In this document: positions 1 through 64,000 of the stretch, in pieces
Layout of the letters: every line of letters starts with the position of its first letter
Numbering within the stretch: position 1 is the stretch's first letter
Origin: a bacterium
Lineage (GTDB): Bacteria > Acidobacteriota > HRBIN11 > JAKEFK01
Direction of reading: 5' to 3'
Length of the DNA stretch: 64,000 bases
Assembly (NCBI GenBank): GCA_022616075.1
Contig: JAKEFK010000048.1
Coordinates: forward strand, 2,371 to 66,370
Made by a program: the position numbers and the translations under genes
Notes under the pieces: generated by a model
The model's input: the letters and a program-made list of their open reading frames with translations, nothing else
Told to the model about the DNA's origin: nothing
The model's database searches: none

Positions 1-195
1 CTCGCAAATGATCCCGAGCTGCTTCTGGCGGACGAGCCAACCGGAGAATTAGATGCAGCAACCGGTCTTGAAATCGTTAGCCTGTTTCAACGTTTTCACG
101 AAAACGGCCTCACGATCGTAATGGTCACTCACAACCCGGACCTGGCCGCTTCTGCAAAACTGATTCAACACATGCGAGATGGTAAATGGGAATAG
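1..195 (+). CDS. ABC transporter ATP-binding protein, C-terminal fragment (MacB/LolD/FtsE-type), truncated by window edge
   Basis: Frame 1 reads LADEPTGELD (Walker B/D-loop) and MVTHN (H-loop), ending at TAG 193-195. Overlaps the next start by 10 nt. Confidence 0.8.
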   Translation, partial: LANDPELLLADEPTGELDAATGLEIVSLFQRFHENGLTIVMVTHNPDLAASAKLIQHMRDGKWE

Positions 196-1601
196 CCTGG
201 CTTCTTCTGCAAAGAACATTTGCAGCCAAACCAAAACGAACGTTGCTGTTCTTGCTGGGATACGGGCTTGCAACTGCAGTGATGGTGACTCTTCTTGCGG
301 TTGGAGAAGCCGTCTTGCAGCAGGCGCGCGATAAGAATTTGTTTGGTGGTGGAGACCTGATTCTCGTGCCACAGGGGATCGATCTGGAAAGCATGAAAGT
401 GGGTGGAATCTCTGCGCTTTACTATTCGATTCCGCAGGCGCGATTCATTGTCCGCCAGTTTCTACAGAGCAGCCGCTTTGAGAATGAAATCGATAGCGTC
501 TCGCCCTACATAGTTCCTAAACTTGCTTATATTCGACAGGTGGGCAAACGGGAACCTCCGCTTCACGCTTTTGCTGAAGGGTCCTTGCCGGATCAGGAGA
601 ATCGAATCAAGAATCTTCATCTACCCTGGCATAACGATTCGCGGGACAATTCGTGGCTCAAGCCTCCGGTCCCCGATTTCTATCATGAGCTCGATCGATT
701 TCACCTGCCCTCCATTGATTCCCCGGACATGAAAAGATGGTCGGAATGGCACTACTTCAATTTTGAATCAGGTTCGTTCCATGGCTATTTGAGCATCATG
801 GTCGCTGGCGACATACTTCAAAATCAGGCTGTCTGGATCGTCAGTTTGCGGATGTATGACGGAAAATATCGTCGGTTCGAGAATATATATCCGGCCTTTA
901 ACGACTCCTTGCCTCTGAAGAAAATTGATTACAGCGCAGGCCCGAATCAGATTCGTTATGAAAAGGATCATTATGAAATAACTTTGAATTTTACCGATCA
1001 GGTACCAGTAGAAGGAAAGCTGTTGTATTACCCTGCTGAGGGTCTGTATGTTCCCCCGACTTTTCTTGCGCGCAGAAGCGACTTCGAATCAGGTTATGTG
1101 ATTCCTGCGATCCGCGGAAAATACCAGGGAAGCATTCGCATCGGTAACACGAGCTATGACTTTGACGGAATCGAAGGCTACCATGATCACAACTGGGGAA
1201 TCTGGAGACAGATAGAATGGAACTGGGGGCATGCTCGCTCGGAAGAATTCGCAATATTTTTTGGCGAGATCTATCTGGAAAACAAAAGCAAAGGTCTGTT
1301 CGCAGGTGTTTACGACTCGAAAGGTTTTGTCACGTTATTGCGTCCGGAACGCATTCATTTTTCTGATTACCAGAAAACCACCGATGGCCTTACGGTTCCC
1401 CTGTCTTTCAAGATGGAAGCTCAGAAACGCTTCAGCTCCATGACGCTTTCGGCAAAAGCGGATCGATTTGTTACTACTGCATTAGAAGGCCAGATCCTTC
1501 ACTTTGTTCAATACAAAATGACTTACGACGTAAAGCTTCAGATCGACGGCAAAAAACATCATTTCAAGGCCACCGGAAACGCAGAAACCTTTGTGAAATA
1601 A
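186..1601 (+). CDS. AttH/CrtC-like lipocalin-domain protein with an FtsX-type N-terminal TM anchor
   Basis: N-terminus (AWLLLQRTF..KPKRTLLFLLGYGLATAVMV) resembles the TM1 region of MacB/FtsX-type permeases, but no C-terminal FtsX TM bundle is present. The EWHYFNF motif matches the EWWY signature of CrtC/AttH lipocalin-like domains. Translationally coupled to the upstream ABC ATPase. Confidence 0.5.
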   Translation: MGIAWLLLQRTFAAKPKRTLLFLLGYGLATAVMVTLLAVGEAVLQQARDKNLFGGGDLILVPQGIDLESMKVGGISALYYSIPQARFIVRQFLQSSRFENEIDSVSPYIVPKLAYIRQVGKREPPLHAFAEGSLPDQENRIKNLHLPWHNDSRDNSWLKPPVPDFYHELDRFHLPSIDSPDMKRWSEWHYFNFESGSFHGYLSIMVAGDILQNQAVWIVSLRMYDGKYRRFENIYPAFNDSLPLKKIDYSAGPNQIRYEKDHYEITLNFTDQVPVEGKLLYYPAEGLYVPPTFLARRSDFESGYVIPAIRGKYQGSIRIGNTSYDFDGIEGYHDHNWGIWRQIEWNWGHARSEEFAIFFGEIYLENKSKGLFAGVYDSKGFVTLLRPERIHFSDYQKTTDGLTVPLSFKMEAQKRFSSMTLSAKADRFVTTALEGQILHFVQYKMTYDVKLQIDGKKHHFKATGNAETFVK

Positions 1602-1651
1602 ATCGCCCTGGATTCGGAAAGAAATCACGCCAGGTGCTAAACTAATGAAAG

Positions 1652-2890
1652 ATGTATTCGCAAAATGTACTGACAATGATTCTTGCGGGTGGGGAAGGAA
1701 CTCGCCTCTTCCCATTGACTCGCGATCGTGCAAAACCTGCTGTGCCCTTCGGCGGGCGCTTCCGGATCGTTGATTTCGCCCTGAACAACTTTGTGAACTC
1801 CGGATTTCTGAAAATCAAAGTCCTGACTCAGTTTAAATCCGATTCATTGAACGTTCATCTATCGAAGGCCTGGCGACTCTCCGCCACTCTGGACCAGTAT
1901 GTGGATGCTGTGCCGGCGCAAATGCGCAGAGGAGAGCACTGGTACCGTGGCACCGCAGACGCCGTCTATCAGAACCTCAATCTGATTTTCGATGAAGAGC
2001 CGGACTATGTTTGTGTCTTTGGAGGCGACCACGTTTACAAGATGGACGTCCAGCAAATGTTGGATTTTCACAAAGAAGTGAACGCTGATGTAACCATCGC
2101 CGCGATCCCTGTTCCGGCCTCCGAATCGAGGCAATTTGGAATTATTGAAGTGGACTCTGAGTGGCGGGTGATCGGCTTCGAAGAAAAACCTCCCGTCGGC
2201 AAGACGATTCCCAACAATCCGGGATATGTTCTCGCATCGATGGGGAATTACATTTTCAACCGTCAAACTCTCATTAGCGAACTTGAAGAAGATGCTCTTC
2301 TTCAAGATTCGGCGCACGATTTCGGCAAAACGATTTTCACAAAGATTTTTCATCATTACCGTGTTTACGCTTATGACTTCTCAAAGAATGTGATCCCCGG
2401 TTCTGAAGAAAAAGAAGTTGGATACTGGCGTGATGTGGGAACCATTGATTCCTATTTCCAGGCAAATATGGATCTCATCGCTGTCGATCCTGTATTTAAT
2501 CTCTACAACTATCGCTGGCCTTTCCGAACTGTTCATTACGATTATCCCGCTGCAAAATTTGTGTTTGCGAATTTCGCAGAAAAGCGGACCGGTATCGCCC
2601 TGGATTCCATGGTTTCGGAGGGCTGCATTGTCAGCGGTGGCGTTGTGAACCGTTCCATTCTTTCTCCGCGGGCTATGGTTCACAGTTACACCAAAGTGGA
2701 TGATTCGATACTCATGCATAGCGTGGATATCGGACGCTACGCAAAGGTTAAGAACGCGATTATCGATAAGGGGGTCAAAATACCCCGGGGATGTGAAGTC
2801 GGTTACGACCGGAATGCGGATCTCCAGCGCGGCTTTCATGTTTCGGAAGGCGGTGTTGTGGTTGTTCCGAAAGGAACTGTGTTGGATTGA
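1652..2890 (+). CDS. glgC: glucose-1-phosphate adenylyltransferase
   Basis: ILAGGEGTRLFPLT..KPAVPFGG nucleotidyl-transferase motif and the C-terminal left-handed beta-helix region typical of GlgC. Confidence 0.9.
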   Translation: MYSQNVLTMILAGGEGTRLFPLTRDRAKPAVPFGGRFRIVDFALNNFVNSGFLKIKVLTQFKSDSLNVHLSKAWRLSATLDQYVDAVPAQMRRGEHWYRGTADAVYQNLNLIFDEEPDYVCVFGGDHVYKMDVQQMLDFHKEVNADVTIAAIPVPASESRQFGIIEVDSEWRVIGFEEKPPVGKTIPNNPGYVLASMGNYIFNRQTLISELEEDALLQDSAHDFGKTIFTKIFHHYRVYAYDFSKNVIPGSEEKEVGYWRDVGTIDSYFQANMDLIAVDPVFNLYNYRWPFRTVHYDYPAAKFVFANFAEKRTGIALDSMVSEGCIVSGGVVNRSILSPRAMVHSYTKVDDSILMHSVDIGRYAKVKNAIIDKGVKIPRGCEVGYDRNADLQRGFHVSEGGVVVVPKGTVLD

Positions 2891-2892
2891 CA

Positions 2893-2944
2893 GTAGCGCG
2901 GACGTCTCGTCTGCAGCTCTTCGCAGGCGGGACGCCCGTGCTAC
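2893..2944. repeat. family-1 GC-rich palindromic repeat (GTAGCGCGGRCGTC...GACGYCCGCGCTAC), copy 1
   Basis: Imperfect ~52-bp palindrome directly after the glgC stop. Five more copies at 5911, 7246, 17283, 42290 and 44181. Confidence 0.8.
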
Positions 2945-2949
2945 TTTGT

Positions 2950-3324
2950 TTACTTTTCTTTTAATGCGAGCAGTTCGCGGGCGACAAAGATGAGGCGTTC
3001 ATTGTTAAACGGTTTTGCAATGTAAACATCCGCCTCCGACTGCAATCCTCTGTCCCAATCCTGTGGCATGTCTTTAGCTGTTAAAAATGCAATAAAGATG
3101 TTTCTTGTTGCGGGATCCTTTTTCAATAACGAACACGCCTCAAAACCATCCATAACCGGCATTAAGATATCCAGAAAGATCAGGTCCGGTTTTTCCTTTC
3201 GCGCTTTCTCTACAGCTTCCTTTCCGTTTCGGGCGCTTTCAACTTCATAGCCAGCATCGCGAAAAATCATCATCAGAAGATTCCGCACATCATCTTCATC
3301 GTCAACGACAAGAATTTTTGGCAT
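2950..3324 (-). CDS. single-domain response regulator (CheY-like receiver)
   Basis: KILVVDDEDD, DLIFLDILMP, T and K residues conserved. The ORF extends to 3405 but the likely start is the internal MPKILVV. Confidence 0.8.
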   Translation of the reverse strand: MPKILVVDDEDDVRNLLMMIFRDAGYEVESARNGKEAVEKARKEKPDLIFLDILMPVMDGFEACSLLKKDPATRNIFIAFLTAKDMPQDWDRGLQSEADVYIAKPFNNERLIFVARELLALKEK

Positions 3325-3422
3325 TTTGTGAGCTGAGTTTTTCTCTCGCGGCAGTGAATCGAGTGCTATATTATCATAAACCGGGCCTCGCTTCAGCGTG
3401 AGCATGTTATACTTTCTTCAGG

Positions 3423-5525
3423 ATGCGTGGGGGACGTAGCAACTACGGGCTACCAGCCAATTTTTACCACTGGCTCACCGGAATCATAGGATTTATCCTC
3501 GTTATTTTCTTCTCGATCCGTTCCCCTTTTCCCGCTCAGCCCACGCCTCTTCATGTGTTTTCACTGTTTCTGATGATGCATGTGATTGCATCCTTTCTGA
3601 ATTTTCAATACGCCCGAATGAACGTGGTGATAACGTTCGGATCCTCATTTATTACGGCAGCTTTGTTGGTTTTCGGGGCCGTACCTGCGATCTTGGTTGC
3701 CGTAAGTGGCATCGTAATTGGCTCGGTCAAACGAATGATCGAACGGCACTGGATATTGCGTAAAAAGATTCCTCTCAGCTACGAACTTGGAATCGTTGTG
3801 TTTAACAGTGGAATGATCGGGCTGATGTGGCTAACTGCCAGCTGGATTTATATTTACCTGCTGCAATCTGAGCTTCCCCTCATACATCTCACGGTTCGGA
3901 ATATTCTCTGCATCATTCTGATGTTCCTTGGCCTGAGTCTTCTAAACGGCGTCCTCCTTTTCTTTTCAAACTATTTGCGCAATCAACAGAGGCCAATTGA
4001 ATACGTCAGGAAAGGATTGATTCCTGCTTTCTTTACGGAGTTTGCAGCAATACCGTTCGGAGTCGTCATGGCCCTGTCTTACAACCGGATGGGAATTCTT
4101 GCTTTTCTCGTGCTCAGCTCCACTTTGCTGATTGGAAATATTGTTCTGAGACGTCTGAGCTCGATCCGGTATGACCTGGAAGACAAGTTGCGCCATCTTA
4201 CATCACTGAATCGTGTGAGCAGACAAATTATTACTCTGCGAGACCAGGATGCGGTTATGAACTTGTTGTTCGAGGAATTGAGCCTCGTGACCGAAACCGA
4301 TTGCTGGTTTATTGCAGAAGTGGATAAATGGAGATCGGTAAACCTTTTGAAAGGCAAAGAACCGCAGAAAGAGTCCTTCATAAAACTAGCGGCTCATGTG
4401 GTACGATCCCGTCAACCATTGTGGATTTCAAATACCCAGAAGGATGCACCGGAAGAGTTAAAGCAATCCTTGCTTCAGGACGATATCCATTCCTGTATCG
4501 CATCGCCGTTGGTGGTCGCCGACAAAATCCATGGAGTTGTTTCCGTGTACAGTGACGAAGCATCCGCCTTTAAACATGAGCTGATGCAGGTTCTCGTCAT
4601 GATCGCCGATGAAACCGCTTTAGCGCTTGAAAACGCAAAGCTGTATGATGTTCTAACCGAAAAGGTAAACGAATTGGAGCGATTGAATACAGAATTGCGT
4701 CAGGTGGACACGTTGAAATCCGTATTTCTGGCCAACGTTTCGCACGAGTTGCGCACGCCGCTCACCTCGATTAAGGGTTATGTGGAATACATAAAAAAGG
4801 AAAAATTGGGACCACTGACTGCGATGCAAAGTGAAGGACTCAGCGTTGCGCAGCGAAATATTCTGCGTTTGCAGCGCTTGATTAATGATCTTCTCGATTA
4901 CACAAAACTGGAATCGAAAAAAGCGCCCATCCAGCTGCGTCCCTGCAGATTGGAAAATATCTGGGCAGATGTCTATGAGCAATACGCAGACTTAATTGAA
5001 AAAAGAAATCTTGAAGTTCAGGTTCGCATACCTCTGGATCTTCCTGTGTTGTTCGTGGATATCCAGCGATTCACTCAGGTATTGACGAATCTTCTCAGCA
5101 ATGCAATTAAATTTACGGGAGATCAGGGAAGAATCAGAATCGCGGCGCAGGTGATTCATCATCCCGGACCGTTCTACCATTTCGAAACATACACGAGCAA
5201 CTGCATCGTAGAGGCGTTAACGCCGGTAGAGATTACTGTCAGCGATGACGGAATCGGAATTCCTGCTGATGCTCTTCCCAGAATCTTCGATCGCTTTTAT
5301 CAAGTCGATTCCTCTCATACCCGGAAGTATGGCGGCACGGGGCTAGGCCTCGCGCTGGTTAAATCGATACTGGATGCGCATGGAATCCCGATCGAAGTAC
5401 AAAGTAAAATTGGTTTTGGAACGACGTTTGGAATGGTTGTACCTTCCCTGCAAGCAGCGGATCTCCCCGCGGCCGTAAAACCAAATAAACCGGAAACAGT
5501 TTCCTCGCCCAAGTATCTGACATAA
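3423..5525 (+). CDS. sensor histidine kinase with multi-TM N-terminal domain, GAF, HisKA and HATPase_c
   Basis: About 7 hydrophobic helices in the first 240 aa. HisKA H-box [15 protein letters not shown]-boxes DDGIGIP and GGTGLGLALVKSI. Confidence 0.85.
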   Translation: MRGGRSNYGLPANFYHWLTGIIGFILVIFFSIRSPFPAQPTPLHVFSLFLMMHVIASFLNFQYARMNVVITFGSSFITAALLVFGAVPAILVAVSGIVIGSVKRMIERHWILRKKIPLSYELGIVVFNSGMIGLMWLTASWIYIYLLQSELPLIHLTVRNILCIILMFLGLSLLNGVLLFFSNYLRNQQRPIEYVRKGLIPAFFTEFAAIPFGVVMALSYNRMGILAFLVLSSTLLIGNIVLRRLSSIRYDLEDKLRHLTSLNRVSRQIITLRDQDAVMNLLFEELSLVTETDCWFIAEVDKWRSVNLLKGKEPQKESFIKLAAHVVRSRQPLWISNTQKDAPEELKQSLLQDDIHSCIASPLVVADKIHGVVSVYSDEASAFKHELMQVLVMIADETALALENAKLYDVLTEKVNELERLNTELRQVDTLKSVFLANVSHELRTPLTSIKGYVEYIKKEKLGPLTAMQSEGLSVAQRNILRLQRLINDLLDYTKLESKKAPIQLRPCRLENIWADVYEQYADLIEKRNLEVQVRIPLDLPVLFVDIQRFTQVLTNLLSNAIKFTGDQGRIRIAAQVIHHPGPFYHFETYTSNCIVEALTPVEITVSDDGIGIPADALPRIFDRFYQVDSSHTRKYGGTGLGLALVKSILDAHGIPIEVQSKIGFGTTFGMVVPSLQAADLPAAVKPNKPETVSSPKYLT

Positions 5526-5891
5526 ATGCCAAAGAAAATACTGATCGTAGATGACGAAGAAGACATCGTTAATCTCGTTAGAATGATTTTGGAAGATGCC
5601 GGATATTCCGTGGCCTCCGTTACTGATGGAAGAGAGGTATTAGCACGAGTCGCCACCGATCATTTTGATTTGATCTTGCTGGATATCATGATGCCCTTCC
5701 TGAGCGGATGGGAAGTTTTAGAGGCGATGCGCGCCAAGGAAGAAACGAGAAACATTCCGATTGCTCTTTTGACCGCGCGGGCGTCACCACGGGAAGACAA
5801 TCAGCCACATCCAACAGACTATTGCGATTACATCACCAAGCCATTTGAACCGGATGATTTGCTGCGTAGAATTCGCCAGATTCTGGCATAG
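5526..5891 (+). CDS. single-domain response regulator
   Basis: KILIVDDEED, DLILLDIMMP, LLTAR, YITKP. Start abuts the HK stop (TAAATG). Confidence 0.85.
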   Translation: MPKKILIVDDEEDIVNLVRMILEDAGYSVASVTDGREVLARVATDHFDLILLDIMMPFLSGWEVLEAMRAKEETRNIPIALLTARASPREDNQPHPTDYCDYITKPFEPDDLLRRIRQILA

Positions 5892-5910
5892 ATGAAAGTT
5901 TGTGAACGAA

Positions 5911-5962
5911 GTAGCGCGGGCGTCCCGCCTGCGAGGAGCTGCAGCCGCGACGGCCGCGCTAC
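5911..5962. repeat. family-1 palindromic repeat, copy 2
   Basis: gtagcgcgggcgtcccgcctgcg...cgacggccgcgctac, lying between convergent genes. Confidence 0.8.
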
Positions 5963-5967
5963 TTTGA

Positions 5968-6459
5968 TTAAAGCATCTGCTGGATTTTTTGTTCGAAGAC
6001 TTCGCGGGGTTGAACACCAAGAATCTTATCGACTTGCTTGCCTTCCTTATCGAAGAAAATGGTGGTCGGCAAGGCCCAAACACCTCCGAATTTTTCTTCA
6101 GTGTCTTTGCCTTTTAGAAAAGAACTATACTCAAACGGCAATTCCTTCATAAAGGGTTTTACGATGGAAGCTCCTTCTTCATCCGTGGAAATGCCCACAA
6201 TCACAAGTCCGCGCGAAGAATACTTCTTGTGCAGTTCATTTAGCATCGGAATTTCAAACCGGCAAGGACCGCACCATGTTGCCCAGAAATTGATGATCAG
6301 TGGTTTTCCACGGAACTGAGCCAAATCGACCGGGGCGCCATCCAAATCCTTCAGCTCTACCTCGGGCAAATCCGAGACTTTCACGGGTTTTTTGCAATAA
6401 GAAACGAAAAAAACAAGAGAGAGCAGTATCACAAAAATCGCAATGTGAGATGTTTTCAT
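5968..6459 (-). CDS. thiol-disulfide oxidoreductase, TlpA/ResA-like thioredoxin-fold protein
   Basis: N-terminal TM/signal segment followed by the WATWCGPCR thioredoxin CxxC motif. Confidence 0.85.
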   Translation of the reverse strand: MKTSHIAIFVILLSLVFFVSYCKKPVKVSDLPEVELKDLDGAPVDLAQFRGKPLIINFWATWCGPCRFEIPMLNELHKKYSSRGLVIVGISTDEEGASIVKPFMKELPFEYSSFLKGKDTEEKFGGVWALPTTIFFDKEGKQVDKILGVQPREVFEQKIQQML

Positions 6460-6516
6460 AGATAGGTCTTTTCCGAGCCTATATTATAATAAGTTTACTC
6501 GAAGTAAAGTCTAGTC

Positions 6517-7230
6517 ATGAGACGCCTCAAGGATAAAGTAGCTGTCATAACCGGTGGCAGTAAAGGTATTGGAAAAGCCACAGCAGAAGCACTGGCCCGC
6601 GAGGGTTGCCACGTAGTTCTTGCAGCGCGTCACGAAGAGGAGCTCAAGAAAACTGCGCGCGAAATCTCCCGATTGAATGTAACAGTTCTAACTTTCAAAG
6701 CTGATGTGCGTAAGTGGAAAGAAGTAGAAAGCCTCGCAGCGAGAGTCCAGGAAAAAATGGGCACACCACAGATTCTGATCAACAACGCGGGTATCGGAAG
6801 ATTTGGTGAAGTCACAAGCATGAACGAAGAAGATTTTCGGGCAACGCTGGAAACGAATTTATTCGGCGTGTTTTATTGCAGTAAAGCATTTCTTCCGGGC
6901 ATGATTCAAAACCAAGAAGGACACATCGTTAACATCTCTTCGCTGGCAGGCAAGAATTCCTTTCCGGGAGGATCAGCCTATTGTGCTTCAAAGCATGGTC
7001 TGATTGCTTTCGCGGAATGTTTGATGCTGGAAGTGCGACATCACAACATTAAAGTCTCCACCATCTGTCCGGGAACTGTGCAGACAGAGTTTTCCAGCCA
7101 AACAAAGGACAAATCCTGGGCGGTAACGGCGGAAGATGTAGGACAGGCGGTTATTGATGTACTAACCACATCCGCCGGCTCTCTGATCAGCATGGTCGAT
7201 CTCCGGCCACTCCATCCCCCGAAAAGGTAA
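6517..7230 (+). CDS. SDR family oxidoreductase
   Basis: VAVITGGSKGIGKA Rossmann motif. NNAG. Catalytic S...YCASK. Confidence 0.9.
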   Translation: MRRLKDKVAVITGGSKGIGKATAEALAREGCHVVLAARHEEELKKTAREISRLNVTVLTFKADVRKWKEVESLAARVQEKMGTPQILINNAGIGRFGEVTSMNEEDFRATLETNLFGVFYCSKAFLPGMIQNQEGHIVNISSLAGKNSFPGGSAYCASKHGLIAFAECLMLEVRHHNIKVSTICPGTVQTEFSSQTKDKSWAVTAEDVGQAVIDVLTTSAGSLISMVDLRPLHPPKR

Positions 7231-7245
7231 GAGATTCTAAACGAA

Positions 7246-7304
7246 GTAGCGCGGCCGTCACGGCTGCGAGAGCTAAGAAGACGCAGGCGGGACGCCCGCG
7301 CTAC
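7246..7304. repeat. family-1 palindromic repeat, copy 3
   Basis: gtagcgcggccgtcacggctgcg...cgcaggcgggacgcccgcgctac. Confidence 0.8.
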
Positions 7305-7316
7305 TTTGTTCTATCG

Positions 7317-8129
7317 TTATTCGTTGAGACTGCCGGTGCGATAACCTTCGAGATCAAGTGTTACAAACTTAAACCCTAGAGATTTGAAATGGGCAACAAT
7401 TGTATCGAACAAATCTTCCTCCCACACGCGTTTCATTTCCTGGGGGGCGAGTTCAATGCGAACGATTTTGTCATGGTGTCGCACACGTATCTGCCGGAAA
7501 CCTAACGATCGAAGAAAATCTTCACCCAGTTCCACCGTTCTTAGCTTCTCCACTGTAATGAATGATTGGTGCGGGATTCGTGACGATAGACAGGCAGAGG
7601 CGGGAATATTCCAGGTTGTGAGACCCGCCAACCTGGAACGGACGCGAATCTCCAACTTCTTCATCCCTATCTCAACGAGTGGACTTCTCACGCCGTGCAA
7701 TTCAGCGGCCTGTCTACCCGGGCGAAAATCGGAAATATCGTCGGCATTTGTCCCATCCACAATCACGTCGAATGCTCGAACACCCGCAATCTCTTTGAGC
7801 ACACCATAAAGTTCATCCTTGCAATGAAAGCAGCGATCGGTATTGTTCGTGCGAAATGCGTCCTTTTGCATTTCTTCCGTGTAGATGATTTCGTATGGAG
7901 CTCCGATGATTTTCACATTCTCCAGCGCAGAATCCTTTTGAACCTGTGGAACGGTTTCGGAGAATGAGCTGACGCCGAGAACGCGATTGCCAAACACGCG
8001 ATGCGCGGCATACAAGACGTATGTGGAATCGACGCCACCGCTATAAGCAACGAGCGCGTTGCGAAACTGGCCAAACCATGCCACCAGCTTCTGCTCCTTC
8101 TCCGCCGCAAGTTTTTCGAGTTCACTCAT
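7317..8129 (-). CDS. PP-loop ATP pyrophosphatase, LarE/TIGR00268 family
   Basis: SGGVDS PP-loop. RCFHCK, DGTNADD, GVRSPL, ACLSSRIP and RVRHH match the TIGR00268/LarE consensus. Confidence 0.8.
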   Translation of the reverse strand: MSELEKLAAEKEQKLVAWFGQFRNALVAYSGGVDSTYVLYAAHRVFGNRVLGVSSFSETVPQVQKDSALENVKIIGAPYEIIYTEEMQKDAFRTNNTDRCFHCKDELYGVLKEIAGVRAFDVIVDGTNADDISDFRPGRQAAELHGVRSPLVEIGMKKLEIRVRSRLAGLTTWNIPASACLSSRIPHQSFITVEKLRTVELGEDFLRSLGFRQIRVRHHDKIVRIELAPQEMKRVWEEDLFDTIVAHFKSLGFKFVTLDLEGYRTGSLNE

Positions 8130-8132
8130 ACA

Positions 8133-9170
8133 TCACCTAAAATGCTGAAAACCCTCTCCCATAGGATACTTCCGGCCATCCGCTTCAATCACCTGTATGC
8201 CTTCCGATTGCGCAACGATCAGCCCGATTTCATACAACGTTATTTTCAGTGGTTTGGTCCTTCTCAGGAAGATTTCGCGAAATTTCTTACTAACTGTGAA
8301 AAGCAAATGGTAATCTTCTCCGCCATGCAGCGCAAGAATTCTTGGATCACGGTTTCTTTTTCGCTCCCAGTACAAGGCTGCCGGTGCAACAGGTAGCTTT
8401 TCCATCTCCACCTGCGCGCCCACTTTGCTCTCACGGCAAATTTCAGCAAGATCTGACGAGAGTCCATCACTCAAGTCAATCATGGAAGTGACCGTGGCCG
8501 ATTGCGCAAGCTTCTGCGCAAGTTCCACAAGACAGGGCGGATCAATATGGCTCATGATAGCTTCCGTAACAAAATGAGAATCTCGTTGTCCCTCGGGAAA
8601 GATCAAACCATTCCCGAGCAGGCGAAAACCTTCCTTCAAGAGGTTCAATCCCACTGCCGAACTCCCAAGCTGGCCGCTCACAAAAATGGAATCTCCGTTC
8701 CGGGCGCCGTCTCGCTGCACTATTTTGTTTTTTGCAACCGAACCGATGAGAGTAACGTCAACAAACAACTGAGATGATGCCGAAACATTTCCACCAATCA
8801 AATGCAGATTAAGATCCTTTGACACGGAATTCATTCCTTCGTAAATGTCTTCGATCGCCTGAACGGGTGTGTCGGGTGGCAGACCGAGAGAAACAAGGTA
8901 ATAGTTCGGCACGCCTGCCATGCTGGCAATATCGCTGAGATTAACCTTAATCGCCTTTCGCCCAACGTAAAAGAACGGCATATATTCCCGTCGAAAATGA
9001 ACTCCCTCGATCAACGAATCAACTGTATACAAGTGGTAGGACCTTCCGCCCGGGTCGATAACGGCCGTATCCTCGGAGAAAGTCCGAACAATTTCTCCCG
9101 CACTTCCCATGTACTTCTTGAGCTCCTGCAACAGTTTTTTTTCTCCAATTTGATTCAGGGTTTGCGTCAT
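8133..9170 (-). CDS. thiL: thiamine-monophosphate kinase
   Basis: EDTAV...LYTVDSLIEGVHF AIR-synthase-like N-domain typical of ThiL. Sits 3 nt downstream of the LarE-like gene. Confidence 0.8.
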   Translation of the reverse strand: MTQTLNQIGEKKLLQELKKYMGSAGEIVRTFSEDTAVIDPGGRSYHLYTVDSLIEGVHFRREYMPFFYVGRKAIKVNLSDIASMAGVPNYYLVSLGLPPDTPVQAIEDIYEGMNSVSKDLNLHLIGGNVSASSQLFVDVTLIGSVAKNKIVQRDGARNGDSIFVSGQLGSSAVGLNLLKEGFRLLGNGLIFPEGQRDSHFVTEAIMSHIDPPCLVELAQKLAQSATVTSMIDLSDGLSSDLAEICRESKVGAQVEMEKLPVAPAALYWERKRNRDPRILALHGGEDYHLLFTVSKKFREIFLRRTKPLKITLYEIGLIVAQSEGIQVIEADGRKYPMGEGFQHFR

Positions 9171-9314
9171 GACCTCTTCATTATATCCTTCGCGATAGTC
9201 ACATCTCGTGGGCTATACTTATTTGCGATTGTAGTCATCTATGCTATAGTGGCAATCAGTAAATAGCGGCCGATAAATCACCAGAATGCGGTTGAGGAGG
9301 GAACTTCACAGTCC

Positions 9315-9746
9315 ATGGCAGGTGCCGAATACGAAGTTGATCTTATTATCAACAGCAATTATAAGTTCATAGATATTGGCCACGATCTCGTTAAATACCT
9401 CTGCAATCTGATCGGCTTTGATGAGGATACAACCCACTGGATTATTCTTGCCGTTCGAGAAGGAATCAGCAACGCCATCAAACACGGAAATAAAGGCGAT
9501 CTCATGAAGAAAGTGGTCGTCAGAATGAGCTATGAGAACAACGAACTTTCCGTGATCATCGAGGATGAAGGGGTCGGCTTCGATCCTGCGCAGGTCCAAA
9601 ATCCTTTGCTGCCCGAAAATCTTTTAAAGTCGACCGGTCGGGGCATTTTCTACATGAAGAGTTTTATGGATGGGGTTGAATACGAATTTAAAAAGAAGAA
9701 TCACGGCACTGTTCTAAGAATGAAGAAGCATCTTCAGCCGGCATGA
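9315..9746 (+). CDS. anti-sigma regulatory factor-type Ser/Thr kinase (RsbW/SpoIIAB-like HATPase)
   Basis: ILAVREGISNAIKHG N-box and EDEGVGFDP G1-box on a small single-domain protein. Confidence 0.75.
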   Translation: MAGAEYEVDLIINSNYKFIDIGHDLVKYLCNLIGFDEDTTHWIILAVREGISNAIKHGNKGDLMKKVVVRMSYENNELSVIIEDEGVGFDPAQVQNPLLPENLLKSTGRGIFYMKSFMDGVEYEFKKKNHGTVLRMKKHLQPA

Positions 9747-10531
9747 AGAGAACTCCACCGGATAAACCACAATTCAGCTACAGAGTTAGACTTTCCGAAC
9801 AACCACTTCCTGAAATTCTCTTTACCATAGCCCAATACAAAGTCCCGGGAGTCGTCACAATCCTGCACGAGGGGATCACAAAGCAGGTTTTCGTGGACGA
9901 AGGAAACATTATTTTTGCGGCATCGAATTCTCCTGATGATCACCTGGGAGAGTTTCTTTTTCGGTGTGGAAAGATCACACGCATGGACTATGACAAATCG
10001 ATTGAGCTGATGGCACAACAGAAAGGAAAGTGGCAAGGGGAGATTCTGATTGATATGGGATCCTTGCAAAGAGATGAATTGCCGTGGGCCGTGCGCAGTC
10101 ATCAACAAGCGATCGTATGGTCCTTGTTCAATTGGTTCGAGGGTGAAGTCAACTTTCAACTCGGAAAGTTCAGACATTCCAAGCCGATCCAGCTGGATAT
10201 TCCGATTCCGCGCTCTATTCTGGACGGAGTGCGCCACATCCAAAATGCAAAACGGGTCATTGGTTTGATGGGAAACCGTGAAACATTATTGCGCGCTGAA
10301 GAGAATGCCCTCCTCTGCATTGAACTCTACGGAGCCGAAGAAAAAGAGCGAACGGTTTTACGTCTTGTAGATGGAAAAACGAATCTTTACGATCTATGTG
10401 CCGGCTCGCCTTATAGCCCTCATGAAACTGCCAGAATCCTTTATGGTCTATATACGCTGAAACTCATTTATAGAAAAGATTCAGAGGGAATCCGGATTGT
10501 CTCCGGTTTACAGGCGCCTACTTTTCAGTAG
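9743..10531 (+). CDS. DUF4388 domain protein
   Basis: LPEILFTIAQYKVPGVVTI, GNIIFAASNS, LGEFLFRCGKIT and LFNWFEGEVNFQ match the DUF4388 (PATAN-associated) consensus. ATGA overlap with the upstream gene. Confidence 0.55.
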   Translation: MKRTPPDKPQFSYRVRLSEQPLPEILFTIAQYKVPGVVTILHEGITKQVFVDEGNIIFAASNSPDDHLGEFLFRCGKITRMDYDKSIELMAQQKGKWQGEILIDMGSLQRDELPWAVRSHQQAIVWSLFNWFEGEVNFQLGKFRHSKPIQLDIPIPRSILDGVRHIQNAKRVIGLMGNRETLLRAEENALLCIELYGAEEKERTVLRLVDGKTNLYDLCAGSPYSPHETARILYGLYTLKLIYRKDSEGIRIVSGLQAPTFQ

Positions 10532-10545
10532 TTAGCATGATGAAC

Positions 10546-10613
10546 TGCCAAGACGCCAAGGCGCCAGGAAGAGAAAATACATTCTAGAATCTTGGCGTTC
10601 TTAGTGTCTTGAC
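10546..10613. repeat. family-2 hairpin repeat (CCAAGRCGCCAAG arms), copy A
   Basis: gccaagacgccaaggcgcc..loop..cttggcgttcttagtgtcttgac. Related copies at 11831-11906 and 17461-17482. Confidence 0.75.
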
Positions 10614-10630
10614 GGTTCAATGCATTTCAT

Positions 10631-11830
10631 ATGGGAATATTATTACGCTGCCATAGCATTCCTGAAATCGATACGATCGATGTTTATCTGCGTCATGGTG
10701 GTTATCAAGCTTTGGCGAAGGCAGTCCGGCTGGGCCCCCGGGAAATCGTGGAACAGGTGCGCAAATCAGGCCTTCGTGGAAGAGGGGGAGCAGGTTTTCC
10801 AACCGCAACGAAATGGGACGCTGTGCTATCACAGGAAAGGAAGCCTCACTATCTCATTTGCAACATAGCGGAGGGAGAACCTGGCTCGTTTAAAGACCGG
10901 GAACTCGTTAAAAACCCTCATATGGTTCTGGAATCAACGGCCATTGCCGCTTTTGCGGTTGGCGCTGAAAAAGCGTTTCTGTTTCTACGCGGCATTTTTG
11001 CAGAAGAAGAAGAGAGTCTGAAAAGGGCTTTGATCGCGGCGCGGAATCACAAATTTCTGGGCAATGACGGAATGCTGAAAGTGGAGCTGGTGATACACTG
11101 CGGTGAAGATTCATACATTGCCGGTGAAGAAACCGCAATGATTGAATCTCTGGAAGGAAAGCCAGCAATTCCCCGGGTGAAACCGCCACGTCCCCACGAC
11201 TATGGCCTCTGGGAGTGCCCGACAGTTGTGAACAACGTGGAAACGCTTTGTAACACCATCCCGATCCTGATGCAAGGCTCCGAGACTTTTCGCAAACTGG
11301 GAACAAAGGAATCTCCCGGGTCAAAACTCTTTTGCCTTTCAGGGCAAATTCGCAAACCGGGCGTGTACGAATGTCCGTTGGGCATCCAGCTTTCAACTTT
11401 GCTGAACGATTTCGGTGGTGGTCCGCTGCCTGGGAGGCGATTCATCGCAATTTTTCCCGGCGGTCCTTCAACCCCAATCGTCCCCGTGGAATTGGATCCC
11501 TTCATGGATTTCGAAAATTTACAAAAAGTGGGGAGTCATCTGGGAACCGGCGGCGTGATTGTTATCGATGATTCGTCCGATCTCCGGCAAGTTGCTGTCC
11601 AAACCCTTTCTTTCTTTATGCGCGAAAGCTGCGGCGTTTGTCCCCCTTGCTTCATCGGAACACAAGAACTTCATAAATTGTTTCAAGTGCAACGTTCCGA
11701 TGTTTTGAAAATTCGAGAATTTTGTGAAATGATGAAATATCGCGGTCAATGCGCGCACAGCCGGGCCGCAGCTCTAACATCTTTAAGTTTTTTGAATCAG
11801 TTTCCACAAGTCTTTGGGACGAATGTTTAA
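10631..11830 (+). CDS. NuoF-like NADH dehydrogenase 51-kDa subunit homolog (FMN/NADH-binding, 4Fe-4S)
   Basis: GRGGAGFPTATKW FMN-site motif, SLBB region and ESCGVCPPC 4Fe-4S ligands. No nuoE/nuoG neighbours. Confidence 0.8.
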   Translation: MGILLRCHSIPEIDTIDVYLRHGGYQALAKAVRLGPREIVEQVRKSGLRGRGGAGFPTATKWDAVLSQERKPHYLICNIAEGEPGSFKDRELVKNPHMVLESTAIAAFAVGAEKAFLFLRGIFAEEEESLKRALIAARNHKFLGNDGMLKVELVIHCGEDSYIAGEETAMIESLEGKPAIPRVKPPRPHDYGLWECPTVVNNVETLCNTIPILMQGSETFRKLGTKESPGSKLFCLSGQIRKPGVYECPLGIQLSTLLNDFGGGPLPGRRFIAIFPGGPSTPIVPVELDPFMDFENLQKVGSHLGTGGVIVIDDSSDLRQVAVQTLSFFMRESCGVCPPCFIGTQELHKLFQVQRSDVLKIREFCEMMKYRGQCAHSRAAALTSLSFLNQFPQVFGTNV

Positions 11831-11906
11831 CCGCCAGGCCGCCAAGGACGCCAAGAGATAAATTCTCTTGATTCTGAAAACTTGGCGTTTTGGCGGCTTG
11901 GCGGTT
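11831..11906. repeat. family-2 hairpin repeat, copy B
   Basis: ccgccaggccgccaaggacgccaag..loop..cttggcgttttggcggcttggcgg. Together with copy A it brackets the NuoF-like gene. Confidence 0.75.
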
Positions 11907-11924
11907 TTCTAGAAGGAGGCAGCT

Positions 11925-12710
11925 ATGGAATGGGTTCAATCATACACGGAGTTCTTGTTCAGATGGATACACGTTGCCGCAGGCATTGTATGGATCGGCC
12001 ATCTCTATTTTTTTAATTTCGTCAACGCACACGTAGCCAAAACCTATGATGCAGATTCAAAAAAGAAAGTGGTACCGGAGCTCATGCCCCGTTCGCTCTA
12101 CTGGTTCAGGTGGGGCGCGATGTATACATGGATTTCAGGAATCTTCCTTCTGGCTTTCTCTTATTACATGGCAAACAACATGGTTCCGGAAGGAAGCACG
12201 ATGTCCAACGGAACGGCAAGTATTCTTTGCCTTGTGATACTTTTCGTAGCGTTTTTTATTTACGATATCGTCTGGAAAGCTGTAAAGAATGAAACCGTAG
12301 GCGCCGTCATTTCTTTCTTGCTGGTGGTCGCGGTCCTGTTCGGACTTTCCCGAATTCTCATTGGGCGCTCCGTATACATTCATATTGGGGCTTTTTTCGG
12401 CACGGTTATGTTCATGAACGTTTGGATGAGAATCTGGCCGGCCCAAAAGAAAATCATTGCTGGAATCAAAGGAACCGCAGCCGCCGCGGATCCTTCCGTC
12501 GTTGCGCTTGCCGGCCTTCGTTCAAAACACAACACGTATATGAGTGTGCCTCTCGCCTTCTTCATGGTCTCCAATCATTATCCGGGATTGTACGGCAACC
12601 AGGAGTATGGTTGGCTGATCGCAGCCGTGATCGTTCTGGTAGGCTGGCTTCTTACAAAGTTCTTGTACGTAAAATCAGCGAGCGCAGCTCCTACGAAGAT
12701 CGGTGACTAA
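11925..12710 (+). CDS. integral membrane protein (6 TM), possibly COG3748 / PuuD N-terminal-domain-like
   Basis: N-terminal FLFRWIHVAAGIVWIGHLYFFNF resembles the conserved start of urate hydroxylase PuuD-family membrane domains. No CxxCH heme site is present. Confidence 0.4.
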   Translation: MEWVQSYTEFLFRWIHVAAGIVWIGHLYFFNFVNAHVAKTYDADSKKKVVPELMPRSLYWFRWGAMYTWISGIFLLAFSYYMANNMVPEGSTMSNGTASILCLVILFVAFFIYDIVWKAVKNETVGAVISFLLVVAVLFGLSRILIGRSVYIHIGAFFGTVMFMNVWMRIWPAQKKIIAGIKGTAAAADPSVVALAGLRSKHNTYMSVPLAFFMVSNHYPGLYGNQEYGWLIAAVIVLVGWLLTKFLYVKSASAAPTKIGD

Positions 12711-14518
12711 TTTCCGCGGACACCAATCTTCTGCAGAAGGAATCCGAATCCGGATTTCATTGCTTCGAGATAAGCTGAGACTTTCCCGGGGCGCGAATGC
12801 AATTTACCCGTTTCGAAGAGCCTTTTCGTTTCGAGCCGTTTCAATTTGCCGCTGGAAGTTTTTGGAAGCGTTCCTGCCGGAACGATCACCACTTCATCCG
12901 GCGAAATTCCAATAGATTCAGAGAGACGGTTTCGAACGTTCCGCCCCAGAGGTTCGTCATGGTTTCCTTTTCGGGTTTCAGCGATGAGGACCAGCGCTTC
13001 CCCGTTTTGTTTGGCCGAACTGAAGGCCACAACGTTCCCGGTGCGAATTCCTGGAACTTCCGACGCAATGCTTTCCAGATCATGCGCATGAAATTTTTTC
13101 CCGCGGATAATAATGACGTCCTTGCTTCGACCGCAAACATACAACTCGCCGTTAACAAAATATCCTAAGTCGCCTGTTTTGAGCCATCCATCCGAAGTCC
13201 TTGAATTACGCGTGGAATGCTCGTCTCCAATGTATCCCGGAGTCACAGATGGTCCGCTCACCTGTACCTCCCCTACCTCGCGATCTGCCAGCGGCGCACC
13301 GTCTTCAGTCGCAACGCGCACGGACAAACCGGGCATCGGTTCGCCACACGAAGCGATCCAGACAGAATGAGAATCCTCTCCGTTTACCGGTTTCGCAAAT
13401 CGCGATTCAGATAATGCCGCGAGGTCCACTCTATCGGACTTCAGCCCGCGCAGGAATGGTGTGAATGTAACAGCCAGAGTAGCTTCTGCCAAACCATATG
13501 CCGGCACAAGCGCGCCCGCTTCCAAACCAGCCGGTTGGAAATGCTCCACAAATTTTTCCATGGTTGCGGGAAGAACCGGTTCGGCGCCACAAATAAAAGT
13601 CGTCATGCTGGATAGATTCAATCCGCTGACATCCGAGATGCGTCGCGCGCAAATACCGTACGCGAAATTCGGCGCCGCCGTGTGAGTTCCGTGATGCTCA
13701 GTGATCAATTCCAGCCAGAGACGCGGTTTTTTTAAAAATACAATCGGTGGCAATACAACAAGATCGCAAGGCAAAGTGATTGCATTCAAAACGGTCCCAA
13801 TCAATCCCATGTCGTGATAAACAGGCAACCAGGTTACGACGCTCGAGGACTCGCTCATATGAGAGGCTTGACGAATCATCCACAAATTGGCGGCAAGGCC
13901 ACGGTGCGATACAAGCACGCCTTTTGGATCTGACGTGCTCCCCGAAGTGAATTGCAAAAAAGCCACGGGATTTTCAGGATCTACAGAATCATCGTTGCAT
14001 CCATCCGCGATTAATGTTTCGAATCTCAATACATTCCGGACGGTTTTCGTTTGATGCGAAATCGAACCAAGAAAAGAGTAAGTTTGTCCTTCTGCGATGA
14101 TCATCGTAGCCGTTGATCTTTCGGCAACATGTTTGATGAAACGCAAAAACCCGGGAACAGCCTGCAAATTGAGCGGCGGATAAACCGGAGTCGGCGGACA
14201 ACCGAGCATCATACAACCAAGAATTGCAAGAATGGCCGCCTGTGGATTCGTCATCACCAGAATAACAGGATCTCCAGGTTGAATTCCTTGCATCCTTAAA
14301 CCATTCGCAACTCGACCCGCTTGATTCATCAGCTCCGCATAGGAATAATGCTTAACAGCGCCGGTGGCGTCGGCAAAACGAACACCTTTGGAATTGACTT
14401 TGCCCAGTTCTTTAAACTTCGCGGTAATCGGAATCTCGTCCATAAACGTGTAATTATACTGCGGGCTGGAAGCCCCTGCGCTCCGTAGTGAGAATTTCTT
14501 GCTCCGCGGAACGTCCAT
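12707..14518 (-). CDS. fatty acyl-AMP ligase / AMP-dependent synthetase-ligase
   Basis: Adenylation motifs LQFTSGSTSDPKGV and YGLAEAT, plus a C-terminal ...GKL.R motif. The real start is probably the internal MDEIPIT (about 14443) because 14518 lies 13 nt from a divergent gene. Confidence 0.8.
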   Translation of the reverse strand: MDVPRSKKFSLRSAGASSPQYNYTFMDEIPITAKFKELGKVNSKGVRFADATGAVKHYSYAELMNQAGRVANGLRMQGIQPGDPVILVMTNPQAAILAILGCMMLGCPPTPVYPPLNLQAVPGFLRFIKHVAERSTATMIIAEGQTYSFLGSISHQTKTVRNVLRFETLIADGCNDDSVDPENPVAFLQFTSGSTSDPKGVLVSHRGLAANLWMIRQASHMSESSSVVTWLPVYHDMGLIGTVLNAITLPCDLVVLPPIVFLKKPRLWLELITEHHGTHTAAPNFAYGICARRISDVSGLNLSSMTTFICGAEPVLPATMEKFVEHFQPAGLEAGALVPAYGLAEATLAVTFTPFLRGLKSDRVDLAALSESRFAKPVNGEDSHSVWIASCGEPMPGLSVRVATEDGAPLADREVGEVQVSGPSVTPGYIGDEHSTRNSRTSDGWLKTGDLGYFVNGELYVCGRSKDVIIIRGKKFHAHDLESIASEVPGIRTGNVVAFSSAKQNGEALVLIAETRKGNHDEPLGRNVRNRLSESIGISPDEVVIVPAGTLPKTSSGKLKRLETKRLFETGKLHSRPGKVSAYLEAMKSGFGFLLQKIGVRGN

Positions 14519-14531
14519 TCATTGAACGGAT

Positions 14532-15089
14532 ATGTTTGAGTACTCGAATGCCCTGTGTAACCATGACAATATGGCCAAATCTCGCGATGAAAAAGAAGCG
14601 GAGTTCCTATCCATTCAGCGGGATTATGGAAACCTGATCCGAAACGCAATTCATCGAGTTTATCCCTCATTTTCCGATTTCGATCTGCAGGACATCGAAC
14701 AGGAAGTTCACATTAAAATCTGGAAGCTGCTCGATAACAGTCAAAAGATTGTTTACCCCTCAACTTATTTGTACAAGATGGCCGCAACGACAGCCATCGA
14801 TGTTTTGCGAAAAATGCGTTTCAAACAGCAGGAGACCATCACCGAAGCAACTGCGGGGGTCAATCCAAATACGGAAAGCCGTTTGTTCGACGTCCTGGAG
14901 AACGTGTTGAACAAACTGGCGGAATCCAGGCAAATTGCGGTTCGCTTCTATCTGCAAGGTTACAGCGCTGATGAGATCGGCAAGCTAATGCAGTGGAGCA
15001 GCGCGCGCGCAAGAAATCTCGTTTATCGTGGACTGGAGGACCTTCGCGTTTTGCTGAAAGAAGAAGGAATTTATTATGAAAGTGAATGA
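14532..15089 (+). CDS. ECF-family RNA polymerase sigma factor
   Basis: Sigma-70 region 2 (DLQDIEQEVHIKIWK) and region 4 HTH (YSADEIGKLMQWSSARARNLVYRG). Possible alternative start MAKSRDE at 14574. Confidence 0.8.
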   Translation: MFEYSNALCNHDNMAKSRDEKEAEFLSIQRDYGNLIRNAIHRVYPSFSDFDLQDIEQEVHIKIWKLLDNSQKIVYPSTYLYKMAATTAIDVLRKMRFKQQETITEATAGVNPNTESRLFDVLENVLNKLAESRQIAVRFYLQGYSADEIGKLMQWSSARARNLVYRGLEDLRVLLKEEGIYYESE

Positions 15090-17286
15090 AGAAAAATTGA
15101 TAGAAGCCTATGGAAAAGGAGCAGGCTCGAGTAACAGAAATGAATGCCCGTCCGCTGAGATACTGTTTGAGCTAGCCAGCAATAACCTGGCAAAAGCGGA
15201 AAAGCTGAAGTGGATTCAGCATATATCCAGGTGCCGTGAATGTTCCTCTGAAACTCGGGTTCTCTTAGCCTCAGCACCTCCTGTGAAGCGCGTAAGGATC
15301 GTTCGCTCTTCCGTTTTGACGATCGCCGCCAGCATCATACTCTTACTTGCAGGCGGCCTGTACCTATACAAATTCCAAAGGGAACAACCTTATCAACGCG
15401 TCCGTATCGCGTTCCTCGACCCCAGAAACAACACCAACAATCAGCAGCTGAACGCGATTGCTGCAATGTTAAGCACTTCACTCGAACAGTCCTCTCAGGT
15501 ACAGGTGATCAGCCGTGCCATGATGGTCGATGCAGCAAAACGCTCTGGACAGTCCAATGTAAGGATGCTGGACGAAGCCGCGGTTCAGACAATCAAAGAC
15601 AAATTTTCTCCAACCGCCATCGCATTCACGACGATTGAGAAAGATCCGGAAGGAATAGCCATTCATGTAAACTTGAAAGATGTAAAAACAGGCAAACAAC
15701 TTTACTCTGGCAATCAGAAAGCGCGGGATCTGGCTTCCGTTCCCTTTCATCTCGATGAAATTTCCCGCTCCTTGCGCTCTCATCTTGAGGAAGATCAACC
15801 CGCCCTGAGAAATTCAAAACGGATCAGCGAATTGACCACTGAAAACATGGCTTCCTATTACCACTATTTCAAAGGTGAAGACTTGCTCAACAGGCTCTCT
15901 TTTCGCGAAGCGGAAGCCGAGTTTGAACAAGCCGTTCAAATGGATCCGACTTTCGCGATCGCTCATTACAAACTGGCTTTTGCGCGCTGGACATCGGGTG
16001 AACCGGCGCGCGACGCAATCGCGAAAGCCATGAAATTCAAGCGCAAAGCTTTGCCAAAGGAACAGAAGCTCATCCGCGCTTATTCCGAATACATCAATGG
16101 AAAACCGCATCAAGCGTTGCGCATTTACCGGAGCGTTCTTCAGACTTATCCGGAAGAGAAAGAGACTCTTTACATGGCAGGTGACGTCTCCTTTCATGGA
16201 GGGGATTACGCGACCGCGGAATCCTATTTAAGAAAAGTTCTTGAGCTGGATCCGGCCTATGGCCTGGCATACGATCATTTAATTTTGATCTACGAAGGTA
16301 CGAATCGCTACGAACCGCTGGCGCATCTCGCTCAGAAGTTCGTACAAAATGTCGGCAGTGAACGCTCCTATAAACTGTATGCCGACGCTCTAAACTTGCG
16401 TGGAGAATTTGAAGCGTCGCGCCATACCTATGAAACTGCGAAAAAGATTTTCACATCCAGCACGATGCCTTTGATCGGTATCGCTGAAGATGTTCTTGTG
16501 TTCCAAAATCGATTTCCGGAAGCGGAATCAACCGTCCGCGCTTTGCTCTCGAAGTCTGAGGACACGCAACGGCAAGCTTACAGAAGCCTCACAAGAATCC
16601 TTGTATATCAGGGGAAATATCGCGAAGCTTTGGAAGCATCGAACCATGTGGTTGAACTCGATCGGAAGTCAAAGGATTCTCAGAACCTGGCAAGAGCATA
16701 CGCTCAAAGAGCTTTCTGGTTGCTCACTTTGCGAGGGGATCAGAAAGGCTTTGAAATTGAAATGAATAACGCGCTAAAAGCGGATACTCATCATGATGAC
16801 TTTCTTTACATTTATCTTTTCCAGAACTACCTGCTGGCTGGCCGCATTCCCGAAGCAGAGCAAATCGCGAGGGAGAATATTCTTGATTACGGATTCTATC
16901 CGGACATGCTGAAGGCATTTGACGCGCGTAAAAAACGGGACCATCAGCAGGCAATTCGTGTGCTGAACGATTTGGAAACGCGGGGAGAACCCTGGAGCCG
17001 CATCCTACGCACACGGGAACTTGCCCTTGCCTATAATGAAAAAGGCGACTACCCCGCCGCATATGACACCTTTGAGAAGCTAAAAACAACTTTTTCCAAT
17101 TATCTTGGCCATCGTGCGGTCTTTTATCCGGAAGCGCTATACTATCAAGGCGTGCTGCTCGAAAAAATGGGAGACAAACAAAAAGCGCACATCACTTATA
17201 CAAACATGACCGAACTCTGGAAAAATGCGGATTCGGATATTCCTTTCTTGAAGCAAGTGAAATCACGTTTGAGCCGATCAAAGTAG
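15076..17286 (+). CDS. putative anti-sigma factor: N-terminal Cys-rich zinc-finger-like segment, one TM, large periplasmic TPR domain
   Basis: Overlaps the sigma gene by 14 nt. CPSAEIL..H..CRECSS motif, then TM (VLTIAASIILLLAGGLYLY), then about 600 aa of TPR-like helical repeats. Confidence 0.6.
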   Translation: MKVNEEKLIEAYGKGAGSSNRNECPSAEILFELASNNLAKAEKLKWIQHISRCRECSSETRVLLASAPPVKRVRIVRSSVLTIAASIILLLAGGLYLYKFQREQPYQRVRIAFLDPRNNTNNQQLNAIAAMLSTSLEQSSQVQVISRAMMVDAAKRSGQSNVRMLDEAAVQTIKDKFSPTAIAFTTIEKDPEGIAIHVNLKDVKTGKQLYSGNQKARDLASVPFHLDEISRSLRSHLEEDQPALRNSKRISELTTENMASYYHYFKGEDLLNRLSFREAEAEFEQAVQMDPTFAIAHYKLAFARWTSGEPARDAIAKAMKFKRKALPKEQKLIRAYSEYINGKPHQALRIYRSVLQTYPEEKETLYMAGDVSFHGGDYATAESYLRKVLELDPAYGLAYDHLILIYEGTNRYEPLAHLAQKFVQNVGSERSYKLYADALNLRGEFEASRHTYETAKKIFTSSTMPLIGIAEDVLVFQNRFPEAESTVRALLSKSEDTQRQAYRSLTRILVYQGKYREALEASNHVVELDRKSKDSQNLARAYAQRAFWLLTLRGDQKGFEIEMNNALKADTHHDDFLYIYLFQNYLLAGRIPEAEQIARENILDYGFYPDMLKAFDARKKRDHQQAIRVLNDLETRGEPWSRILRTRELALAYNEKGDYPAAYDTFEKLKTTFSNYLGHRAVFYPEALYYQGVLLEKMGDKQKAHITYTNMTELWKNADSDIPFLKQVKSRLSRSK

Positions 17287-17332
17287 CGCGGACGTCTGCG
17301 CGCGCTGTTCGCAGGCGGGACGCCTGCGCTAC
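17283..17332. repeat. family-1 palindromic repeat, copy 4
   Basis: gtagcgcggacgtctgcgcgcgctgttcgcaggcgggacgcctgcgctac, directly after the anti-sigma stop. Confidence 0.8.
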
Positions 17333-17343
17333 TTGGAAGGAGA

Positions 17344-17517
17344 ATGAAAATGCCTCAATACGTCATTGAAAGGGAGTTAACAGGAGTTGGAGCGTTATCA
17401 AAAGAGCAATTGAAAGAAGTTGCAAAAAAATCAAACGGCCAGGATAAAAGTTTCAATTTTCTTGGCGCCTTGGCGTCTTGGCTGTTAACTGTATACCTTT
17501 ACTTTCCAAAAATCTGA
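17344..17517 (+). pseudogene. DUF4242-like gene remnant (N-terminal 35 codons) truncated by a family-2 repeat arm
   Basis: MKMPQYVIERELTGVGALSKEQLKEVAKKS matches the N-terminus of DUF4242 proteins (MPKYVIEREIPGAGKLT.EEL...SQKS). Residues after position 35 are encoded by the repeat cttggcgccttggcgtcttggc, then a stop. Only 57 codons against about 90 for the family. Confidence 0.5.
17461..17482. repeat. family-2 repeat, solo arm (inverted relative to copy A)
   Basis: cttggcgccttggcgtcttggc is the reverse complement of the copy-A left arm. Confidence 0.7.
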
Positions 17518-17556
17518 TCTGTACAGGTACAGTAACAAAAGCTATGATAGTAGGAA

Positions 17557-18261
17557 ATGAAGCTTGTAGTCTTCGACGTAGACGGAACATTGACAGACAC
17601 CAATCAGGTGGATGGCTTGTGTTTTCGGCTCGCCTTCCAGCAGGAATTTGGTTTGCGAAAAATCTCACGCGATTGGGAATCTTATAACTACAGCACAGAT
17701 CAAGGGATCGCTACAGAAGTTCTCACCTCTTTTTTCAATAGAAACCCGCTGGATTCCGAACTTGCCCGCGCGCGCGCCCGTTTTATCCGGAACTTAAGAG
17801 AAGCGTACTGTTCGAACCCTCGGGATTTTCAAGAAGTACGCGGGGCCGGTAGTATTCTTCGTCTTCTGCGCGAAGAAACCGATTGGAAAGTGGCGATTGC
17901 CACCGGATGCTGGTCGGAGTCCGCGCGGTTTAAGCTTCAACGCGCAGGGATTCAAATGGACACACCTTTTGCTTCCTGCGAAGATTCCATTTCACGCGAT
18001 GGCATCGTCAGCCGCGTCATTGAAAAAGCGAAGGTTTATTACGAATGCAAAGATTTCAGCACCGTCGTTTTTGTCGGTGATGGAGTCTGGGATGTCACAA
18101 CAGCAAAGAATCTGGGTATCGGCTTTGTTGGGATCAGCGCGAATGAAAAGAGTCAGCGTTTGAAAAAAGCGGGAGCAAAATTCATCTGTAAGGATTTTCA
18201 GTTAACACCGGTTTTTTTAAACTACTTGAACCATTTTGACGCTTATGAATCCACAAATTGA
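17557..18261 (+). CDS. HAD-superfamily hydrolase
   Basis: VVFDVDGTLTD motif I, and motif IV VGDGVWD. Confidence 0.8.
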   Translation: MKLVVFDVDGTLTDTNQVDGLCFRLAFQQEFGLRKISRDWESYNYSTDQGIATEVLTSFFNRNPLDSELARARARFIRNLREAYCSNPRDFQEVRGAGSILRLLREETDWKVAIATGCWSESARFKLQRAGIQMDTPFASCEDSISRDGIVSRVIEKAKVYYECKDFSTVVFVGDGVWDVTTAKNLGIGFVGISANEKSQRLKKAGAKFICKDFQLTPVFLNYLNHFDAYESTN

Positions 18262-19681
18262 TCCGTATCTTTACGAAACGCTCGCTGACAAAATCGCGAG
18301 TTTGATTGACAAAAGGACTTTTTTACCGGGCGAAAAAGTGCCCTCTGTTCGCCGGTTGAGCCTGCAGGAAAATGTGAGCATCAGCACTGTGTTGCAAGCG
18401 TACGTGTTGCTGGAGGATCGCGGGCTGATTGAGGCGCGTCCCCAGTCCGGTTACTATGTGCGTCTCCAGCGACGCGCGCTTCCACCGGAACCGGCGATCA
18501 GCAAGCCATCGTTATCCGCATCACGAGTGAACGTAAGCGAGCTTGTGGCCAGCATTCACGATGCGATTACGCGGCCCGATATCGTTCCCCTGGGAGCGGC
18601 TACACCAAGTCCGGAACTATTACCCATGCGCAAACTGAACCGGATCCTCGCGAGCATCGCCCGCGAATCGGATGGCGAAGAACATTCCTACGGAATGATG
18701 CAAGGAAGTGAAGAACTCCGCCATCAAATCGCCCGAAGATCGCTCGATTGGGGTTGCAGTTTTTCGGGGGCGGATGTTGTTATCACTTTCGGCTGCACGG
18801 AAGCCATCAATCTTTGTTTGAGAGCGGTCGCACAACCGGGAGATACAATCGCAGTCGAATCTCCCACTTACTACGGCTTTTTGCAAATCATCGAAAGTCT
18901 CAAGATGAAAGCTCTGGAGATTCCCACCTGTCCGCGCGATGGAATTTGTGTGGATGCCCTGGAACAAGCAATCAAGAAACAACAGGTCAAGGCGTGCCTG
19001 ATCGTTTCCAATTTCAGCAATCCGTTAGGTTGCTACATGCCTGAAGAACGCAAGAAACAACTGGTCGAGCTTTTATCGCGCAAGCAGATTCCTTTAATTG
19101 AAGACGATATCTACGGAGAAATTTATTTTGGAAACGAGCGGCCTAAAGTTTGTAAAGCCTTTGATCAACAGGGACTGGTTCTTCTCTGTTCCTCCTATTC
19201 CAAATGTCTTTCGCCCGGCTATCGCGTCGGTTGGACTGCTCCCGGCCGCTTCAAGGATGAAGTCAGGCGACTAAAACTGATGAATACGCTTTCGTGCGTG
19301 TTGCCCACCCAAATCACCATTGCAGAAATGCTACGAAGCGGCGGATATGATCATCACATGCGAAGAATCCGCAGAGCTTACTCATCGCAGGTGCAAAAAA
19401 CATCGGAAGCAATCGCACACTACTTCCCGCGAGGCACACGAGTCACTCGCCCCCAGGGAGGTTTTGTCTTATGGGCCGAGCTTCCCAATTCGGTGGATTC
19501 ACTGGAACTCTATCGAAAAGCGTTGGATTCGAAAATCAGCATCGCCCCCGGCTCGCTATTTTCACCTAAACAACATTACCGGAACTGCATTCGCTTAAAT
19601 TGCGCGCACCCCTGGAGCGATAAAATTGATCAAGCACTGGCAACTCTAGGCCGCCTGGCTTACGATTGCGGCTCTGTATAG
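18236..19681 (+). CDS. MocR/PdxR-type GntR-family transcriptional regulator with PLP-dependent aminotransferase-like domain
   Basis: N-terminal GntR winged HTH (LPGEKVPSVRRLSLQENVSISTVLQAY) followed by about 350 aa of class I aminotransferase fold (SYSKCLSPGYRVGW lysine region). Confidence 0.85.
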   Translation: MTLMNPQIDPYLYETLADKIASLIDKRTFLPGEKVPSVRRLSLQENVSISTVLQAYVLLEDRGLIEARPQSGYYVRLQRRALPPEPAISKPSLSASRVNVSELVASIHDAITRPDIVPLGAATPSPELLPMRKLNRILASIARESDGEEHSYGMMQGSEELRHQIARRSLDWGCSFSGADVVITFGCTEAINLCLRAVAQPGDTIAVESPTYYGFLQIIESLKMKALEIPTCPRDGICVDALEQAIKKQQVKACLIVSNFSNPLGCYMPEERKKQLVELLSRKQIPLIEDDIYGEIYFGNERPKVCKAFDQQGLVLLCSSYSKCLSPGYRVGWTAPGRFKDEVRRLKLMNTLSCVLPTQITIAEMLRSGGYDHHMRRIRRAYSSQVQKTSEAIAHYFPRGTRVTRPQGGFVLWAELPNSVDSLELYRKALDSKISIAPGSLFSPKQHYRNCIRLNCAHPWSDKIDQALATLGRLAYDCGSV

Positions 19682-19709
19682 ATTCGCCGCTGTATCGGTT
19701 CCGCAGCTT

Positions 19710-20288
19710 TTAGATTTCTTCTAATTGAGTAAGCCTAACCATAAAAGCAACAGGACCTGCGTTCTGGTTTTTGCGAATCAATTCAATTTGGACAAAATAT
19801 TCGTTGTTCAAGAAATCAAAACTATGGGAGAACTTGATTGCCAATTCGGTTCGTCCCGTATTTCCGCTGGTGTTACTATTCACGAAAGCTATCAAGGTTG
19901 TGCTGCCGGTGGGGCGCGACACGCTGAAGAGTTTGGCCCGCACACTGTGATTCGTCCCTATACCATCAGGATCCTGATAACCCAGGATGATCGCATTCCA
20001 TGCCGGATTTCCCTGATCCAGAGGATTGACAACGTTGCAGCGTGCGATAATTGGAGAGGTGCTGGTCTGGCCGGCACGAAACGTAAAGTCGCTACCAGGG
20101 CCGACCGCGGTTTGGAAGCGATACAATGGCAGTGAGTCTTCGTCAATAGCACAGCTGGAAGCAGTATGCGTCCAGGCCGGTAAGAATTCAAATGCCTGCG
20201 CGCTCACCGATTGCGAACTCAGCATTGTCACAAACAGAGCGCCGATCGCAGGAAAAAGCAAAGTTTTGTTGAATGCATGCAACTTCAT
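19710..20288 (-). CDS. secreted hypothetical protein
   Basis: Signal peptide (LLFPAIGALFVTMLSSQSVSA). No recognisable domain. A possible sigma-54-type promoter lies upstream. Confidence 0.5.
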   Translation of the reverse strand: MKLHAFNKTLLFPAIGALFVTMLSSQSVSAQAFEFLPAWTHTASSCAIDEDSLPLYRFQTAVGPGSDFTFRAGQTSTSPIIARCNVVNPLDQGNPAWNAIILGYQDPDGIGTNHSVRAKLFSVSRPTGSTTLIAFVNSNTSGNTGRTELAIKFSHSFDFLNNEYFVQIELIRKNQNAGPVAFMVRLTQLEEI

Positions 20289-20321
20289 GATTCACTCCTT
20301 CTGAATTTTCCCTTTTGCAGA

Positions 20322-20337
20322 AGCAAAATCCGTACCG
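20322..20337 (-). promoter_or_regulatory. weak sigma-54-like -24/-12 element (CGGTACGGATTTTGCT on minus strand)
   Basis: GG and GC 12 nt apart, about 35 nt upstream of the 20288 start. Two mismatches against TGGCAC-N5-TTGC. Confidence 0.25.
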
Positions 20338-20383
20338 GTGTAAGCGTCGCAGGATGGCTCGGCGATTGATGTGATCCATTGTT

Positions 20384-20408
20384 TCCAAATGGAACAGTGA
20401 ATGTTCCA
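20384..20408. promoter_or_regulatory. overlapping palindromes TTCCAaaTGGAA / TGGAACAgtgaaTGTTCCA upstream of the sensor kinase gene
   Basis: Perfect 7-bp inverted repeat with a 5-nt spacer, 45 nt upstream of the 20453 start. Confidence 0.3.
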
Positions 20409-20452
20409 TAGTGGATCATGGGGATTTAGAATAGCAACGATGGCGTAACAGA

Positions 20453-23400
20453 ATGAGAGCCAGGTTCCTTTTAATCGTCTTTGCACACCTGTGCTTCTCT
20501 CATTACTCCTTCGCTCTGGATCCTTCCAAATTCATCACGCAGTATGGTCATCGTACCTGGCAGATCGATGACGGTTTGCCGCAAAACACCGTTCGGGCGA
20601 TTGTACAAACACGCGACGGCTATCTCTGGTTAGGAACGCAAGAAGGATTGGTTCGTTTCGATGGAATTCATTTTACAGTATTCGATCGAAAGAATACGAA
20701 GGAGATCCGCCACAATGCGGTCAGGGCTTTGTGCGAATCCAAAGATGGAAGCCTCTGGATCGGCACTGCCGGCGGTGGAGTTCTCCGGTATCAGAATGGA
20801 AAGTTTCAAAGTTACCTGACGCGAGATGGTTTGCTCAATGACATTGTGTATTCACTCTTTGAAGACCGGGAAGGAAACGTTTGGATCGGAACTGCGCGTG
20901 GACTGAACCTCTGGAGGAACAGCAAGCTCGATACCGATGTGATCACAAAGAGTCTTTCTCAGGATCCAATCGGATCGATTTATCAGGACCGGCAGGGCCA
21001 TCGCTGGTTCGGAACCTGGAAGGGGGAACTAAAGTGCTGGAAAAGCGGCAACATGCACATTTACAGAGTCAGTCATCCTGATATCGCTGTTCGCACTATT
21101 GTTGAAGATAGGCAAGGAAACTTATGGGTGGGAACCGATGGCGATGGAATTCGGTGTTTCAAGAATGGCGAAATGTACAGCTACCATCGAAATGATGGAC
21201 TTCCCGATGAAACCGTTTTGGCAATTCATCAGGATCGGCATGATAACGTGTGGATTGCAACGAACAGTGGACTCGTCCGTTTTCGTGATGGTCGCTTTGA
21301 AGTCCATTCTGTGAGCGGAGGACTTTCCGATAAGATGGCGCTCAGTCTTTACGAAGATTTCGAAGGCAGTCTCTGGGTCGGCACCTATGGCGGGGGCTTG
21401 AATCAGCTCCGCGATACGAAGCTTACACCGTATACTTTGCGCGAAGGCCTATCCCACCCGAACGTAATGACGATTTTTGAGGATAATGCAAAAAATCTCT
21501 GGTTCACCGCCAGGGGGGGCGGCTTTCTCCAGTGGAAGGAAGGGAAATTTCATTACCATGCTTTGAATCGTTTTTCTCACCAAGATGTTTATTCCATTTG
21601 CCGGGACAAGCGAGGGAATCTGTGGTTGGGATTGGATGGATCGGGTCTGGTTCTTTATAGAGACGGAGATATGACAATTTATACAACGCGCGACGGATTG
21701 TCCAGCGATCATGTTTATGCAATCGTCGAAGGTCAGGAAAACAGCTTGTGGGTCGGAACATGGAGCGCCGGTGTCAACCATTTTAAAGATGGCCGGTTCA
21801 TCAGCTATACAGAAAAAGAGGGCCTCGCCAATAATTTTGTAAGAACTCTACATGAAAAAGATGGGCGTCTCTGGGTCGGTACGATGGGAGGACTGAGCCT
21901 CTTCAAAGACGGAAAGTTCACCACTTTTACAACGAAAAACGGACTCTCCAGTGATCAGATTCGTGCGATCCACGAAGATGATCAGGGAAACATTTGGATT
22001 GGAACCGCAGGGGGCGGGTTGAATCGATTCCAAAACGGCCGTTTTAGAGCATATACAACTGATCATGATTTTTTTAACGATGTCGTTTTTCAAATACTGG
22101 AAGATGACCAACAGAACCTATGGATGAGCTGCAATAAAGGAATTTTTTGCGTGCGTAAAAAGGATCTGGATGACTTTGATGCCGGCAAAATTCGATCGAT
22201 TCCTTCCATTTCCTTTACCAAAAAAGATGGAATGCCGAGTAGCGAATGCAACGGAGCCGGACATCCATCCGGATGGAAAACCAAAGATGGCAGATTATGG
22301 TTTCCGACAATTGCAGGAGTGGTAGTTATTGATCCAGGCAAGATTCCAGTAAACAGGATCTCCCCTAATGTATTAGTAGATAGTGTGCGGGTGGATCATC
22401 GGGAGCTTGATCTGCTTTCCGGTATCAAAATTCCTCCCGGAAGTTCGCGATTCGAATTCCGTTATACCACTCTGAGTTTTCTGGATCCCGAACAAAACAA
22501 ATTCAAGTACCAGCTGGAAGGTCATGATACCGGATGGATCGATGCCGGGCAAAGCCGTTTTGCCGCATACACGAACATACCTCCCGGAAGTTATCGTTTC
22601 CGCGTGATTGCCTCCAACAATGATGCTGTTTGGAATGAAACAGGAGCCGTTTTTGCTTTTACACTTCAGCCGCATTTCTATCAAACCAGATGGTTCCTCG
22701 CCCTATGCATCCTGGGTCTAACTTCTATTGTCTTCGGATTGCATCGTTTTCGTACGAATCAATTGAAGGCCAGACAGGCTCAACTTGCCGGGATCGTTCG
22801 GGAGAAAACGAAAGAATTGCTGGAGGCACAAAAACGATTGCAGGAAACGAACCTGAATCTCGAAGAGCGTGTGCAACACGGGATTGAGGCGCTAAGGGAA
22901 GCGGAAAGAATGGCAGCGTACGGCCAAATGATGGCTGGCGTTGCGCACGAAATTCGTCATCCGATTTTTTCGCTTCAAGCGACAGCTTATGTGCTTGGAA
23001 ATCGTCTGAAAGGGAACGAGGATCTGCAACCTCAGCTGAAGATCCTGGACCGGGAAACGAGAAGAATGTCACGATTGATGGATGATCTTTTGGAATTCGC
23101 CCGGCCCCATTCCCTTCTTTTATCGCAAGTCGATCCAGGTTCATTATTGCAAGAGGCCGTGGAGACTTTTCGCGAACAGGAAACCCCAAAAGTGTTTTTG
23201 GAGTGGGAGGCTGACCTTCCGAAAGTTACCCTGGATCGAGACCGATTGATTCAGGTTTTGATTAACTTAATCGATAACGCTACGAAACACGCGAAAAGAG
23301 TCAGCAGGATTGTCGTATCGGCTGGTAGCGCCCCGGGGGAAGTGCCCGGGATCCATTTGACGGTAGAAAACGACGGCTCCCGCATTCCCGGTGAGAATCT

Positions 23401-23608
23401 TTCTCGTATCTTTGAACCTTTCTTTACAACCGGTAAAGGAAGCGGACTGGGACTTGCGATTGTTCGACGTGTTATAACAGAACATGAAGGAACCATCGAT
23501 GTAGAATCGGGTCCAGCAGGAACATTATTCAGAATTTTTCTACCGGCACGGGGCCCGAAATCTAACGGTGTAGACAATGCAGAGGAAACGCATATTGATC
23601 ATCGATGA
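20453..23608 (+). CDS. two-component sensor histidine kinase with periplasmic beta-propeller (Reg_prop repeats) and Y_Y_Y domain
   Basis: Signal peptide. More than 12 repeats of the form ..D..G.LW.GT..GL..; Y_Y_Y-like segment; TM (WFLALCILGLTSIVFGL); HisKA (AHEIRHP); HATPase (GSGLGLAIVRRV). Confidence 0.85.
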   Translation: MRARFLLIVFAHLCFSHYSFALDPSKFITQYGHRTWQIDDGLPQNTVRAIVQTRDGYLWLGTQEGLVRFDGIHFTVFDRKNTKEIRHNAVRALCESKDGSLWIGTAGGGVLRYQNGKFQSYLTRDGLLNDIVYSLFEDREGNVWIGTARGLNLWRNSKLDTDVITKSLSQDPIGSIYQDRQGHRWFGTWKGELKCWKSGNMHIYRVSHPDIAVRTIVEDRQGNLWVGTDGDGIRCFKNGEMYSYHRNDGLPDETVLAIHQDRHDNVWIATNSGLVRFRDGRFEVHSVSGGLSDKMALSLYEDFEGSLWVGTYGGGLNQLRDTKLTPYTLREGLSHPNVMTIFEDNAKNLWFTARGGGFLQWKEGKFHYHALNRFSHQDVYSICRDKRGNLWLGLDGSGLVLYRDGDMTIYTTRDGLSSDHVYAIVEGQENSLWVGTWSAGVNHFKDGRFISYTEKEGLANNFVRTLHEKDGRLWVGTMGGLSLFKDGKFTTFTTKNGLSSDQIRAIHEDDQGNIWIGTAGGGLNRFQNGRFRAYTTDHDFFNDVVFQILEDDQQNLWMSCNKGIFCVRKKDLDDFDAGKIRSIPSISFTKKDGMPSSECNGAGHPSGWKTKDGRLWFPTIAGVVVIDPGKIPVNRISPNVLVDSVRVDHRELDLLSGIKIPPGSSRFEFRYTTLSFLDPEQNKFKYQLEGHDTGWIDAGQSRFAAYTNIPPGSYRFRVIASNNDAVWNETGAVFAFTLQPHFYQTRWFLALCILGLTSIVFGLHRFRTNQLKARQAQLAGIVREKTKELLEAQKRLQETNLNLEERVQHGIEALREAERMAAYGQMMAGVAHEIRHPIFSLQATAYVLGNRLKGNEDLQPQLKILDRETRRMSRLMDDLLEFARPHSLLLSQVDPGSLLQEAVETFREQETPKVFLEWEADLPKVTLDRDRLIQVLINLIDNATKHAKRVSRIVVSAGSAPGEVPGIHLTVENDGSRIPGENLSRIFEPFFTTGKGSGLGLAIVRRVITEHEGTIDVESGPAGTLFRIFLPARGPKSNGVDNAEETHIDHR

Positions 23609-24920
23609 TGATACGTCTTTGAACGAGGCGCTCGAGACATTGTTGTCAGATGCAGGCTACTCAGTTTTTTGCGCTGAGTCCGGAGAATCAGGAATCGAGA
23701 TTGTCCGCAAGGAACCGATCGATCTGGTTCTCCTAGACCTGCGATTGGAGGACATCAGCGGCCTGGATTTGCTGACGCAAATTAAATCGGTCCGAGCAGA
23801 AACTTCTGTGATCATGATCACCGGTGTTGGAACCATTGAAGATGCTGTTGAGGCAATGCGGCGCGGGGCAGATAACTTTATTGTGAAACCGGTCGATCCT
23901 CCAAGACTACTGGTTCTCGTTGAAAAGGGATTCGAGTCAGGTAGCCTTCGCCGTAAGGCTGCCCAGCTGGAAAGATTAAGCAATGCCGCACGTGTTTTGT
24001 TCCTGGGAAAAGCCAGGGCGATCCAGGATGCAATAAAGCTGATAGAAGTTGTTGCGCCAAGAGACACGACGGTCCTACTTCGCGGAGAGACGGGAACCGG
24101 AAAGGGACTGATCGCGCGTCGAATCCATGAAACTTCGCCGCGGAGCAAACATCCTTTTGTAGAGCTGAACTGCGCCGGATTGCAACGTGATTTAACGGAA
24201 TCAGAACTCTTTGGACATGAAAGAGGGTCGTTCACCGGAGCTCATGAAAGGAAAATCGGTCTCTTCGAAGCAGCAAACGGCGGAACTCTGTTTTTGGATG
24301 AAATTGGAGAAATGGATTATTCCATACAGCCTAAACTCTTAAATGTTTTGGAACAAAAGAGGTTTCGCCGAATTGGAGGAGTCGCAGAAATTGAAGTGGA
24401 TGTCCGCTTGATTGCGGCAACCCATCGCGATCTAACCAAGGAAATTACTGCCGGCAAGTTTCGCGAAGATCTCTTTTATCGCCTGAATGTTTTTACAATT
24501 CCAGTGCCGCCGCTTCGACAGAGAAAGGAAGACATTCTTTCGCTGGCAGAAAAATTTCTGCAAGAATTCGGCGGTGTGCAGGATGGAATTTCACACGAAG
24601 CTGCGGAATTACTTTCCTCATACGACTGGCCGGGGAATGTTCGCGAGCTTAGAAATGTTATGGAACGCGCCGCCATTCTTTGTCCGAGCCGATCCCAGGT
24701 CTTAATCTCCCATCTTCCCCAATTTACCGGTCCATCGGACGCCCATACGAGATCCCGCTCCGAGCCCCTGACTGTCAACGATGCCGAACTCAAGCTATTC
24801 GAATTGGCGCTTCGAACGCATAACTACAATTTGAAAGCCACCGCCCGTGACCTTGGTGTCTCCCGCGGCACTCTCTACAGAAAAATAAAGAAACACAAGA
24901 TCGCGCTTCCAAAAACGTGA
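23577..24920 (+). CDS. sigma-54-dependent response regulator (NtrC family)
   Basis: Receiver (ILIIDDD, DLVLLDLRL); AAA+ sigma-54 interaction domain (GETGTGKGLIARRIH, GAFTGA-like ESELFGHERGSFTGA); C-terminal Fis-type HTH. Confidence 0.9.
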   Translation: MQRKRILIIDDDTSLNEALETLLSDAGYSVFCAESGESGIEIVRKEPIDLVLLDLRLEDISGLDLLTQIKSVRAETSVIMITGVGTIEDAVEAMRRGADNFIVKPVDPPRLLVLVEKGFESGSLRRKAAQLERLSNAARVLFLGKARAIQDAIKLIEVVAPRDTTVLLRGETGTGKGLIARRIHETSPRSKHPFVELNCAGLQRDLTESELFGHERGSFTGAHERKIGLFEAANGGTLFLDEIGEMDYSIQPKLLNVLEQKRFRRIGGVAEIEVDVRLIAATHRDLTKEITAGKFREDLFYRLNVFTIPVPPLRQRKEDILSLAEKFLQEFGGVQDGISHEAAELLSSYDWPGNVRELRNVMERAAILCPSRSQVLISHLPQFTGPSDAHTRSRSEPLTVNDAELKLFELALRTHNYNLKATARDLGVSRGTLYRKIKKHKIALPKT

Positions 24921-25028
24921 AACTCTTGCTAGTGGACCGCATTTCTCATGATTCGGAATGGAACAAGGTGTTCCGTTAAAGAACACGTTTTCCCTGGGAT
25001 GACCCTGAACAGCCTCAGAGAAATACAG

Positions 25029-25044
25029 TGGTACAGCCCTTGCT
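25029..25044 (+). promoter_or_regulatory. sigma-54 promoter candidate TGGTACagcccTTGCT
   Basis: Matches TGGCAC-N5-TTGCW with one mismatch. Lies 25 nt upstream of the ATG at 25070, immediately downstream of the NtrC-family gene. Confidence 0.55.
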
Positions 25045-25069
25045 CGTTACAAAACAGCTTCGACAGAAA

Positions 25070-25447
25070 ATGGATAAGAAGTGTGTGCTCATTGTCGATG
25101 ATGATGAAGCGATTTTGGAAAGTCTTGCGGGACTCTTTCAGACCGATGATGTAATAGTTGAAGGAGCAAGTACTCTGGAAGAGGCAACAAAATTGCTGAG
25201 TGCTCATGCCTTTGATTTGGTGATTTTGGATCTACGTCTCTCATCGGGTGCCTCGCTGGAAGGACTTGATTTGTTATCGCTGATTAAAACGAAGGCTCCG
25301 AAAACGCATGTAGTTCTGATGACCGCGTACGGCGCACAGGAGATCGAACGCGAAGCAATAAGGAGGGGAGCGTCGAGTTATTTTGAGAAATCCATTCCCA
25401 TCAGCGAATTTAGGAACCGCCTCAAGGCTCTCGGTATTTCTGTCTAG
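25070..25447 (+). CDS. single-domain response regulator
   Basis: CVLIVDDDEA, DLVILDLRL, VVLMTAY, YFEKS. The track ORF starts at GTG 25028 but that extension would cover the sigma-54 promoter. Confidence 0.75.
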   Translation: MDKKCVLIVDDDEAILESLAGLFQTDDVIVEGASTLEEATKLLSAHAFDLVILDLRLSSGASLEGLDLLSLIKTKAPKTHVVLMTAYGAQEIEREAIRRGASSYFEKSIPISEFRNRLKALGISV

Positions 25448-25474
25448 GTTTTTATCGATCCGCGGCCGGCTGGC

Positions 25475-26020
25475 TTACGAGTGCAGCTTTGTGTAGATTC
25501 GCCGCTGCATCCGTTTTGCATCCGCGGGATCCGGACGCTCTTCAATTAATTCGGCTGCTGTAGCAGTATGAAAAGAAACGACAATCCAATGTTCGCCGGG
25601 GCCGACAACCGCCCGATGCCAGATGTTGACAGGTATGGATGCCCAGTGATCTTCAATCCGCCCATGAAACTGATCCAGCAAAACATGAGATTGCCATCGA
25701 TCTTCCGTCCAGATCTGCAAGTCTCCTGTTCGCCTCCAGGACCTGACCCGTTGATGACTGTTCGGATGGCGTTCCGCGCCGCTGTTGGAACCCTCCTTCA
25801 GTAAAAATACCCAGCTGGAGCGGATCAACTCAGGCAATTTGTTTTCGTAAATTTCCAAAGGAATGGTCTCCCATGCCAACGGATCCTGGCTCCTTTTGAA
25901 TTCATCCACAACGCGATCCGCAATCCGGTCGATCTGCGCCGACACAGAAGGGTCCTGCAGAATCCGCTCAATCGCCCGCAAGAGTTTGCGTTCTTCTTCA
26001 ATCATTTGTTCTATTGTCAA
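25475..26020 (-). CDS. hypothetical protein, possibly cupin-like
   Basis: 181-aa ORF with His-rich motifs (ERHPNSHQ, HWIVVSFHTA) reminiscent of cupin metal sites. No firm family assignment. Confidence 0.4.
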   Translation of the reverse strand: MTIEQMIEEERKLLRAIERILQDPSVSAQIDRIADRVVDEFKRSQDPLAWETIPLEIYENKLPELIRSSWVFLLKEGSNSGAERHPNSHQRVRSWRRTGDLQIWTEDRWQSHVLLDQFHGRIEDHWASIPVNIWHRAVVGPGEHWIVVSFHTATAAELIEERPDPADAKRMQRRIYTKLHS

Positions 26021-26086
26021 TTCTTTTCCATAATTAGCACAGAATCAGTGAAAAGCATTTCTGTGCATAACAGATCAGGAGGATGA

Positions 26087-26437
26087 ATGCCTGCTCCCAT
26101 CAAACCGTTGATCACTTCCGAAGAGTTACAAAGAATTGACATACGCGTCGGCACCATCGTTGCGGTTGACGAGGTGTCTTCGTCTAATAAATTAGTAAAA
26201 CTTACTGTTGAATTTGGCGACCACCGGCGAGCCATACTTGCCGGTATGAAAAAAGAGCGCGCGAATCCCAAAGAAATTGAAGGGAAACAAGCGTTATTTG
26301 TAGTGAATCTCGCTACACGAAAAATGGCCGGCGAGGTCTCGGAAGGAATGCTTTTTGACATCGGCTATGCCGATGGAATTACGCCGGTTCTCGCCCTTCC
26401 GGAGAAACTGGTGCCGGACGGAACACGAGCCGAGTAA
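26087..26437 (+). CDS. tRNA-binding protein (CsaA/Trbp111-like EMAP domain)
   Basis: IDIRVGTIVAV...KLVKLTVEFGD...EGKQALFVVNLATRKMAGEVSEGML matches the CsaA/MetG C-terminal tRNA-binding domain. Confidence 0.8.
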   Translation: MPAPIKPLITSEELQRIDIRVGTIVAVDEVSSSNKLVKLTVEFGDHRRAILAGMKKERANPKEIEGKQALFVVNLATRKMAGEVSEGMLFDIGYADGITPVLALPEKLVPDGTRAE

Positions 26438-26555
26438 CCTCATTTTTTCGCTAGAACTCGTAGCGGAAGCTATATTGTTTTCTACAACTTTTCGCGGGGG
26501 GACAACTGAATGGGATTCTCCATGATTTGAGAGTCTCGGGTCAAAGCACGTAATC

Positions 26556-28019
26556 ATGCTAACACAGAACAAACGCATCAGTCCTATCCTTGCTCCAGCC
26601 GTCGCGATCATGAACCGGCTGAAGTACCCTCAAAAGTTTGCGCTCATCAGTTTGTGTTTTGCAATTCCGCTGGCGACGGTCATGTTTTTTTTGATTTCCG
26701 AAATGAATGACCGCATTGAATTTTCTGAAAAGGAAATCATCGGTGATGCATACCTCCGCCCTTTACGGAAGCTCCTTGAACATGTCCCTTCAGCGCGAAG
26801 CCTGGCTCATTCTTACGCGAAAGGGCAAATCACGCTGCGTCCGGAATTGATTGAGCTGCAATCGATCATCGATCAGGATTTTCAGGAACTCTTATCTGCC
26901 GAAAAGCAATACGGAAAGATTCTAAATACAAGTTCCAGACTGAATGTTTTGAGCGAGAACTGGAAATTCCTGAAGAATAAGACTCTCAGTCTCGAGGCAT
27001 CGGACACCGACACGCTCTATGGCAAAGTGATCGGTGATATACGAGCGTTGGTCTCTCATGCGGGGGATACTTCCAATCTCATTCTGGATCCCGACCTTGA
27101 TAGTTACTACCTCATGGATTCAGTCCTGCTGAAACTGCCTGAAGGTGTGGATCTGGTTTCACGAACCAGTTTTTTTGCGCAATCCATTTTGGAACGCGGC
27201 TCGATGACGGCGGAAGAGAAGGCTGAGCTGATCACGTTAACGGGCTTAGTGCGTTCGAATTCAGAAGCCACACGGGCAGGTTTACAAGTAGGGTTTCGCA
27301 ACAACCCGGCGCAAAACTTGAAACCAGCCCTGGAAGAGCCGGTCCAGAATGCAGTTGCTCAAACCGAAGAGCTATTGAAAGCAATTGATGCCGAAATCCT
27401 TGACGCTCCGCAGTTGACCACGACGCAAGAGAGCCTTGAGGCACTCACTCGAAAAACGCTGGAGAAGGATTTCAGTTTGTGGGATCGCACGGTTGCAGAA
27501 CTTGATGGACTTTTGCGCACGCGAATCGATGGATTTGAGCGCAAAAAGCGATTGGTGGAAGTGATCTCCGTTCTTATGCTGGCACTCGTAGGGTATCTGC
27601 TTGTCGGTTTTTACAGAGCCGTTATGAATACTGTCTCCGGTCTGCAGGAGGCCTCCGATGCAATGATCCAGGGGAATCTTACTGGCTCCGTTTCGCTCGA
27701 AACCCGTGATGAATTGGGTCCTGTGGTGCAGTCGTTCAACAATATTGCGCGCGGATTGGTGGAAGCCAAAGAAAAATATAGGGGTATTTTTGAAAATGCA
27801 GTGGAAGGGATCTTCCAGAGCACATCCGATGGGAAATTTATCAGCGTGAATCCCGCGATGGCGCAAATCCTTGGATACAAAAACGAAGACGAAATGATCA
27901 ACAATATCTCGGCAATTTCCAATCAGCTTTACGTCGATCCAAGCAGGCGTATGGAATTCATCCGCACAATGCAGGAAGAGGGGGCCGTCACAAAATTCGA
28001 ATCCCAGGCGTACCGCAAA
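26556..28019 (+). CDS. hybrid sensor histidine kinase, N-terminal fragment (TM - periplasmic domain - TM - HAMP - start of PAS)
   Basis: Two TM segments. HAMP (LVEAKEKY coiled coil). PAS beginning [31 protein letters not shown]. The frame breaks at the A4 tract 28017-28020. Confidence 0.75.
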
Positions 28020-28020
28020 A

Positions 28021-30249
28021 GACGGCACTATGATCTGGATTTCCGAAAAGGTGCATGCCGTTTACGATGCGCAGCACAATCTACTCTATTACGAAGGGAG
28101 CATTGAGGACATCACAGAGCGGAAAGTCGCTGAGGAGGCTCTCGAACAGAAAACTGCATTATTGAAGGTCTTGCAGGAAGTAGCAGTTGCGGCAAATCAG
28201 GCTACGAATGAATTAGAAGTTCTGCAGTTCGGAATCGACCGGGTCTGTGAATTTACCAGATGGCCGGTGGGTCATGTATATATGGTGTCCAGAGGATCGG
28301 AAGGCACTCTGGCCCCGACAACGATCTGGCACCTGCCCAAGGATGGACGTTTCGATACCTTCCGAAGAGTAACCGAATCGACGCATCTAGAAAAAGGAAA
28401 AGGCCTTCCGGGCCGGGTGGCTTTGAGCGGCAAACCTGCCTGGATTATGGATGTAACAAAAGACTCCAACTTTCCGCGGGCAAAGTTCGCTGAAGACATT
28501 GGCGTTCATGGCGCCTTTGGTTTTCCGGTATTGATCGGATCTCAAGCCGTGGCAGTTATGGAATTCTTTACAGAAAAACCAGCCGAGCCGGATGAAGCTT
28601 TGTTGCAGGCAATGGCGCATATCGGTACGCAGCTTGGACGGGTCTTCGAACGCAAGCGTTCCGAAGAAGAGTTGAGGCAAGCGAAGGACCAGGCCGAAGA
28701 AGCGAATCGCTCGAAAAGCAAGTTTCTCGCGACGATGAGTCATGAATTACGGACTCCGCTGAATGCCATTATCGGATACAGCGAAATGCTTCAGGAGGAA
28801 GCCGACGATCTCGGAGTTAAAATATTTGATTCGGACCTGAAAAGAATTCACTCCGCCGGAAAACACCTGTTGACTTTGATCAATGACATCCTTGACCTTT
28901 CCAAAATTGAAGCTGGAAAGATGGAGTTGTTTCTCGAAACATTTTCACTTGCTGGTTTGATTCAGGATGTGGTGAACACAGTGCATCCGCTTGCGGAAAA
29001 AAATGGAAATAGAATCAAAGTTGAAAGTGAAAAAGATCCCGGGAGCATGCATGCTGACGTTACGCGCGTGCGACAAATTCTGTTTAACTTGATGAGCAAT
29101 GCATGCAAGTTTACAAAATCGGGAACCATCACAGTGCGGGTGAATCGAGAAATAAGAAAGAGCGGCGAGTGGTTCCGTTTCGATATTTCCGATACGGGCA
29201 TCGGAATGACTCCAGATCAGCTCGCCCGGTTGTTTGAGGCTTTTACTCAGGCTGACGCTTCCACAACCAGACAGTACGGGGGAACCGGCCTGGGTTTGGT
29301 CATTAGCCGTAAATTCTGCCATATGATGGGCGGAGACATCACTGTTCAAAGCGAACATGGCCGGGGAACAACTTTTACCGTTGAGTTACCTGTTGATGTC
29401 TCAAGTCATGGTATTCAACGAGTCCAGGTATTTGAAGAAAAAATCGCCGCGGAACCGTTGACTGCAGTTGGCAAGGAGGATTTCCGTTCTACGATATTAG
29501 TAATTGATGACGATCCGGACGCAAGAGATTTGATGTCGCGAGTCCTTTTCCGGGAGGGATTTCGTCCAGTGCTTGCTTCTTCGGGAGAACAGGGATTGTT
29601 TCTTGCCCGGGAATTGCGCCCGAAGGTGGTTATCCTGGACGTTTTAATGCCGGTGATGGACGGTTCGACGGTACTCACGGAAATGAAAGCGGATCCGGAA
29701 CTTGCAGATATTCCGGTCATCATGGTAACGATGGTCGATAACAAGGAGTTGGGCTATGCTCTCGGAGTAAGTGACTACTTGAGCAAGCCCGTGGACCGGG
29801 AACGGCTTGCTTGTGTGTTGCGGAGATTCAGCTGCCCGAATCCACCTTGTCCGGTGCTCGTTGTTGAAGACGATGAAGAAACCCGCGACATTTTCAAACG
29901 CGCATTGGAGAAAGAAGGCTGGAGTGTCGCTGTTGCGGAAAACGGCCGCGTCGGACTTGCCCGGGTATCCGAACAGATTCCGGAATTGATCCTTCTGGAT
30001 CTCATGATGCCGGAAATGGACGGCTTTGAGTTTGTGACAGAGTTGCGAAAAAACGAAGCCTGGCGCCAGATCCCGTTGATTGTTGTTACGGCCAAAGATT
30101 TGACGCAAGATGACCGCAACCGGCTAAATGGATACGTTCAGTCCATCTTGCAGAAGGGGGACTACACCAAAGATGGGCTGATGCAAGAACTAAGAAGCTT
30201 GCTTGCCGCCTGTGTTCGCGAAAGCGCTGGAAAAGAACGCACTACGTAA
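28021..30249 (+). CDS. hybrid sensor histidine kinase, C-terminal fragment (end of PAS - GAF - HisKA - HATPase_c - REC - REC)
   Basis: The +1 frame continues [17 protein letters not shown] (PAS core), then GAF, H-box [18 protein letters not shown]-box [13 protein letters not shown], and two receiver domains ([18 protein letters not shown] and [18 protein letters not shown]). Confidence 0.8.
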
Positions 30250-30277
30250 CGACTACTATCTGGTTTGAGGTAATTTT

Positions 30278-30616
30278 TTGGACGAAGAATTATCATCAGA
30301 AGAGCTGAATGTTATTCTTATTGAAAATCAGCCTGAAATCATTTCAAAGGTTCATTCACTGCTCACGGAAATCAAAGAATGCCGGCTGAAAGTTCATTCT
30401 TCACATCACGAACTGGGAAGGCAAGTAGAAGCAGAACTTCCAGACCTCGTTTTACTTGCTCATGCCGAAAATGCCCCTCAAATAGTGTCGGAGATTCGTG
30501 AACGATCTCCTGATACGTACGTGGTCATCCTCCTGCCTGCGATTCAGGAAGACCTGGTTAATGAATACATTAATCGCAGAGCTCACGGACTTTTGTTCAA
30601 GAATCAGAATTTTTAA
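30278..30616 (+). CDS. degenerate (pseudo-)receiver domain protein
   Basis: REC-like fold signature, but the acidic pair is EN (VILIEN) and the phospho-acceptor position reads DLVLLAHAEN, where Ala replaces Asp. Confidence 0.5.
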   Translation: MDEELSSEELNVILIENQPEIISKVHSLLTEIKECRLKVHSSHHELGRQVEAELPDLVLLAHAENAPQIVSEIRERSPDTYVVILLPAIQEDLVNEYINRRAHGLLFKNQNF

Positions 30617-30723
30617 GGCGATTTCATTTCGACAATGAAGAAAGCTTTTGCCCGAATTGTGGAACGCAAGTCTTCCTTGCTGAATTCTTTAAGCAAAGTT
30701 CTTTTTTCGCAAGTAATCGCGAA

Positions 30724-32046
30724 ATGGAACGGCTTTTGATGAATGTCAAGACACTCCAGCCTGGCCAAACGATCATGCATTACAAGATTGTTGAGTCTCT
30801 CGGTGAAGCTGGAATGGGTGAGGTGTATCGCGCGGAGGATCAAAAGCTGCGACGCCAGGTTGCTATTAAAGTTTTGTCTGTGCCTGTAATGCGCGATCAA
30901 ACTGCCCGAACCAGATTGATGCGTGAAGCAATCGCAGCGTCCGCTTTAAACCATCCGAATATCATCACAATTTATGCAATTGAAGAAGTCAATGATGTCT
31001 CGTTTATCGTCATGGAATTCGTTGAAGGGAAAAGCCTCTACCGGATCCTGAAACGAGGGCCGTTGCAGTTTGAGCAAATCATTGACGTTGGAGCAAAAGT
31101 TGCTGACGCTCTTTCGGCCGCTCACTCGATCGGATTGATTCACCGGGACATCAAACCGGGAAACATCATGATTACTGCCGGGGGAAATGTGAAGCTGCTG
31201 GATTTTGGCCTCGCCAAATGTATGCCGAATGTCGGACAGGATTTTTCGACAGATCCGCTTTTCGCCAGCACGCTCACAACGATGGGCTCGCCAGTAGGAA
31301 CGATCAATTACATGTCGCCTGAACAAACACGGGGGGAATCACTGGATACGCGAACTGATATTTTTTCTTTGGGAAGCGTGCTTTACGAAGCGGCAACTGC
31401 CAAATCCCCCTTCCGGGGCGCAAGCATTCTTGAATTATTCCATGAAATTGCTACTGCTGAGACAAAAGCACCCAGCAGTATCGTCTCCACTATTCCTCAA
31501 TCATTTGATGCGCTCATTTCACGCGCAATGGCTAAAAAGCCGGAAGACCGCATTGCGACTGCTGCTGAATTCTCCGAAACATTGAAGAAGCTGCTCCATT
31601 CTGAGCTGGTTCATTCGCGAGAACCATCGCACGAAATTCCGACAATCAAGCAATCCGCATCAGCAACCGGAGAAACAATCTTTCTTGTAGAAGACAATGA
31701 AGACAACCGGGACATGCTAACACGCAGATTGAAACGTAAAGGCTACGAGGTACTTATCGCTGTCAACGGAAGAGATGCTCTGGATCGCATTCCCGTTGAA
31801 CGACCTGACCTGATTCTAATGGACATCAGTTTGCCGCTGGTGGATGGCATTGAAGTGAGTCGCAGGTTGAAGAATTCCGATGCTACAAAGGACATCCCCA
31901 TCATCGCGCTTACGGCTCATGCAATGGCGGGCGACCGTGAAAAAGCGCTGGCTGCCGGATGCGACGACTACGATACAAAACCTGTCGATTTTGAAAGACT
32001 GCTGAACAAGGTCTTGCGCTCACTGGAAAAGAAAAAAGCGAAATAG
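30724..32046 (+). CDS. Ser/Thr protein kinase fused to a C-terminal receiver domain
   Basis: Hanks kinase motifs GEAGMGEVY, AIK, HRDIKPGN, DFGLAK, SPE. C-terminal REC has an intact TIFLVEDNED, DLILMDISLP, ALTAH and DYDTKP. Confidence 0.85.
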   Translation: MERLLMNVKTLQPGQTIMHYKIVESLGEAGMGEVYRAEDQKLRRQVAIKVLSVPVMRDQTARTRLMREAIAASALNHPNIITIYAIEEVNDVSFIVMEFVEGKSLYRILKRGPLQFEQIIDVGAKVADALSAAHSIGLIHRDIKPGNIMITAGGNVKLLDFGLAKCMPNVGQDFSTDPLFASTLTTMGSPVGTINYMSPEQTRGESLDTRTDIFSLGSVLYEAATAKSPFRGASILELFHEIATAETKAPSSIVSTIPQSFDALISRAMAKKPEDRIATAAEFSETLKKLLHSELVHSREPSHEIPTIKQSASATGETIFLVEDNEDNRDMLTRRLKRKGYEVLIAVNGRDALDRIPVERPDLILMDISLPLVDGIEVSRRLKNSDATKDIPIIALTAHAMAGDREKALAAGCDDYDTKPVDFERLLNKVLRSLEKKKAK

Positions 32047-32053
32047 CCGGCGT

Positions 32054-32458
32054 TCATTCACCTATCCTTGGAAGATTGATGTCGAGTTGAAGCGTCCATT
32101 TCCATTTACCGTTGACACCTTCGTCGTTGAACCAAACAGGGCCGGTCAAGAGGCTAATGTCCCTGGTAAAGAAAACGTAGAGGCCGAATCCGCCGCCTCC
32201 AAACGCGTTATTTCCCGATGCATAATCGCCCGCGAAAACCAATCTGTTAAACTCATTTCCCGCTGAGTCTTTTACCGGCATAAAGCCCCGGTCAAAAGCA
32301 ATCTCAAACCCTTTATTTTCTTTCTCTCCATCACTGCTGAGCAGAACATCACCATTGCCAATGTACGGGCCGGCCGAGATCCGGCCAACATTTGGAAACA
32401 CTTTTCCTACCACCAGATGAACAATATTTTGATTGGTCACACCGCTCTCAGTTCCCAC
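32054..32458 (-). CDS. outer-membrane beta-barrel protein, C-terminal part (same frame as 32486-32866, separated by an in-frame TAG)
   Basis: Alternating amphipathic beta-strand pattern, Gly/aromatic rich, ends ..WTLQLDINLPRIGE. Confidence 0.55.
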   Translation of the reverse strand: MGTESGVTNQNIVHLVVGKVFPNVGRISAGPYIGNGDVLLSSDGEKENKGFEIAFDRGFMPVKDSAGNEFNRLVFAGDYASGNNAFGGGGFGLYVFFTRDISLLTGPVWFNDEGVNGKWKWTLQLDINLPRIGE

Positions 32459-32485
32459 ATTGAAAATCCCCAGTTGGATGGCTGG

Positions 32486-32866
32486 CTACCCTTCAAACAG
32501 CGCATCTGCAGGTGTACCAATCCTGGCGTTAAACAAGAGTGGATGATCGCTTGGTTCCAAGAAATCGAAACCAACTTCCATTTGGAGTTTTTCAAATGGA
32601 AGAATCCCCACTGTCAGACCATAATCCGTTGGAAAATCTCCGCCTCCATCCGAAGCATCGCGAAAAACAGTAAAGTAGCTGTCGTAAGTAATATGAAATA
32701 CTTTGTACGACTGAATATCCAAGGTCATCGGAGTCCAGTAAGTGGTCGACGGCGTCGCATAACTTATGGATCCGAAAGAGACGAAGGCAACAAAAGCCAC
32801 CAGAAAAACTGTCCATCTAATCTTCATATTGGGACATATTTTAGCCCCCATCATCTTCGGCCACAA
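32486..32866 (-). CDS. outer-membrane beta-barrel protein, N-terminal part with signal peptide
   Basis: Signal peptide MKIRWTVFLVAFVAFVSFGSISYA. TAG at 32486-32488 on the minus strand. The downstream ORF is in the same frame. Confidence 0.55.
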   Translation of the reverse strand: MWPKMMGAKICPNMKIRWTVFLVAFVAFVSFGSISYATPSTTYWTPMTLDIQSYKVFHITYDSYFTVFRDASDGGGDFPTDYGLTVGILPFEKLQMEVGFDFLEPSDHPLLFNARIGTPADALFEG

Positions 32867-32872
32867 GGGTAT

Positions 32873-34096
32873 TCAATTGCCATATTCTCCAACCAGGCGG
32901 AGGAGTAAGAAAAAGCCAGGATAGAAGTTCTCTTCATCGCAATCCATTGTAAAGAGAGGCTGCGCGTCGACGGCGTTGAACAAATAGAACTTCCCAGAAT
33001 CGAAGGAATACGAGAGCGGTTTTGAAAAGGGGAACGTCATGCTGAAATTTCCGCCGAGCAAACTGGTCGACAGATAACGAACCTCATCTTTTGAAATGCG
33101 AGCAAACCGTCCCCAGGGAACATCCTGTTGAGTTGCGACTTTCAGGTAGAGGCGGTCTGCGATTTGCTTGGAAATGTCCAGTTTGGCTTGTTCCAATTCC
33201 TTATCATTGCCGTAGCGTTGTGTTTTGATTTGCATCAACTTCAAATCAGGTAAAGATTTGAGCTTCAACTGGGTCCGCGTGAAAGCGTAAATTCCATTTA
33301 CGAATTGAAGGCCGACTGCGTATTGAAGCGTTTCACAATTCCTGAAAAAAAGGACTCTGTGTCCCGGCCGCTGAATGATTCCGTTCTCGTAAAAATCCCA
33401 CGTGCGTCTCTGGAGCAGGATTGACAGAAATAACTGAAGCGCCGAATCGTCCTTTCGTCTGAATAAGAGCCGGCCCAAAGAACTGGACGATTGCGGAGGT
33501 GGATTCTTTTTAACGTAGCGATCCAGTATTTCCAAAAGAATACGTGATTGTGCGGTTTCCATTGGAATTCGAACAAAGGGATAGCTCTCTTGCAATTTCC
33601 AAACGGTTACATGATTTTCGCTCATTGCGGCATCCCAAATTTCTTTGCAATTCAGTTTCTTTCCGTTTGATTGCAAAGCTTCCGCCGTCAAAATCCAGCC
33701 ATTTCCCTGCAGAGATCCTCCCGATTCGATCTCATTTTGTGCGCGATCGGCCAGTTGTCCAATCAGTTTGTTAGCAAAAAACGGGAAATCGTCAGGAGGA
33801 TCGATCTTACTGATGTGTTTTAGAGAAATTTTTCCGGAGGAAGTGGCCAGAATGATCTCGTATTTTGTTCCGGTGCAGATCCCATTCGTATATGAATCCG
33901 CTTCCTTCCATTTCAAAATCCGCGCATCGGAAAAGAAAATGGATGAGTCATTACTCCCGATTCGGATTCGAAAGCCATTCTGATGAATGAACAATACAGG
34001 TTTCCAAAAAAAATACCGGGAAGAGCTCAGAATGAGTGGTGGCTTTTCCTCAGAACCTAGATCAGGATTGGTGTGTTTCAAACTCACGCGCCACAC
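32873..34096 (-). CDS. hypothetical 407-aa protein, orphan
   Basis: Long ORF translationally coupled to neighbours on both sides. No recognisable motif. The N-terminal region is possibly a PH-like beta sandwich. The track start is GTG. Confidence 0.5.
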   Translation of the reverse strand: MWRVSLKHTNPDLGSEEKPPLILSSSRYFFWKPVLFIHQNGFRIRIGSNDSSIFFSDARILKWKEADSYTNGICTGTKYEIILATSSGKISLKHISKIDPPDDFPFFANKLIGQLADRAQNEIESGGSLQGNGWILTAEALQSNGKKLNCKEIWDAAMSENHVTVWKLQESYPFVRIPMETAQSRILLEILDRYVKKNPPPQSSSSLGRLLFRRKDDSALQLFLSILLQRRTWDFYENGIIQRPGHRVLFFRNCETLQYAVGLQFVNGIYAFTRTQLKLKSLPDLKLMQIKTQRYGNDKELEQAKLDISKQIADRLYLKVATQQDVPWGRFARISKDEVRYLSTSLLGGNFSMTFPFSKPLSYSFDSGKFYLFNAVDAQPLFTMDCDEENFYPGFFLLLRLVGEYGN

Positions 34097-34544
34097 GGTG
34101 GCCCAAAAGATGATTTGCGATCAGGTAGCGCACTTCCAGATACGTTGCGAATCCGCTGATCATCACAGCCAGAAATCCAAGACTGAAATGAAACCATACA
34201 GGAAAAACTCCTGTGTGCACTCCCCCGCCCAGAATTGTTTGTATCATTACGGCAAGCATAGCCATTGTTGCAACTTTAAAAATGCTCTTCCGGTACGTTT
34301 TGGTTTGCGCCACATATTTTTGGTCCAGATGCTTTTTTTCGACCGCTTCACGGATCATGCGTCCCACAGCAACCACATACATCATTGTGAGACTGTGCGC
34401 AAAAACGTTCAGCGCGGTCGCGCAAAGAGCCATAACGATGTGAGAGCGGATCGAAGGTCCTGAATCCACAAGGATTCCCTGAGCAAACACCCAGACTAGA
34501 AATACGATCGAAGCGAGGTTGAAGGTGATAAGAATCCCGGTCAT
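34062..34544 (-). CDS. small integral membrane protein (4 TM)
   Basis: Four hydrophobic helices. ATGA overlap with the upstream hydrolase gene. Confidence 0.6.
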   Translation of the reverse strand: MTGILITFNLASIVFLVWVFAQGILVDSGPSIRSHIVMALCATALNVFAHSLTMMYVVAVGRMIREAVEKKHLDQKYVAQTKTYRKSIFKVATMAMLAVMIQTILGGGVHTGVFPVWFHFSLGFLAVMISGFATYLEVRYLIANHLLGHRVAREFETHQS

Positions 34545-35344
34545 GAGTGATGGCGCGCTAGAAAATTGAGGACGACGGGATTTACTTCATCGGGAAACTC
34601 ACGCCAGAATCCGTGTTTGCCACGCGAGAAAATCATCAGTTCGGCGTTCGGAATGGAAGCGGCCAGATCGCGGGATTGTTCCGGAGTTGTGATCGAGTCC
34701 TCCTTCGCAGCGATCACCAGAGTGGGAGCTTTGATTTGTCTTGCCAGCTCCCGGCTGTCATGCGTCTCGCAGGCAATCGACTGGCTAAGATAGCCTTGCA
34801 GCAGCTCTTCTGAGCCGATTTCTGCCAGCAACCGCCGCGCTTCATCCAGGCGGGAACGATTCGTCACACAATATTCATTCGAATAGGATAGAAGGAAAGC
34901 CAACCGGTAAGTTTCGAAAAGTCCGGCTTTTTCGGCGAGAATGCGCCCCATCTCGAGCAGCTCCTCTCCGTACGAATCATGCCGCATTAATGTGCAGGCG
35001 AGAACGAGCGAACGGACCCTTTCCGGATGGCGCGCGGCAAGAATCTGAGCGATCATTCCTCCCATGGATTTCCCGACTACATGAACCTGTTCCATCTGGA
35101 GTTGGTCCAAAAGCGCTATCGCATCTTCAGCCATACTCTCAGTCGTGTAAGTTCCGGAGGGTTTCGTGGATCTCGCTGATCCTCGATTCTCCAGTATGAT
35201 CGTTTTGTAACCTTCCTTCAGGACGGGTAAAAATGTTCCCCAAGTTCCAGCATCGGAACCCAACCCGGGAATCAACAGGATTGGATCACCGGACCCGTTT
35301 ACTTCGTGGTAGAGATTGATGCCATTAACGCGAGCGTATGTCAT
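34541..35344 (-). CDS. alpha/beta-fold hydrolase
   Basis: HVVGKSMGG nucleophile elbow, ILLIPGLGSD oxyanion region, C-terminal His (SRGKHGFW). Confidence 0.85.
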   Translation of the reverse strand: MTYARVNGINLYHEVNGSGDPILLIPGLGSDAGTWGTFLPVLKEGYKTIILENRGSARSTKPSGTYTTESMAEDAIALLDQLQMEQVHVVGKSMGGMIAQILAARHPERVRSLVLACTLMRHDSYGEELLEMGRILAEKAGLFETYRLAFLLSYSNEYCVTNRSRLDEARRLLAEIGSEELLQGYLSQSIACETHDSRELARQIKAPTLVIAAKEDSITTPEQSRDLAASIPNAELMIFSRGKHGFWREFPDEVNPVVLNFLARHHS

Positions 35345-35389
35345 ATCATATTCAAGAGGCTAGAGGGCAGCCTTCCAGGCTGCATTACG

Positions 35390-35462
35390 GGCCGCAGGCA
35401 TCTTACCCGCTGCGTACTGGAAGTCCGCGGCGCCTAATGCGGGCTGGAAGCCCGCGCTCCAT
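35390..35462. repeat. family-3-related palindromic repeat (contains the GGACTTCCAGT core arm and GGCTGGAAGCCCGCGCTCCATAG)
   Basis: Homologous to the sequence flanking the MITE at 63735-63935. Here the site is uninterrupted. Confidence 0.7.
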
Positions 35463-35464
35463 AG

Positions 35465-36400
35465 TCACAGCGTACTCATCAACTCTTCCACTTCTTTGCG
35501 ATCGGCGGCATTCGGATTCAGCTCAAGATATTTTTGAAATTCTGATTTCGCCTCCGCACTTTTGGATTGTCCCAACAAAGCCATTGCGAGTTGATAGTGA
35601 GCAACTGGCTCTTTTGGATTGATCTCAACAGCTTTCCGATAGGCGCTCTCCGCCTCAACATACTTGCCGGAGTTGGAATAACATACACCTAGATTGTAGA
35701 AAGCATTGTAGTTTTGCGGCAACAGTTCGGTCGCTTTCGTGAGCGCGTCGATTGCTGGAGAATCAAACTTTCTTTCGGCAAGATAACTATTGCCAATCGC
35801 AAGATAACCTTCACCGAAATCCGGTTTCAGCTTGACCGCTTCTTGAAAGTGCTGCCTTGCCTTTTCTAAGTTATCTTTACGTTCATAAGCAGCCCCCAGA
35901 TTGTAATGAGCAACCACAAGCGTTGAATCGAGTTGCAATGCTTTTTCGAACGCGGCAATTGCTTCGTCCAATTTCCCTCCGTTCAACGCGGCAAGTCCGG
36001 CTTTTGCCTCTTTAACGGCAGGCGATTCTTCAGACGCGGCGGGCTGCTGCGTTTTCTGCTGAGCCGCAACGGATTGCATCTTAAAATCTACAGTTGTTCC
36101 TTTGTCGGCTAAAGTTACACGAACGTCAGCGTACTCATACTCTACCGGCTTATATCCTTCTTTGCTGACCGTGACCCGGTACTCTCCGGGGAATACACCT
36201 ATGTGTATGTATTCCCCTTTTGCATTTGTATGCGCAGTGTATTTCTGACTGATTTCGCCGGTCGAACTAATCGTGATCGTGGCCTTGTCAATCGGTTTTC
36301 CATCCACATCCTTGACCGTACCGCGGACCTTCCCGGCTGCAGCAAAAACCTGCACCGATATCAGGAGAAAGAACAAAAACAGAAAACGAAACTTCATCAC
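35465..36400 (-). CDS. secreted protein with carboxypeptidase-regulatory-like (CarbopepD_reg) domain and TPR repeats
   Basis: Signal peptide. GTVKDVDGKPIDKATITI..GEY beta-sandwich region. Four or more TPR-like repeats (AHYNLGAAY, GYLAIGNSY, AFYNLGVCY, AHYQLAMAL). Confidence 0.75.
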   Translation of the reverse strand: MMKFRFLFLFFLLISVQVFAAAGKVRGTVKDVDGKPIDKATITISSTGEISQKYTAHTNAKGEYIHIGVFPGEYRVTVSKEGYKPVEYEYADVRVTLADKGTTVDFKMQSVAAQQKTQQPAASEESPAVKEAKAGLAALNGGKLDEAIAAFEKALQLDSTLVVAHYNLGAAYERKDNLEKARQHFQEAVKLKPDFGEGYLAIGNSYLAERKFDSPAIDALTKATELLPQNYNAFYNLGVCYSNSGKYVEAESAYRKAVEINPKEPVAHYQLAMALLGQSKSAEAKSEFQKYLELNPNAADRKEVEELMSTL

Positions 36401-36407
36401 TTTGATC

Positions 36408-37820
36408 CTACTTAATTGTAAAACCAGCTTCCTGAGTTGCCGATTGACTGCTGCCCTTATCGTTGACAGTCAACTTGATTTTCCATTCGCCCGGTGTGAA
36501 AAAGGATTCACTCAAGGAAAAACTTGTGGGAACGGTCATCTTCTTGCCGGTCACCAGACCCTTGGCAGGAGAAGGCGTTGTTGGCTTCGGTTTGTCGGTT
36601 CCTTTTTGAAAAGTAATGGTTGCTTCCAGGCTTGCTTGACCAGTTGCGTCTTGCTGAAAGTTGTAAGCTTCATAGACAATAATCAACTCATCGGTTTTTG
36701 AGAATACTCGTTCGGTATTCGGATCCACTTTGATCTTTCCAAAGGTATAGGGTGTTTTCTCAGGTTTTGCCTCCGTCAATTGATTGAACTTTTTCGAAAG
36801 GATGATGGAGCTGATCGCGAATTTTCCATCGTATTGAGGAACGCTCAGCGTCTTCTTTACACCGCCGGCTTTTCCTCCGGAGCTTACTGCAAGCGCCACG
36901 GAATATTCGCCGGGGGTCATCGGCAGTCTGCTCTGAAAATAGCCGGCAGGCTCAGCAGGTGTTGCCGTCGCATCCACAAACGGGAGTTCCGTCTCCTTCA
37001 CAGTATTCCCTGTTGAATCGAGGACGCGGATGCCGACTTTTCCGCCGCTTGAATCTGCGCCTGTGTTGAGCGCAAAGGTTGAAAACACCTCGCCTTCAGA
37101 AGTCATGAAAGAATCAACCAGAGCAATTACCGGAATGTCCTTCGGAGCAGCACCCGTTGCGGTTGCATCCAGTGCGGCCTTGACATCGGGGGACGTGACC
37201 GGTGGCGCATCGCTGACTGCGGGTTTCGCTGCGGCCTGTGGCTGCTTCGCAGCCGGCTCTTGCGGAGTGTGCGCTGCTGCCTGACCAGCGCTGATGGCTC
37301 GCTCGCGCGCTTTTTCCAGAAGAGCTTGAGCTATTTTCTTGTCGGCAAATTTCCATGCTCCTCCGGATACTCGGAATTCAATCGTGACCTCCCCGGATGC
37401 TACTTCAGCCGGCAAATTCCGGAAAACCCAAACCTGCTTCCCGGGCGCGCCTCCCTCTTCTTCTTCACCGTAACCCGCAGGTTTTCCTCCTTCCTGTTTT
37501 TGATCCGCTGGAGGCCCCAGCAAAAGCAGCGTCTGGCCCATGTCTGATTCAAAAGCGCGTTTGTCCTTCATCTTGGCATTCACTTGCGCAAAATTCGTTT
37601 CATAGTTGTTTTTGAATTCATTTTCGGGCGTGCCTGCGGTCGGATCTCTTTTTGCCCAGAAATCCGCCACGAATTTCTCCTTGTCTGCGTCAGATTTCAA
37701 TTTCTTGAAATCGGCCTTTTCCTGTTCTGTCATCAGGACTTGAATTTGATCAATCCACTTGTCGGCGGCAAAAGCAACGACAGTCAGAGCGAGAAAACAG
37801 AACATTGCTAACTTTTTCAT
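36408..37820 (-). CDS. secreted GWxTD-like domain protein
   Basis: Signal peptide. FWAKRDP and NEF..Y..NF..VN motifs of GWxTD-domain proteins, followed by a Pro/Ala-rich linker and Ig-like beta regions. Confidence 0.5.
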   Translation of the reverse strand: MKKLAMFCFLALTVVAFAADKWIDQIQVLMTEQEKADFKKLKSDADKEKFVADFWAKRDPTAGTPENEFKNNYETNFAQVNAKMKDKRAFESDMGQTLLLLGPPADQKQEGGKPAGYGEEEEGGAPGKQVWVFRNLPAEVASGEVTIEFRVSGGAWKFADKKIAQALLEKARERAISAGQAAAHTPQEPAAKQPQAAAKPAVSDAPPVTSPDVKAALDATATGAAPKDIPVIALVDSFMTSEGEVFSTFALNTGADSSGGKVGIRVLDSTGNTVKETELPFVDATATPAEPAGYFQSRLPMTPGEYSVALAVSSGGKAGGVKKTLSVPQYDGKFAISSIILSKKFNQLTEAKPEKTPYTFGKIKVDPNTERVFSKTDELIIVYEAYNFQQDATGQASLEATITFQKGTDKPKPTTPSPAKGLVTGKKMTVPTSFSLSESFFTPGEWKIKLTVNDKGSSQSATQEAGFTIK

Positions 37821-37845
37821 TGTTCTTTCTCCTTTGAACGTTGAT

Positions 37846-38754
37846 TTAAACAGTGAACCTAACGTATGAGTGCAAGGGGGCCAGGTTTGCGAAGTATTCA
37901 GGGTGAAAAATTTCTGCGAGCATTTCCAGCCCGTCTACCAGACGCGGACCCGACCGGCTGAAATACGAGTTCGCGTCTACTACAAAGATGGCCTGATTCT
38001 GATATGCCCGCAAGTTCTCCCAGGGATAACTTCGCCTGACGCGAAAAAACTCTTCGCGCGCCCTGCCTAAATTATAACCGCACGGCATGAGGATGATAAT
38101 ATCAGGATTCTTTGATTGCAATTCCTCCCAGGACAGGCCGCGAGAAGGCTTTCCCCCTTCTGCCAGAACCTCCTCGGCGCCCGCAAGCTGCACCATTCCA
38201 GGAATCCAGTGTCCAGTGCGCCACAGCGGCTCGAGCCATTCCAGACAACCCACAGTTGGTTTCTCACACAAAGTAGCTGCGGGAGCAATTCTCCTGACCC
38301 TTGCGTGAAGCTTTTGGATTACACCATCAGCATCCATTCCGGCTGATCTGGCAACTGTATCCATGTCGGCAAAGACATCCTCCAACAATTTCGGGCTCAG
38401 GCTGACGATTTCCGGCTTCTTTCCCAACAAATCCACGGCGCGCTGAACTTCTCCAGGAGTGATCGCACACACATGACAAAGATCCTGTGTGACGATCAGA
38501 TCCGGGTCAGCCTCACTCAAAAGTTGATCATTGATTCGATACAAACTCTCCCCCGCTGTTGCAAGACGCTTCACTTCCGTGTCTATTTCTTCTTGCGTCA
38601 TCTTCTCCGAATCGAAAACGCACTGAGTCAGTACCGGCAAGGAGCGCGCTTCGGAGGGGTAATCGCATTCGTGAGTTACTCCCACAACCTTGTCGCCCAA
38701 GCCCAGCGCAAAGAGTATCTCTGTTGCAGATGGTAATAAACTAACGATTCTCAT
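37846..38754 (-). CDS. periplasmic-binding-protein-fold (cobalamin/siderophore-binding, TroA-like) protein with no signal peptide
   Basis: MRIVSLLPSATEILFALGLGDKVVGVT is the canonical N-terminus of BtuF/FhuD-type class III SBPs, but no leader is present. Confidence 0.7.
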   Translation of the reverse strand: MRIVSLLPSATEILFALGLGDKVVGVTHECDYPSEARSLPVLTQCVFDSEKMTQEEIDTEVKRLATAGESLYRINDQLLSEADPDLIVTQDLCHVCAITPGEVQRAVDLLGKKPEIVSLSPKLLEDVFADMDTVARSAGMDADGVIQKLHARVRRIAPAATLCEKPTVGCLEWLEPLWRTGHWIPGMVQLAGAEEVLAEGGKPSRGLSWEELQSKNPDIIILMPCGYNLGRAREEFFRVRRSYPWENLRAYQNQAIFVVDANSYFSRSGPRLVDGLEMLAEIFHPEYFANLAPLHSYVRFTV

Positions 38755-38818
38755 ATTCTAGAATGTGTTAAAACACTTCCTTGAAAGGACGCAATATATT
38801 ATCATTTGACGCTTCTTC

Positions 38819-40624
38819 ATGAAAAATCAAAGAATACGAAACTTTAGTATTATTGCGCACATTGATCATGGCAAGTCGACTCTTGCGGATCGGTTGCTGG
38901 AGCTGACCGGAGCTTTGTCCGCTCGAGAAATGTCGGAACAGGTCCTGGACACAAATACCATCGAGCGAGAGCGTGGCATAACGATCAAAGCTCACGCGGT
39001 TCGCCTGGAATACAAAGCCAAAGATGGCGAGACATACATCCTGAACTTGATTGACACACCCGGACATGTCGATTTTTCCTACGAAGTTTCCCGGTCCCTT
39101 GCTGCATGCGAAGGCGTTCTGCTTGTGGTGGATGCAGCACAAGGTGTAGAAGCTCAAACGCTCGCAAATGCGTATCTTGCCCTCGAAAACAACCTGATCA
39201 TTCTACCGGTGATCAACAAGATCGATCTACCGAGCGCAGACATCGAACGGACAAAAGAACAGCTTCAAAACATCATCGGTTTTACGGATGAAAAGATGTA
39301 CTACGTGAGCGCAAAAACCGGTATCGGTGTGCCGGAGCTGCTGGAAGGATTGATTCATACGATTCCTCCACCCAAGGGAGATCCTGAAGATGCATTGAAG
39401 GCGCTGATTTTCGACTCATGGTACGACTCTTACCGCGGTGTGGTTGTGCTCGTTCGTGTTTTTGAAGGAACGTTGCGTGTACGGGACCGCATCAAATTCA
39501 TGTCAAACAATCAAAGCTACGAAGTGACAGACCTCGGAGTCTTTACGCCGAAAATGAAATCGGTGGATGAGCTGGCCGCCGGAGAAGTCGGTTGTATCAT
39601 CGCCGCAATCAAAAGGATCGAGGATACAAAGATAGGCGACACTGTCACATTGGAAAAACGACCCACTGATGCGCCTTTGCCGGGATTTCGAGAAATCAAA
39701 CCGATGGTTTTTGCTGGCCTGTATCCCACAGAAAGCACGGAATACGAATCGCTCAGAGATGCTTTGGAAAAGCTCCGATTAAACGATTCATCCTTTTTCT
39801 TCGAGCCGGAGAATTCAATGGCGCTCGGATTTGGTTTCCGCTGCGGTTTTCTCGGATTGCTTCACATGGAAATCATTCAGCAAAGGTTGGAAAATGAATT
39901 CAACATTTCTCTGATTACAACCGCTCCGAATGTCCGCTACCGAATGATTTTAACCAGCGGCACCGTCCTGGAAATCGAAAATCCATCGAAAATGCCGGCA
40001 AGCCAGCTGATCACACAGATGGAAGAACCGATGATCGAAGCATTGATCATGACAAAAGACGAATTTGTTGGTCCGATTCTGAAGATCTGCGAGGCCCGGC
40101 GTGGCGTGCAAAAAGGGATGGAATATCTTTCCACAGATCGCGTGCTGATCAAGTACGATCTTCCGTTGAACGAGATCGTGATCGATTTTTACGACGCCTT
40201 GAAATCCGTGTCCAGAGGTTATGCTTCCTTCGACTACAACTTCATCGGCTATCAGCCCTCCGAACTCGTGAAGCTCGATCTCCTCGTAAATGGCGAGCCT
40301 GTGGACGCCCTTTCGTTGATCCTCCATAAGGAAAAAGCTTATTATAGAGGGCGTGCTCTTGCCGCAAAAATGAAGTCGCTGATTCCCCGTCAGCTCTTCG
40401 AAGTCGTGATTCAAGCAGCCATCGGACATAAAATCATAGCTCGTGAAACCGTTTCTGCAATGCGCAAGAACGTGATTGCCAAATGCTATGGCGGGGACAT
40501 CACGCGAAAGCGAAAACTACTGGAGAAACAAAAAGAAGGCAAGAAGAGAATGAAGCGTGTGGGAAAAGTCGATATCCCGCAAGAAGCCTTTCTCGCAATC
40601 CTGAAGGAGGATCAAAAGCAATAA
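38819..40624 (+). CDS. lepA: elongation factor 4
   Basis: [21 protein letters not shown]1 motif, DTPGH, NKID, and the LepA-specific C-terminal domain. Confidence 0.97.
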
Positions 40625-41310
40625 TGGAAACTGTCGAATTCAAAAAATCAGTCGCTCGTGAGTATTTTGAAGCGATTGTACTCGCCGTTGTCCTTGCATT
40701 ATTTTTTCGGACCTTTGTTGTAGAAGCGTTTAAGATACCCAGCAGCTCCATGGAAGACAATCTGTTGATTGGCGATCACATACTAGTGAACAAGTTTGCT
40801 TACGCGCCAACGATGTTTAATTGGGAGAAAAAGATTTTGCCGATCAGGAACGTGAGCCGGACTGATGTAATTGTTTTCAAATATCCGGAAGACCCTGGCC
40901 GGAATTTCATTAAGAGAGTTATCGCTGTTGAGAACGAAGAAATCGAAATTCGGAACCGCCAGGTCCTTATTAACAGTAAACCGATTGAAGAACCGTACAA
41001 AGTGCATAAATCCGATTTACAGCCGGATCTTGTAGGAATTGTCAGTGATGATTTTGGACCCAAAAAGGTCGGAAAAGGTCTTTATTTTGCCATGGGAGAT
41101 AACCGCGACAACAGCAAAGATAGTCGCGCGTGGGGACTTGTGCCGAAGGATTTTATAAAAGGGAGAGCTTTCATTGTTTACTGGTCATTTGACGGACCGC
41201 AAAACATTGGACCATCCACCATGGGAGAAAATCTGCGGCACATTGCGCATATCGTTGTGAATTTTATTCCAGACACGCGGTGGGAACGCTTCTTCAAAAT
41301 CATCCGGTGA
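40624..41310 (+). CDS. lepB: signal peptidase I
   Basis: TM, then the SSM catalytic Ser motif (IPSSSMEDNL), K box (RVIAVENEE) and GDNRDNSKDSR box. ATG overlaps the lepA stop (TAATG). Confidence 0.9.
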   Translation: METVEFKKSVAREYFEAIVLAVVLALFFRTFVVEAFKIPSSSMEDNLLIGDHILVNKFAYAPTMFNWEKKILPIRNVSRTDVIVFKYPEDPGRNFIKRVIAVENEEIEIRNRQVLINSKPIEEPYKVHKSDLQPDLVGIVSDDFGPKKVGKGLYFAMGDNRDNSKDSRAWGLVPKDFIKGRAFIVYWSFDGPQNIGPSTMGENLRHIAHIVVNFIPDTRWERFFKIIR

Positions 41311-42248
41311 TGAACTTTGTACCGCCGGCTTCCAGCCGGCAGTCTGTAGCGCCGGCGGCTCGCCGGCGAAACATATCTGCACTCAGAGCATCGTTAACTG
41401 TATTCATCCTTCTAATCCCCCTCCTGTCCTTCTCCTCCTCACCCACCGTCGTCTTCATGAGCGACTTCGGCACCATCGATGACTCCGTCGCTATTTGCAA
41501 AGGTGTAATGCTTGGAATCGAACCGGATCTTCGCATCATCGATATCACCCATGAAGTTCAGCCCTTTTCCATCATGGATGCAGCGCGTTTCCTTGCAGGT
41601 ACAGCACCTCACTTTCCTTCGGGCACGGTATTTGTTGTGGTAGTAGATCCGGGAGTAGGAAGCGTACGAAAACCGATCGTGGTCAAATCGCGAAAAAACC
41701 AGTTTTTCGTGCTCCCTGACAATGGCTTGATCACGCTCGTGGAAGAGGCCGATGGTATCGAGAGTGTGCGGGAAATCACAAACATAAAATGGATGAACGG
41801 GAATGCGCTCTCCTCAACCTTTCATGGCCGGGATATTTTTTCGCCTGTGGCTGCGCATCTGGCAAGCGGCAAAGATTGGATTGAGGTGGGACCCGTAGTC
41901 CCGACTCCGATCCGTCTGGATGTCCACCGATCCAGGATCGATGAAAAAGGACTCACGGGTGAAATTATCGGAACTGACGGTCCTTACGGAAACCTCCTGA
42001 CAAACATCCCGGCAGAAATATTCCAGAAGATGAACATCGCGCTAGGCGATCTCATTCATGCGCGGATCGGAGAACGTGATTTTGAAATTCCGTTCGTCAA
42101 AACATTCAGTGATGTGGCTGTAGGTCAACCTCTTTTCTACATCGATTCGCGCGGGCGTCTCGGAATCGCTATCAATCAAGGCAACTTCGCGGACGCATAT
42201 AAAATACGTCCTCCCGCCCCAATCTTTGTTTATCGCAGAAAGCCGTAA
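41310..42248 (+). CDS. SAM hydroxide adenosyltransferase family protein (DUF62, chlorinase/fluorinase-like) with predicted N-terminal signal sequence
   Basis: FMSDFGTIDDSVAICKGVMLG..D.THE and the C-terminal beta-barrel domain are typical of DUF62. An N-terminal RRR..hydrophobic stretch is present. ATG overlaps the lepB stop (TGATG). Confidence 0.7.
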   Translation: MNFVPPASSRQSVAPAARRRNISALRASLTVFILLIPLLSFSSSPTVVFMSDFGTIDDSVAICKGVMLGIEPDLRIIDITHEVQPFSIMDAARFLAGTAPHFPSGTVFVVVVDPGVGSVRKPIVVKSRKNQFFVLPDNGLITLVEEADGIESVREITNIKWMNGNALSSTFHGRDIFSPVAAHLASGKDWIEVGPVVPTPIRLDVHRSRIDEKGLTGEIIGTDGPYGNLLTNIPAEIFQKMNIALGDLIHARIGERDFEIPFVKTFSDVAVGQPLFYIDSRGRLGIAINQGNFADAYKIRPPAPIFVYRRKP

Positions 42249-42289
42249 TGGACGCACAGTAAGCAAATATTGTAGAATGGGGCGCTTTT

Positions 42290-42343
42290 GTAGCGCGGAC
42301 GTCTCGTCTGCGCGCAGTTCCGCAGGCGGGACGCCCGCGCTAC
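42290..42343. repeat. family-1 palindromic repeat, copy 5
   Basis: gtagcgcggacgtctcgtctgcgcgcagttccgcaggcgggacgcccgcgctac. Confidence 0.8.
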
Positions 42344-42361
42344 TTTGCGAGTTGTTTAGTT

Positions 42362-43333
42362 ATGAAGATTGCTGAAAATTTACTGGACTTGATCGGCAAC
42401 ACGCCGCTCGTTTATTTAAACAAAGTTGTTCCAGCTTCCGGCGCCCGGATCGCGGCAAAACTGGAATTCTTTAACCCGTGCGGTTCTGTCAAAGATCGCA
42501 TAGGACTTCACATGGTTCGGGATGCCGTCCAAAGAGGCGCGCTGAAGCCAGGCGGAACCATCATAGAACCGACTTCAGGTAACACCGGTCTCGGCCTTGC
42601 TATGGTTGCAAATATCCTGGGTTACAAGATGATCGCAGTCATGCCGGACAAAGTTCCTGTGGAGAAGATTCGTTTACTCGAAGCATACGGAGTGGAATGC
42701 GTCATTTGTCCCACCGATGTGGATCCCACAGATCCCAGATCCTATTACGAGACGTCCAATCGATTAAACCGGGAAATCCCAAATTCCTTCTTACCGCAGC
42801 AATATTACAACCCGAAAAATCCGGACGCTCATTATCAAACGACAGGCCCCGAAATCTGGCGCGATACGGATGGAAAACTGGATGCATTCGTCGCCGGTTG
42901 TGGAACCGGTGGAACCATTACAGGAACCGCCAGGTTCTTGAAAGAAAAAAATCCCGGCGTGCGAGTTGTGGGCATCGATACGGTTGGCTCCGTAATTAAA
43001 GGCTACTTCGAAACGGGAAAAATTGAAGGCTATCATCCTTACTTGATTGATGGAATCGGCGAAGATTTTATCCCAGGCGCTTACAATTTCGAATACATTG
43101 ATGAAATCATTCAAGTTCCGGATAAAGAAGCGTATGAAATCACCATGCGTCTGGCGAAAGAGGAAAGCATTTTTGTCGGCTCTTCAGGTGGAGCAGCCGT
43201 TGCGGGAGCAATACATGTTGCTGAAAGGATGAAACCGGAACAGCTTGTTGTGGTGATCCTACCGGATACCGGAACCAGGTATCTTTCCAAACTCAACCAG
43301 GAATGGTTGCGCTCCAAACACCTCGTTGATTAG
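42362..43333 (+). CDS. cysteine synthase / O-acetylserine sulfhydrylase family PLP enzyme
   Basis: LEFFNPCGSVKDRIG PLP-lysine motif, TSGNTG, and GTGGTITG glycine loop. Confidence 0.85.
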   Translation: MKIAENLLDLIGNTPLVYLNKVVPASGARIAAKLEFFNPCGSVKDRIGLHMVRDAVQRGALKPGGTIIEPTSGNTGLGLAMVANILGYKMIAVMPDKVPVEKIRLLEAYGVECVICPTDVDPTDPRSYYETSNRLNREIPNSFLPQQYYNPKNPDAHYQTTGPEIWRDTDGKLDAFVAGCGTGGTITGTARFLKEKNPGVRVVGIDTVGSVIKGYFETGKIEGYHPYLIDGIGEDFIPGAYNFEYIDEIIQVPDKEAYEITMRLAKEESIFVGSSGGAAVAGAIHVAERMKPEQLVVVILPDTGTRYLSKLNQEWLRSKHLVD

Positions 43334-44144
43334 AATTTTTGCCCGTGTTGTTTCGCTAATTGCGCTGTTACTCTGCGTAGCAACCGCTTCTGCCGAACCG
43401 AAGAGGATTGTTTCCATCGCTCCCAGCTTCACTGAGATTCTTTACGCTCTGGGCGCCGGCCCGCAGATCGTCGGCACAACCCTTTATTGCGACTATCCCG
43501 CCGAAGCAACGAAAACCGAAAAAATTGGAGACGTGCTGAATCCCAATGTGGAAAAAATTATTTCTTTGAAACCGGACATAGTATTCGCCGGAAATTGGAA
43601 ATGGAATGTGCCTGAAAAGTTACGAGCCGCAGGCATTCTGGTTGTAGAGGTTCCGGATGCCCAGACTCTTGATGATGTTTTTCAGCGATTCAATCTGATA
43701 GCCGGCAAGATCAACCGGCTCCCTGCTGCCACACAATTGATCGCAACCATGAAACAACAGATGGAAGAAATTCGGAAGCGAGCCGCTGCCAAACCACAGC
43801 GCACTGTATACATGGAGATTGATGCCGGCAATTGGACAGTTGGAGGCCAATCTTACCTCACAGAAATTTTGAAAGTCCTGGGTCTTCGAAACGTCTTTGG
43901 TGAACGGCAGGAACCTTATCTAACCGTTACGATGGAATCGGTCGTTGCCAGAAATCCCGATCTGCTGATGTCTCTCAGCCGCACGCAAGAAGAGTATCAG
44001 AGCCTGGCGGCTTGGCGGGCTTTGCGCGCTGTTCGCGAAGGTAAGATCATTGACAAGAATGCGATTGATTGGAATGCTATCACTCATCAGGGATCCCGTT
44101 TGATCGAAGGGATCCAGCAACTGGATTCACTGCTGAACAAGTAA
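43326..44144 (+). CDS. ABC transporter periplasmic substrate-binding protein, BtuF/FecB class
   Basis: Signal peptide. KRIVSIAPSFTEILYALGAGPQIVG and LKPDIVFA motifs. TTG start overlapping the upstream stop. Confidence 0.8.
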   Translation: MIRIFARVVSLIALLLCVATASAEPKRIVSIAPSFTEILYALGAGPQIVGTTLYCDYPAEATKTEKIGDVLNPNVEKIISLKPDIVFAGNWKWNVPEKLRAAGILVVEVPDAQTLDDVFQRFNLIAGKINRLPAATQLIATMKQQMEEIRKRAAAKPQRTVYMEIDAGNWTVGGQSYLTEILKVLGLRNVFGERQEPYLTVTMESVVARNPDLLMSLSRTQEEYQSLAAWRALRAVREGKIIDKNAIDWNAITHQGSRLIEGIQQLDSLLNK

Positions 44145-44180
44145 ACTATTTTTAACAGAAGAACGCAAAGATCAAGAAAA

Positions 44181-44230
44181 GTAGCGCGGGCGTCCCGCCT
44201 GCGAACGCTACGCAGACGAGACGTCCGCGT
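44181..44230. repeat. family-1 palindromic repeat, copy 6 (inverted, 3' end degenerate)
   Basis: gtagcgcgggcgtcccgcctgcgaacgctacgcagacgagacgtccgcg. Confidence 0.7.
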
Positions 44231-44266
44231 TCCTTCGCGTCCTTCGCGATCTTCTGTTCAAAAAAA

Positions 44267-45019
44267 ATGCGAATCATCAGTTTGGTGCCATCGATAACCG
44301 AAACACTGTTCGAACTGGGTCTGGGTGATCAGATCGTAGCCGTCACCCGGTGGTGCACCAGACCAGCAGAAAAGGTTATCCATAAACCAAAAGTTGGTGG
44401 AACCAAGAATCCAAAACTGCAATCCATACTTGAATTCAAGCCTGATATTGTCATTTTGGATTGCGACGAAAACCGCAAAGAAGATGCCAAGGCGTTGGAG
44501 AAAAACAAGATCCGCACCTTTACAGTCTTTCCAAAAACGATTGACGATTCTATTCACATGATCCGGCAGCTGGGTGAGTTGTTTTCCGTGCAGCCCGCAG
44601 CTGCTGCAATGACTGAGGAGATTCAAAAGCTGCGAGAAGCATACAAGCCCGATCGTATCTATGAAAGCCTGATTCTGATCTGGCGCAAACCATACATGAC
44701 AATCAACGCTGATACTTATGTTCACTCTGCCTGCGAGCTTTTTGGATTTCGCAATGTTTTTGCTTCCCATCAAAAACGATATCCGCCGTTAACGCCGGAA
44801 GAAATCGAGCAGATCGATCCGGAAATGATTCTTTTTCCTGACGAACCTTATCCATTTCGACGCAAACATCTGGATCTCTTCCAACAAGAGTTTCCTGGTA
44901 TAAGAGCCGTGAGCAACGGTCAGATGTTCCTCTTTGACGGCAGCCACGTCGCCTGGCATGGCTTCGGGACATTGCGGGCCTTGCGCGAATTTCCGCTACA
45001 ATTTCTTAACAAAAAATGA
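44267..45019 (+). CDS. second leaderless periplasmic-binding-protein-fold (cobalamin-binding-like) protein
   Basis: MRIISLVPSITETLFELGLGDQIVAVT and LEFKPDIVIL motifs. No signal peptide. Paralogous to 37846-38754. Confidence 0.7.
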   Translation: MRIISLVPSITETLFELGLGDQIVAVTRWCTRPAEKVIHKPKVGGTKNPKLQSILEFKPDIVILDCDENRKEDAKALEKNKIRTFTVFPKTIDDSIHMIRQLGELFSVQPAAAAMTEEIQKLREAYKPDRIYESLILIWRKPYMTINADTYVHSACELFGFRNVFASHQKRYPPLTPEEIEQIDPEMILFPDEPYPFRRKHLDLFQQEFPGIRAVSNGQMFLFDGSHVAWHGFGTLRALREFPLQFLNKK

Positions 45020-45966
45020 GCGGACATTTCGTTCGATGGATGTTTACGTTAGCTCTGTTGCTTGTGATCACATTTGCTGCTTCTCTATGGATTGGTGAAG
45101 TCCGCGAATGGAATCCCGCTGTGGTTTTCAACATCCGTTTGCCGCGCGCGCTGCTTGGACTCGTCGTTGGAATCGCGCTGGCAACTGCCGGTGCAGTTTA
45201 TCAGGGATTGTTGCGAAATCCTCTTGCTGATCCGTACATTCTGGGAACTTCAAGCGCTGGAACTTTCGGAGCTCTGGTTGCAACGATTCTGAATTTTCAT
45301 TTCCAATATACGCTTTATATTTTTTCAATTGGCGCCTGCTTCCTGAGCATGTTGCTTGTGTACCGCATCGCCACAACACACGGACGAACTCCCATCCAAA
45401 CGCTCATACTGGCAGGCGTTGTCTCCAGCACTTTCTTCAGCGCGCTCGTTCTGCTCTTATTCACACTATTCCGGCGCGAATCCTTTTCCGTTCTATTCTT
45501 CATGCTGGGTTCTCTTTCAATCGCGGGCACAGGTTGGTCGATTGTGGTTTCGGGTTCGCTGGTCCTGGTAGGTCTGCTGATCGCGCTTTTTTATGCGCGA
45601 GACCTCGATGCGATGAGCGGTGGAGAAGAAGATGCAATTCATCTCGGCATCAAAGTTGAGACGACCAAGCAAATCCTTTTCTTCTCCTCTTCCCTTCTGG
45701 TAGGCGCAAGTGTTGCCCTGGCAGGCTCCATCGGATTTGTCGGTTTGATCATTCCTCATATTCTTCGTTTGTTGGTCGGACCATCGCACCGCAAATTGAT
45801 TCTCGCAAGCGCCATCGGTGGCGCATTCTTCCTGGTGTTGATGGACATTCTGTCGCGAACGATTTTTTCTCCCGTGGAAATTCCGGTCGGCGTTTTTACT
45901 TCCCTTTGCGGCGCGCCCTTCTTTATCTTTCTCTTAAAAAAGAAACAAAAGGAACTGGTGTATTAA
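45016..45966 (+). CDS. FecCD-family ABC transporter permease (BtuC-like)
   Basis: About 9 TM helices. Conserved LLRNPLADPYILGTSSGA region. Confidence 0.9.
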   Translation: MSGHFVRWMFTLALLLVITFAASLWIGEVREWNPAVVFNIRLPRALLGLVVGIALATAGAVYQGLLRNPLADPYILGTSSAGTFGALVATILNFHFQYTLYIFSIGACFLSMLLVYRIATTHGRTPIQTLILAGVVSSTFFSALVLLLFTLFRRESFSVLFFMLGSLSIAGTGWSIVVSGSLVLVGLLIALFYARDLDAMSGGEEDAIHLGIKVETTKQILFFSSSLLVGASVALAGSIGFVGLIIPHILRLLVGPSHRKLILASAIGGAFFLVLMDILSRTIFSPVEIPVGVFTSLCGAPFFIFLLKKKQKELVY

Positions 45967-46754
45967 TGATTTCTGCTCAGGACGTCGGTTTCGGTTATGA
46001 CGGCTCGTTTCATCTTCAGAATATTTCATTTGAAATGTCGAAAGGCGCCTTCTGGGGTGTCATTGGTCCGAATGGCTCCGGAAAATCCACGCTGTTAAAA
46101 ATCCTGAGCAAAGTGATCCAAGCGCAGCAAGGTACGATCAAAATTGACGGACAGCCCTTGAAAACATTCGCATTAACGGAACTCGCCAGAAGGATGGCTG
46201 TAGTTGGAAGCGAGGCTCAGTTTTCCTATCCATACCACGTTCAAGATGTTGTCCTTATGGGCCGCATACCTTTTGTGGGTAGACTCGGCATTCATTCCCA
46301 ACGGGATCATCAGATCGTTGATTCTGTGTTGCGCAAAACGGAAACGTGGGCCTACCGCAACCGCTACATTCACGAGCTTTCCAGCGGTGAACGCCAACGC
46401 GTACTACTTGCGCGAGCGCTGGCTCAGGAACCACGCGTGCTTTTGCTGGATGAACCCACCGCGCACCTCGATCTCCATTATGAAATCGAAATCTTCCAGA
46501 TCCTAAAAGCATTGAACGCTGAGGAAAGTCTCACCATCCTGACCGTTTCTCATAACCTGAACTTGATGGCCGAGTTCTGCGAAAAACTGATCCTCATGCA
46601 AGGAGGCCTCTGCCACCAGATCGGCACACCTGCTGAAATCCTGACTGCTTCATTGCTTCGTGATGTTTTTCGAATCGATTGCAAGATCGAAAAAAATCCC
46701 TTCTCTCAGGCACCGGCAATTCTTTTGAACACACGCATTGACAACCGCAACTGA
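45966..46754 (+). CDS. ABC transporter ATP-binding protein (BtuD/FecE-like)
   Basis: GPNGSGKSTLLK Walker A, LSSGERQRV signature, LLLDEPTAHLD Walker B. ATG overlaps the permease stop. Confidence 0.9.
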   Translation: MISAQDVGFGYDGSFHLQNISFEMSKGAFWGVIGPNGSGKSTLLKILSKVIQAQQGTIKIDGQPLKTFALTELARRMAVVGSEAQFSYPYHVQDVVLMGRIPFVGRLGIHSQRDHQIVDSVLRKTETWAYRNRYIHELSSGERQRVLLARALAQEPRVLLLDEPTAHLDLHYEIEIFQILKALNAEESLTILTVSHNLNLMAEFCEKLILMQGGLCHQIGTPAEILTASLLRDVFRIDCKIEKNPFSQAPAILLNTRIDNRN

Positions 46755-46873
46755 TAGAACGGTGAATGTCCGGAGTTCGCACACCGTTGTGTGAAATTCG
46801 TACAAGTCCTTCAAAAACTCTCTCACTGATTTCCTCACCTTAGCTCGTCAGAATCGAGGCCTTTTCAGACTGC

Positions 46874-46888
46874 TGGCGAATATCTTGC
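46874..46888 (+). promoter_or_regulatory. sigma-54-like promoter candidate TGGCGAatatcTTGCG
   Basis: GG/GC spacing of 12 nt, about 30 nt upstream of the ATG at 46919. Strong RBS aaggagg at 46906-46912. Confidence 0.35.
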
Positions 46889-46918
46889 GTTAGATCAGCC
46901 CTTAAGAAGGAGGAACCT

Positions 46919-48214
46919 ATGAATTCAAATTTAACCAAACTGGCTCGCACAAATTGGCAAATCATATGGATGATAACTTTTGCTTTTTTTGTCAGCCTAT
47001 TATCCTCAATTCCGGCTGATGCGGCTTTTCCGGGAGCCAATGGCAAAATCGCGTTTGAGAGCCGCGATCTGGTTGGGGGAGTTTTCCAGGTTTACGTGAT
47101 GGATGCGGACGGCTCGAATGTGACGCGTCTGACTGATGCAGCAAGTAACGAACGGCCAGCCTGGTCTCCGGACGGCGCCAAAATTGCGTTTGTAAGTAGT
47201 CGCGATGCAGGCGGTGAGATCTATATCATGAACGCCGATGGCTCCAATCAAACGCGTCTTACCAATACTCCTGCAAGCAGCGAACTGTTCCCCTCCTGGT
47301 CGGCGGACGGCAGTAAGATCACCTTTGAAAGCGATCGAGATGGAAATTTTGAAATTTACGTAATGAATGCCGATGGAACCAATCAGACCCGCATTACCAA
47401 TGACCCGGCTTTCGATGCCTTTCCCGCGTGGTCGCCCGATGGAACCAAGATTGCCTTTACAAGCGAGCGAGATGGGAACAGAGAAATCTACGTTATGAAT
47501 ACGGATGGCACAAACCAGACGAATCTCACGAACAATCCTGCGAACGAAGAAGATTCCGATTGGTCGCCCGATGGAAGCAAGATCCTTTTTACCAGCGATC
47601 GAACTCTCGTCTTTACCGTATTTGTCATGGATTCTGATGGATCAAACCAGACACCGCTTACGGATTCCGGATTAGCGGATTCATCAGGTGTATTCTCTCC
47701 CGATGGCACGAAGATCGCTTTTCTTAGCGCTCGGACTGGGAACGTTGATATATTCAGCATGGATGCGGACGGAACAAATCCGATCAACTTAACCAACAAT
47801 TCTGATTACGACATAAATCCAGACTGGCAGCCGCTTCCCAATTTCAATTGCCCTCATCCGAAGGGATTTTGGAAAGAAGATCCATCTGCCTGGCCGGTGT
47901 CCTTCCTCACTTTAGGAAGCCAGCTTTACACCAGCGCCGAGCTGCTTTCCATTCTGAATAGTCCGATTCGCGGTGATGCAAGCTTGATCCTGGCGCACCA
48001 GTTGATCTCTGCCAAATTGAATATCGCAAACGGTTCCAACCCGGCTCCTGTAAGCCTAGCAATATCGGATGCGGATAGTCTGCTCTCCTCTTTCTTCGGC
48101 AAGTTGCCCTACGATGTCAGGCCGTCAACAGCAACCGGAAGGGCTTTGAAAGATGCAGCGGATACGCTTTCGAACTATAACCAGGGCGAGTTAACGCCAG
48201 GGTGCGAACCATAA
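46919..48214 (+). CDS. secreted TolB-like beta-propeller (PD40 repeat) protein with extra C-terminal domain
   Basis: Signal/TM peptide. Seven or more repeats of the form ..SPDGSKIAF.S.RDG..EIYVMNADGSNQTRLTN. Confidence 0.8.
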   Translation: MNSNLTKLARTNWQIIWMITFAFFVSLLSSIPADAAFPGANGKIAFESRDLVGGVFQVYVMDADGSNVTRLTDAASNERPAWSPDGAKIAFVSSRDAGGEIYIMNADGSNQTRLTNTPASSELFPSWSADGSKITFESDRDGNFEIYVMNADGTNQTRITNDPAFDAFPAWSPDGTKIAFTSERDGNREIYVMNTDGTNQTNLTNNPANEEDSDWSPDGSKILFTSDRTLVFTVFVMDSDGSNQTPLTDSGLADSSGVFSPDGTKIAFLSARTGNVDIFSMDADGTNPINLTNNSDYDINPDWQPLPNFNCPHPKGFWKEDPSAWPVSFLTLGSQLYTSAELLSILNSPIRGDASLILAHQLISAKLNIANGSNPAPVSLAISDADSLLSSFFGKLPYDVRPSTATGRALKDAADTLSNYNQGELTPGCEP

Positions 48215-48427
48215 CACATTGACAAGCGGTACTAACTCGATAGGTTATTCCGGGGGCGATTCAGGAACTCATTGACGCGTTAAAAACCTTGTAGTGGCAG
48301 AGCATTTACTCGCCCTTAGTTTGATCGTGCTACTTTAGGATTGATTAAATTCTTTTGAATATGCGCATGCGATGGTAACGAGTACTCGACACAAGACCAT
48401 TTACATAAAGAGGAGAACAGCGGGCGC

Positions 48428-49420
48428 TTAATTGTCGTGCGCTAAAACAACCGGTAGTAGCTTCTTGGCGACATAATCATGTCCTGTAGCGTTCAGGTGC
48501 CACACATCATAGGCAAAAAACCTCGGTTGCCGCTTCTCATCCTTGAAACTTTGGAGTAGATCAATGCCTTTAATATGCTCTTTTGACAGAAATTTGCCAA
48601 CCGCCTGGTGAAGTTTCCAGTGTGGGTAATTGTTAAAATCCTTTTCTGTCATCTTGAATACGGGAAGTAAGACAATCATAAAGTCGATATTTTTTTTCTG
48701 TAACAAAGTTGACATTTCCTTGATTGCCCGGAAGACGGCATCCTTGTTTCTGCCATACGAGTACTCGTAGTATTCAAAAATGATCGGCCAGATCGCATTT
48801 CGAATATCAGTCCATAAGAAACTATTTGGTCTTTTGAAATACAAAACCTTTTTCGCTGACGCGAACTCGAAGTCGAAGTCATTTAAATGCATGACATAAA
48901 CGACCGAATCAGGTTGCAAACTTAGAACTTTTGTCTTTAACAGTTCGAGAAGCTGGACCGCATGATATCCATCTATAGCGCAATTCAGTGATTCCACTGA
49001 TCCGTTTCGGTATTGATTGTTTGCATAATATTCGAACTTGCTAACAAAAGTTTCATCATTTTGAACGAATAAGCCCACTGTGGCTGAGTCGCCAAGAAAC
49101 GCCACTCGCTTCGTGTTTTGTTTCTTGACAGACAGATCTCTGTCCACACCTCGAAAACCATAGCGATTTGTGGTCATCGTATAACCAAACGTTAAAGCCG
49201 TGTATTGGCTGTTTGGACGGTATTCCCACATCAATATTTCATTATTCGACGGGACGGTTAACGTTCCCTTCCAGTCACCTTGAAGCTGATAGTATGCTCT
49301 CCAGCGATCGTATTGCCTACCCCTCCATACCTCGTAAATAGTGATTACCATAATGAACGTAAACAGCGTGCCGAAAATCGCGAGACTACCTTTGGCCCGC
49401 CAGGTATCTTTAAGTGGCAT
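48428..49420 (-). CDS. membrane-anchored SGNH/GDSL-family hydrolase
   Basis: N-terminal TM. RVAFLGDSATVG block I with catalytic Ser. C-terminal D..H (WHLNATGHDY). Markedly AT-rich compared with its neighbours. Confidence 0.7.
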   Translation of the reverse strand: MPLKDTWRAKGSLAIFGTLFTFIMVITIYEVWRGRQYDRWRAYYQLQGDWKGTLTVPSNNEILMWEYRPNSQYTALTFGYTMTTNRYGFRGVDRDLSVKKQNTKRVAFLGDSATVGLFVQNDETFVSKFEYYANNQYRNGSVESLNCAIDGYHAVQLLELLKTKVLSLQPDSVVYVMHLNDFDFEFASAKKVLYFKRPNSFLWTDIRNAIWPIIFEYYEYSYGRNKDAVFRAIKEMSTLLQKKNIDFMIVLLPVFKMTEKDFNNYPHWKLHQAVGKFLSKEHIKGIDLLQSFKDEKRQPRFFAYDVWHLNATGHDYVAKKLLPVVLAHDN

Positions 49421-49496
49421 ATTAACCGGAACAAAGTTTACGCATTGACAACCGTAATCAAGTCGATTAGCTTATCCATCTTTATTGGAGGAAATA

Positions 49497-49952
49497 ATGC
49501 CTATCGAAGTTGGACAACCTGCACCGGATTTTACTTTAAAAGATCAAAATCAAAAAGAAGTATCATTAAAAGATTTGCGCGGAAAGAACGTGGTTTTAGC
49601 GTTCTATCCCTTAGACTTCAGCCCCGTATGCAGCAAAGAACACGCATGCTTTCACGATGACTTCAGCCAATTCAAAGGACTCAACGCGGAAATTCTTGGA
49701 ATCAGCGTGGATAGCGCCTGGACTCACAAAGCTTTTGCCGAAAAACTAGGAATCGAATATCCATTGCTTGCCGATTTCCATCCAAAAGGAGCAGTAGCCC
49801 AGAAATTCGGCCTCTATCTTGGAGAAAAAGGCATCACAAATCGCGCAACCGTAATCGTGGATAAAGAAGGAATCGTTCGTTACGTCAATGTTTATGACAT
49901 TCCGCAACAGCGAGCGAATCAGGAGCTCATCGACGCATTAAAAGGTTTGTGA
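49497..49952 (+). CDS. peroxiredoxin (AhpC/TSA, Bcp/PrxQ-like)
   Basis: FYPLDFSPVCSKE peroxidatic Cys motif. RBS ggagga 5-10 nt upstream. Track ORF starts at TTG 49485. Confidence 0.85.
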   Translation: MPIEVGQPAPDFTLKDQNQKEVSLKDLRGKNVVLAFYPLDFSPVCSKEHACFHDDFSQFKGLNAEILGISVDSAWTHKAFAEKLGIEYPLLADFHPKGAVAQKFGLYLGEKGITNRATVIVDKEGIVRYVNVYDIPQQRANQELIDALKGL

Positions 49953-49993
49953 TTTTTTCCAGCCAGAGGCGCAAACCGTCCTAAAGTTCAGAT

Positions 49994-50067
49994 GGGGCGC
50001 GGACTTCAGTCCGCAAAAACTTGTGAGCGCAAAAACCACTTTGCGGGCAAGGATGCCCGCGCTCCCA
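49994..50067. repeat. family-3 palindromic repeat core (GGRGCGCGGACTTCAGTCCGCAAAAAC...TTTGCGGGCAAGGATGCCCGCGCTCCCAC), without TIRs
   Basis: About 85% identical to the core inside the MITE at 63794-63867. Confidence 0.75.
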
Positions 50068-50170
50068 CACGAACCGCAGCATTAGTATTCCTGCACGGTC
50101 GTGTAAGCAATCCGGTCATCGCTGTACGGATTCCTTACAAAAACAACTCGCCTCCTCGTCGATTCAAAAA

Positions 50171-50186
50171 TGGTACAGCTTTTGCT
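50171..50186 (+). promoter_or_regulatory. sigma-54 promoter candidate TGGTACagcttTTGCT
   Basis: Identical at 14 of 16 positions to the element at 25029-25044. Lies 25 nt upstream of the ATG at 50212. Confidence 0.55.
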
Positions 50187-50211
50187 CTGACGGTTTGCAA
50201 GGAGTCAGAAC

Positions 50212-50970
50212 ATGAAAAAACAATCCGTAATGTTTGCGTTTTTGATGTTAGCCGTTTCTCTTCCTTATCTTGCTTTTTCAGAAACGGTCAACTGCACAGC
50301 AATTACATCAGTGCCCTATACCATTAATACTCCAGGCGTTTACTGCTTTCGAAGCAACTGGAACTTTCCTACGGCCTTCGGCAACATGGTCACGATCAAC
50401 GCATCAGGTGTAGTCATTGACCTGAACGGGTACACTCTAAGCAACCAGCTCGCCGGTCCGGCAACCTCAACGAAAGCATTCTATGCAAATGAAAAAAGCA
50501 ACATCGTAATCAAAAACGGCGAGATCAGATACTTCTACACGGCCATCGATCTTTCTGACAGTCGCGCCCTCAACGTTGCTCAAACGAATACCGTAGAAGG
50601 AATTCGCGCAATCTACAACACACACGCCGGGATCTGGGTTGCAGGAATGGGACACATCCTGCGGAAGAATGAAGTTTCGAATACCGGAGTTGGAAGCTCC
50701 GCTCCGGATAGCAGTCATTTCGCCATTCGCGTAGGGCAAGGTTTTGGCGCGCGCGTGCTAAATAACGAAATCAATCTCGTAGCCGCCCCCTCCGGCGCTT
50801 ACGGAATCTATTTTGCAAACCATTCGCATGGTCTGGCCGTTGGAAACCGGATCACCAGCACCGGTTCCGGGATCACCTATTTTTCCAGTACAGGAAAATA
50901 TCGAGATACTCTTACGAGCGGAGTTACTACACCTTACTCGGGCGGCACGAATGCGGGGAATAACCAATGA
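50212..50970 (+). CDS. secreted right-handed parallel beta-helix (pectin-lyase-fold-like) protein
   Basis: Signal peptide. Repetitive ..N..I.N..I....G.. coils with many Asn/Gly/Thr residues. Confidence 0.55.
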   Translation: MKKQSVMFAFLMLAVSLPYLAFSETVNCTAITSVPYTINTPGVYCFRSNWNFPTAFGNMVTINASGVVIDLNGYTLSNQLAGPATSTKAFYANEKSNIVIKNGEIRYFYTAIDLSDSRALNVAQTNTVEGIRAIYNTHAGIWVAGMGHILRKNEVSNTGVGSSAPDSSHFAIRVGQGFGARVLNNEINLVAAPSGAYGIYFANHSHGLAVGNRITSTGSGITYFSSTGKYRDTLTSGVTTPYSGGTNAGNNQ

Positions 50971-51905
50971 AGGCTGCATCGGTTCTGTTGGCCTTCCTAT
51001 TAATGACTAACCTTGCTCAAGCCCAGGAATTCTGGTTAAACCTTCGTACAGGAAAAATGTACCCGATCGATACGAAAGTCGAAAATCATGACCCACGAAT
51101 CAGTGGTCTTCTGGTGAAAGGTTTGTTCAAACCCACAGGGATGATTGAGAATCGTGGGAAGCTGCCTGAACCTCCTTCCAATGCGCCGGAAGGCTGGATC
51201 GATTTGGCGACAGGGCAAATTCATTTTGATAAGGAAGGGCTCATGGTTCGCTCACCATACTTGAGAGGATGGTTCAATGGATTCGGCGGCTTCTTCGTTT
51301 ACCAGAAGGAGATCGATCAGTGGAACGCGAAATTCAAGGAGAAAAGCAAACCGGTTGAATCAATCACGGTGCCTCTAGGATTGGAGCCTGGCAGAATGAT
51401 CCATCCCGCTCCACCGGTTCCAAGATTCACACGAGACCTCGAAATCCCGCATGTGCATGTCGACTACGCTGAAGTAGACAATCGCGGTCTGCTGTCCATC
51501 CGACTTTCTGTGGATGTGGAAAATGCGGGTCTGGAAACGTGGGGTTATGAGACGCGCGTGGAAGTCGCCTGCCAGGAGGCGGGCAGAATCCATAGCGCCG
51601 AAGCAACGCAGCCACTGTTGAATAGCTTATCGGCCGGAACGACGCAATCCATACGCTTTCAGGCAAGACCAAGAATGATACAGGAAAGCAATCTGCCTTA
51701 TCCATTTTCTTCGGCAGATATTTATCAGCACTTCGGATCTGTTCGGCGTTGGATCAATGTTTCTGCGCGTGTAGTAAGTCGATTCGACGAAAATGATGCG
51801 AACAATTTATATCGCTTAAAGGTGATGTTCAACGAGACCGGAGAAGTGATCGAATCGCAGTTCCTCCAATCTCCAGGCACTGTGGCGGTAGAAGTCCCCC
51901 GATAA
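50967..51905 (+). CDS. secreted hypothetical protein
   Basis: Signal peptide MKAASVLLAFLLMTNLAQAQE. ATGA overlap with the upstream gene. No known domain. Confidence 0.5.
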   Translation: MKAASVLLAFLLMTNLAQAQEFWLNLRTGKMYPIDTKVENHDPRISGLLVKGLFKPTGMIENRGKLPEPPSNAPEGWIDLATGQIHFDKEGLMVRSPYLRGWFNGFGGFFVYQKEIDQWNAKFKEKSKPVESITVPLGLEPGRMIHPAPPVPRFTRDLEIPHVHVDYAEVDNRGLLSIRLSVDVENAGLETWGYETRVEVACQEAGRIHSAEATQPLLNSLSAGTTQSIRFQARPRMIQESNLPYPFSSADIYQHFGSVRRWINVSARVVSRFDENDANNLYRLKVMFNETGEVIESQFLQSPGTVAVEVPR

Positions 51906-51929
51906 CGTGAGATAATTTTTTTAGATGCC

Positions 51930-54900
51930 ATGACCTTTTCCGAACGCGATCCGGCGCCCGCTTCGAGATTTCCTGTGCAGAACTGGGAACGCTACGAATT
52001 TATTGAGCTGATCGGCGAAGGAAGCATGGGGCGCGTTTACAAAGCTTATGATCCGCGCTTAAAAAGATTCGTGGCATTGAAATTCATCCGCGGTGACGAT
52101 CCGGAGCTCACAAAACGTTTCCAGCAAGAAGCGGAAGCCCAGGCAAGGATCGAACAGGATCACGTTTGCAAGATCTATGAAGTCGGGGAAGTGCAATCCA
52201 AACCTTATATCTGCATGCAGTTCATAGACGGCTGTTCCTTGAAAGATGCAGGATCGCAAATGAATCTTCAACAGAAGATTCGCGTAATCCAGCAGGCGCT
52301 TCGGGCGTTGGAGGAGGCGCACCGGCTTGGCCTGATTCACCGCGACATGAAGCCATCCAACATCATGGTGGAAAAGCGGCAGGAGGAGTGGCGCGCCAGC
52401 GTCGTTGATTTCGGGCTGGTCCGACAGATGGAAGGTCCCGCCTACACCATGACCGGTGAAGTTCTCGGCACTCCTGCTTACATGTCTCCGGAGCAGGCGG
52501 CGGGAGGGAGCCGTAAAGCAGACGCCCGAACCGACATCTACGGTATTGGTGCTACTTTATACGAATCAATTAGCGGTCACAGGCCTTTTGAAGGCGCCAC
52601 AGGAATCGAAACTCTTATGAAGGTTCTCCAAGAAGAACCTGTCCCTTTGCGCAGAAGGGATCCGGCAATTCCCAGGGATCTCGAATCGATCGTAATGAAG
52701 TGTCTGGAAAAAGCTCCTTACAGGCGTTACGAGTCAGCCGGGAAGTTGTCCGAAGATTTGGACCGATATCTCGAAGGGCAACCGGTCCTGGCCCGGCCGG
52801 CAGGGATCAGCTATCGAATTCAGAAGAAGATCAGCAAAAATCCGGTCCTTGCAGCCACTCTGGTAATCTCCGTGATCATTATTCTTTTGCTTGCCGGCGT
52901 GGCTCTCTATTCATTCTGGCGTTCTGCGGAAAAAGCCCGGCTCGCGCAAGAGTTCGGACAACAAGTGGAAAAGATGGAAAGCATCATGAGGATCGCATAC
53001 ATGCTCCCGTTACATGATGTGCGAAAGGAAATGCAAACGGTTCGAAACAGAATGCAAGAGGTCCGCTCTCAGATGAAACAGGTTGGAAAGCATGCTGAAG
53101 GACCGGGCGACTACGCATTGGCACGCGGTTATCTGGCGTTGAAGGAATTTCAAAAAGCGAAACTACACCTCGATAGAGCATGGAACAACGAATACCGGCC
53201 TGCGGAGGTGGCTCTCGCTCTTGGATGGGTGCACGGAGAGTTATTTCAACAGGAAAACCTGGAAGCCGAACAAATTTCCAATCGTGAAATTAGGATTCTT
53301 AAAAAGCAGCAAATCGAAAAGGAATACCGGGATCCGGCTCTCAAGTATCTGCGGCTTGGGAGAACAAGCACAACGGAGAATGCGGCGTTTATAAGGGCGC
53401 TCGTCCAATATTATGAAAAGCAATGGGAAAAGGCTTCGCAATCGGCATCCTCTGCTTACGCGAACGCAGCCTGGTTGTATGAAGCAATCGTTCTGGAAGG
53501 GAATGTTCATCTTGCGGTTGCAGCAGAAAAGAGAATGTCGGGGGATCAAACCGCAGCGAAAGAACAACTGGATCAGGCGCGCAAGAAGTTTCAAGCGGCC
53601 TCCCGCATAGCTCCCAGTGATCCGCGCATCCATGAAAGTCTTTGCGCCTGGGGCGGCCACGTGATTGCAATTGAAAATGAAGTAGGTGGAAGAGCGGAAG
53701 ATATTTACAATGCGTCGAAAAAAGACTGCGATAACGCACAACTCGCCAATCCAGACAGCGCGGAAGCATATGCAAACCTTTCGTTCCTGTACAGCAATCA
53801 GGCTGAATCGCTCGCATTAGCTGGGCAGGATTCGACCGCGCTGTATCAGCAAGCCTTGTCATCCGGTCAGCGCGCGCTGCAACTGAGACCGGATTGGATC
53901 CTGCCCCACTTACATCTCGGATATGCATGGATGGGATTCGCGGAAGCCAGGATCAGCACAGGTTCTGATCCAACCACCGATTTTCAAACCGCGATTCGAC
54001 ACTACCGCTCTGCACTGCAACAAAATCCCAACGAAGCAGTAGCTCACAACAGCATCGGCTATGCGAATAGCCGGCTTGGCTTGTATGCATTAAACAGTGG
54101 CGCTGATCCACAACCTTTCCTGCGAGATTCAATCAAGAGTTTTGAAAATGCGGCTTCGCTTGTTCCCAAAGAGGCAAGATTTCCATCCAATATCGGAGCC
54201 GCCTATGCAATGCTGGGATCCTACAAAATGGATCATGGCCATGAGCCGGTCCAAGATTTGCAGAATGCGCTCAAGTTCTTTGATCGCGCCCTTACCATGA
54301 ATTCGAATCTAGCATCCATTCGATTGAATAAAGGTTTCATACATATGGATCTGGGGAAATATGAATCGAGACATGGCCGGACTCCACTTCCGGAAATGGA
54401 AAAGGCGCTGGAAAATTTTGATATTGCAGCAAAGGCAACTCCAAACTTCTTTTACATCCCACATGCGCGATCGATTGTGTACTTACAACTGGCCGAGTTT
54501 GCTGCGCTGACCGGTGAAGACCCGACACCGCATGCTTCTCGTGTCATCGGAAATGTCGAAGCGGGACTTAAGTTAAATCCAGCCTTCGCTGAATTTCATG
54601 AAAGCGCCGGATACGCGCTTATCCTCGAAGCTCAACATGCCAAACAGCCCGGTCCGTTATTCGACAAAGCCCGGGCACGGCTGATGCGTTCGCTCGAAAT
54701 CGATCCAAGCGCCTACACAAGCTATCTGAGACTTGGCGAACTGGAGATCGCTAATGAGGCATGGGCAAACGCCGAAGCGAATCTCAAGAAGTCGTTGGAG
54801 ATGAATTCCAATAACTTGCGAACCTACATTGCGCTTGCTCGCTGCTACGTGAATCGCTTTTGGCCCGGCGACTTCGAACAAGGAATCGCGATTTTGGAGA

Positions 54901-55091
54901 AGGCCGCCAAACTAAATCCAGTTCACGCGGAAACGGTCGCGCTCCGCGGAGCATTGCTCATGCAGCAAGCAAAGATCGAAATGGATCCGCGAAAGAAGGC
55001 GTCGCTTATGACAGAAGCATTAGCTCTAACCGAAAAAGCGATTCAAGCCAATCAAAACCTGCGATTTCGCTATCAAACAAGTAGCGACTGA
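51930..55091 (+). CDS. Ser/Thr protein kinase with TM and a large (about 700-aa) extracytoplasmic TPR-like domain
   Basis: Hanks motifs GEGSMGRVY, ALK, HRDMKPSN, DFGL, SPEQ. TM (VLAATLVISVIIILLLAGVALY). Long Ala-rich helical repeats. Confidence 0.9.
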   Translation: MTFSERDPAPASRFPVQNWERYEFIELIGEGSMGRVYKAYDPRLKRFVALKFIRGDDPELTKRFQQEAEAQARIEQDHVCKIYEVGEVQSKPYICMQFIDGCSLKDAGSQMNLQQKIRVIQQALRALEEAHRLGLIHRDMKPSNIMVEKRQEEWRASVVDFGLVRQMEGPAYTMTGEVLGTPAYMSPEQAAGGSRKADARTDIYGIGATLYESISGHRPFEGATGIETLMKVLQEEPVPLRRRDPAIPRDLESIVMKCLEKAPYRRYESAGKLSEDLDRYLEGQPVLARPAGISYRIQKKISKNPVLAATLVISVIIILLLAGVALYSFWRSAEKARLAQEFGQQVEKMESIMRIAYMLPLHDVRKEMQTVRNRMQEVRSQMKQVGKHAEGPGDYALARGYLALKEFQKAKLHLDRAWNNEYRPAEVALALGWVHGELFQQENLEAEQISNREIRILKKQQIEKEYRDPALKYLRLGRTSTTENAAFIRALVQYYEKQWEKASQSASSAYANAAWLYEAIVLEGNVHLAVAAEKRMSGDQTAAKEQLDQARKKFQAASRIAPSDPRIHESLCAWGGHVIAIENEVGGRAEDIYNASKKDCDNAQLANPDSAEAYANLSFLYSNQAESLALAGQDSTALYQQALSSGQRALQLRPDWILPHLHLGYAWMGFAEARISTGSDPTTDFQTAIRHYRSALQQNPNEAVAHNSIGYANSRLGLYALNSGADPQPFLRDSIKSFENAASLVPKEARFPSNIGAAYAMLGSYKMDHGHEPVQDLQNALKFFDRALTMNSNLASIRLNKGFIHMDLGKYESRHGRTPLPEMEKALENFDIAAKATPNFFYIPHARSIVYLQLAEFAALTGEDPTPHASRVIGNVEAGLKLNPAFAEFHESAGYALILEAQHAKQPGPLFDKARARLMRSLEIDPSAYTSYLRLGELEIANEAWANAEANLKKSLEMNSNNLRTYIALARCYVNRFWPGDFEQGIAILEKAAKLNPVHAETVALRGALLMQQAKIEMDPRKKASLMTEALALTEKAIQANQNLRFRYQTSSD

Positions 55092-55164
55092 AGTCGCTAC
55101 TACCAGCCCGATCATGACGACATTTTTTTTCTGGCGGGCTCGTAGTAGCGACTTTAGTCGCTAT
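55080..55164. terminator. paired perfect hairpins (AGTAGCGACtgaaGTCGCTACT and TAGCGACtttaGTCGCTA) around a T8 tract, between convergent genes
   Basis: Two 9/7-bp-stem hairpins sharing the GTAGCGAC arm. The STPK stop codon TGA lies in the loop of hairpin 1, and hairpin 2 abuts the stop of the minus-strand regulator. Confidence 0.5.
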
Positions 55165-55173
55165 TTCAACCTG

Positions 55174-56685
55174 CTACTGAATCTGATACTTTGCCAACTT
55201 TTCATAAAACGCGCTTCGCGACATTCCCAGCAAATCCGCAGCCTTACTCTTATTCCCTAACGTGCTCTCCAGCGCTTTCAAAATCGCTTTTTTCTCAACC
55301 GTAGAAAGCTTCCTGTCGTCTTCTTCCGCGGGAGGAAGGAGCGGTAGATATTCCGATTCCAGAATCAAGACTCGCCGTATTTCATTGGCGAGCTGCCGAA
55401 CATTTCCAGGCCAATCATATTCCAGAAACTTCATCATAATTTCAGGAGGAAGCGGTTTAACCGGCTGTTGCAACTCTGCGCAAACGGTTTGCATGAAGTG
55501 ATCGATGAGAAGTGGAATGTCTTCCCTGCGTTCGCGCAAAGGAGGAAGGAGAATGTGAATGACATTCAAGCGAAAATACAAATCATTTCTAAATTTTCCC
55601 TGTTTGATCAACTCTTCAAGATCCTTATTCGTTGCGGCAATCATGCGCACATCCACCTTAATGTTTTCCTTACTCCCAACGGGCCGGAGCTCCCCTTCCT
55701 GCAGGATCCGCAACAGTTTTTTTTGCATCTCTTCGCTCATGTCTCCGACTTCATCAAGAAAAAGAGTGCCGCCGTCCGCAACTTGAAATAAACCGATTTT
55801 GTTTTCATCCGCTCCGGTAAATGCCCCTTTGCGATGGCCGAATAGCTCGCTTTCCAAAAGCGTATCGCTGAAAGCGGAACAGTTAATGGAAACCATCGGC
55901 TTTTCCGATCGCGGACCGAAGTGGTGCAAATATCTTGCGATCTGCTCTTTGCCGGTTCCGCTCTCGCCGGTAATGAGGACGCTTGCACTCGTGCCAACGA
56001 CCTTTTCGAGGATTCGGAAAATTCGCTTCATCGGCTGCGACTTACCAACGATCGTTTCCAGGCCGAAAACCTTCTTTAACTCGCGTTGCGTTTCGGCCAA
56101 CAGGTGCCTCATTTCGGCGAGATTTCCCGCCTGCACTTCCACGCGTTTCTGCAGTTGAGAGTTCAGCGACTCGATCTCCCGGTTCTTTTCTCGAACCTCT
56201 TCGAACAGTTTTGCATTTTCAATCGAGATCGAAACATAATTCGCGAGTGCTTTCATAATCTGCAAATGCTCTTCGGTTAGTGGACTCACCATGGAAGTTG
56301 AATCAATATAGATTACGCCCAGAAACGCATTCTCACGCTGAAACAAAGGAATGGCAATCGCGGACTTCAGTTGCAATTTGCGAACGCTCTCGGCATCGGC
56401 AAACTGCGCATCCTTTGTCAGGCGCGGAATGTAAACAGATTGCAGCTCTTTTCGCGCTTTTTCGATGACAGTTGTGGAACCGCTGAAATCCTGCTCCGTT
56501 AAGTCTTCTCTCGCGCTGTTGCGTCCTGCTTGAACGCTGAACTTCCGGTCTTTTTCATCGAGAACCACAAACGCACGGTCCGCGCCGGTCAAGTCCAGCG
56601 TCACGTCCAGCACGGCCGGAAGCAAATCGTCCAGTTGAAGCAGCGAATTTAAAGTTGCAAGGGACTCCAGAACTTTCGGAAGCAT
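55174..56685 (-). CDS. sigma-54-dependent transcriptional regulator with N-terminal GAF domain
   Basis: GAF (about 160 aa). AAA+ sigma-54 interaction domain (GESGTGKEQIARYLH, ESELFGHRKGAFTGA). C-terminal HTH_8 (LLGMSRSAFYEKL). Confidence 0.9.
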   Translation of the reverse strand: MLPKVLESLATLNSLLQLDDLLPAVLDVTLDLTGADRAFVVLDEKDRKFSVQAGRNSAREDLTEQDFSGSTTVIEKARKELQSVYIPRLTKDAQFADAESVRKLQLKSAIAIPLFQRENAFLGVIYIDSTSMVSPLTEEHLQIMKALANYVSISIENAKLFEEVREKNREIESLNSQLQKRVEVQAGNLAEMRHLLAETQRELKKVFGLETIVGKSQPMKRIFRILEKVVGTSASVLITGESGTGKEQIARYLHHFGPRSEKPMVSINCSAFSDTLLESELFGHRKGAFTGADENKIGLFQVADGGTLFLDEVGDMSEEMQKKLLRILQEGELRPVGSKENIKVDVRMIAATNKDLEELIKQGKFRNDLYFRLNVIHILLPPLRERREDIPLLIDHFMQTVCAELQQPVKPLPPEIMMKFLEYDWPGNVRQLANEIRRVLILESEYLPLLPPAEEDDRKLSTVEKKAILKALESTLGNKSKAADLLGMSRSAFYEKLAKYQIQ

Positions 56686-56699
56686 GTTCGATTATGATT

Positions 56700-57524
56700 C
56701 TACTTCTTCCGCTCGTTCAGATGCCAGTCATAATCGAGATAAACGACCTTTACAGCGTCCTTTTTTAGCGTTTCAGCAACCTCAGGTGACAGGTATTTAC
56801 TGCTGAAAGCAACAGGACCGGCCTGTTTTTTGGAATAGCGGGTGCGCCAACTTTCATCGGCGAAAGAAGCGAAATCTTCGGAAAACCAATCGAATATTTT
56901 CGAGAGCTCCAGTTTTTTCTGGCCCGAATTCCAACGCACCTTTGCGGGATTGTTAATGAAGTCTCGCGCAGCAGTCTCTAACTGTTCCTGGAGTGCGCTT
57001 GCGCGAAAGGGCTCGGAACGCAATGCGGGACAACCGATCGAAGCGCAAACGATAGCGAAATGGATTCGCGGTTCTTTAAAGATCGGCCGAAGAATTTTGT
57101 GTTCTATATCATTCAAAGACACTTCCCGGCCCGCGGAGCGTGTTTTGATGTTGTCCCAAATGCCCGAAATTCGCTGCACGCTGTTATCCGGGTACAATAC
57201 GCCGAGCAATCTTCCTCCACGAATCGGGTAGCGGTCGATTACAATCTGCAGAAACCAGCCGTTGTATGCGTTGATCCAAAAAGCCAGCTGCTGATCGCGT
57301 GACCAGTCTTCGTACTCATTCGTTGTAACCGCGCCGAGCTGTCTCACAAATTGATCGATCCCTTTTCTGTCCTTTTGAAGAGCCGCGTAATCCACAAGAC
57401 CATCCTTTACGTTGGCCTTCAGCACTTCACCATAGTCTCGGTATTCATGATCAAACGCGGAAGCGCTGCTGCAAAAAATAATGAAAGTAAGGAGCAGGAA
57501 CCTGTGGTATATCATAAGTTTCAT
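56700..57524 (-). CDS. DUF547 domain protein (secreted)
   Basis: Signal peptide and the hallmark AFWINAYNGWFL motif of DUF547. Confidence 0.75.
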   Translation of the reverse strand: MKLMIYHRFLLLTFIIFCSSASAFDHEYRDYGEVLKANVKDGLVDYAALQKDRKGIDQFVRQLGAVTTNEYEDWSRDQQLAFWINAYNGWFLQIVIDRYPIRGGRLLGVLYPDNSVQRISGIWDNIKTRSAGREVSLNDIEHKILRPIFKEPRIHFAIVCASIGCPALRSEPFRASALQEQLETAARDFINNPAKVRWNSGQKKLELSKIFDWFSEDFASFADESWRTRYSKKQAGPVAFSSKYLSPEVAETLKKDAVKVVYLDYDWHLNERKK

Positions 57525-57557
57525 TTTACTGGAGATAGATCTCCTTTTTTAGTCGCA

Positions 57558-59255
57558 ATGAAGAAAACTTCTCTCATACTTTTGTTGCCTCTGGTCGCAA
57601 TTTTATTCATCGGCTCTCAGTTTCGGCGAAAACCGAAACAAGTTGAGCTGACTCGATTTGTCTCTGATCGCATTCTGATCCAGTATGTTCCGAACGACTA
57701 TTTGTCCGCAAATATAGAAAAGCTTGCCACAAGACTGGAGGCAAACCTGCAGGAAGCGGAGAAATTAATAGGCAAACTGCTGGACAAACAGCTGAAGGTC
57801 TATCTTTTTGGAAACTGGGAGGAGAAAGGAAACTACATCAATGATGTCCGGCTGGCCCATGCAGATCCCGGAGAGCGGGCTATTTATTGCATCGTCAATG
57901 ACGAATGGGACGGCATCGCGGAGCGTTTCGAGTTTCAGGTCGTTCTTCAAAATGCAAACGGTGAACCGTTCCGTCCGGAATGGGGAGAATTCAGCTCCAG
58001 CGCGCTCGCCGGAGTCTGGTTCCAAAGAAAGCTGGATGATTGGGAGATTTTTCTGAAGGCACGCGATTTGTTGCCACAGTTCCCGGACCTGTTTACGGAT
58101 CGACAAACCAGCCGTTTTGTGCGCTATCCATGGAATGCTTCTCTCGCGAGATTCCTTGTGCAGGAATACGGCCTGCCGGCAATGATCCAACACTATAAAA
58201 ATGGCGAGCTTCCAGCCGATTATGCTCAAAGATGGGAACAGAAATTGAGAAGCGTTCCACTGGCGAAAATCGAACCTTACGTATTCTCGACCCGCTTCCA
58301 AAAAGGAATGACTTACGCATACACGAATAGCTACGAAGGTGGCTACGCTACAAGAAAATCTGAACAATCGCTGGATGAACTTCAAGATTTAGGCGTGGAA
58401 TGGATTGCGTCCGTGCCTTACGGTTTCATGCGTTCGAATCATGCGAGCGAAATAGGCTACCCCGGCCATCACATTGCAGGCGAAAATGACGAGAGCCTCT
58501 GGGCTCTGGCCGAAGATGCGAAGGCGCGCCGGATCAAAATCATGATGAAACCACAGATCTGGATCAGTCATAATTCCTGGCCGGGAAGAATTGATTTTGA
58601 TTCCACGGAAGGCTGGAATCGCTGGCTGAACAACTACGAGAAATGGATTGTGCACTATGCAATCATCTCAGAACTAACCGGAGCTGATCTGCTTTGCATC
58701 GGGACCGAGTTTGTTCAGGCCACGTTGAAAAATCCTGATCGCTGGCGCTCGATCATTCAAAAAATCCGAAATGTTTATCATGGTCCGCTTACGTACGCGG
58801 CAAACTGGGGGCGTGAGTTCGAGGAAATTCCGTTCTGGGATGCGTTGGATTACATGGGATTGGACAACTACTACGCGGTTCGAACTTCCGAAGACCATGG
58901 AGTTTCCGAGATGAAGTCAGGTTTCGCAAAACAAAAGGAAAAGCTACAAGCCTATTCCTTTCGTTTTTGCCGTCCTCTGCTCTTCACCGAAATCGGTTAC
59001 ATGGCGAACAGCAAAGCCGGCATGGGAACGAAAGAATTTGAAGCGGACGAATCCGATTATGACGAACAGGCGCAGGAAGCCAGTTATCGCCTTGCACTGG
59101 AAACGTACTGGAATGAGCCATGGTTCGCCGGAATGTACTGGTGGAAATGGTTTAGCGACCCGGACGATCGCGGCAGATCCGCAGACACGCACTCGCCCCA
59201 TGACCGGCCCGCTGAAAAAATTGTTGCAGAATGGTACGGGAAAAAAAGGTCTTGA
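57558..59255 (+). CDS. secreted/membrane-anchored putative glycoside hydrolase (TIM-barrel, clan GH-A-like)
   Basis: N-terminal hydrophobic leader. C-terminal half has an NWG...E acid/base-like motif and LLFTEIGY (nucleophile Glu in a TE[IL]G context) followed by WWKWF. The track ORF start at 57351 would overlap the divergent gene. Confidence 0.5.
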   Translation: MKKTSLILLLPLVAILFIGSQFRRKPKQVELTRFVSDRILIQYVPNDYLSANIEKLATRLEANLQEAEKLIGKLLDKQLKVYLFGNWEEKGNYINDVRLAHADPGERAIYCIVNDEWDGIAERFEFQVVLQNANGEPFRPEWGEFSSSALAGVWFQRKLDDWEIFLKARDLLPQFPDLFTDRQTSRFVRYPWNASLARFLVQEYGLPAMIQHYKNGELPADYAQRWEQKLRSVPLAKIEPYVFSTRFQKGMTYAYTNSYEGGYATRKSEQSLDELQDLGVEWIASVPYGFMRSNHASEIGYPGHHIAGENDESLWALAEDAKARRIKIMMKPQIWISHNSWPGRIDFDSTEGWNRWLNNYEKWIVHYAIISELTGADLLCIGTEFVQATLKNPDRWRSIIQKIRNVYHGPLTYAANWGREFEEIPFWDALDYMGLDNYYAVRTSEDHGVSEMKSGFAKQKEKLQAYSFRFCRPLLFTEIGYMANSKAGMGTKEFEADESDYDEQAQEASYRLALETYWNEPWFAGMYWWKWFSDPDDRGRSADTHSPHDRPAEKIVAEWYGKKRS

Positions 59256-60520
59256 AACGCTTACTCCCGGTCTCTTCCGTACTACTAATATCGTACGTAA
59301 TCCTGGGGGTAATTGGGAACTGGAACGCAAACATTCCGCTCTTCCTTTCTGTTAACTTGTTCTGCTTTGCAGTCTATGGAGTGTGCGTTTACTGGCTTTT
59401 CCAGGGCCGGCTTGAAGGCGTATCCGCGCTATACATTCTCGTTCCTGCTGTATTCTTCCGGCTTGCCGTTCTAGGGTCCGAGCCGAGTCTGTCCGAAGAT
59501 TTTTACCGTTACCGCTGGGACGGCCGGGTTCAAGCAGCAGGACACGGACCCTACGACTTCCCTCCGCGCGCAGTTGAACTGCAACCGCTGCGCGATGAAT
59601 ATTACGATCGTATCAATCATAAAGAGTTTCGAACTCCTTATTCAACAGTTGCCGAAACTCTTTTCTATCTGTTTGCGAGAATCTCTACCAATATTGTTTT
59701 ATTCAAATCCTTTCTTGCGATTTTCGATCTAATCCTGCTGGAAATCATTCGAAGGTTGCTCCAAAAAGAGAATAAAAGCGCGGCATGGCTCTTGATCTAT
59801 GCATGGCATCCACTTCCGATCATTGAATTCGCCGGCAGTGGACACATGGATATCATTGGAATCTCGTTGTTATTTCTTTCGTATTTACTGCTGTACCATC
59901 GCCAGACCGCGCTATCGGGGATCACTTTTGCAACGGCAATTCTAACTAAGTATTTACCCGCGCTCGTCCTTCCATGGCTGCTCAAACAGGGGAAATGGAA
60001 ATTTTTGATTGCCGCCGGCGCTGCAGGTCTTCTGCTGCTTCTGCCTTACTATTCCTCCGATTGGAAAATGTTTTCCGGTGTTCTGACTTATTACAAAAAA
60101 TGGCGGTTCAATGATTCCTTATTTGGCTTTTTATACGACTGGCTCGGTGGGGCGGAACCCGCGCGAATGGCAGGGATGCTTATTACTGTGTTGGCGGCTG
60201 GATTCTGTCTCGCAGCCAGGCTTTCGTTTTACCGGTCTGCGTTTATTGTATTTGGAGCTGTGATTCTATTTTCGCCCGTTGTACATCCCTGGTACTTGTG
60301 CTGGATATTGCCGTTTCTGGTTTTTCATCCAAACAAACCCTGGCTATTCTTATGCGGATGGATAATTCTTTCATATCTCGTTCGGCATCTGTACCCGGTT
60401 GGTGTATGGAAGCCGGTCCTATGGTTGAAGTTGCTGATTTATCTCCCATTCTATGCTTTCCTTCTAGTGGATGGTTTGAAAGCGTTGTGGTGCGGGCGAC
60501 TCGCCCGCCAGTTACGATAG
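59231..60520 (+). CDS. polytopic membrane glycosyltransferase-like protein (GT-C fold, DUF2029/GT87-like)
   Basis: At least 10 TM helices and an early acidic loop (LSEDFYRYRWDG) typical of GT-C mannosyltransferase-like proteins. Confidence 0.5.
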   Translation: MVREKKVLKRLLPVSSVLLISYVILGVIGNWNANIPLFLSVNLFCFAVYGVCVYWLFQGRLEGVSALYILVPAVFFRLAVLGSEPSLSEDFYRYRWDGRVQAAGHGPYDFPPRAVELQPLRDEYYDRINHKEFRTPYSTVAETLFYLFARISTNIVLFKSFLAIFDLILLEIIRRLLQKENKSAAWLLIYAWHPLPIIEFAGSGHMDIIGISLLFLSYLLLYHRQTALSGITFATAILTKYLPALVLPWLLKQGKWKFLIAAGAAGLLLLLPYYSSDWKMFSGVLTYYKKWRFNDSLFGFLYDWLGGAEPARMAGMLITVLAAGFCLAARLSFYRSAFIVFGAVILFSPVVHPWYLCWILPFLVFHPNKPWLFLCGWIILSYLVRHLYPVGVWKPVLWLKLLIYLPFYAFLLVDGLKALWCGRLARQLR

Positions 60521-60563
60521 CGCATAGAGTTTGCTTTGCGCAGACGAGACCTCCGCACCAGAT

Positions 60564-61568
60564 TCATTTTCTATGATGCTTTGCTATTTCTTCTTTGCTC
60601 AGGCGTAGAAATCGAGCCGCATTGTTGTAGAGGATGTCCCGTTTTTGTTCTTCACTTAGAAAATCCGCTGTGTTAATTGCGTCAATTGCGGACTCGATCG
60701 TTTTTGGCCAATTCATTTGATCAGAACCGAACATTACACGCTTCTCAAAACCCGCTTCAACAATGCGTTGAAGGTACCTGTGAAACTCTTTGCGCGGAAG
60801 AACAAAGCTAATGACGCCGACATCGATATGAACCTGTGGATGAGCCCAGAGAACCGCAAGCAAGTCATCCAGCATTGGCCACCCGGCGTGCATGATGTAC
60901 ACGCGAAGCTTTGGATGCTGAAGAAGCGCTTCTTCCAGCACAAGCGGACTGTGCAGACGCGCGCGATAATTCTGCATACCGGGAAGATACGCCGCACCCG
61001 GTGGACCTGTGCCGATATGGATTCCGACCGGAACATCCAGTTCCTCGGCCACGGTCAGATACGGCTGGAACATCGGATCGCTTGGCGAAATGCCATCGTA
61101 TTGAATCGACACTTCCGCAAATACCTCATATCGCTTTTCCGCAAACAATCTGCGAACTTCTGCAGGTGTGGGAACACTCGGGTTCAGTAGACCAAACTCC
61201 AAAGCAGGAATGATTCGTTCGCCTCCTGCCTTCTTCCAGTTTTCGATCAAGGGGCCGCTGGTTACAGCATAAATGTTTCGGCGTTCGAGTATTTCCAGAG
61301 TGTCCTTCAAAACACCTTCATCTGTTTCCGGTCCCCAGATCGGATTTTTGCACGGTGGATTCTTCAGCCATCCCATGAAAGTTTCCGTCCAGCTCATGGC
61401 AGGATCCTGCAACGGAATCTCTGAAAGCGGCGCGCAAATCGCCAGGGGCGGCGGACCATTTCCATCCGCCGGGGATGCATGCAGATGCATGTCAATGATG
61501 GGTTCGGGAACCTCTCCTGACGCTGCGTAGCAGAAACAGACAAAAACGAATGCAACCATAATTTTCAT
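60564..61568 (-). CDS. secreted amidohydrolase-2-family metal-dependent hydrolase
   Basis: Signal peptide. IIDMHLHA (HxH metal site), HIG, IMHAGWP, FGSDQ (Asp) are TIM-barrel amidohydrolase signatures. Confidence 0.75.
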   Translation of the reverse strand: MKIMVAFVFVCFCYAASGEVPEPIIDMHLHASPADGNGPPPLAICAPLSEIPLQDPAMSWTETFMGWLKNPPCKNPIWGPETDEGVLKDTLEILERRNIYAVTSGPLIENWKKAGGERIIPALEFGLLNPSVPTPAEVRRLFAEKRYEVFAEVSIQYDGISPSDPMFQPYLTVAEELDVPVGIHIGTGPPGAAYLPGMQNYRARLHSPLVLEEALLQHPKLRVYIMHAGWPMLDDLLAVLWAHPQVHIDVGVISFVLPRKEFHRYLQRIVEAGFEKRVMFGSDQMNWPKTIESAIDAINTADFLSEEQKRDILYNNAARFLRLSKEEIAKHHRK

Positions 61569-61593
61569 TGTGAGCCTCCGTTTCCTAATACGA

Positions 61594-62262
61594 TTAGATG
61601 AGATTTAAAATATCATCGATATTTTCGAGAGCGCGGCTGTAGAGACTGTCTCTGCTAAAGTTTGGCCATCGTTTGAGAAACCAGAGTGCCTGGAAAGCCC
61701 GAATTCCCGCTTCTTCCGCGCCAACAAGTTCCTGCATCCCATCGCTTATGAATAGAGTAGCATCTTGTTCGACAGCAAGCCGACGGCAGGCCTCTGCATA
61801 TATCTCCGGACCTGGCTTTGCCAGATGAACTTCAAAAGAGAAAGCAGTGGCGTCAAACTCAGACGCGAGCGAACTTGTGTGCCATGCCGTTACATCTTCA
61901 GCGAAACAGTTACTGACAACACACATCCGGATGCCGCGACTTCGAAGCTCGCGCAGCAATGCCAGTACTTGAGGTTGGATTTCGCTAAAAGACTGTGCCT
62001 TCTCTCGAATCCTTGCATTACGGATTCGGTCCAGTAGAGAATTTTCGGCAGGATGTTTCAGAGTTGTTGCAATCTCAGCAAGTGCGCGCGAAAACGAAAT
62101 CTGCCCAAGTAGAACGTTCGAGCGACGCACTTTCCATTCAGCGCGGAACGCAGCGGAATCTACACCGAGATCGAAACCAAGAGACGAAGCAGGTGTTGGA
62201 TTCTGGCCGTATTCACTGATCAGTGTCTCAAATAAATCGAAGAGGATCCCTTTAATCATCAA
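61594..62262 (-). CDS. HAD-superfamily hydrolase (haloacid-dehalogenase-like)
   Basis: ILFDLFETL motif I, VVSN motif II, and K...ISDG motif III/IV. Confidence 0.8.
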   Translation of the reverse strand: MMIKGILFDLFETLISEYGQNPTPASSLGFDLGVDSAAFRAEWKVRRSNVLLGQISFSRALAEIATTLKHPAENSLLDRIRNARIREKAQSFSEIQPQVLALLRELRSRGIRMCVVSNCFAEDVTAWHTSSLASEFDATAFSFEVHLAKPGPEIYAEACRRLAVEQDATLFISDGMQELVGAEEAGIRAFQALWFLKRWPNFSRDSLYSRALENIDDILNLI

Positions 62263-62520
62263 CTCTTGTTAACGAATCAGGACCATTAGTCGGCTGGAAC
62301 TATCAACATTCGAAACGCAGGTGTTCTCCGCTCGAACGGCTTCGATAGCCATCTTTGTAAGCATCCAGAATGATCGAGGTGTAATTTAGCGCTCCATCAT
62401 TGTTTCTTTCATCAAATCTCGTGATCTAGCAATTCTTCCGTCTTCTGGGCTCCAGTCTACGAAATGAAAGTTACCTTCCGAGTCGAAGTACTCCAGCAGA
62501 TAATTATGACTTGCTTCATG

Positions 62521-63711
62521 TTATCTGTCGCGCAATGGGGAATAAGGCTTTTTGAGAAACTTCTTCGCCATGTCATGGGAATCAAAAACATCTTTTCTTT
62601 TTAGAACAGTTTGGTACTCGAGTCGTGCCTCATCCCGCTTGGCAAGCGCATCCATGGATTTTCCCGCATTTAAGTGCGCAAGCGTTGCGAGAGCAGGAGG
62701 CGCTTTCTTTGAGTTGTATGCTGCCACAAACTGCTCATACGAATCTTGCCAGCGGTCCGCATCCGAAAGCATGGTTCCATACTGATAGTGAATTAGATCC
62801 GGAATGTACGAACTCGAATCGGGATCCTGAAGCAGCAGATCAAATTCATGCGCGCTTTCGGAAAACTTTCGCAACTGACCTAAAGTCATTGCCCTTTCCA
62901 AACGAAACAGTGAATTCTTTGAATAACGTTGAACCAGTTGATCCAAAGTTTTCAGAGCGTCTGCAATCCGTTTCTCCCGGTTATACAACATCACCAAAAG
63001 CACTTTGCCCTCATCCTTCGCGTAGTTTCCCTCTTTCGCAACTTTTTCCAGCATGGCAATCCCATCCTTCTTGGAACCGCGAACACCACCTATAAAAGCC
63101 AGCACCTTGACCGCCAGAGGCAAACTGCCCACTACGTAGTTGTACATTCCAACAGATAACTGGGCATCGATGCATGTCGGGTCCTTTTCCATAATTTCCC
63201 TGTGAAGTCCCACTCCCTTGGAACCGTTCCTGAGCGCCGGCAAAAAGCTCCTTTTCACTGTTGCCTCATAGCCGGCAACAATGTTCTTCGCAACACCAAG
63301 AAAATAAAGAGAAGGAATATCTTTCCTTCGCGTTTCTAACCGGTTTTCGCAAAGTGAAATACCTTTATCGACTTCCTGCCGAAACGCCTTGTCAATCTTT
63401 GGATCGACTGCATCCTCAGTTTTGCTAAAAAAGGAATTGCCACGGTTGTAGATATTCGTCTGCAACCGCCGCAACTGCGCAAGATGGCCCAGCCAGATTG
63501 TGTTCGCCATGTAAACATGTCCTGCGGGATGCTGCGGGTCCAGATCAATCATTTTCTGAAAACCAGACCGCGCGCCGTCGTAGTCCATATTGAACAATGC
63601 ATCGACACCCTGGTTGCGAAACGTTTCCAGTTCCGGAGAAAGAAGAACGGTGGAAGCGAAAGAAGGACTTACGAGGAGAAACAAGAATAGAATCGAGAAA
63701 CGATAAATCAT
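62521..63711 (-). CDS. secreted TPR-like helical-repeat protein
   Basis: Probable start at MIYRFSILFLFLLVSPSFAST (signal peptide). The track ORF extends to 63840 into the repeat region. Helical-repeat composition. Confidence 0.55.
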   Translation of the reverse strand: MIYRFSILFLFLLVSPSFASTVLLSPELETFRNQGVDALFNMDYDGARSGFQKMIDLDPQHPAGHVYMANTIWLGHLAQLRRLQTNIYNRGNSFFSKTEDAVDPKIDKAFRQEVDKGISLCENRLETRRKDIPSLYFLGVAKNIVAGYEATVKRSFLPALRNGSKGVGLHREIMEKDPTCIDAQLSVGMYNYVVGSLPLAVKVLAFIGGVRGSKKDGIAMLEKVAKEGNYAKDEGKVLLVMLYNREKRIADALKTLDQLVQRYSKNSLFRLERAMTLGQLRKFSESAHEFDLLLQDPDSSSYIPDLIHYQYGTMLSDADRWQDSYEQFVAAYNSKKAPPALATLAHLNAGKSMDALAKRDEARLEYQTVLKRKDVFDSHDMAKKFLKKPYSPLRDR

Positions 63712-63772
63712 CACAGTAATTATATTAAGAAGCAGGCTAAAAGCCTGCGGCCCGTAATGGAGGCTGGAAGCC

Positions 63773-63906
63773 GAGGTTGTTGAAAAATCAATTGGAGCGC
63801 GGACTTCCAGTCCGCAAAAACGTGTTTGCTCGACAAGCATTTTGCGGGCAAGATGCCCGCGCTCCCACTAGAGGACCGCCCGCGATCTGGATTTTTCAAC
63901 AACCTC
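63773..63906. mobile_element. 134-bp non-autonomous MITE: perfect 17-bp TIRs GAGGTTGTTGAAAAATC, 4-bp TSD AGCC, family-3 core inside
   Basis: TIRs at 63773-63789 and 63890-63906 are exact reverse complements. AGCC lies at 63769-63772 and 63907-63910. The flanking sequences rejoin to ggctggaagcc|tgcgctccatag, which matches the uninterrupted paralog ggctggaagcccgcgctccatag at 35439-35462. Confidence 0.8.
63794..63867. repeat. family-3 palindromic core inside the MITE
   Basis: ggagcgcggacttccagtccgcaaaaac...ttttgcgggcaagatgcccgcgctcccac, paralogous to 49994-50067. Confidence 0.75.
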
Positions 63907-64000
63907 AGCCTGCGCTCCATAGCAGCGCAGACGCCTTCGGTCCATTATAATCATTCAAGATGGACTGGCGGGAGCGATTTGGAGTCCCAGAAGGACTACA

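Follow-up and report, generated by a model that had tools for sequence, protein, structure and literature searches.

The stretch of DNA analysed here (the window, 64,000 nucleotides) is judged from its sequence, at a probability of about three in four, to carry three sigma-54-dependent promoters, designated P1, P2 and P3 (Table 1), which would belong to at least two circuits. P1 and P2 are very probably real sigma-54 promoters, and P1 is conserved in related soil bacteria. The arrangement is one of ordinary, textbook sigma-54 regulation. Two near-identical motifs, each 25 nt before an ATG, had been described for this DNA in an initial annotation; their coordinates and spacing are correct, and their attribution to the sigma-54 type is supported by their having all the sequence properties of such promoters and by the conservation of P1 in nine related loci.

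Table 1. Positions of the predicted promoters, putative activator sites and genes discussed in the text.
Feature	Position	Strand	Remarks
Secreted 192-aa protein gene, P3 product	19710-20288	-	Uncharacterised family, predicted beta-sandwich fold
P3, sigma-54-type element CGGTACGGATTTTGCT	20322-20337	-	GC 20324-23; 33 nt before ATG 20288; divergent from the kinase-activator operon
Putative P3 activator site	20380-20407		GGAACA-N5-TGTTCC (20391-20407) and TGTTCCATTTGGAAACA (20396-20380, minus)
Sensor histidine kinase	20453-23608	+	Periplasmic Reg_prop beta-propeller and Y_Y_Y domain
NtrC-family response-regulator activator	23577-24920	+	REC, AAA+ sigma-54 interaction domain, Fis-type HTH; GSFTGA loop
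Putative P1 upstream activator site	24959-24985		TGGAACA-agg-TGTTCCG-ttaaa-GAACA
P1, sigma-54-type element TGGTACAGCCCTTGCT	25029-25044	+	GG 25030-31, GC 25042-43; predicted transcription start ~25055, 15 nt before ATG 25070
Stand-alone receiver (CheY-like) gene, P1 product	25070-25447	+	125 aa; Pfam Response_reg
Weak candidate TGGCGAATATCTTGCG	46874-46889	+	29 nt before TolB-like gene
Inverted repeat TGTAAGCAATCCG-N12-CGGATTCCTTACA upstream of P2	50102-50139		Candidate site of a different activator
P2, sigma-54-type element TGGTACAGCTTTTGCT	50171-50186	+	GC 50184-85; predicted start ~50197, just ahead of AAGGAG ribosome-binding site and ATG 50212
Predicted P2 operon	50212-55091	+	Beta-helix, orphan secreted protein, Ser/Thr kinase
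Secreted NosD-like beta-helix protein gene	50212-50970	+	Signal peptide
Orphan secreted 312-aa protein gene	50967-51905	+	4-nt overlap with beta-helix gene
Ser/Thr kinase gene, TPR repeats	51930-55091	+	24-nt gap after orphan gene
GAF-AAA+-HTH enhancer-binding protein	55174-56685	-	GAFTGA loop; convergent with the P2 operon

Core promoter elements

The cores of P1 and P2 are identical at 14 of 16 positions, and in both cases exactly 25 nt separate the end of the core from the ATG. The pattern TGGYAC-N5-TTGCW (TGGYACNNNNNTTGCW) is matched in the 64 kb by these two sites only, against an expectation of 0.05, and a count of two was reached in none of 100 shuffles. When both strands (128,000 positions) were scanned with a generic -24/-12 weight matrix, P2 ranked first with a score of 17.5, followed by P1 (16.7) and P3 (15.6), all three being non-coding with a start codon 25-33 nt ahead; scores of at least 15.5 occur three times in the window compared to 0.31 in shuffles. 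In each of the three, GG and GC lie exactly 10 nt apart, as in TGGCAC-N5-TTGCW, the pattern by which membership was judged. P3 had been put forward as a weaker candidate, and as the third-best match in the window it has kept its candidacy but not that qualification. A further proposal, upstream of the TolB-like gene, has the right GG/GC spacing, but with 8.6 it scores no better than chance, about 40 sites in the window scoring as high. The sole point in its favour is that a TGT-N11-ACA palindrome (46767-46783) precedes its -12 C by 113 nt. No sigma-70-like promoter was found near P1 or P2, and rpoN is not present within the 64-kb window.

A second matrix, derived from a training set of 29 ChIP sites of Salmonella of which none has T at -23, gave 14.5 for P2 and 10.4 for P1, both under the training minimum of 15.6, and placed an intragenic site at 47704 at the top rank. 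The scores of the P1 and P2 cores are lowered here because they have T, rather than the enterobacterial C, at -23, and the same base is found in the orthologous P1 sites of loci L161, L163 and L172. Taking into account that T is tolerated at this position in the lineage, enterobacterial matrices under-score real sites, and the sigma-54 core can thereby be viewed in a form particular to this lineage.

P1 is the sole candidate where the element has been kept while the flanking DNA diverged. A -24/-12 element lies directly 3' of the activator gene in nine of nine orthologous loci (activators 61-67% identical), with scores of 14.3-18.0 everywhere except in L167 (11.4), and at seven of the nine it is followed by an orthologous receiver gene. 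Just 11 matches of at least 13.5 occur in the 86 kb of orthologous loci, eight of them at the P1-equivalent spot, and the only conserved columns of the alignment are those of GG, A(-22) and TTGC. P1 is thus highly likely to be a functional sigma-54 promoter. A search for moderately diverged orthologous loci of P2 or P3 found none.

The P2 operon

An alternative to be considered is that P2 is a chance, non-functional match, with the beta-helix operon transcribed from an unrecognised housekeeping-type promoter and P1 the sole real sigma-54 promoter. This would be in keeping with the absence of a P2-like motif at about 97 homologous loci of the beta-helix gene, as well as with the score of P2 under the Salmonella training range; an identical motif is found in near-identical genomes only, which is uninformative. 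A negative control of 76 metagenomic upstream regions of beta-helix homologues gave one match of at least 12. As judged from these comparisons, P2 is specific to the present species; with the motif lacking at the homologues and the 312-aa gene having no relatives, footprinting is not possible there. Against a chance match stand the rank of P2 as the best-scoring site among 128,000 positions, its low pattern expectation per window, its correct orientation in non-coding DNA with a predicted start just ahead of a ribosome-binding site, the lack of a sigma-70-like site, and an activator gene adjoining the operon. In addition, an inverted repeat is present at a distance typical of enhancers, and it is significant in length, 2 of 300 shuffles having given one as long; TGTACGGATTCCTTACA, a part of this repeat, has its centre 54 nt upstream of the P2 -12 C. 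The chance explanation is unlikely on this evidence, and there is good reason to regard P2 as a functional sigma-54 promoter.

Activators and upstream repeats

Both enhancer-binding proteins reported by the initial annotation have complete sigma-54 interaction domains and intact contact loops, and its gene assignments (activator, receiver, beta-helix, TPR kinase and GAF activator) stand on domain content. The GSFTGA form of the loop is present in working Desulfovibrio activators (PMC4641369). The named regulators considered for the two proteins were NtrC, AtoC, ZraR, NtrX, the PEP-CTERM regulator and NifA. None of the NCBIfam equivalog cut-offs is reached by the NtrC-type protein (score/cut-off: NtrC 386/559, AtoC 380/714, ZraR 360/760), and the best family match of the GAF protein, NifA (366/529), is likewise under its cut-off, so that family membership is given for both at the Pfam level only. 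The kinase and activator genes overlap and are accordingly taken as one operon, and a kinase of the same Reg_prop/Y_Y_Y type also adjoins the activator orthologues in L164, L166, L167, L171 and L173.

The upstream activator sequence of a sigma-54 promoter is as a rule palindromic and situated 70-150 bp ahead of the start. A palindrome of the TGTTC-N7-GAACA type is common to P1 and P3: the 17-bp TGTTCCGTTAAAGAACA (24969-24985) at P1 has its centre 66 nt upstream of the -12 C, and TGTTCCATTTGGAAACA at P3 has it at 65 nt. The related arrangement GGAAC-N(3-9)-GTTCC occurs three times in the window against 0.55 expected. One occurrence at P1 and one at P3 have their centres at a distance of exactly 76 nt from the respective -12 C, although the GGAACA/TGTTCC arms are not equally spaced at the two promoters, the difference being 2 bp. 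In five orthologous activator-receiver spacers, GAACA/TGTTC is the most enriched 5-mer (12 occurrences where 1.3 are expected, not matched in any of 5000 shuffles) and the sole one found in all five, with a half-site geometry that differs between orthologues and with L163, L172 and L173 lacking the 17-bp palindrome. P3 is likely a functional promoter too, and the palindrome that it has in common with P1 indicates that the NtrC-type system probably drives both genes flanking the kinase-activator operon, its activator serving P1 as well as P3.

A different repeat, TGTAAG...CTTACA, is found at P2, and no GAACA/TGTTC sites occur in the region upstream of it (49953-50170). The window has four intergenic TGTnn-N7-nnACA palindromes, and each of the four candidate promoters is preceded by one of them at a distance of 54-113 nt. 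This, along with the match between the P1 and P2 cores, could suggest one local regulon with the NtrC-type protein alone driving P1, P2, P3 and the TolB-gene candidate. Since it is sigma-54 itself that reads the core, the likeness of the cores is uninformative on whether an activator is shared. TGT-N11-ACA, a pattern defined after the data had been seen, is not enriched in the window as a whole (6, with 7.5 expected). Plausible activator sites lie at about -78 (P1, P3) and -66 (P2) from the predicted starts, their patterns also being post hoc. The inner bases of the repeat at P2 differ (TGTAC/TGTAA as opposed to TGTTC), a second activator gene stands beside the P2 operon, and the TolB-gene core scores at chance, all of which makes a single regulon improbable. 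Since the upstream repeats differ, at least two circuits are indicated, with P2 probably answering to another activator. The single local sigma-54 regulon of secreted proteins proposed earlier is not supported, considering the differing repeats and the cytoplasmic product of P1.

The GAACA/TGTTC repeats 3' of the activator gene could also be read at the transcript level, as hairpins that terminate or attenuate transcription of the kinase-activator operon. The P1 palindrome was in fact also scored as a weak terminator-like hairpin, GTGTTCCGTTAAAGAACAC being followed by GTTTTCC and situated 48 nt past the stop codon of the activator gene. Its stem nevertheless has just 6 pairs and its T-run is poor; the half-sites also occur upstream of P3, where no gene terminates, and in the orthologues they are 7-37 nt apart or form direct repeats unable to fold into a hairpin. 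A role as terminators or attenuators is unlikely, and the repeats are treated here as putative activator sites.

Proposed circuits

Transcription from the three promoters, the pairing of activators with them and the role of the receiver are, we infer, as follows. In the first circuit, the Reg_prop/Y_Y_Y histidine kinase would phosphorylate the NtrC-type activator, which would bind the putative TGTTC-N7-GAACA-type sites and, through DNA looping and ATP hydrolysis, open sigma-54 holoenzyme complexes at the two promoters flanking its own operon. P3 would thereby yield the secreted 192-aa protein and P1 the 125-aa stand-alone receiver. The former has no match in Pfam or NCBIfam and has 426 representative relatives; its AlphaFold model (pLDDT 88.9) gives weak matches to carbohydrate-binding modules (TM 0.35-0.54). 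The receiver, which has 37% identity to the activator's own receiver domain, would on account of this likeness most likely compete for phosphoryl groups from the same kinase, acting as an inducible phosphate sink or connector, although its function as a feedback element can be suggested only tentatively.

In the second circuit, P2 would drive the beta-helix and orphan genes, both of which encode secreted proteins, and probably that of the TPR Ser/Thr kinase, with a different activator binding the TGTAAG...CTTACA repeat. The convergent GAF-type activator is the nearest candidate, and its service at P2, proposed on proximity only, is possible but somewhat doubtful.

Comparison with known systems

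The first circuit, as proposed, resembles the ZraS-ZraR/zraP system of E. coli and Salmonella, a sigma-54-dependent envelope stress system for which the sigma-54 sites of Salmonella zraP and hydH have been listed (PMC3844500). Both comprise a histidine kinase and an NtrC-family response-regulator activator, with a gene for a small secreted or periplasmic protein divergently transcribed from a sigma-54 promoter and with activator sites (promoter and sites being putative here) in the shared intergenic region. Nonetheless, the present activator is not a ZraR orthologue (360 bits against a cut-off of 760), its sensor is a Reg_prop/Y_Y_Y propeller unlike the periplasmic domain of ZraS, the kinase operon itself has no sigma-54 element directed towards it, and the second target, the downstream receiver, is without counterpart in Zra.

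The order of REC, AAA+ and Fis-type HTH domains, the GAFTGA-type loop and the palindromic sites (putative here) that precede a GG-N10-GC promoter by tens of bp are shared with NtrB-NtrC and with other activators of the NtrC family that have 17-bp palindromic upstream sites, TGCACC-N5-GGTGCA in the case of NtrC and TGT-N10-ACA in that of NifA. In contrast, the putative half-site here is TGTTC/GAACA (TGT-N11-ACA) and is nearer the promoter, at about -78 from the predicted start; furthermore, no nitrogen-metabolism gene is nearby and the NtrC, AtoC and NifA equivalog cut-offs are missed.

In Desulfovibrio vulgaris, activator regulons have been reconstructed by comparative genomics, with a promoter consensus of tGGcacg / tTGCt, and a large number of the two-component and GAF-type activators act there on one or a few operons adjoining their own gene, as proposed here (PMC4641369). 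Desulfovibrio belongs to a different phylum, the relatives found here being Acidobacteriota MAGs, and the passages of that paper considered here do not note a conserved pairing of an activator with a sigma-54-driven single-domain receiver. Sigma-54 has also been called the 'controller of the bacterial exterior' (Francke et al., 2011; PMC3162934), a theme that is statistical rather than a defined system. Two of the three good promoters driving secreted proteins would fit it, while the P1 product is cytoplasmic.

To our knowledge, almost nothing has been established experimentally on transcriptional regulation in these uncultured Acidobacteriota-like bacteria, and the outcome here is a testable wiring diagram of promoters, putative enhancer sites and activators. 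On a broader and doubtful reading, the succession of activator gene, sigma-54 promoter and stand-alone receiver would be a conserved module of Acidobacteriota-like soil bacteria with varying sensor kinases, where the receiver serves as a phosphate sink or connector in autoregulated, sigma-54-gated feedback; in the present genome the two-component system would in addition induce a secreted protein resembling carbohydrate-binding ones, possibly upon glycan sensing by the Reg_prop/Y_Y_Y propeller. Such a module might attract modest general interest in the design of feedback for two-component systems.

The start codon of the receiver gene

The receiver has been deposited in GenBank as a 139-aa version starting at GTG 25028 (MCI0417138.1 and MCI0602187.1), a start already called wrong in the initial annotation. 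Eight orthologues (50-56% identical) all start at the equivalent of the Met encoded at 25070 and begin M-x(2-4)-(V/I)LI(V/I)DD; on this alignment the correct start is ATG 25070 and the GenBank version is 14 residues too long. That GTG 25028 is the true start and the P1 motif mere coding sequence deserves hardly any credence despite the GenBank annotation and an open frame that does reach 25028, since the 14-aa extension is absent from all eight orthologues, the upstream DNA is kept at the GG and TTGC positions only, without a codon pattern, and another gene call gives 125 aa. The wrong start conceals the P1 promoter inside a 'gene', and a database correction follows. The N-terminal part of the GTG-start version would include VVQPLLVTKQLRQK.

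Candidate sigma-54 promoters in the window

The initial annotation had described two near-identical 16-mers on the plus strand as -24/-12 elements, one (P1) before a stand-alone receiver gene and the other (P2) before a beta-helix operon, and both were found exactly where it had placed them. The pattern TGGYAC-N5-TTGCW matches only these two sites in the window, against 0.05 matches expected, and none of 100 shuffles gave two. The looser patterns TGG-N8-TTGCW and GG-N9-TGCW are not enriched in the window, so that the signal depends on the extended consensus as a whole. All positions on both strands were also scored with a generic weight matrix that we built to approximate the published consensus (Barrios et al., 1999 compilation) and cross-checked with 29 Salmonella sites (PMC3844500). 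The three best matches were P2 (17.5), P1 (16.7) and a minus-strand element (P3; 15.6) which had been listed as a weaker candidate and whose candidacy is strengthened by this rank. Three scores of at least 15.5 compare with 0.31 in dinucleotide shuffles, and all three sites lie in non-coding DNA (approximately 9% of the window), with a start codon 25, 25 and 33 nt downstream, respectively. Statistics, position and the conservation of P1 described below together uphold the reading of these motifs as sigma-54 promoters, with a probability of roughly 0.9 for P1; P2 is probably such a promoter, and P3 is a likely one at slightly lower confidence. No rpoN gene occurs within the 64-kb window.

Positions of the promoter candidates, upstream sites and genes in the window
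Feature	Position	Strand	Description	Basis
Secreted-protein gene	19710-20288	-	192-aa protein, downstream of P3	
P3	20337-20322	-	-24/-12 element	Generic matrix
P3 upstream site	20391-20407		GGAAC/GTTCC	
Sensor histidine kinase	20453-23608		Reg_prop/Y_Y_Y; overlaps activator gene	Pfam
NtrC-type activator	23577-24920		REC-AAA+-HTH	Pfam
P1 upstream site	24960-24974		GGAAC/GTTCC	
P1	25029-25044	+	TGGTACAGCCCTTGCT	Pattern, generic matrix
Stand-alone receiver	from ATG 25070		125 aa	Pfam
TolB-gene candidate	46874-46889	+	Weak -24/-12 candidate	
P2 inverted repeat	50102-50139		TGTAAGCAATCCG-N12-CGGATTCCTTACA	
P2	50171-50186	+	TGGTACAGCTTTTGCT	Pattern, generic matrix
NosD-like beta-helix protein	50212-50970	+	Signal peptide	Pfam
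Secreted 312-aa protein	50967-51905	+	No family	
Ser/Thr kinase	51930-55091		TPR repeats	Pfam
GAF-type activator	55174-56685	-	GAF-AAA+-HTH; convergent	Pfam

The next-ranked matches of the generic matrix (3064+, 47704+ and 44489-) fall inside genes and were not considered further, being probably chance matches or sites other than promoters. One of them, TGGCATGTCTTTAGCT at 3064-3079 (+; 14.8), is antisense to the minus-strand receiver gene that contains it (2950-3405) and precedes the gene of a GAF histidine kinase (3423-5525) by 343 nt; it is probably due to chance.

A second matrix, derived from 29 Salmonella ChIP sites (PMC3844500), gave 14.5 for P2 and 10.4 for P1, and ranked the intragenic site 47704 first. 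These scores are due to a T at -23, which is never present in the training set; the same T occurs in three orthologous P1 sites, and together with the conservation of P1 this shows that the core differs by lineage, not that P1 is weak. The Klebsiella pneumoniae nifH promoter has TGGTAT. The site ranked first, TGGCACGAAGATCGCT at 47704-47719 (+), is a sense-oriented sigma-54-like sequence inside the TolB-like gene, with a score of 17.1 that falls within the training range. Upstream of that gene, a further weak candidate had been proposed; its GG/GC spacing is correct, but its score of 8.6 is at chance expectation, with about one such match expected among the window's promoter-proximal positions. 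All that favours it is a TGT-N11-ACA palindrome lying 113 nt before its -12 C.

Gene content and activators

The gene assignments of the initial annotation were confirmed by Pfam, and the nearest relatives of the window (locus tag L0156_04300) are Acidobacteriota MAGs. The activators carry GSFTGA (NtrC-type) and GAFTGA (GAF-type) loops, the former being present in working Desulfovibrio activators (PMC4641369), and neither attains the cut-off of any named regulator. Further signalling genes include one for a Ser/Thr protein kinase domain that continues into a receiver domain at the C terminus (30724-32046, +), with a PAS protein (26556-28106) and a hybrid kinase carrying a GAF and two receiver domains (28030-30249) as neighbours.

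Conservation of P1 and the receiver start codon

Nine loci encoding an orthologous NtrC-type activator (61-67% identical) were compared. Seven of them have an orthologous stand-alone receiver gene (50-56% identical) directly after the activator gene, and two have another gene there; the kinase partner varies between Reg_prop/Y_Y_Y (five loci), GAF-PAS (two), a short kinase (one) and none adjacent (one). A -24/-12 element lies directly before the downstream gene in all nine spacers: TGGTATGGTCTTTGCT, TGGTATGCCTCTTGCT, TGGCAGGTGTTTTGCT, TGGCAAAGGATTTGCT, TGGCACACTATTTGCA, TGGCACAGGGTTTGCA, TGGTACAAGCTTTGCT and CGGCACGCCGTTTGCA, with a weaker ninth, CGGCACGCCGGTTGCC. When aligned on the motif, these spacers have high information content only at GG, A(-22) and TTGC, with unrelated flanks. 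Only 11 positions in 86 kb of orthologous loci score at least 13.5, eight of which are the P1-equivalent spot, and a negative control, the regions upstream of 76 unrelated genes from metagenomes, gave one match of at least 12. The pattern is clearly the phylogenetic footprint of a sigma-54 promoter.

The GenBank receiver begins at GTG 25028 and has 139 aa (MCI0417138.1, MCI0602187.1), and another gene call gives 125 aa. All eight orthologous receivers start with M-x(2-4)-(V/I)LI(V/I)DD, aligned with ATG 25070, and none has the 14-residue extension; the DNA upstream of this ATG shows the conservation of a promoter, not that of coding sequence. The GTG start is consequently wrong, as the initial annotation had argued.

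Two of the orthologous loci have additional features. In L172, a second strong element, TGGTATGCGCTTTGCT (6240-6255, +; 16.7), lies 36 nt before a gene for a 324-aa protein located two genes downstream of the activator orthologue, and in L167 the activator-receiver spacer contains a tandem duplication of approximately 130 bp (6408-6640; ccggttttcatcgttcgttctgtttgcccacggaacacgcgaaccacccgaaaagaagatcaaaaa...).

Putative enhancer sites of P1 and P3

In an unbiased count over the five closest activator-receiver spacers, GAACA/TGTTC was the top 5-mer (12 against 1.3 expected; 0 of 5000 shuffles) and the only one present in all five. With palindrome patterns defined after inspection of the sequences, GGAAC-N(3-9)-GTTCC was found three times in the window against 0.55 expected, the centres of two of these sites falling exactly 76 nt before the -12 C of P1 and of P3, and a 17-bp TGTTC-N7-(G/A)AACA palindrome was found centred 66 nt (P1) and 65 nt (P3) upstream of that C. 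The arm spacing of GGAACA/TGTTCC differs by 2 bp between the two promoters, and the P1 palindrome also scored as a weak terminator-like hairpin. The 5-N7-5 geometry with related arms recurs in six orthologous spacers, the 17-bp palindrome being missing in three orthologues. The kinase-activator operon is therefore flanked by two predicted sigma-54 promoters with matching putative enhancers, a layout like that of ZraSR/zraP, for which sigma-54 sites have been given (PMC3844500).

A subclade of activator orthologues (L166 6512-6551; L167 6671-6687; L171 4426-4466; L173 around 4370-4450) has other upstream palindromes, TGTCTG-N5-CGGACA and TGTCTC-N5-GAGACA, with the 17-bp geometry unchanged, which suggests that the activator's half-site specificity has drifted while the architecture was retained.

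No phospho-acceptor residue is missing from the 125-aa receiver, and it shares 37% identity with the receiver domain of the activator, so that it may be a substrate of the same kinase; on that basis, a role as phosphate sink or connector may be proposed.

P2 and the question of a shared regulon

The transcription start predicted from P2, the best-scoring site in the window with the generic matrix, is at approximately 50197, just before an AAGGAG ribosome-binding site. A scan with the E. coli consensus found no sigma-70-type promoters near P1 or P2, and Rfam detected no RNA element in the window and hence none in either spacer. At enhancer distance from P2 there is a 13-nt inverted repeat, 12 of its 13 positions complementary, of a length equalled in just 2 of 300 shuffles; no further copies of its arm occur in the window.

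Family-wide sigma-54 control of the beta-helix gene was considered and rejected: 80 loci from genomes and 80 from metagenomes that encode homologues yielded approximately 97 usable gene starts (35-53% identical, several phyla), which had no P2-like motif upstream and gave one match of at least 12, at another distance. None of these 160 loci encodes a relative of the kinase or of the 312-aa protein. The only other genomes with the P2 operon are approximately 99-100% identical, and the 312-aa gene has no other relative among 5.8 billion proteins, which makes a footprint from closer relatives impossible. For want of comparative support, P2 is a lineage-specific promoter prediction based on statistics, position and context.

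P2 lacks the GAACA/TGTTC sites found upstream of P1 and P3. A different activator is thus likely, the adjacent GAF-type protein being the obvious, if unproven, candidate, and two separate activator circuits fit the evidence better than the single local sigma-54 regulon of secreted proteins initially proposed. All of this agrees with the established logic of sigma-54 control; the case adds a conserved activator-promoter-receiver module, of modest interest, together with a useful correction of the annotated receiver start.

Between an AhpC/TSA gene and the P2 enhancer region, nested GC-rich palindromes (49990-50070, +; GCGGACT-tc-AGTCCGC and GCGGGCA-agga-TGCCCGC) were observed. They have no T-run, fold no better than shuffles (z = -1.5) and could act as a T-less terminator or as binding sites for proteins.

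Secreted proteins of the two proposed circuits

Among those 5.8 billion proteins, the 312-aa protein matches only its own copies in near-identical MAGs; it belongs to no Pfam or NCBIfam family, and its single-sequence AlphaFold model is unusable (pLDDT 39). No database entry matched the beta-helix protein of the window exactly. The family of this protein is widespread (approximately 250-310 aa; Acidobacteriota, Gamma- and Betaproteobacteria and others), with a conserved mature N-terminus, ETVNCT, two invariant Cys residues and no conserved gene partner in the window or the 160 loci. The secreted 192-aa protein, the predicted product of P3, belongs to an uncharacterised family with 426 representative relatives (E <= 1e-3), in which two Cys residues are nearly invariant. 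It is modelled with confidence as a beta-sandwich (pLDDT 88.9), with weak structural matches (TM 0.35-0.54), mostly to carbohydrate-binding modules.

Follow-up and report, generated by a model that had tools for sequence, protein, structure and literature searches.

In the HptB-HsbR-HsbA pathway of Pseudomonas aeruginosa, a His-Asp phosphorelay controls a protein with a receiver, which in turn phosphorylates or dephosphorylates a partner on Ser/Thr. HsbR does so with a PP2C phosphatase and a kinase of the RsbW type (GHKL), and the relay passes through an Hpt protein. Architectures combining Pkinase with Response_reg are reportedly placed by Galperin's response-regulator surveys among the response regulators with enzymatic outputs. 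The receiver of fungal Rim15 has a true Asp in some lineages and is a pseudo-receiver in others, its role being largely unstudied (PMC8510515). Among pseudo-receivers, phosphorylation-independent dimerisation is a common theme, and Hanks or Pkinase outputs have 0 occurrences in the review concerned (PMC12632262).

We analysed a window of 64,000 nucleotides (the whole stretch of bacterial DNA under study), in which an initial annotation had described three consecutive signalling genes. Comparison with intact orthologues by tblastn and by alignment of DNA and protein revealed three disabling lesions in this cassette, and the region is very probably a recently pseudogenised two-gene operon for a hybrid histidine kinase and a protein containing pseudo-receiver, Ser/Thr kinase and receiver. 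The same gene pair is intact in related bacteria and is probably being lost by mutation in the window's organism. The domain and residue calls of the annotation were right, but its gene structure was wrong: the 112-aa and 440-aa ORFs lie in different frames and both match one orthologous protein, and therefore the cassette consists of two disrupted genes, not three. Pfam recovered the kinase domains, Pkinase and Response_reg, with the pseudo-receiver falling under the cut-off.

The hybrid histidine kinase gene

The ancestral product of gene 1 would have been a 1230-aa membrane hybrid histidine kinase with two TM helices, a periplasmic domain, HAMP, PAS, GAF, HisKA, HATPase and two receivers, and its parts lie as follows.

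26556..28019, + strand: hybrid histidine kinase N-terminal part, ancestral residues 1-488 (ORF list, tblastn, Pfam)
26637-26696, + strand: TM1
27552-27614, + strand: TM2
27615-27758, + strand: HAMP, weak (Pfam 19.2 bits, cut-off 25)
27771 to 28119, + strand: PAS domain, crossed by lesion 1 (Pfam on joined protein)
28017..28020, + strand: lesion 1, A4 run with one extra A, frameshift within PAS (tblastn, DNA alignment to orthologue L002)
28021..30249, + strand: hybrid histidine kinase C-terminal part, ancestral residues 489-1230 (Pfam on joined protein, tblastn)
28204-28647, + strand: GAF (Pfam)
28711-28917, + strand: HisKA, His codon 28741-43 (Pfam 75.8 bits; SHELRTPLN)
29056-29397, + strand: HATPase_c (Pfam 112.9 bits, profile positions 2-110 of 111)
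29494-29811, + strand: REC1, Asp codon 29638-40 (Pfam Response_reg)
from 29854, + strand: REC2, Asp codon 29998-30000 (Pfam Response_reg)

A 1230-aa hybrid kinase with two C-terminal receivers had been annotated here; its domains were found, but not as a single ORF. The ORF list contained two kinase ORFs in different frames, 26556-28106 (516 aa) and 28030-30249 (739 aa), and removal of one A from the AAAA at 28017-28020 joined both into 1230 aa exactly and completed the PAS domain. Since this length was reached only by deleting one A, the annotation had silently read across a frameshift. In tblastn, residues 1-488 of the intact L002 kinase aligned to 26556-28019 with 76% identity, and residues 488-1220 were placed on 28018-30225 in the second frame; the site of lesion 1 reads CGC-AAAA-GAC in the window and CGC-AAA-GAA in L002. 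One uninterrupted frame from the sensor to the catalytic region, present in the orthologues (1234-1239 aa), is absent from the window kinase. The joined kinase contained two Response_reg stretches (146.6 bits) with the acceptor motifs VVILDVLMP and LILLDLMMP, and its ~285-aa periplasmic region gave no Pfam match. No Hpt was found in the kinase, in the flanking ORFs, among the Pfam calls within ~10 kb or at L002.

The pseudo-receiver and Ser/Thr kinase gene

The 112-aa pseudo-receiver ORF and the ORF for the Ser/Thr kinase with its receiver derive from a single ancestral gene of about 589 aa, whose product is predicted to have been cytoplasmic, with the N-terminal pseudo-receiver followed by a ~50-aa helical linker, a Hanks-type Ser/Thr kinase and a canonical C-terminal receiver.

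30278..30613, + strand: pseudo-receiver domain (alignment to orthologues and CheY, AF2, Foldseek)
30614..30616, + strand: lesion 2, TAA nonsense codon, GAA to TAA (G to T) (alignment to orthologues)
30617..30697, + strand: helical linker remnant, 27 residues, pseudo-receiver frame (tblastn, alignment)
30695..30697, + strand: lesion 3, 1-nt deletion in A-run, window strain only (comparison with sister strains)
30724..32046, + strand: largest surviving ORF, 440 aa, with linker end, Hanks kinase and receiver (Pfam, motifs)
30781-31560, + strand: Hanks kinase domain (Pkinase 171.6 bits; VAIK, HRD, DFG, SPE)
30808..30810, + strand: glycine-rich loop, second Gly to Ala (GEAGMG) (Gly in 6/6 intact orthologues)
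31219..31221, + strand: strain-specific non-synonymous change, TGT (Cys) (TGG in sister strains)
31678-32013, + strand: C-terminal receiver, Asp codon 31822-24 (Response_reg 94.7 bits)

Residues 1-139 of the orthologue P0002 matched 30278-30697 across the TAA and residues 130-587 matched 30667-32034 (tblastn), and the alignments of P0002 and P0003 continued past the TAA in the pseudo-receiver frame to 30697/30706. The position of lesion 2 is Glu in most orthologues (GAA in L002; NF-E-ND/TDF), and among the genuine stops of the window TAA is the most frequent (16/39 genes). Lesion 3 (GCAAAGT in the window, GCAAAAGT in the sister strains L092, L094, L095 and L096) shifts the frame between linker and kinase.

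The 112-aa ORF (30278-30616), which starts at TTG and has GAGG 8 nt before it, is receiver-like at a sub-threshold Pfam score (27.9 bits versus the cut-off of 30.2). The AF2 model of the pseudo-receiver has a (beta-alpha)5 fold with a pLDDT of ~90 over residues 10-120, and Foldseek matched it to receiver structures, the best being the atypical regulator HP1043 (2pln; TM 0.86, target-normalised). The altered acceptor site (DLVLLAHAEN) and the EN pair (LIENQ) that had been annotated were both seen, but the domain does not constitute a separate gene. Alignment to CheY gave Ala at the acceptor position (DLVLLAH), an E-N acidic pair, Leu in place of T87 and a retained Lys; among 31 family members compared with CheY, nearly all have Ala, Ser or Thr as the acceptor and Leu in place of T87 and have lost D13. 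From these residues, the pseudo-receiver is predicted to be incapable of being phosphorylated.

A role as a separate docking or decoy partner had been proposed, but in 6/6 full-length relatives of the receiver-bearing clade the pseudo-receiver makes up the N-terminal domain of the kinase itself. In the wider family, a search with a profile of this domain placed it at the N-terminus in the top representatives, and at least 20 of the top 32 matches continue into a Hanks kinase within one protein. No stand-alone pseudo-receiver gene was found in relatives, the short matches, where examined, being fragments or sequences of the window's own species. The free-standing form is known only from that species' population, with TAA replacing a Glu codon, and the decoy receiver appears to be an artefact of the stop codon.

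The Ser/Thr kinase with an intact C-terminal receiver was recovered as annotated, the 440-aa ORF containing Pkinase and Response_reg and the receiver retaining its full set of residues: the E-D pair, D (LILMDISLP), T (ALTAHA) and K (DTKP). P0001 (NCBI MCI0602192.1, 435 aa) is 100% identical to the product of this ORF. The change in the glycine-rich loop (G178A), a departure from the canonical GxGxxG seen in the window's species, is one of 15 window-unique changes at otherwise invariant columns; compared with 10 unique substitutions in P0002 this is a modest excess, and every catalytic motif is kept. The residue encoded at 31219..31221 is Trp (AK-W-MP) in P0002-P0005 and P0010, and Phe in P0009. 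Many of the top matches to the C-terminal receiver were cyanobacterial HisKA-REC proteins.

Conservation of the intact gene pair

The gene 2 orthologues (65-70% identity) are single proteins of 587-615 aa with pseudo-REC, helical linker, Hanks kinase and REC, and six of them align end to end. Immediately upstream, relatives carry an intact orthologous hybrid kinase of 1234-1239 aa, often with a 4-nt overlap: L002 has a 1239-aa kinase and then the fused 587-aa protein, the 1234-aa kinase on the P0003 contig overlaps the fused 603-aa protein by 4 nt, and at L087 the upstream kinase is 70% identical at its C-terminus and overlaps by 4 nt. Wherever the upstream sequence was readable (these three loci), the orthologous kinase lay directly upstream on the same strand, and the contigs of P0004 and P0005 have the same layout, the gene upstream being a candidate for the kinase. 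The annotated linkage of a dual-REC hybrid kinase to a Ser/Thr kinase with a receiver holds for the intact family, whereas the window's copy is disrupted. A link from His-Asp to Ser/Thr phosphorylation is supported for the intact family, conserved synteny being its sole basis.

Probable decay in sister strains and alternative explanations

The sister assemblies L092-L096 include two NCBI MAGs and the assemblies of two further runs, whose strains are near-identical (about 99.9-99.95%); the runs concerned are SRR16971104, SRR16971107 and SRR16971108, the last being the window's own. The TAA of lesion 2 and the kinase frameshift of lesion 1 are common to all five sister assemblies; both are fixed in all sampled strains, and individual strains later gained different extra frameshifts. 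Strain-specific indels were located at 27543 (L092/94/95), 30694 (window) and 31708 (L096), all within the 5.5-kb cassette, and none was found in ~27 kb of other compared sequence. The frameshift in L096 severs the receiver from the kinase. The cassette, 27% of the sequence compared, contained seven of the ten differences between the window and L094 (binomial P = 0.006). Cassette-confined independent indels and SNP enrichment are signs of relaxed selection in the population. Elsewhere in the window the genes look undamaged on the gene map, ten of them being covered by Pfam over their full length, and the same MAGs contain an intact 608-aa paralogue at another locus. With its three disabling lesions, and further, different ones in sister strains, the window copy of the cassette does not appear to be a working relay.

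Large pieces nevertheless persist: the 732-739-aa GAF-HisKA-HATPase-REC-REC piece survives as an ORF in most assemblies and the kinase domain in all, and in the sister strains a 470-aa ORF (P0270) starts at an internal ATG at 30635, 18 nt past the TAA. In the stretch of the 732-739-aa piece the L092 record annotates only a 172-aa REC ORF, although its DNA there is one substitution from L094. Of the three strain-specific indels, two affect segments that were no longer joined to the catalytic cores, so the fragments may retain residual function. It is conceivable, albeit unlikely, that the genes have undergone functional fission, with the pieces still expressed and working as separate proteins, essentially the multi-protein relay first annotated: a soluble GAF-HisKA-HATPase-REC-REC kinase from the ATG at 28030, the 112-aa pseudo-receiver and a 435-470-aa linker-STPK-REC protein. 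Fixation of the TAA and the kinase frameshift in five of five assemblies fits such a split, as do the new ATG past the TAA, the intact catalytic motifs and the two later indels, which hit segments that fission would make dispensable. However, a free-standing pseudo-receiver or a split kinase was found in no other species, and short matches elsewhere, where examined, were truncated fragments running into a kinase. The receiver is separated from the kinase in L096; the window strain does not have the linker start and carries the W-to-C change and the G-to-A change in the G-loop. Moreover, neither 28030 nor 30724 is preceded by a Shine-Dalgarno-like sequence, and polymorphism and indels are clustered in the cassette.

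It is very improbable that the organism has intact genes and that the frameshifts and the stop are homopolymer or consensus artefacts of sequencing or assembly. Although two of the three window lesions sit in short A-runs, these runs are only 3-5 bases and the remaining lesion is a G-to-T substitution. Concordance between assemblies makes error unlikely: the Logan assembly of SRR16971108 (the same run) follows the window for 21.3 kb, gap-free and with a single mismatch, the nonsense codon and the kinase frameshift recur in two other runs and two NCBI MAGs, and strain-specific lesions agree between a matching MAG and run (L094 = L095). No other split gene was seen among those checked in the 64-kb window. 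Slightly less credible still is programmed recoding, in which full-length proteins would be made via +1 and -1 ribosomal frameshifting plus stop-codon read-through. By inspection, AAA-AGA at the kinase site could in principle permit a +1 slip of tRNA-Lys, but three different recoding events would be required, the -1 site has no slippery heptamer, and TAA is a normal stop codon in the window. All three sites are plain in-frame sequence in orthologues, are not conserved in other species and differ among near-identical strains.

Proposed working of the intact system

For the gene pair from which this probable pseudogene operon descends, synteny and domain logic alone suggest what is most likely the following mechanism. 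The hybrid kinase would autophosphorylate on His upon periplasmic, PAS or GAF signals, and the phosphoryl group would go directly to the Asp of the C-terminal receiver of the Ser/Thr kinase, the hybrid kinase's own two receivers acting as intramolecular sinks or regulators. Phosphorylation of that receiver would then switch the Hanks kinase, probably via relief of autoinhibition or dimerisation, and the pseudo-receiver together with the long alpha5/linker helix may form a constitutive regulatory or dimerisation module of the Ser/Thr kinase. Alternatively, phosphotransfer could depend on an Hpt encoded elsewhere, or the histidine kinase could itself be a target of the Ser/Thr kinase.

Comparison with known systems

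No experimental study of any member of the window's kinase family was found in the literature searched. Compared with HptB-HsbR-HsbA, this family has a Hanks kinase and no linked Hpt. Anabaena HstK, which combines STPK, GAF and histidine kinase in one protein, likewise couples Hanks and two-component modules physically and uses GAF/PAS sensing (PMC2176072); however, HstK-type proteins unite the Ser/Thr kinase with the histidine kinase itself, whereas the window family joins it to receivers and has the histidine kinase encoded by a neighbouring gene of its own. Rim15 (Greatwall-family) resembles the family in having a protein kinase domain and then a C-terminal receiver, but its kinase is of the eukaryotic AGC type, it has no whole-protein homology, and it contains neither an N-terminal pseudo-receiver nor an operon-linked histidine kinase.

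The N-terminal domain shares the (beta-alpha)5 fold of bacterial pseudo-receivers and atypical regulators such as HP1043 and, like them, lacks Asp, Thr and the second residue of the acidic pair but retains the Lys; it differs in being joined to a Hanks kinase rather than to a DNA-binding output. Response regulators of the REC + Hanks kinase type are similar in that they join a Hanks kinase to a receiver with the full acceptor residues and have a histidine kinase gene as neighbour. In contrast to these, the receiver of the window family lies on the C-terminal side of the kinase and is similar to those of hybrid kinases, and the family, of which the window copy itself is very probably a pseudogene, adds a second N-terminal receiver that is predicted to be non-phosphorylatable.

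Open reading frames and domains of the cassette

The ORF map of the cassette (26556–32046, + strand) revealed four ORFs with broken frames. The domains and residues described in the initial annotation stood, but not its count of three genes or their integrity. Frames are given as start coordinate mod 3.

26556–28106, + strand: ORF of 516 aa, frame 0
28030–30249, + strand: ORF of 739 aa, frame 1
30278–30616, + strand: ORF of 112 aa with a TTG start, frame 2
30724–32046, + strand: ORF of 440 aa, frame 1

The 1230-aa hybrid histidine kinase, previously called as one gene, is divided between the 516- and 739-aa ORFs; translation of 26556–28019 and 28021–30249, joined only by dropping one A of the AAAA at 28017–28020, yielded exactly 1230 aa. 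Joining completed a PAS domain across this junction (PAS_9, residues 417–521), and Pfam analysis of the joined product detected PAS, GAF, HisKA (75.8 bits), HATPase_c (112.9 bits) and two Response_reg stretches (146.6 bits), together with a weak HAMP (19.2 bits vs cut-off of 25). At L002, a locus of a relative, the histidine kinase is an intact 1239-aa ORF, of which residues 1–488 matched window 26556–28019 and residues 488–1220 matched 28018–30225 in the next frame, with 76% identity (tblastn). The DNA at the lesion site reads CGC-AAA-GAA in L002 vs CGC-AAAA-GAC in the window.

All residues called by the initial annotation were present: the degenerate receiver carries DLVLLAHAEN and the acidic pair E-N, and the C-terminal receiver that follows the Ser/Thr kinase carries DLILMDISLP. 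The latter receiver has the full set of catalytic residues and resembles hybrid-kinase receivers. The Pfam search also bore out its domain calls, with Pkinase (171.6 bits) and Response_reg (94.7 bits) in the 440-aa ORF; the 112-aa ORF scored 27.9 bits against Response_reg, under the curated cut-off of 30.2. The scan for promoters and terminators gave signal at chance level.

The pseudo-receiver and the Ser/Thr kinase are one gene in relatives

The nearest homologues of the 440-aa ORF were P0002–P0005 (66–70% identity), followed by P0009 and P0010 (51–54%). Each of these six proteins is 587–615 aa long, and alignment revealed a common order of a domain like the 112-aa ORF, a linker of ~50 residues, the kinase and a terminal receiver. 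Residues 1–139 of P0002 matched window 30278–30697, passing through the TAA at 30614–16, and residues 130–587 matched 30667–32034 in the other frame (tblastn). The site of this TAA is mostly Glu in orthologues, encoded by GAA in L002. The frame change between linker and kinase corresponds to a 1-nt deletion in an A-run: window 30694–30700 reads GCAAAGT, and the same site in four sister assemblies reads GCAAAAGT. Correction of both lesions gave a 589-aa protein that aligned end to end with the family. The 112-aa receiver is thus the N-terminal domain of a larger kinase protein in relatives, and the stand-alone decoy receiver proposed earlier is an artefact of the nonsense mutation. For annotation in general, a small "orphan pseudo-receiver gene" may be the stump of a bigger gene.

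Conservation of the two-gene pair

Gene neighborhoods in relatives supported the proposed linkage, with the histidine kinase directly upstream of the fused pseudo-receiver–kinase–receiver gene in the first three cases listed.

Gene arrangement at loci encoding relatives of the 589-aa protein
L002: histidine kinase of 1239 aa, 22-nt gap, fused protein of 587 aa
P0003 contig: histidine kinase of 1234 aa, 4-nt overlap with fused gene (603 aa)
L087: histidine kinase with 70% identity (C-terminal 335 aa), 4-nt overlap with fused gene (587 aa)
P0004 and P0005 contigs: same-strand upstream gene that overlaps and runs off the contig end
P0010 (L004–L006): convergent with a different hybrid kinase (dCache-HAMP-PAS-HisKA-HATPase-REC)
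P0009: without a histidine kinase nearby

Since flanking genes vary from locus to locus among the relatives, what is conserved is the pair of genes. Of the earlier interpretation, the histidine kinase–Ser/Thr kinase link held in relatives; the free decoy receiver did not hold, and the window copy is decaying.

The following distant variant of 975 aa lacks the C-terminal receiver, and no histidine kinase was found within 13 kb of it.

L089 2984–5911 and L090 62–2989: pseudo-REC-PAS-Hanks kinase-DUF4388-TPR protein

Joint absence of receiver and histidine kinase in this variant, at one or two loci, fits signalling from the histidine kinase to the C-terminal receiver. Among the few loci seen, a neighboring histidine kinase was accompanied by this receiver.

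Lesions across strains and probable decay of the cassette

The Logan assembly of SRR16971108 aligned to the window without gaps for 21,308 bp, with a single mismatch at 34867. The same locus was found in the NCBI MAGs GCA_022615055.1 and GCA_975752425.1 and in runs SRR16971104 and SRR16971107, at about 99.9–99.95% identity to the window. The extra A at 28017–20 and the TAA were common to all recovered assemblies, and further lesions differed among the sister assemblies (L092–L096).

Lesions that differ among strains
Window and L093: 1-nt deletion at 30694; frame shifted between linker and Ser/Thr kinase
L092, L094 and L095: 1-nt deletion and substitution at 27543/27547; N-terminal piece of the histidine kinase split into 335 + 186 aa
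L096: 1-nt insertion at 31708; C-terminal receiver severed from the Ser/Thr kinase, 368 + 110 aa (P0271)

Comparison of the window with L094 over 20.3 kb placed 7 of the 10 differences inside the 5.5-kb cassette (binomial P = 0.006). Between the same strains, no indels occurred in 14.8 kb of cassette flanks or in 12.4 kb around the paralogue described below. Unique substitutions at invariant columns numbered 15 for the window protein vs 10 for P0002, only a mild signal. We conclude that the operon was already inactivated by two fixed lesions in the population's ancestor and that independent mutations are now accumulating in the cassette; the window locus is very probably a pseudogene.

Assembly error was rejected as the source of the lesions because these are concordant across assemblies. 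Programmed frameshifting or read-through was rejected since orthologues carry in-frame sequence and the sites differ from strain to strain, and reassignment of TAA since this codon is the commonest ordinary stop in the window, ending 16 of 39 genes. A general flood of broken genes in the source MAG was likewise rejected, because the gene map contained no split genes elsewhere in the 64-kb window; ten other window genes had full-length domain coverage (Pfam). The main rival is functional fission, in which the pieces would still serve as separate genes. In its favor, ORFs still cover the catalytic cores, and of the three later indels two lie in segments that had already been cut off from these cores. 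Given the clustering of differences in the cassette, we regard fission as improbable and favor decay of a pseudogene.

The paralogue and its truncated orthologue

The two MAGs with the decayed cassette also hold, at another locus, an intact 608-aa paralogue (P0009/P0272) with 51% identity.

L097 10001–11827 (GCA_975752425.1), also at L098 and L003: paralogous pseudo-REC-STPK-REC gene
L091 1638–2264 (GCA_046714535.1): P0122, 208 aa, truncated orthologue of paralogue P0009

The paralogue is flanked by an STPK-TPR gene on one side and a convergent FHA gene on the other, followed by an ECF sigma/anti-sigma pair, and no histidine kinase lies near it. Both partners of the cassette decay together in one species in which this unlinked paralogue is intact, a pattern that indirectly supports the two genes working as a unit.

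P0122 has 60% identity to paralogue residues 4–199 and stops just past the kinase G-loop. Its distance from the conserved FHA gene is only ~350 nt, which suggests deletion of the kinase and receiver. This truncation is a second independent loss in the family.

The pseudo-receiver family

Word-indexed searches with the 112-aa ORF and the N-terminal profile recovered nothing beyond one truncated relative and the window's own protein, so the family was instead traced by an exhaustive search with a profile of the N-terminal 165 residues. Compared with 1.84 billion cluster representatives, this profile matched 387 proteins at E ≤ 1e-3, of which 31 reached E ≤ 1e-10. In nearly all of the best 32 matches the domain began no later than residue 21, and in at least 20 a Hanks kinase followed it. 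Most of the short entries were either fragments from contig ends or the window's own 112-aa ORF. No species other than the window's yielded a free-standing pseudo-receiver gene, P0122 being the only other short copy examined. A contig scan with generic kinase motifs yielded 80 Acidobacteriota-type kinase loci, none with an N-terminal pseudo-receiver; this result points to an affinity of Acidobacteriota type and does not bear on synteny. The pseudo-REC-STPK proteins fell into size classes of about 590–605 aa and about 920–1000 aa, and the representative search suggests that the latter, resembling the 975-aa variant, constitute a whole class.

Alignment with CheY revealed Ala, Ser or Thr at the acceptor position in nearly all family members, Leu in place of T87 and loss of the second acidic residue; the Lys was retained, as was the first acidic position, a Glu. 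An invariant Cys in an EIKEC motif was seen in the pseudo-receiver of the receiver-bearing clade. In the roughly 950-aa class the conserved Cys is a different one, located at the CheY-106 "switch" position; such residues might serve in redox sensing or ligand binding. AlphaFold2 modelled the pseudo-receiver with confidence as a (beta-alpha)5 fold, pLDDT being about 90 for residues 10–120, with a long alpha5 extending into the linker, and its top PDB match by Foldseek was HP1043, an atypical regulator. In the full-length model (pLDDT 83, pTM 0.53) the domains are confident and their arrangement is unreliable.

Other genes in the window

Just upstream of the cassette lies a second signalling cluster (20453–25447), intact in every strain, and directly downstream lie three minus-strand ORFs kept in all sister assemblies; neither direct Pfam scans of the 134- and 407-aa ORFs nor records for the 160-aa ORF gave a match.

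20453–25447: 1051-aa histidine kinase with a Reg_prop/Y_Y_Y beta-propeller sensor; 447-aa sigma-54 (NtrC-type) response regulator, overlapping the histidine kinase gene; single-domain receiver of 139 aa
32054–34544, − strand: three ORFs (134, 407 and 160 aa)
43326–46754: two tandem Peripla_BP_2 genes, then FecCD permease and ABC ATPase; resembles an uptake operon of the iron-chelate/cobalamin type in which the binding protein is duplicated
51930–55091: another Hanks-type Ser/Thr kinase with a long TPR region, 1053 aa

Proposed mechanism and comparison with known systems

No Hpt was found in the operon, and in neither the window's species nor L002 did the Pfam calls of the surrounding ~10 kb include one. 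The most economical route would be direct transfer from the HisKA His of the histidine kinase to the C-terminal receiver of the Ser/Thr kinase, which, once phosphorylated, would switch the Hanks kinase; the two receivers of the histidine kinase itself may act as sinks or intramolecular regulators. The pseudo-receiver and helical linker are also conserved in the wider kinase family without the C-terminal receiver, and would more likely serve constitutive regulation or dimerization than phospho-signalling, a role reported for other pseudo-receivers (PMC12632262).

We put at about even the chance that the intact orthologues are an undescribed unit. In such a unit a dual-receiver hybrid histidine kinase would be translationally coupled to a "response-regulator Hanks kinase" that bears a pseudo-receiver permanently at its N-terminus and a receiver open to phosphorylation at its C-terminus. 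Transfer from His to Asp would then control Ser/Thr phosphorylation directly, with no Hpt in between, and the pseudo-receiver would mark a wider uncharacterized Hanks-kinase family, whose 31 cluster representatives at E ≤ 1e-10 fall into two architecture classes. Hanks-type kinases and two-component systems are usually inferred to cross-talk from promiscuous regulator phosphorylation. If true, a dedicated operon-encoded pair, with the Ser/Thr kinase itself as response regulator, would be a naturally occurring example, clean and open to testing, in which Ser/Thr phosphorylation is driven by His-Asp signalling. The proteins worth experiment are intact orthologues such as those of L002, not the window copy.

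Architectures combining REC and Hanks kinase appear in domain surveys. The literature searched contained no experimental study of such a protein, no description of a pseudo-REC-STPK-REC protein or its kinase operon, and no mention of the run or assembly accessions. The combination of N-terminal pseudo-receiver, Hanks kinase, C-terminal receiver and coupled dual-receiver hybrid kinase was not found described there. Fungal Rim15 resembles the intact orthologues in that its protein kinase domain is followed by a C-terminal receiver or pseudo-receiver, whose role is largely unstudied (PMC8510515). In Anabaena HstK-type proteins, the Hanks kinase is fused to the histidine kinase itself (PMC2176072), whereas here the histidine kinase is a separate, coupled gene.

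Follow-up and report, generated by a model that had tools for sequence, protein, structure and literature searches.

The 134-bp non-coding segment at positions 63773-63906 of the window (the whole stretch of DNA analyzed here, 64,000 nt) is very probably a MITE of a large CAGGTTGTTGAAAAAC-ended family, a minority of whose members begin with GAGG, and this family would derive from ISAzs10-like insertion sequences (ISs) of the IS5 family. Its TIRs are perfect (17/17 positions), and a copy of AGCC lies on either side (Table 1). Within the window, GAGGTTGTTGAAAAATC is found at these two sites only, with no third site at three or fewer mismatches. By our own estimate, 64 kb would contain a perfect inverted repeat of 17 nt spanning no more than 150 nt with a probability of about 6e-4 (64000 x 150 / 4^17), and identity of the AGCC flanks by chance contributes a further factor of 1/256. 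Folding of the element as a single strand gives a single long hairpin (-40.3 kcal/mol, z = -6.9). Its six-frame translation has no match among predicted proteins, and an Rfam scan of the window likewise returned no match. The identical sequence, element included, is present in a second assembly (GCA_022615055.1, contig JAKEHM010000293.1, hereafter L001), and there is one copy of the element within 74 kb of genome, that is, the window plus the 10 kb past its end on L001. An earlier note on this DNA had read the locus as a MITE-type insertion of 134 bp with perfect 17-bp TIRs and an AGCC TSD, and this description holds, with exact TIRs and orthologs that lack the element.

Table 1. Coordinates of the element, its insertion site, the neighboring genes and related repeats in the 64-kb window.
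Feature	Position	Strand	Basis
TPR protein gene, 396 aa, oriented away from the element	62521..63711	-	exact protein in public assemblies including L001
HEAT-repeat / cNMP-binding protein gene start, 1043 aa, runs off the window	63961..64000	+	gene calls on L001, L251 and L253
Left TIR, GAGGTTGTTGAAAAATC	63773..63789	+	exact match
Right TIR, GATTTTTCAACAACCTC on the + strand	63890..63906	-	exact reverse complement of left TIR
Left TSD copy, AGCC	63769..63772	+	read directly
Right TSD copy, AGCC	63907..63910	+	read directly
Core: AATT, then REP doublet	63790..63865	+	inverted repeat and similarity to TIR-less paralog
Right subterminal segment, CACTAGAGGACCGCCCGCGATCTG	63866..63889	+	resembles right ends of the largest metagenome MITE subfamily
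Left part of interrupted host REP hairpin, GGAGGC TGGAA GCC	63759..63772	+	colinear with orthologous uninterrupted hairpins
Right part of interrupted host REP hairpin, TGCGCTCC	63911..63918	+	colinear with orthologous uninterrupted hairpins and 35442-35464
Second hairpin of host REP pair, GCAGGCTAAAAGCCTGC, intact	63732..63748	.	stem-loop search; position conserved in orthologs
Paralogous uninterrupted copy of host REP hairpin	35442..35464	+	22/23 identical to rejoined flanks
TIR-less paralog of core (REP doublet)	49993..50068	+	86% identity over 77 nt
Second REP-like doublet family, sites	2893-2946, 5911-5966, 7246-7306, 17276-17334, 41346-41367, 42290-42345, 44181-44237		

The most direct evidence for insertion comes from orthologous loci. 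The element sits between two divergently transcribed genes, and it is absent from four related contigs with the same divergent arrangement (L250, L251, L252 and L253), whose TPR protein homologs are 83-87% identical. Those homologs of the TPR protein that carry an organism name indicate Acidobacteriota. On L251 and L253, the divergent upstream gene is the same HEAT/cNMP-binding gene as at the element locus, while on L250 and L252 the contig ends within the divergent gene. The spacers between the two genes measure 123, 97, 152 and 112 bp on L250, L251, L252 and L253, respectively, and 248 bp at the element locus. Removal of the element and one AGCC leaves 110 bp, which align colinearly with all four orthologous spacers. 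The interrupted REP unit, GGAGCGCAGGCTTCCAGCCTCCATTACGG, is then 29 nt long, the same length as in L253, L252 and L250, and it would be 33 nt with both copies of AGCC kept. The 29-nt unit in three orthologs thus indicates that AGCC was duplicated on insertion, rather than being part of the ancestral repeat in all copies. The insertion of the 134-bp element is genuine and specific to this lineage, and it is a more parsimonious explanation than four precise excisions.

The interrupted sequence is itself a REP-like hairpin, with AGCC (GGCT on the other strand) spanning its stem/loop junction. Joined, the two host hairpin parts give GGAGGCTGGAAGCCTGCGCTCC, which is colinear with the ortholog hairpins and with the paralogous copy at 35.4 kb, in agreement with the earlier proposal that the element landed in a copy of a repeat akin to its core. 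With the flanks rejoined as GGCTGGAAGCC followed by TGCGCTCCATAG, 22 of 23 positions are the same as in that paralogous copy; the match claimed previously is therefore real, with its coordinates corrected from 35439-35462 to 35442-35464. The 35.4-kb copy had also been taken as the empty site, a role that we reassign to L250-L253, as it is a paralogous repeat only.

The same comparison bears on the possibility that no transposon is involved, and that the region is a locally grown, BIME-like mosaic of palindromes in which the 17-bp arms form a further stem and AGCC is internal to the repeat. Nested palindromes do make up the region, AGCC overlaps the hairpin stem, and the flanks joined with AGCC kept still give a possible hairpin, GGCTGG-AAG-CCAGCC. 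However, none of the 138 bp is present in the orthologous spacers, where the REP unit is shorter by 4 nt than the version with both copies of AGCC kept. These arms also form the ends of at least 120 unrelated elements that have 4-bp duplications, as well as of complete IS5-family ISs. We thus consider a mosaic of this kind extremely improbable.

Upstream of each neighboring gene, a TATAAT box lies 7-9 nt from the ATG (63712-63724 and 63941-63960), and these boxes are conserved in all four close orthologous spacers. Their proximity to the ATG suggests that the transcripts may be leaderless or near-leaderless. The insertion lies approximately 35-50 nt outside both boxes, which remain intact and are now 138 bp further apart, and the effect on both genes is probably little. 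A promoter scan found no full sigma-70 consensus in the spacer, and thus, any regulatory effect, which might extend to expression of the neighboring genes, is speculative.

To place the ends of the element in a wider context, we searched metagenome contigs with the pattern GGTTGTTGAAAAA-N(89-119)-TTTTTCAACAACC. This two-TIR pattern matched at least 120 contigs, and among the matches listed, we analyzed the 119 elements with enough flanking sequence (loci L122-L241). These are 116-145 bp long, and their consensus consists of YTAR, CAGGTTGTTGAAAAAC...GTTTTTCAACAACCTG and again YTAR, with CA...TG just outside the TIR core in 75 of the 119 listed. Identical 4-bp flanks are observed in 48 of the 98 listed elements that have xA...Tx ends. 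The perfect TSDs of these 48 are TTAG (17), CTAA (13), CTAG (9), TTAA (5) and other TA-containing tetramers (4), such that YTAR accounts for 44/48 and the remaining four all contain TA. The 30 flanking pairs that read TTAG/TTAG or CTAA/CTAA are non-palindromic, and they are therefore direct duplications rather than extensions of the TIRs.

The window element shares with this superfamily the TIR core, the size range, the TSD geometry and the long-hairpin fold, and its GAGG start recurs in 7 listed elements. It differs in its target, as AGCC is not a YTAR site and contains no TA, making it an outlier among the perfect TSDs of the listed elements. The word textbook, applied to this insertion in the earlier note, was hence too strong for a copy that duplicated AGCC in a family that targets YTAR. 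It differs also in its core, which has a free counterpart in the form of a REP doublet and which is found in none of the 119 listed elements. The interiors of the listed elements fall into at least 27 unrelated core clusters, the largest having 28, 23, 14, 8 and 8 members. The cluster with 28 listed members shows strong conservation between samples; an extra tandem copy of the 17-nt TIR sits at one end in most of the members listed (...TTTTTGAACAACCTGAGTTTTTCAACAACCTG), and elements of this cluster produce spurious ORFs of the type ...LLKNS...AVFQQP.

Outside of metagenomes, a scan of a genome collection with the 17-mer returned at least 120 rows that are mostly single chance matches and give no copy number, although it includes a related element flanked by TTAG in a Deltaproteobacteria MAG (L116). 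In viral contigs, the two-TIR pattern had zero matches, and the single-end TIR pattern matched 8 loci, none with a long-range partner. BLASTN against plasmids with the 134-bp element and the main subfamily consensus gave nothing relevant, and a full-text literature search for four 13-nt strings from the TIR core found no paper. Two further occurrences of the 17-mer are of separate interest. In an Elusimicrobia MAG, a CRISPR array (L032:5805-5837, repeat GTCGCGCCCCGCGTGGGCGCGTGGATTGAAAC) has a spacer, GTGTAATTCGAGGTTGTTGAAAAATCCGTCGGG, that includes the exact 17-nt TIR. The match may be due to chance, or the spacer may be directed against an element that bears an IS or MITE. In Pseudoalteromonas piscicida (L070:7509-7817), the 17-mer occurs three times in direct orientation within a different short repeat, GCGCTTTACGCGGC-GAGGTTGTTGAAAAATC-GCGGGGTGAACCCGC, which seems to be an unrelated family of repeats with the motif in common.

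Described bacterial MITEs, such as Chunjie of Geobacter uraniireducens, Correia and ERIC, are small, non-coding, intergenic and size-variable, with TIRs and direct repeats and a transposase acting in trans (PMC10969869). The window element resembles all three in being small, non-coding and intergenic with TIRs and direct repeats. Chunjie was considered as its identity and rejected on size (178-235 bp (PMC10969869) versus 134 bp). In a census of MITEs, 98.2% of clusters were confined to one genus (PMC11602168). Unlike those clusters, the superfamily ends span an Acidobacteriota-like genome, a Deltaproteobacteria MAG and many metagenomes, and the family may be worth its own description.

Searches by tblastn with transposase queries pointed to two contigs, L200 (see below) and L178. 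The likely parentage of the superfamily emerged from the latter, which carries a superfamily MITE and, in addition, CTAT followed by CAGGCTGTTGAAATTC and a partial transposase. This transposase scores 220.7 bits against the NCBIfam IS5 model (NF033581, cut-off of 140), and its annotated relatives, at 56-57% identity, are labeled "IS5 family transposase" or "ISAzs10 family". Complete IS5-family ISs with matching ends are known from organisms other than the host. Thiolapillus brandeum pTBH10 contains a complete IS of 1304 bp that runs from CAGGGTGTTGAAAAACC to TTTTCAACGGCCTG (the right end also read as ATATTTTCAACGGCCTG) between two copies of TTAG, and ISAzs10 of Azospirillum sp. B510 begins with CAGGCCGCGGAAAAAGG after TTAG. 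Viral contigs add four ISs: one of about 1.32 kb beginning with CAGGTTGCTGAAAAACG (L265) and one of 1539 bp beginning with CAGGGTGTTGAAAAAGC (L264), both flanked by CTAG; one of 1367 bp beginning with CAGGTTGCTGAAATAG and flanked by CTAA (L267); and one of about 1.36 kb that runs from GAGGCTGCTGAAAAAGC to CAGCAGCCTC between copies of CTAG (L269).

When compared with these ends, GAGGTTGTTGAAAAATC agrees at 14/17 positions with each of GAGGCTGCTGAAAAAGC, CAGGGTGTTGAAAAACC and CAGGGTGTTGAAAAAGC and at 13/17 with CAGGTTGCTGAAAAACG. The ends of the ISAzs10-like clade (NF033581; the pTBH10 IS and ISAzs10) can be written as CAGGnTGyTGAAAAA, and one relative, the IS on L269, has termini of the G...C type, as does the window element. 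In both the clade and the window element, the 4-bp duplication directly abuts the ends. The combination of matching ends and the same 4-bp duplications in IS5-family ISs indicates that the MITE superfamily derives from this IS5 clade. The ISs themselves are autonomous, 1.3-1.5 kb long and found at YTAR, with a transposase of approximately 360 aa, whereas the window element is 134 bp, non-coding and flanked by AGCC.

From these similarities, the most likely mobilizer is a DDE transposase of the IS5 family that acts in trans and is encoded outside the window. Pfam scans revealed no transposase among the 50 main ORFs of the window, and tblastn with IS5, IS701 and IS1182-like transposases found no match in the window or the 10 kb beyond, in agreement with the earlier observation that the window contains no transposase gene. 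A further tblastn search with E. coli IS5 InsH also gave no match. We sought an autonomous copy through long-range pairs of TIRs at the MITE-bearing loci and found none with matching duplications; the pairs that do occur merely bracket ordinary genes such as recA, and they were rejected as autonomous elements.

The YTAR target is not exclusive to the IS5 clade, which raises the question of whether another family with a 4-bp TSD mobilizes the MITEs, either IS701 or a DUF772 + DDE clade between IS1182 and IS5. At L200:246-1830, a single CTAG is occupied by a stack of three elements: a superfamily MITE, an IS of the IS701 family and an IS of the DUF772 type. As each of the three is CTAG-bounded, this 4-bp target is used by several families. 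We also observe, on L257, L255, L256 and L258, a clade of approximately 450-aa transposases with DUF772 and DDE_Tnp_1, which fall below the NCBIfam cut-offs for both IS1182 (180 versus 270) and IS5 (76 versus 140) and which, judged by these domains and scores, appear to be an intermediate IS5/IS1182 group. The left end on L257, L256 and L258 is CAGsCCGTTGA after a TA-containing tetramer, while no element ends were recognized on L255. Within this clade, both ends are visible only on L257, where the YTAR flanks are unequal (CTAA and CTAG). The longer form of the DUF772-clade end is CAGsCCGTTGACGAAGT, and the flanked example reads CTAA, CAGGCCGTTGACGAAGTCGG... and CTAG.

Thus, the L200 stack and the CAG-initial ends and YTAR flanks of the DUF772 clade are the points in favor of such a mobilizer. 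The ends of the elements nevertheless argue for the IS5 clade. In the one IS701 element whose ends were examined, that on L200, they are TATTACTACGTTAAGT, which is unlike and unrelated to the MITE ends; the end of the DUF772-type IS at the same locus is CAGCCCGTGTCTAAAGTCG. The MITE consensus agrees with DUF772-clade ends at about 11/16 positions versus 14-15 of 16-17 for IS5-clade ends, the latter including a variant with G...C termini. A mobilizer from IS701 or the DUF772 clade is accordingly quite improbable.

The interior of the element has a different affiliation from its ends. The core contains an inverted repeat, I1, of 26 nt and 81% complementarity, with arms at 63794-63819 (GGAGCGCGGACTTCCAGTCCGCAAAA) and 63840-63865 (TTTTGCGGGCAAGATGCCCGCGCTCC) separated by a 20-nt spacer. 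REPIN is the concept used for REP doublets with RAYT as their putative mobilizer. The core has the REP/REPIN form, in that it consists of two inverted, GC-rich units about 20 nt apart that make a hairpin, has a free copy in the genome and is accompanied by related hairpins across the window. The free copy at 49993-50068 bears out the earlier claim that the core also occurs without TIRs, and the core doublet belongs to the same hairpin family as the repeat hit by the insertion. The mobility of REP doublets is attributed to RAYT tyrosine transposases (PMC2817692), and Pfam scans found no Y1_Tnp/RAYT family among the 50 main ORFs of the window. In contrast to REPs, which lack such TIRs and a TSD, the doublet in the window element lies between ends of the IS5 type. 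Intergenic spacers across the window also contain another abundant family of hairpin doublets that are GC-rich and REP-like (GTAGCGCGGGCGTCCCGCCTGC / GCAGGCGGGACGCCCGCGCTAC).

The transition between core and ends is asymmetric. At the right, the subterminal sequence CGATCTGG-ATTTTTCAACAACCT (...CGCGATCTGG-ATTTTTCAACAACCT) resembles the right ends, ...GCGACGATCTGGCTATTTTTCAACAACCTG, of the largest MITE subfamily, and this 24-nt segment appears to be what is left of the ancestral body of the MITE. Judged from these resemblances, the element is a chimera in which only the TIRs and the approximately 24 nt next to the right TIR are family-like, and a host REP doublet makes up the remainder of the core.

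How the doublet came to lie between the TIRs can be explained in two ways. In the first, an ordinary member of the family inserted here, and most of its core was later exchanged in place for a host REP doublet, through REP/REPIN mobility or through gene conversion from another such doublet, so that the composite never moved as a unit. We regard this as possible but less likely than not. It would account for the right side keeping 24 nt of family-like sequence where the left side keeps only the 17-nt TIR, and it is consistent with the independent TIR-less doublet and with REP-like hairpins being common in the window. It is also favored by the lack of a second composite of TIRs and REP, either among the 119 listed metagenome elements or in the six-frame protein search; on the same grounds, the statement in the earlier note that a palindromic repeat had been mobilized as a MITE goes further than the data. 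On the other hand, the perfect TIRs (17/17) and perfect TSD suggest a recent insertion, which would leave little time for replacement, no RAYT/Y1 transposase is encoded in the window, and 74 kb of genome is far too small for the absence of further copies to count.

The second explanation, proposed in the earlier note, is that the composite formed elsewhere and moved here as a unit; later entry of the doublet would be equally compatible with the data. In a wider form of this explanation, IS5-type TIRs would be a portable shell that captures host REP doublets, the window element would be one such captured doublet that jumped as a whole into another REP, and REP hairpin DNA might attract the transposase to non-YTAR sites. 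We consider this wider form unlikely. If it were true, REP palindromes would gain a second, DDE-dependent route of spread besides the RAYT route. We also looked for free host REP units in other subfamilies, a candidate pattern that was unsupported. For three core motifs of other subfamilies, 48 of 66 copies lie inside an element, which gives no support to REP capture as a habit of the family in general.

Irrespective of the origin of the core, the derivation of the element from the IS5 clade suggests a simple order of events. An IS5-family DDE transposase from elsewhere in the genome would have bound both 17-bp TIRs. The element then inserted at the stem/loop junction of the REP-like hairpin, in a 110-bp spacer between divergent genes, presumably through a 4-bp staggered cut, and AGCC was duplicated, as would follow from repair. 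Our guess is that the transposase was drawn to hairpin-prone DNA, giving the AGCC target. Other ISs are known to target REP sequences, namely IS1397 and ISKpn1 of the IS3 family and IS110-family elements in Pseudomonas. Like the window element, these insert within a REP hairpin; they belong to other families with other ends and chemistry, whereas the family of the window element usually targets YTAR, not REP.

Overall, the element is a genuine MITE of IS5 ancestry and of a known kind, with an unusual target and a host-repeat core. Its CAGGTTGTTGAAAAAC ends mark a very widespread MITE superfamily of environmental bacteria with many unrelated cores, for which we found no description and which matching ends and the 4-bp YTAR duplication now connect to a specific IS5 clade. 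The superfamily also explains many spurious "...LLKN...FQQP..." ORFs in metagenome annotations. Finally, as this copy demonstrates, an element of this type can insert into a GC-rich REP hairpin, a site very unlike its usual target, and can have a host REP doublet as cargo; this bears on the exchange of sequence between REP-type repeats and transposons.
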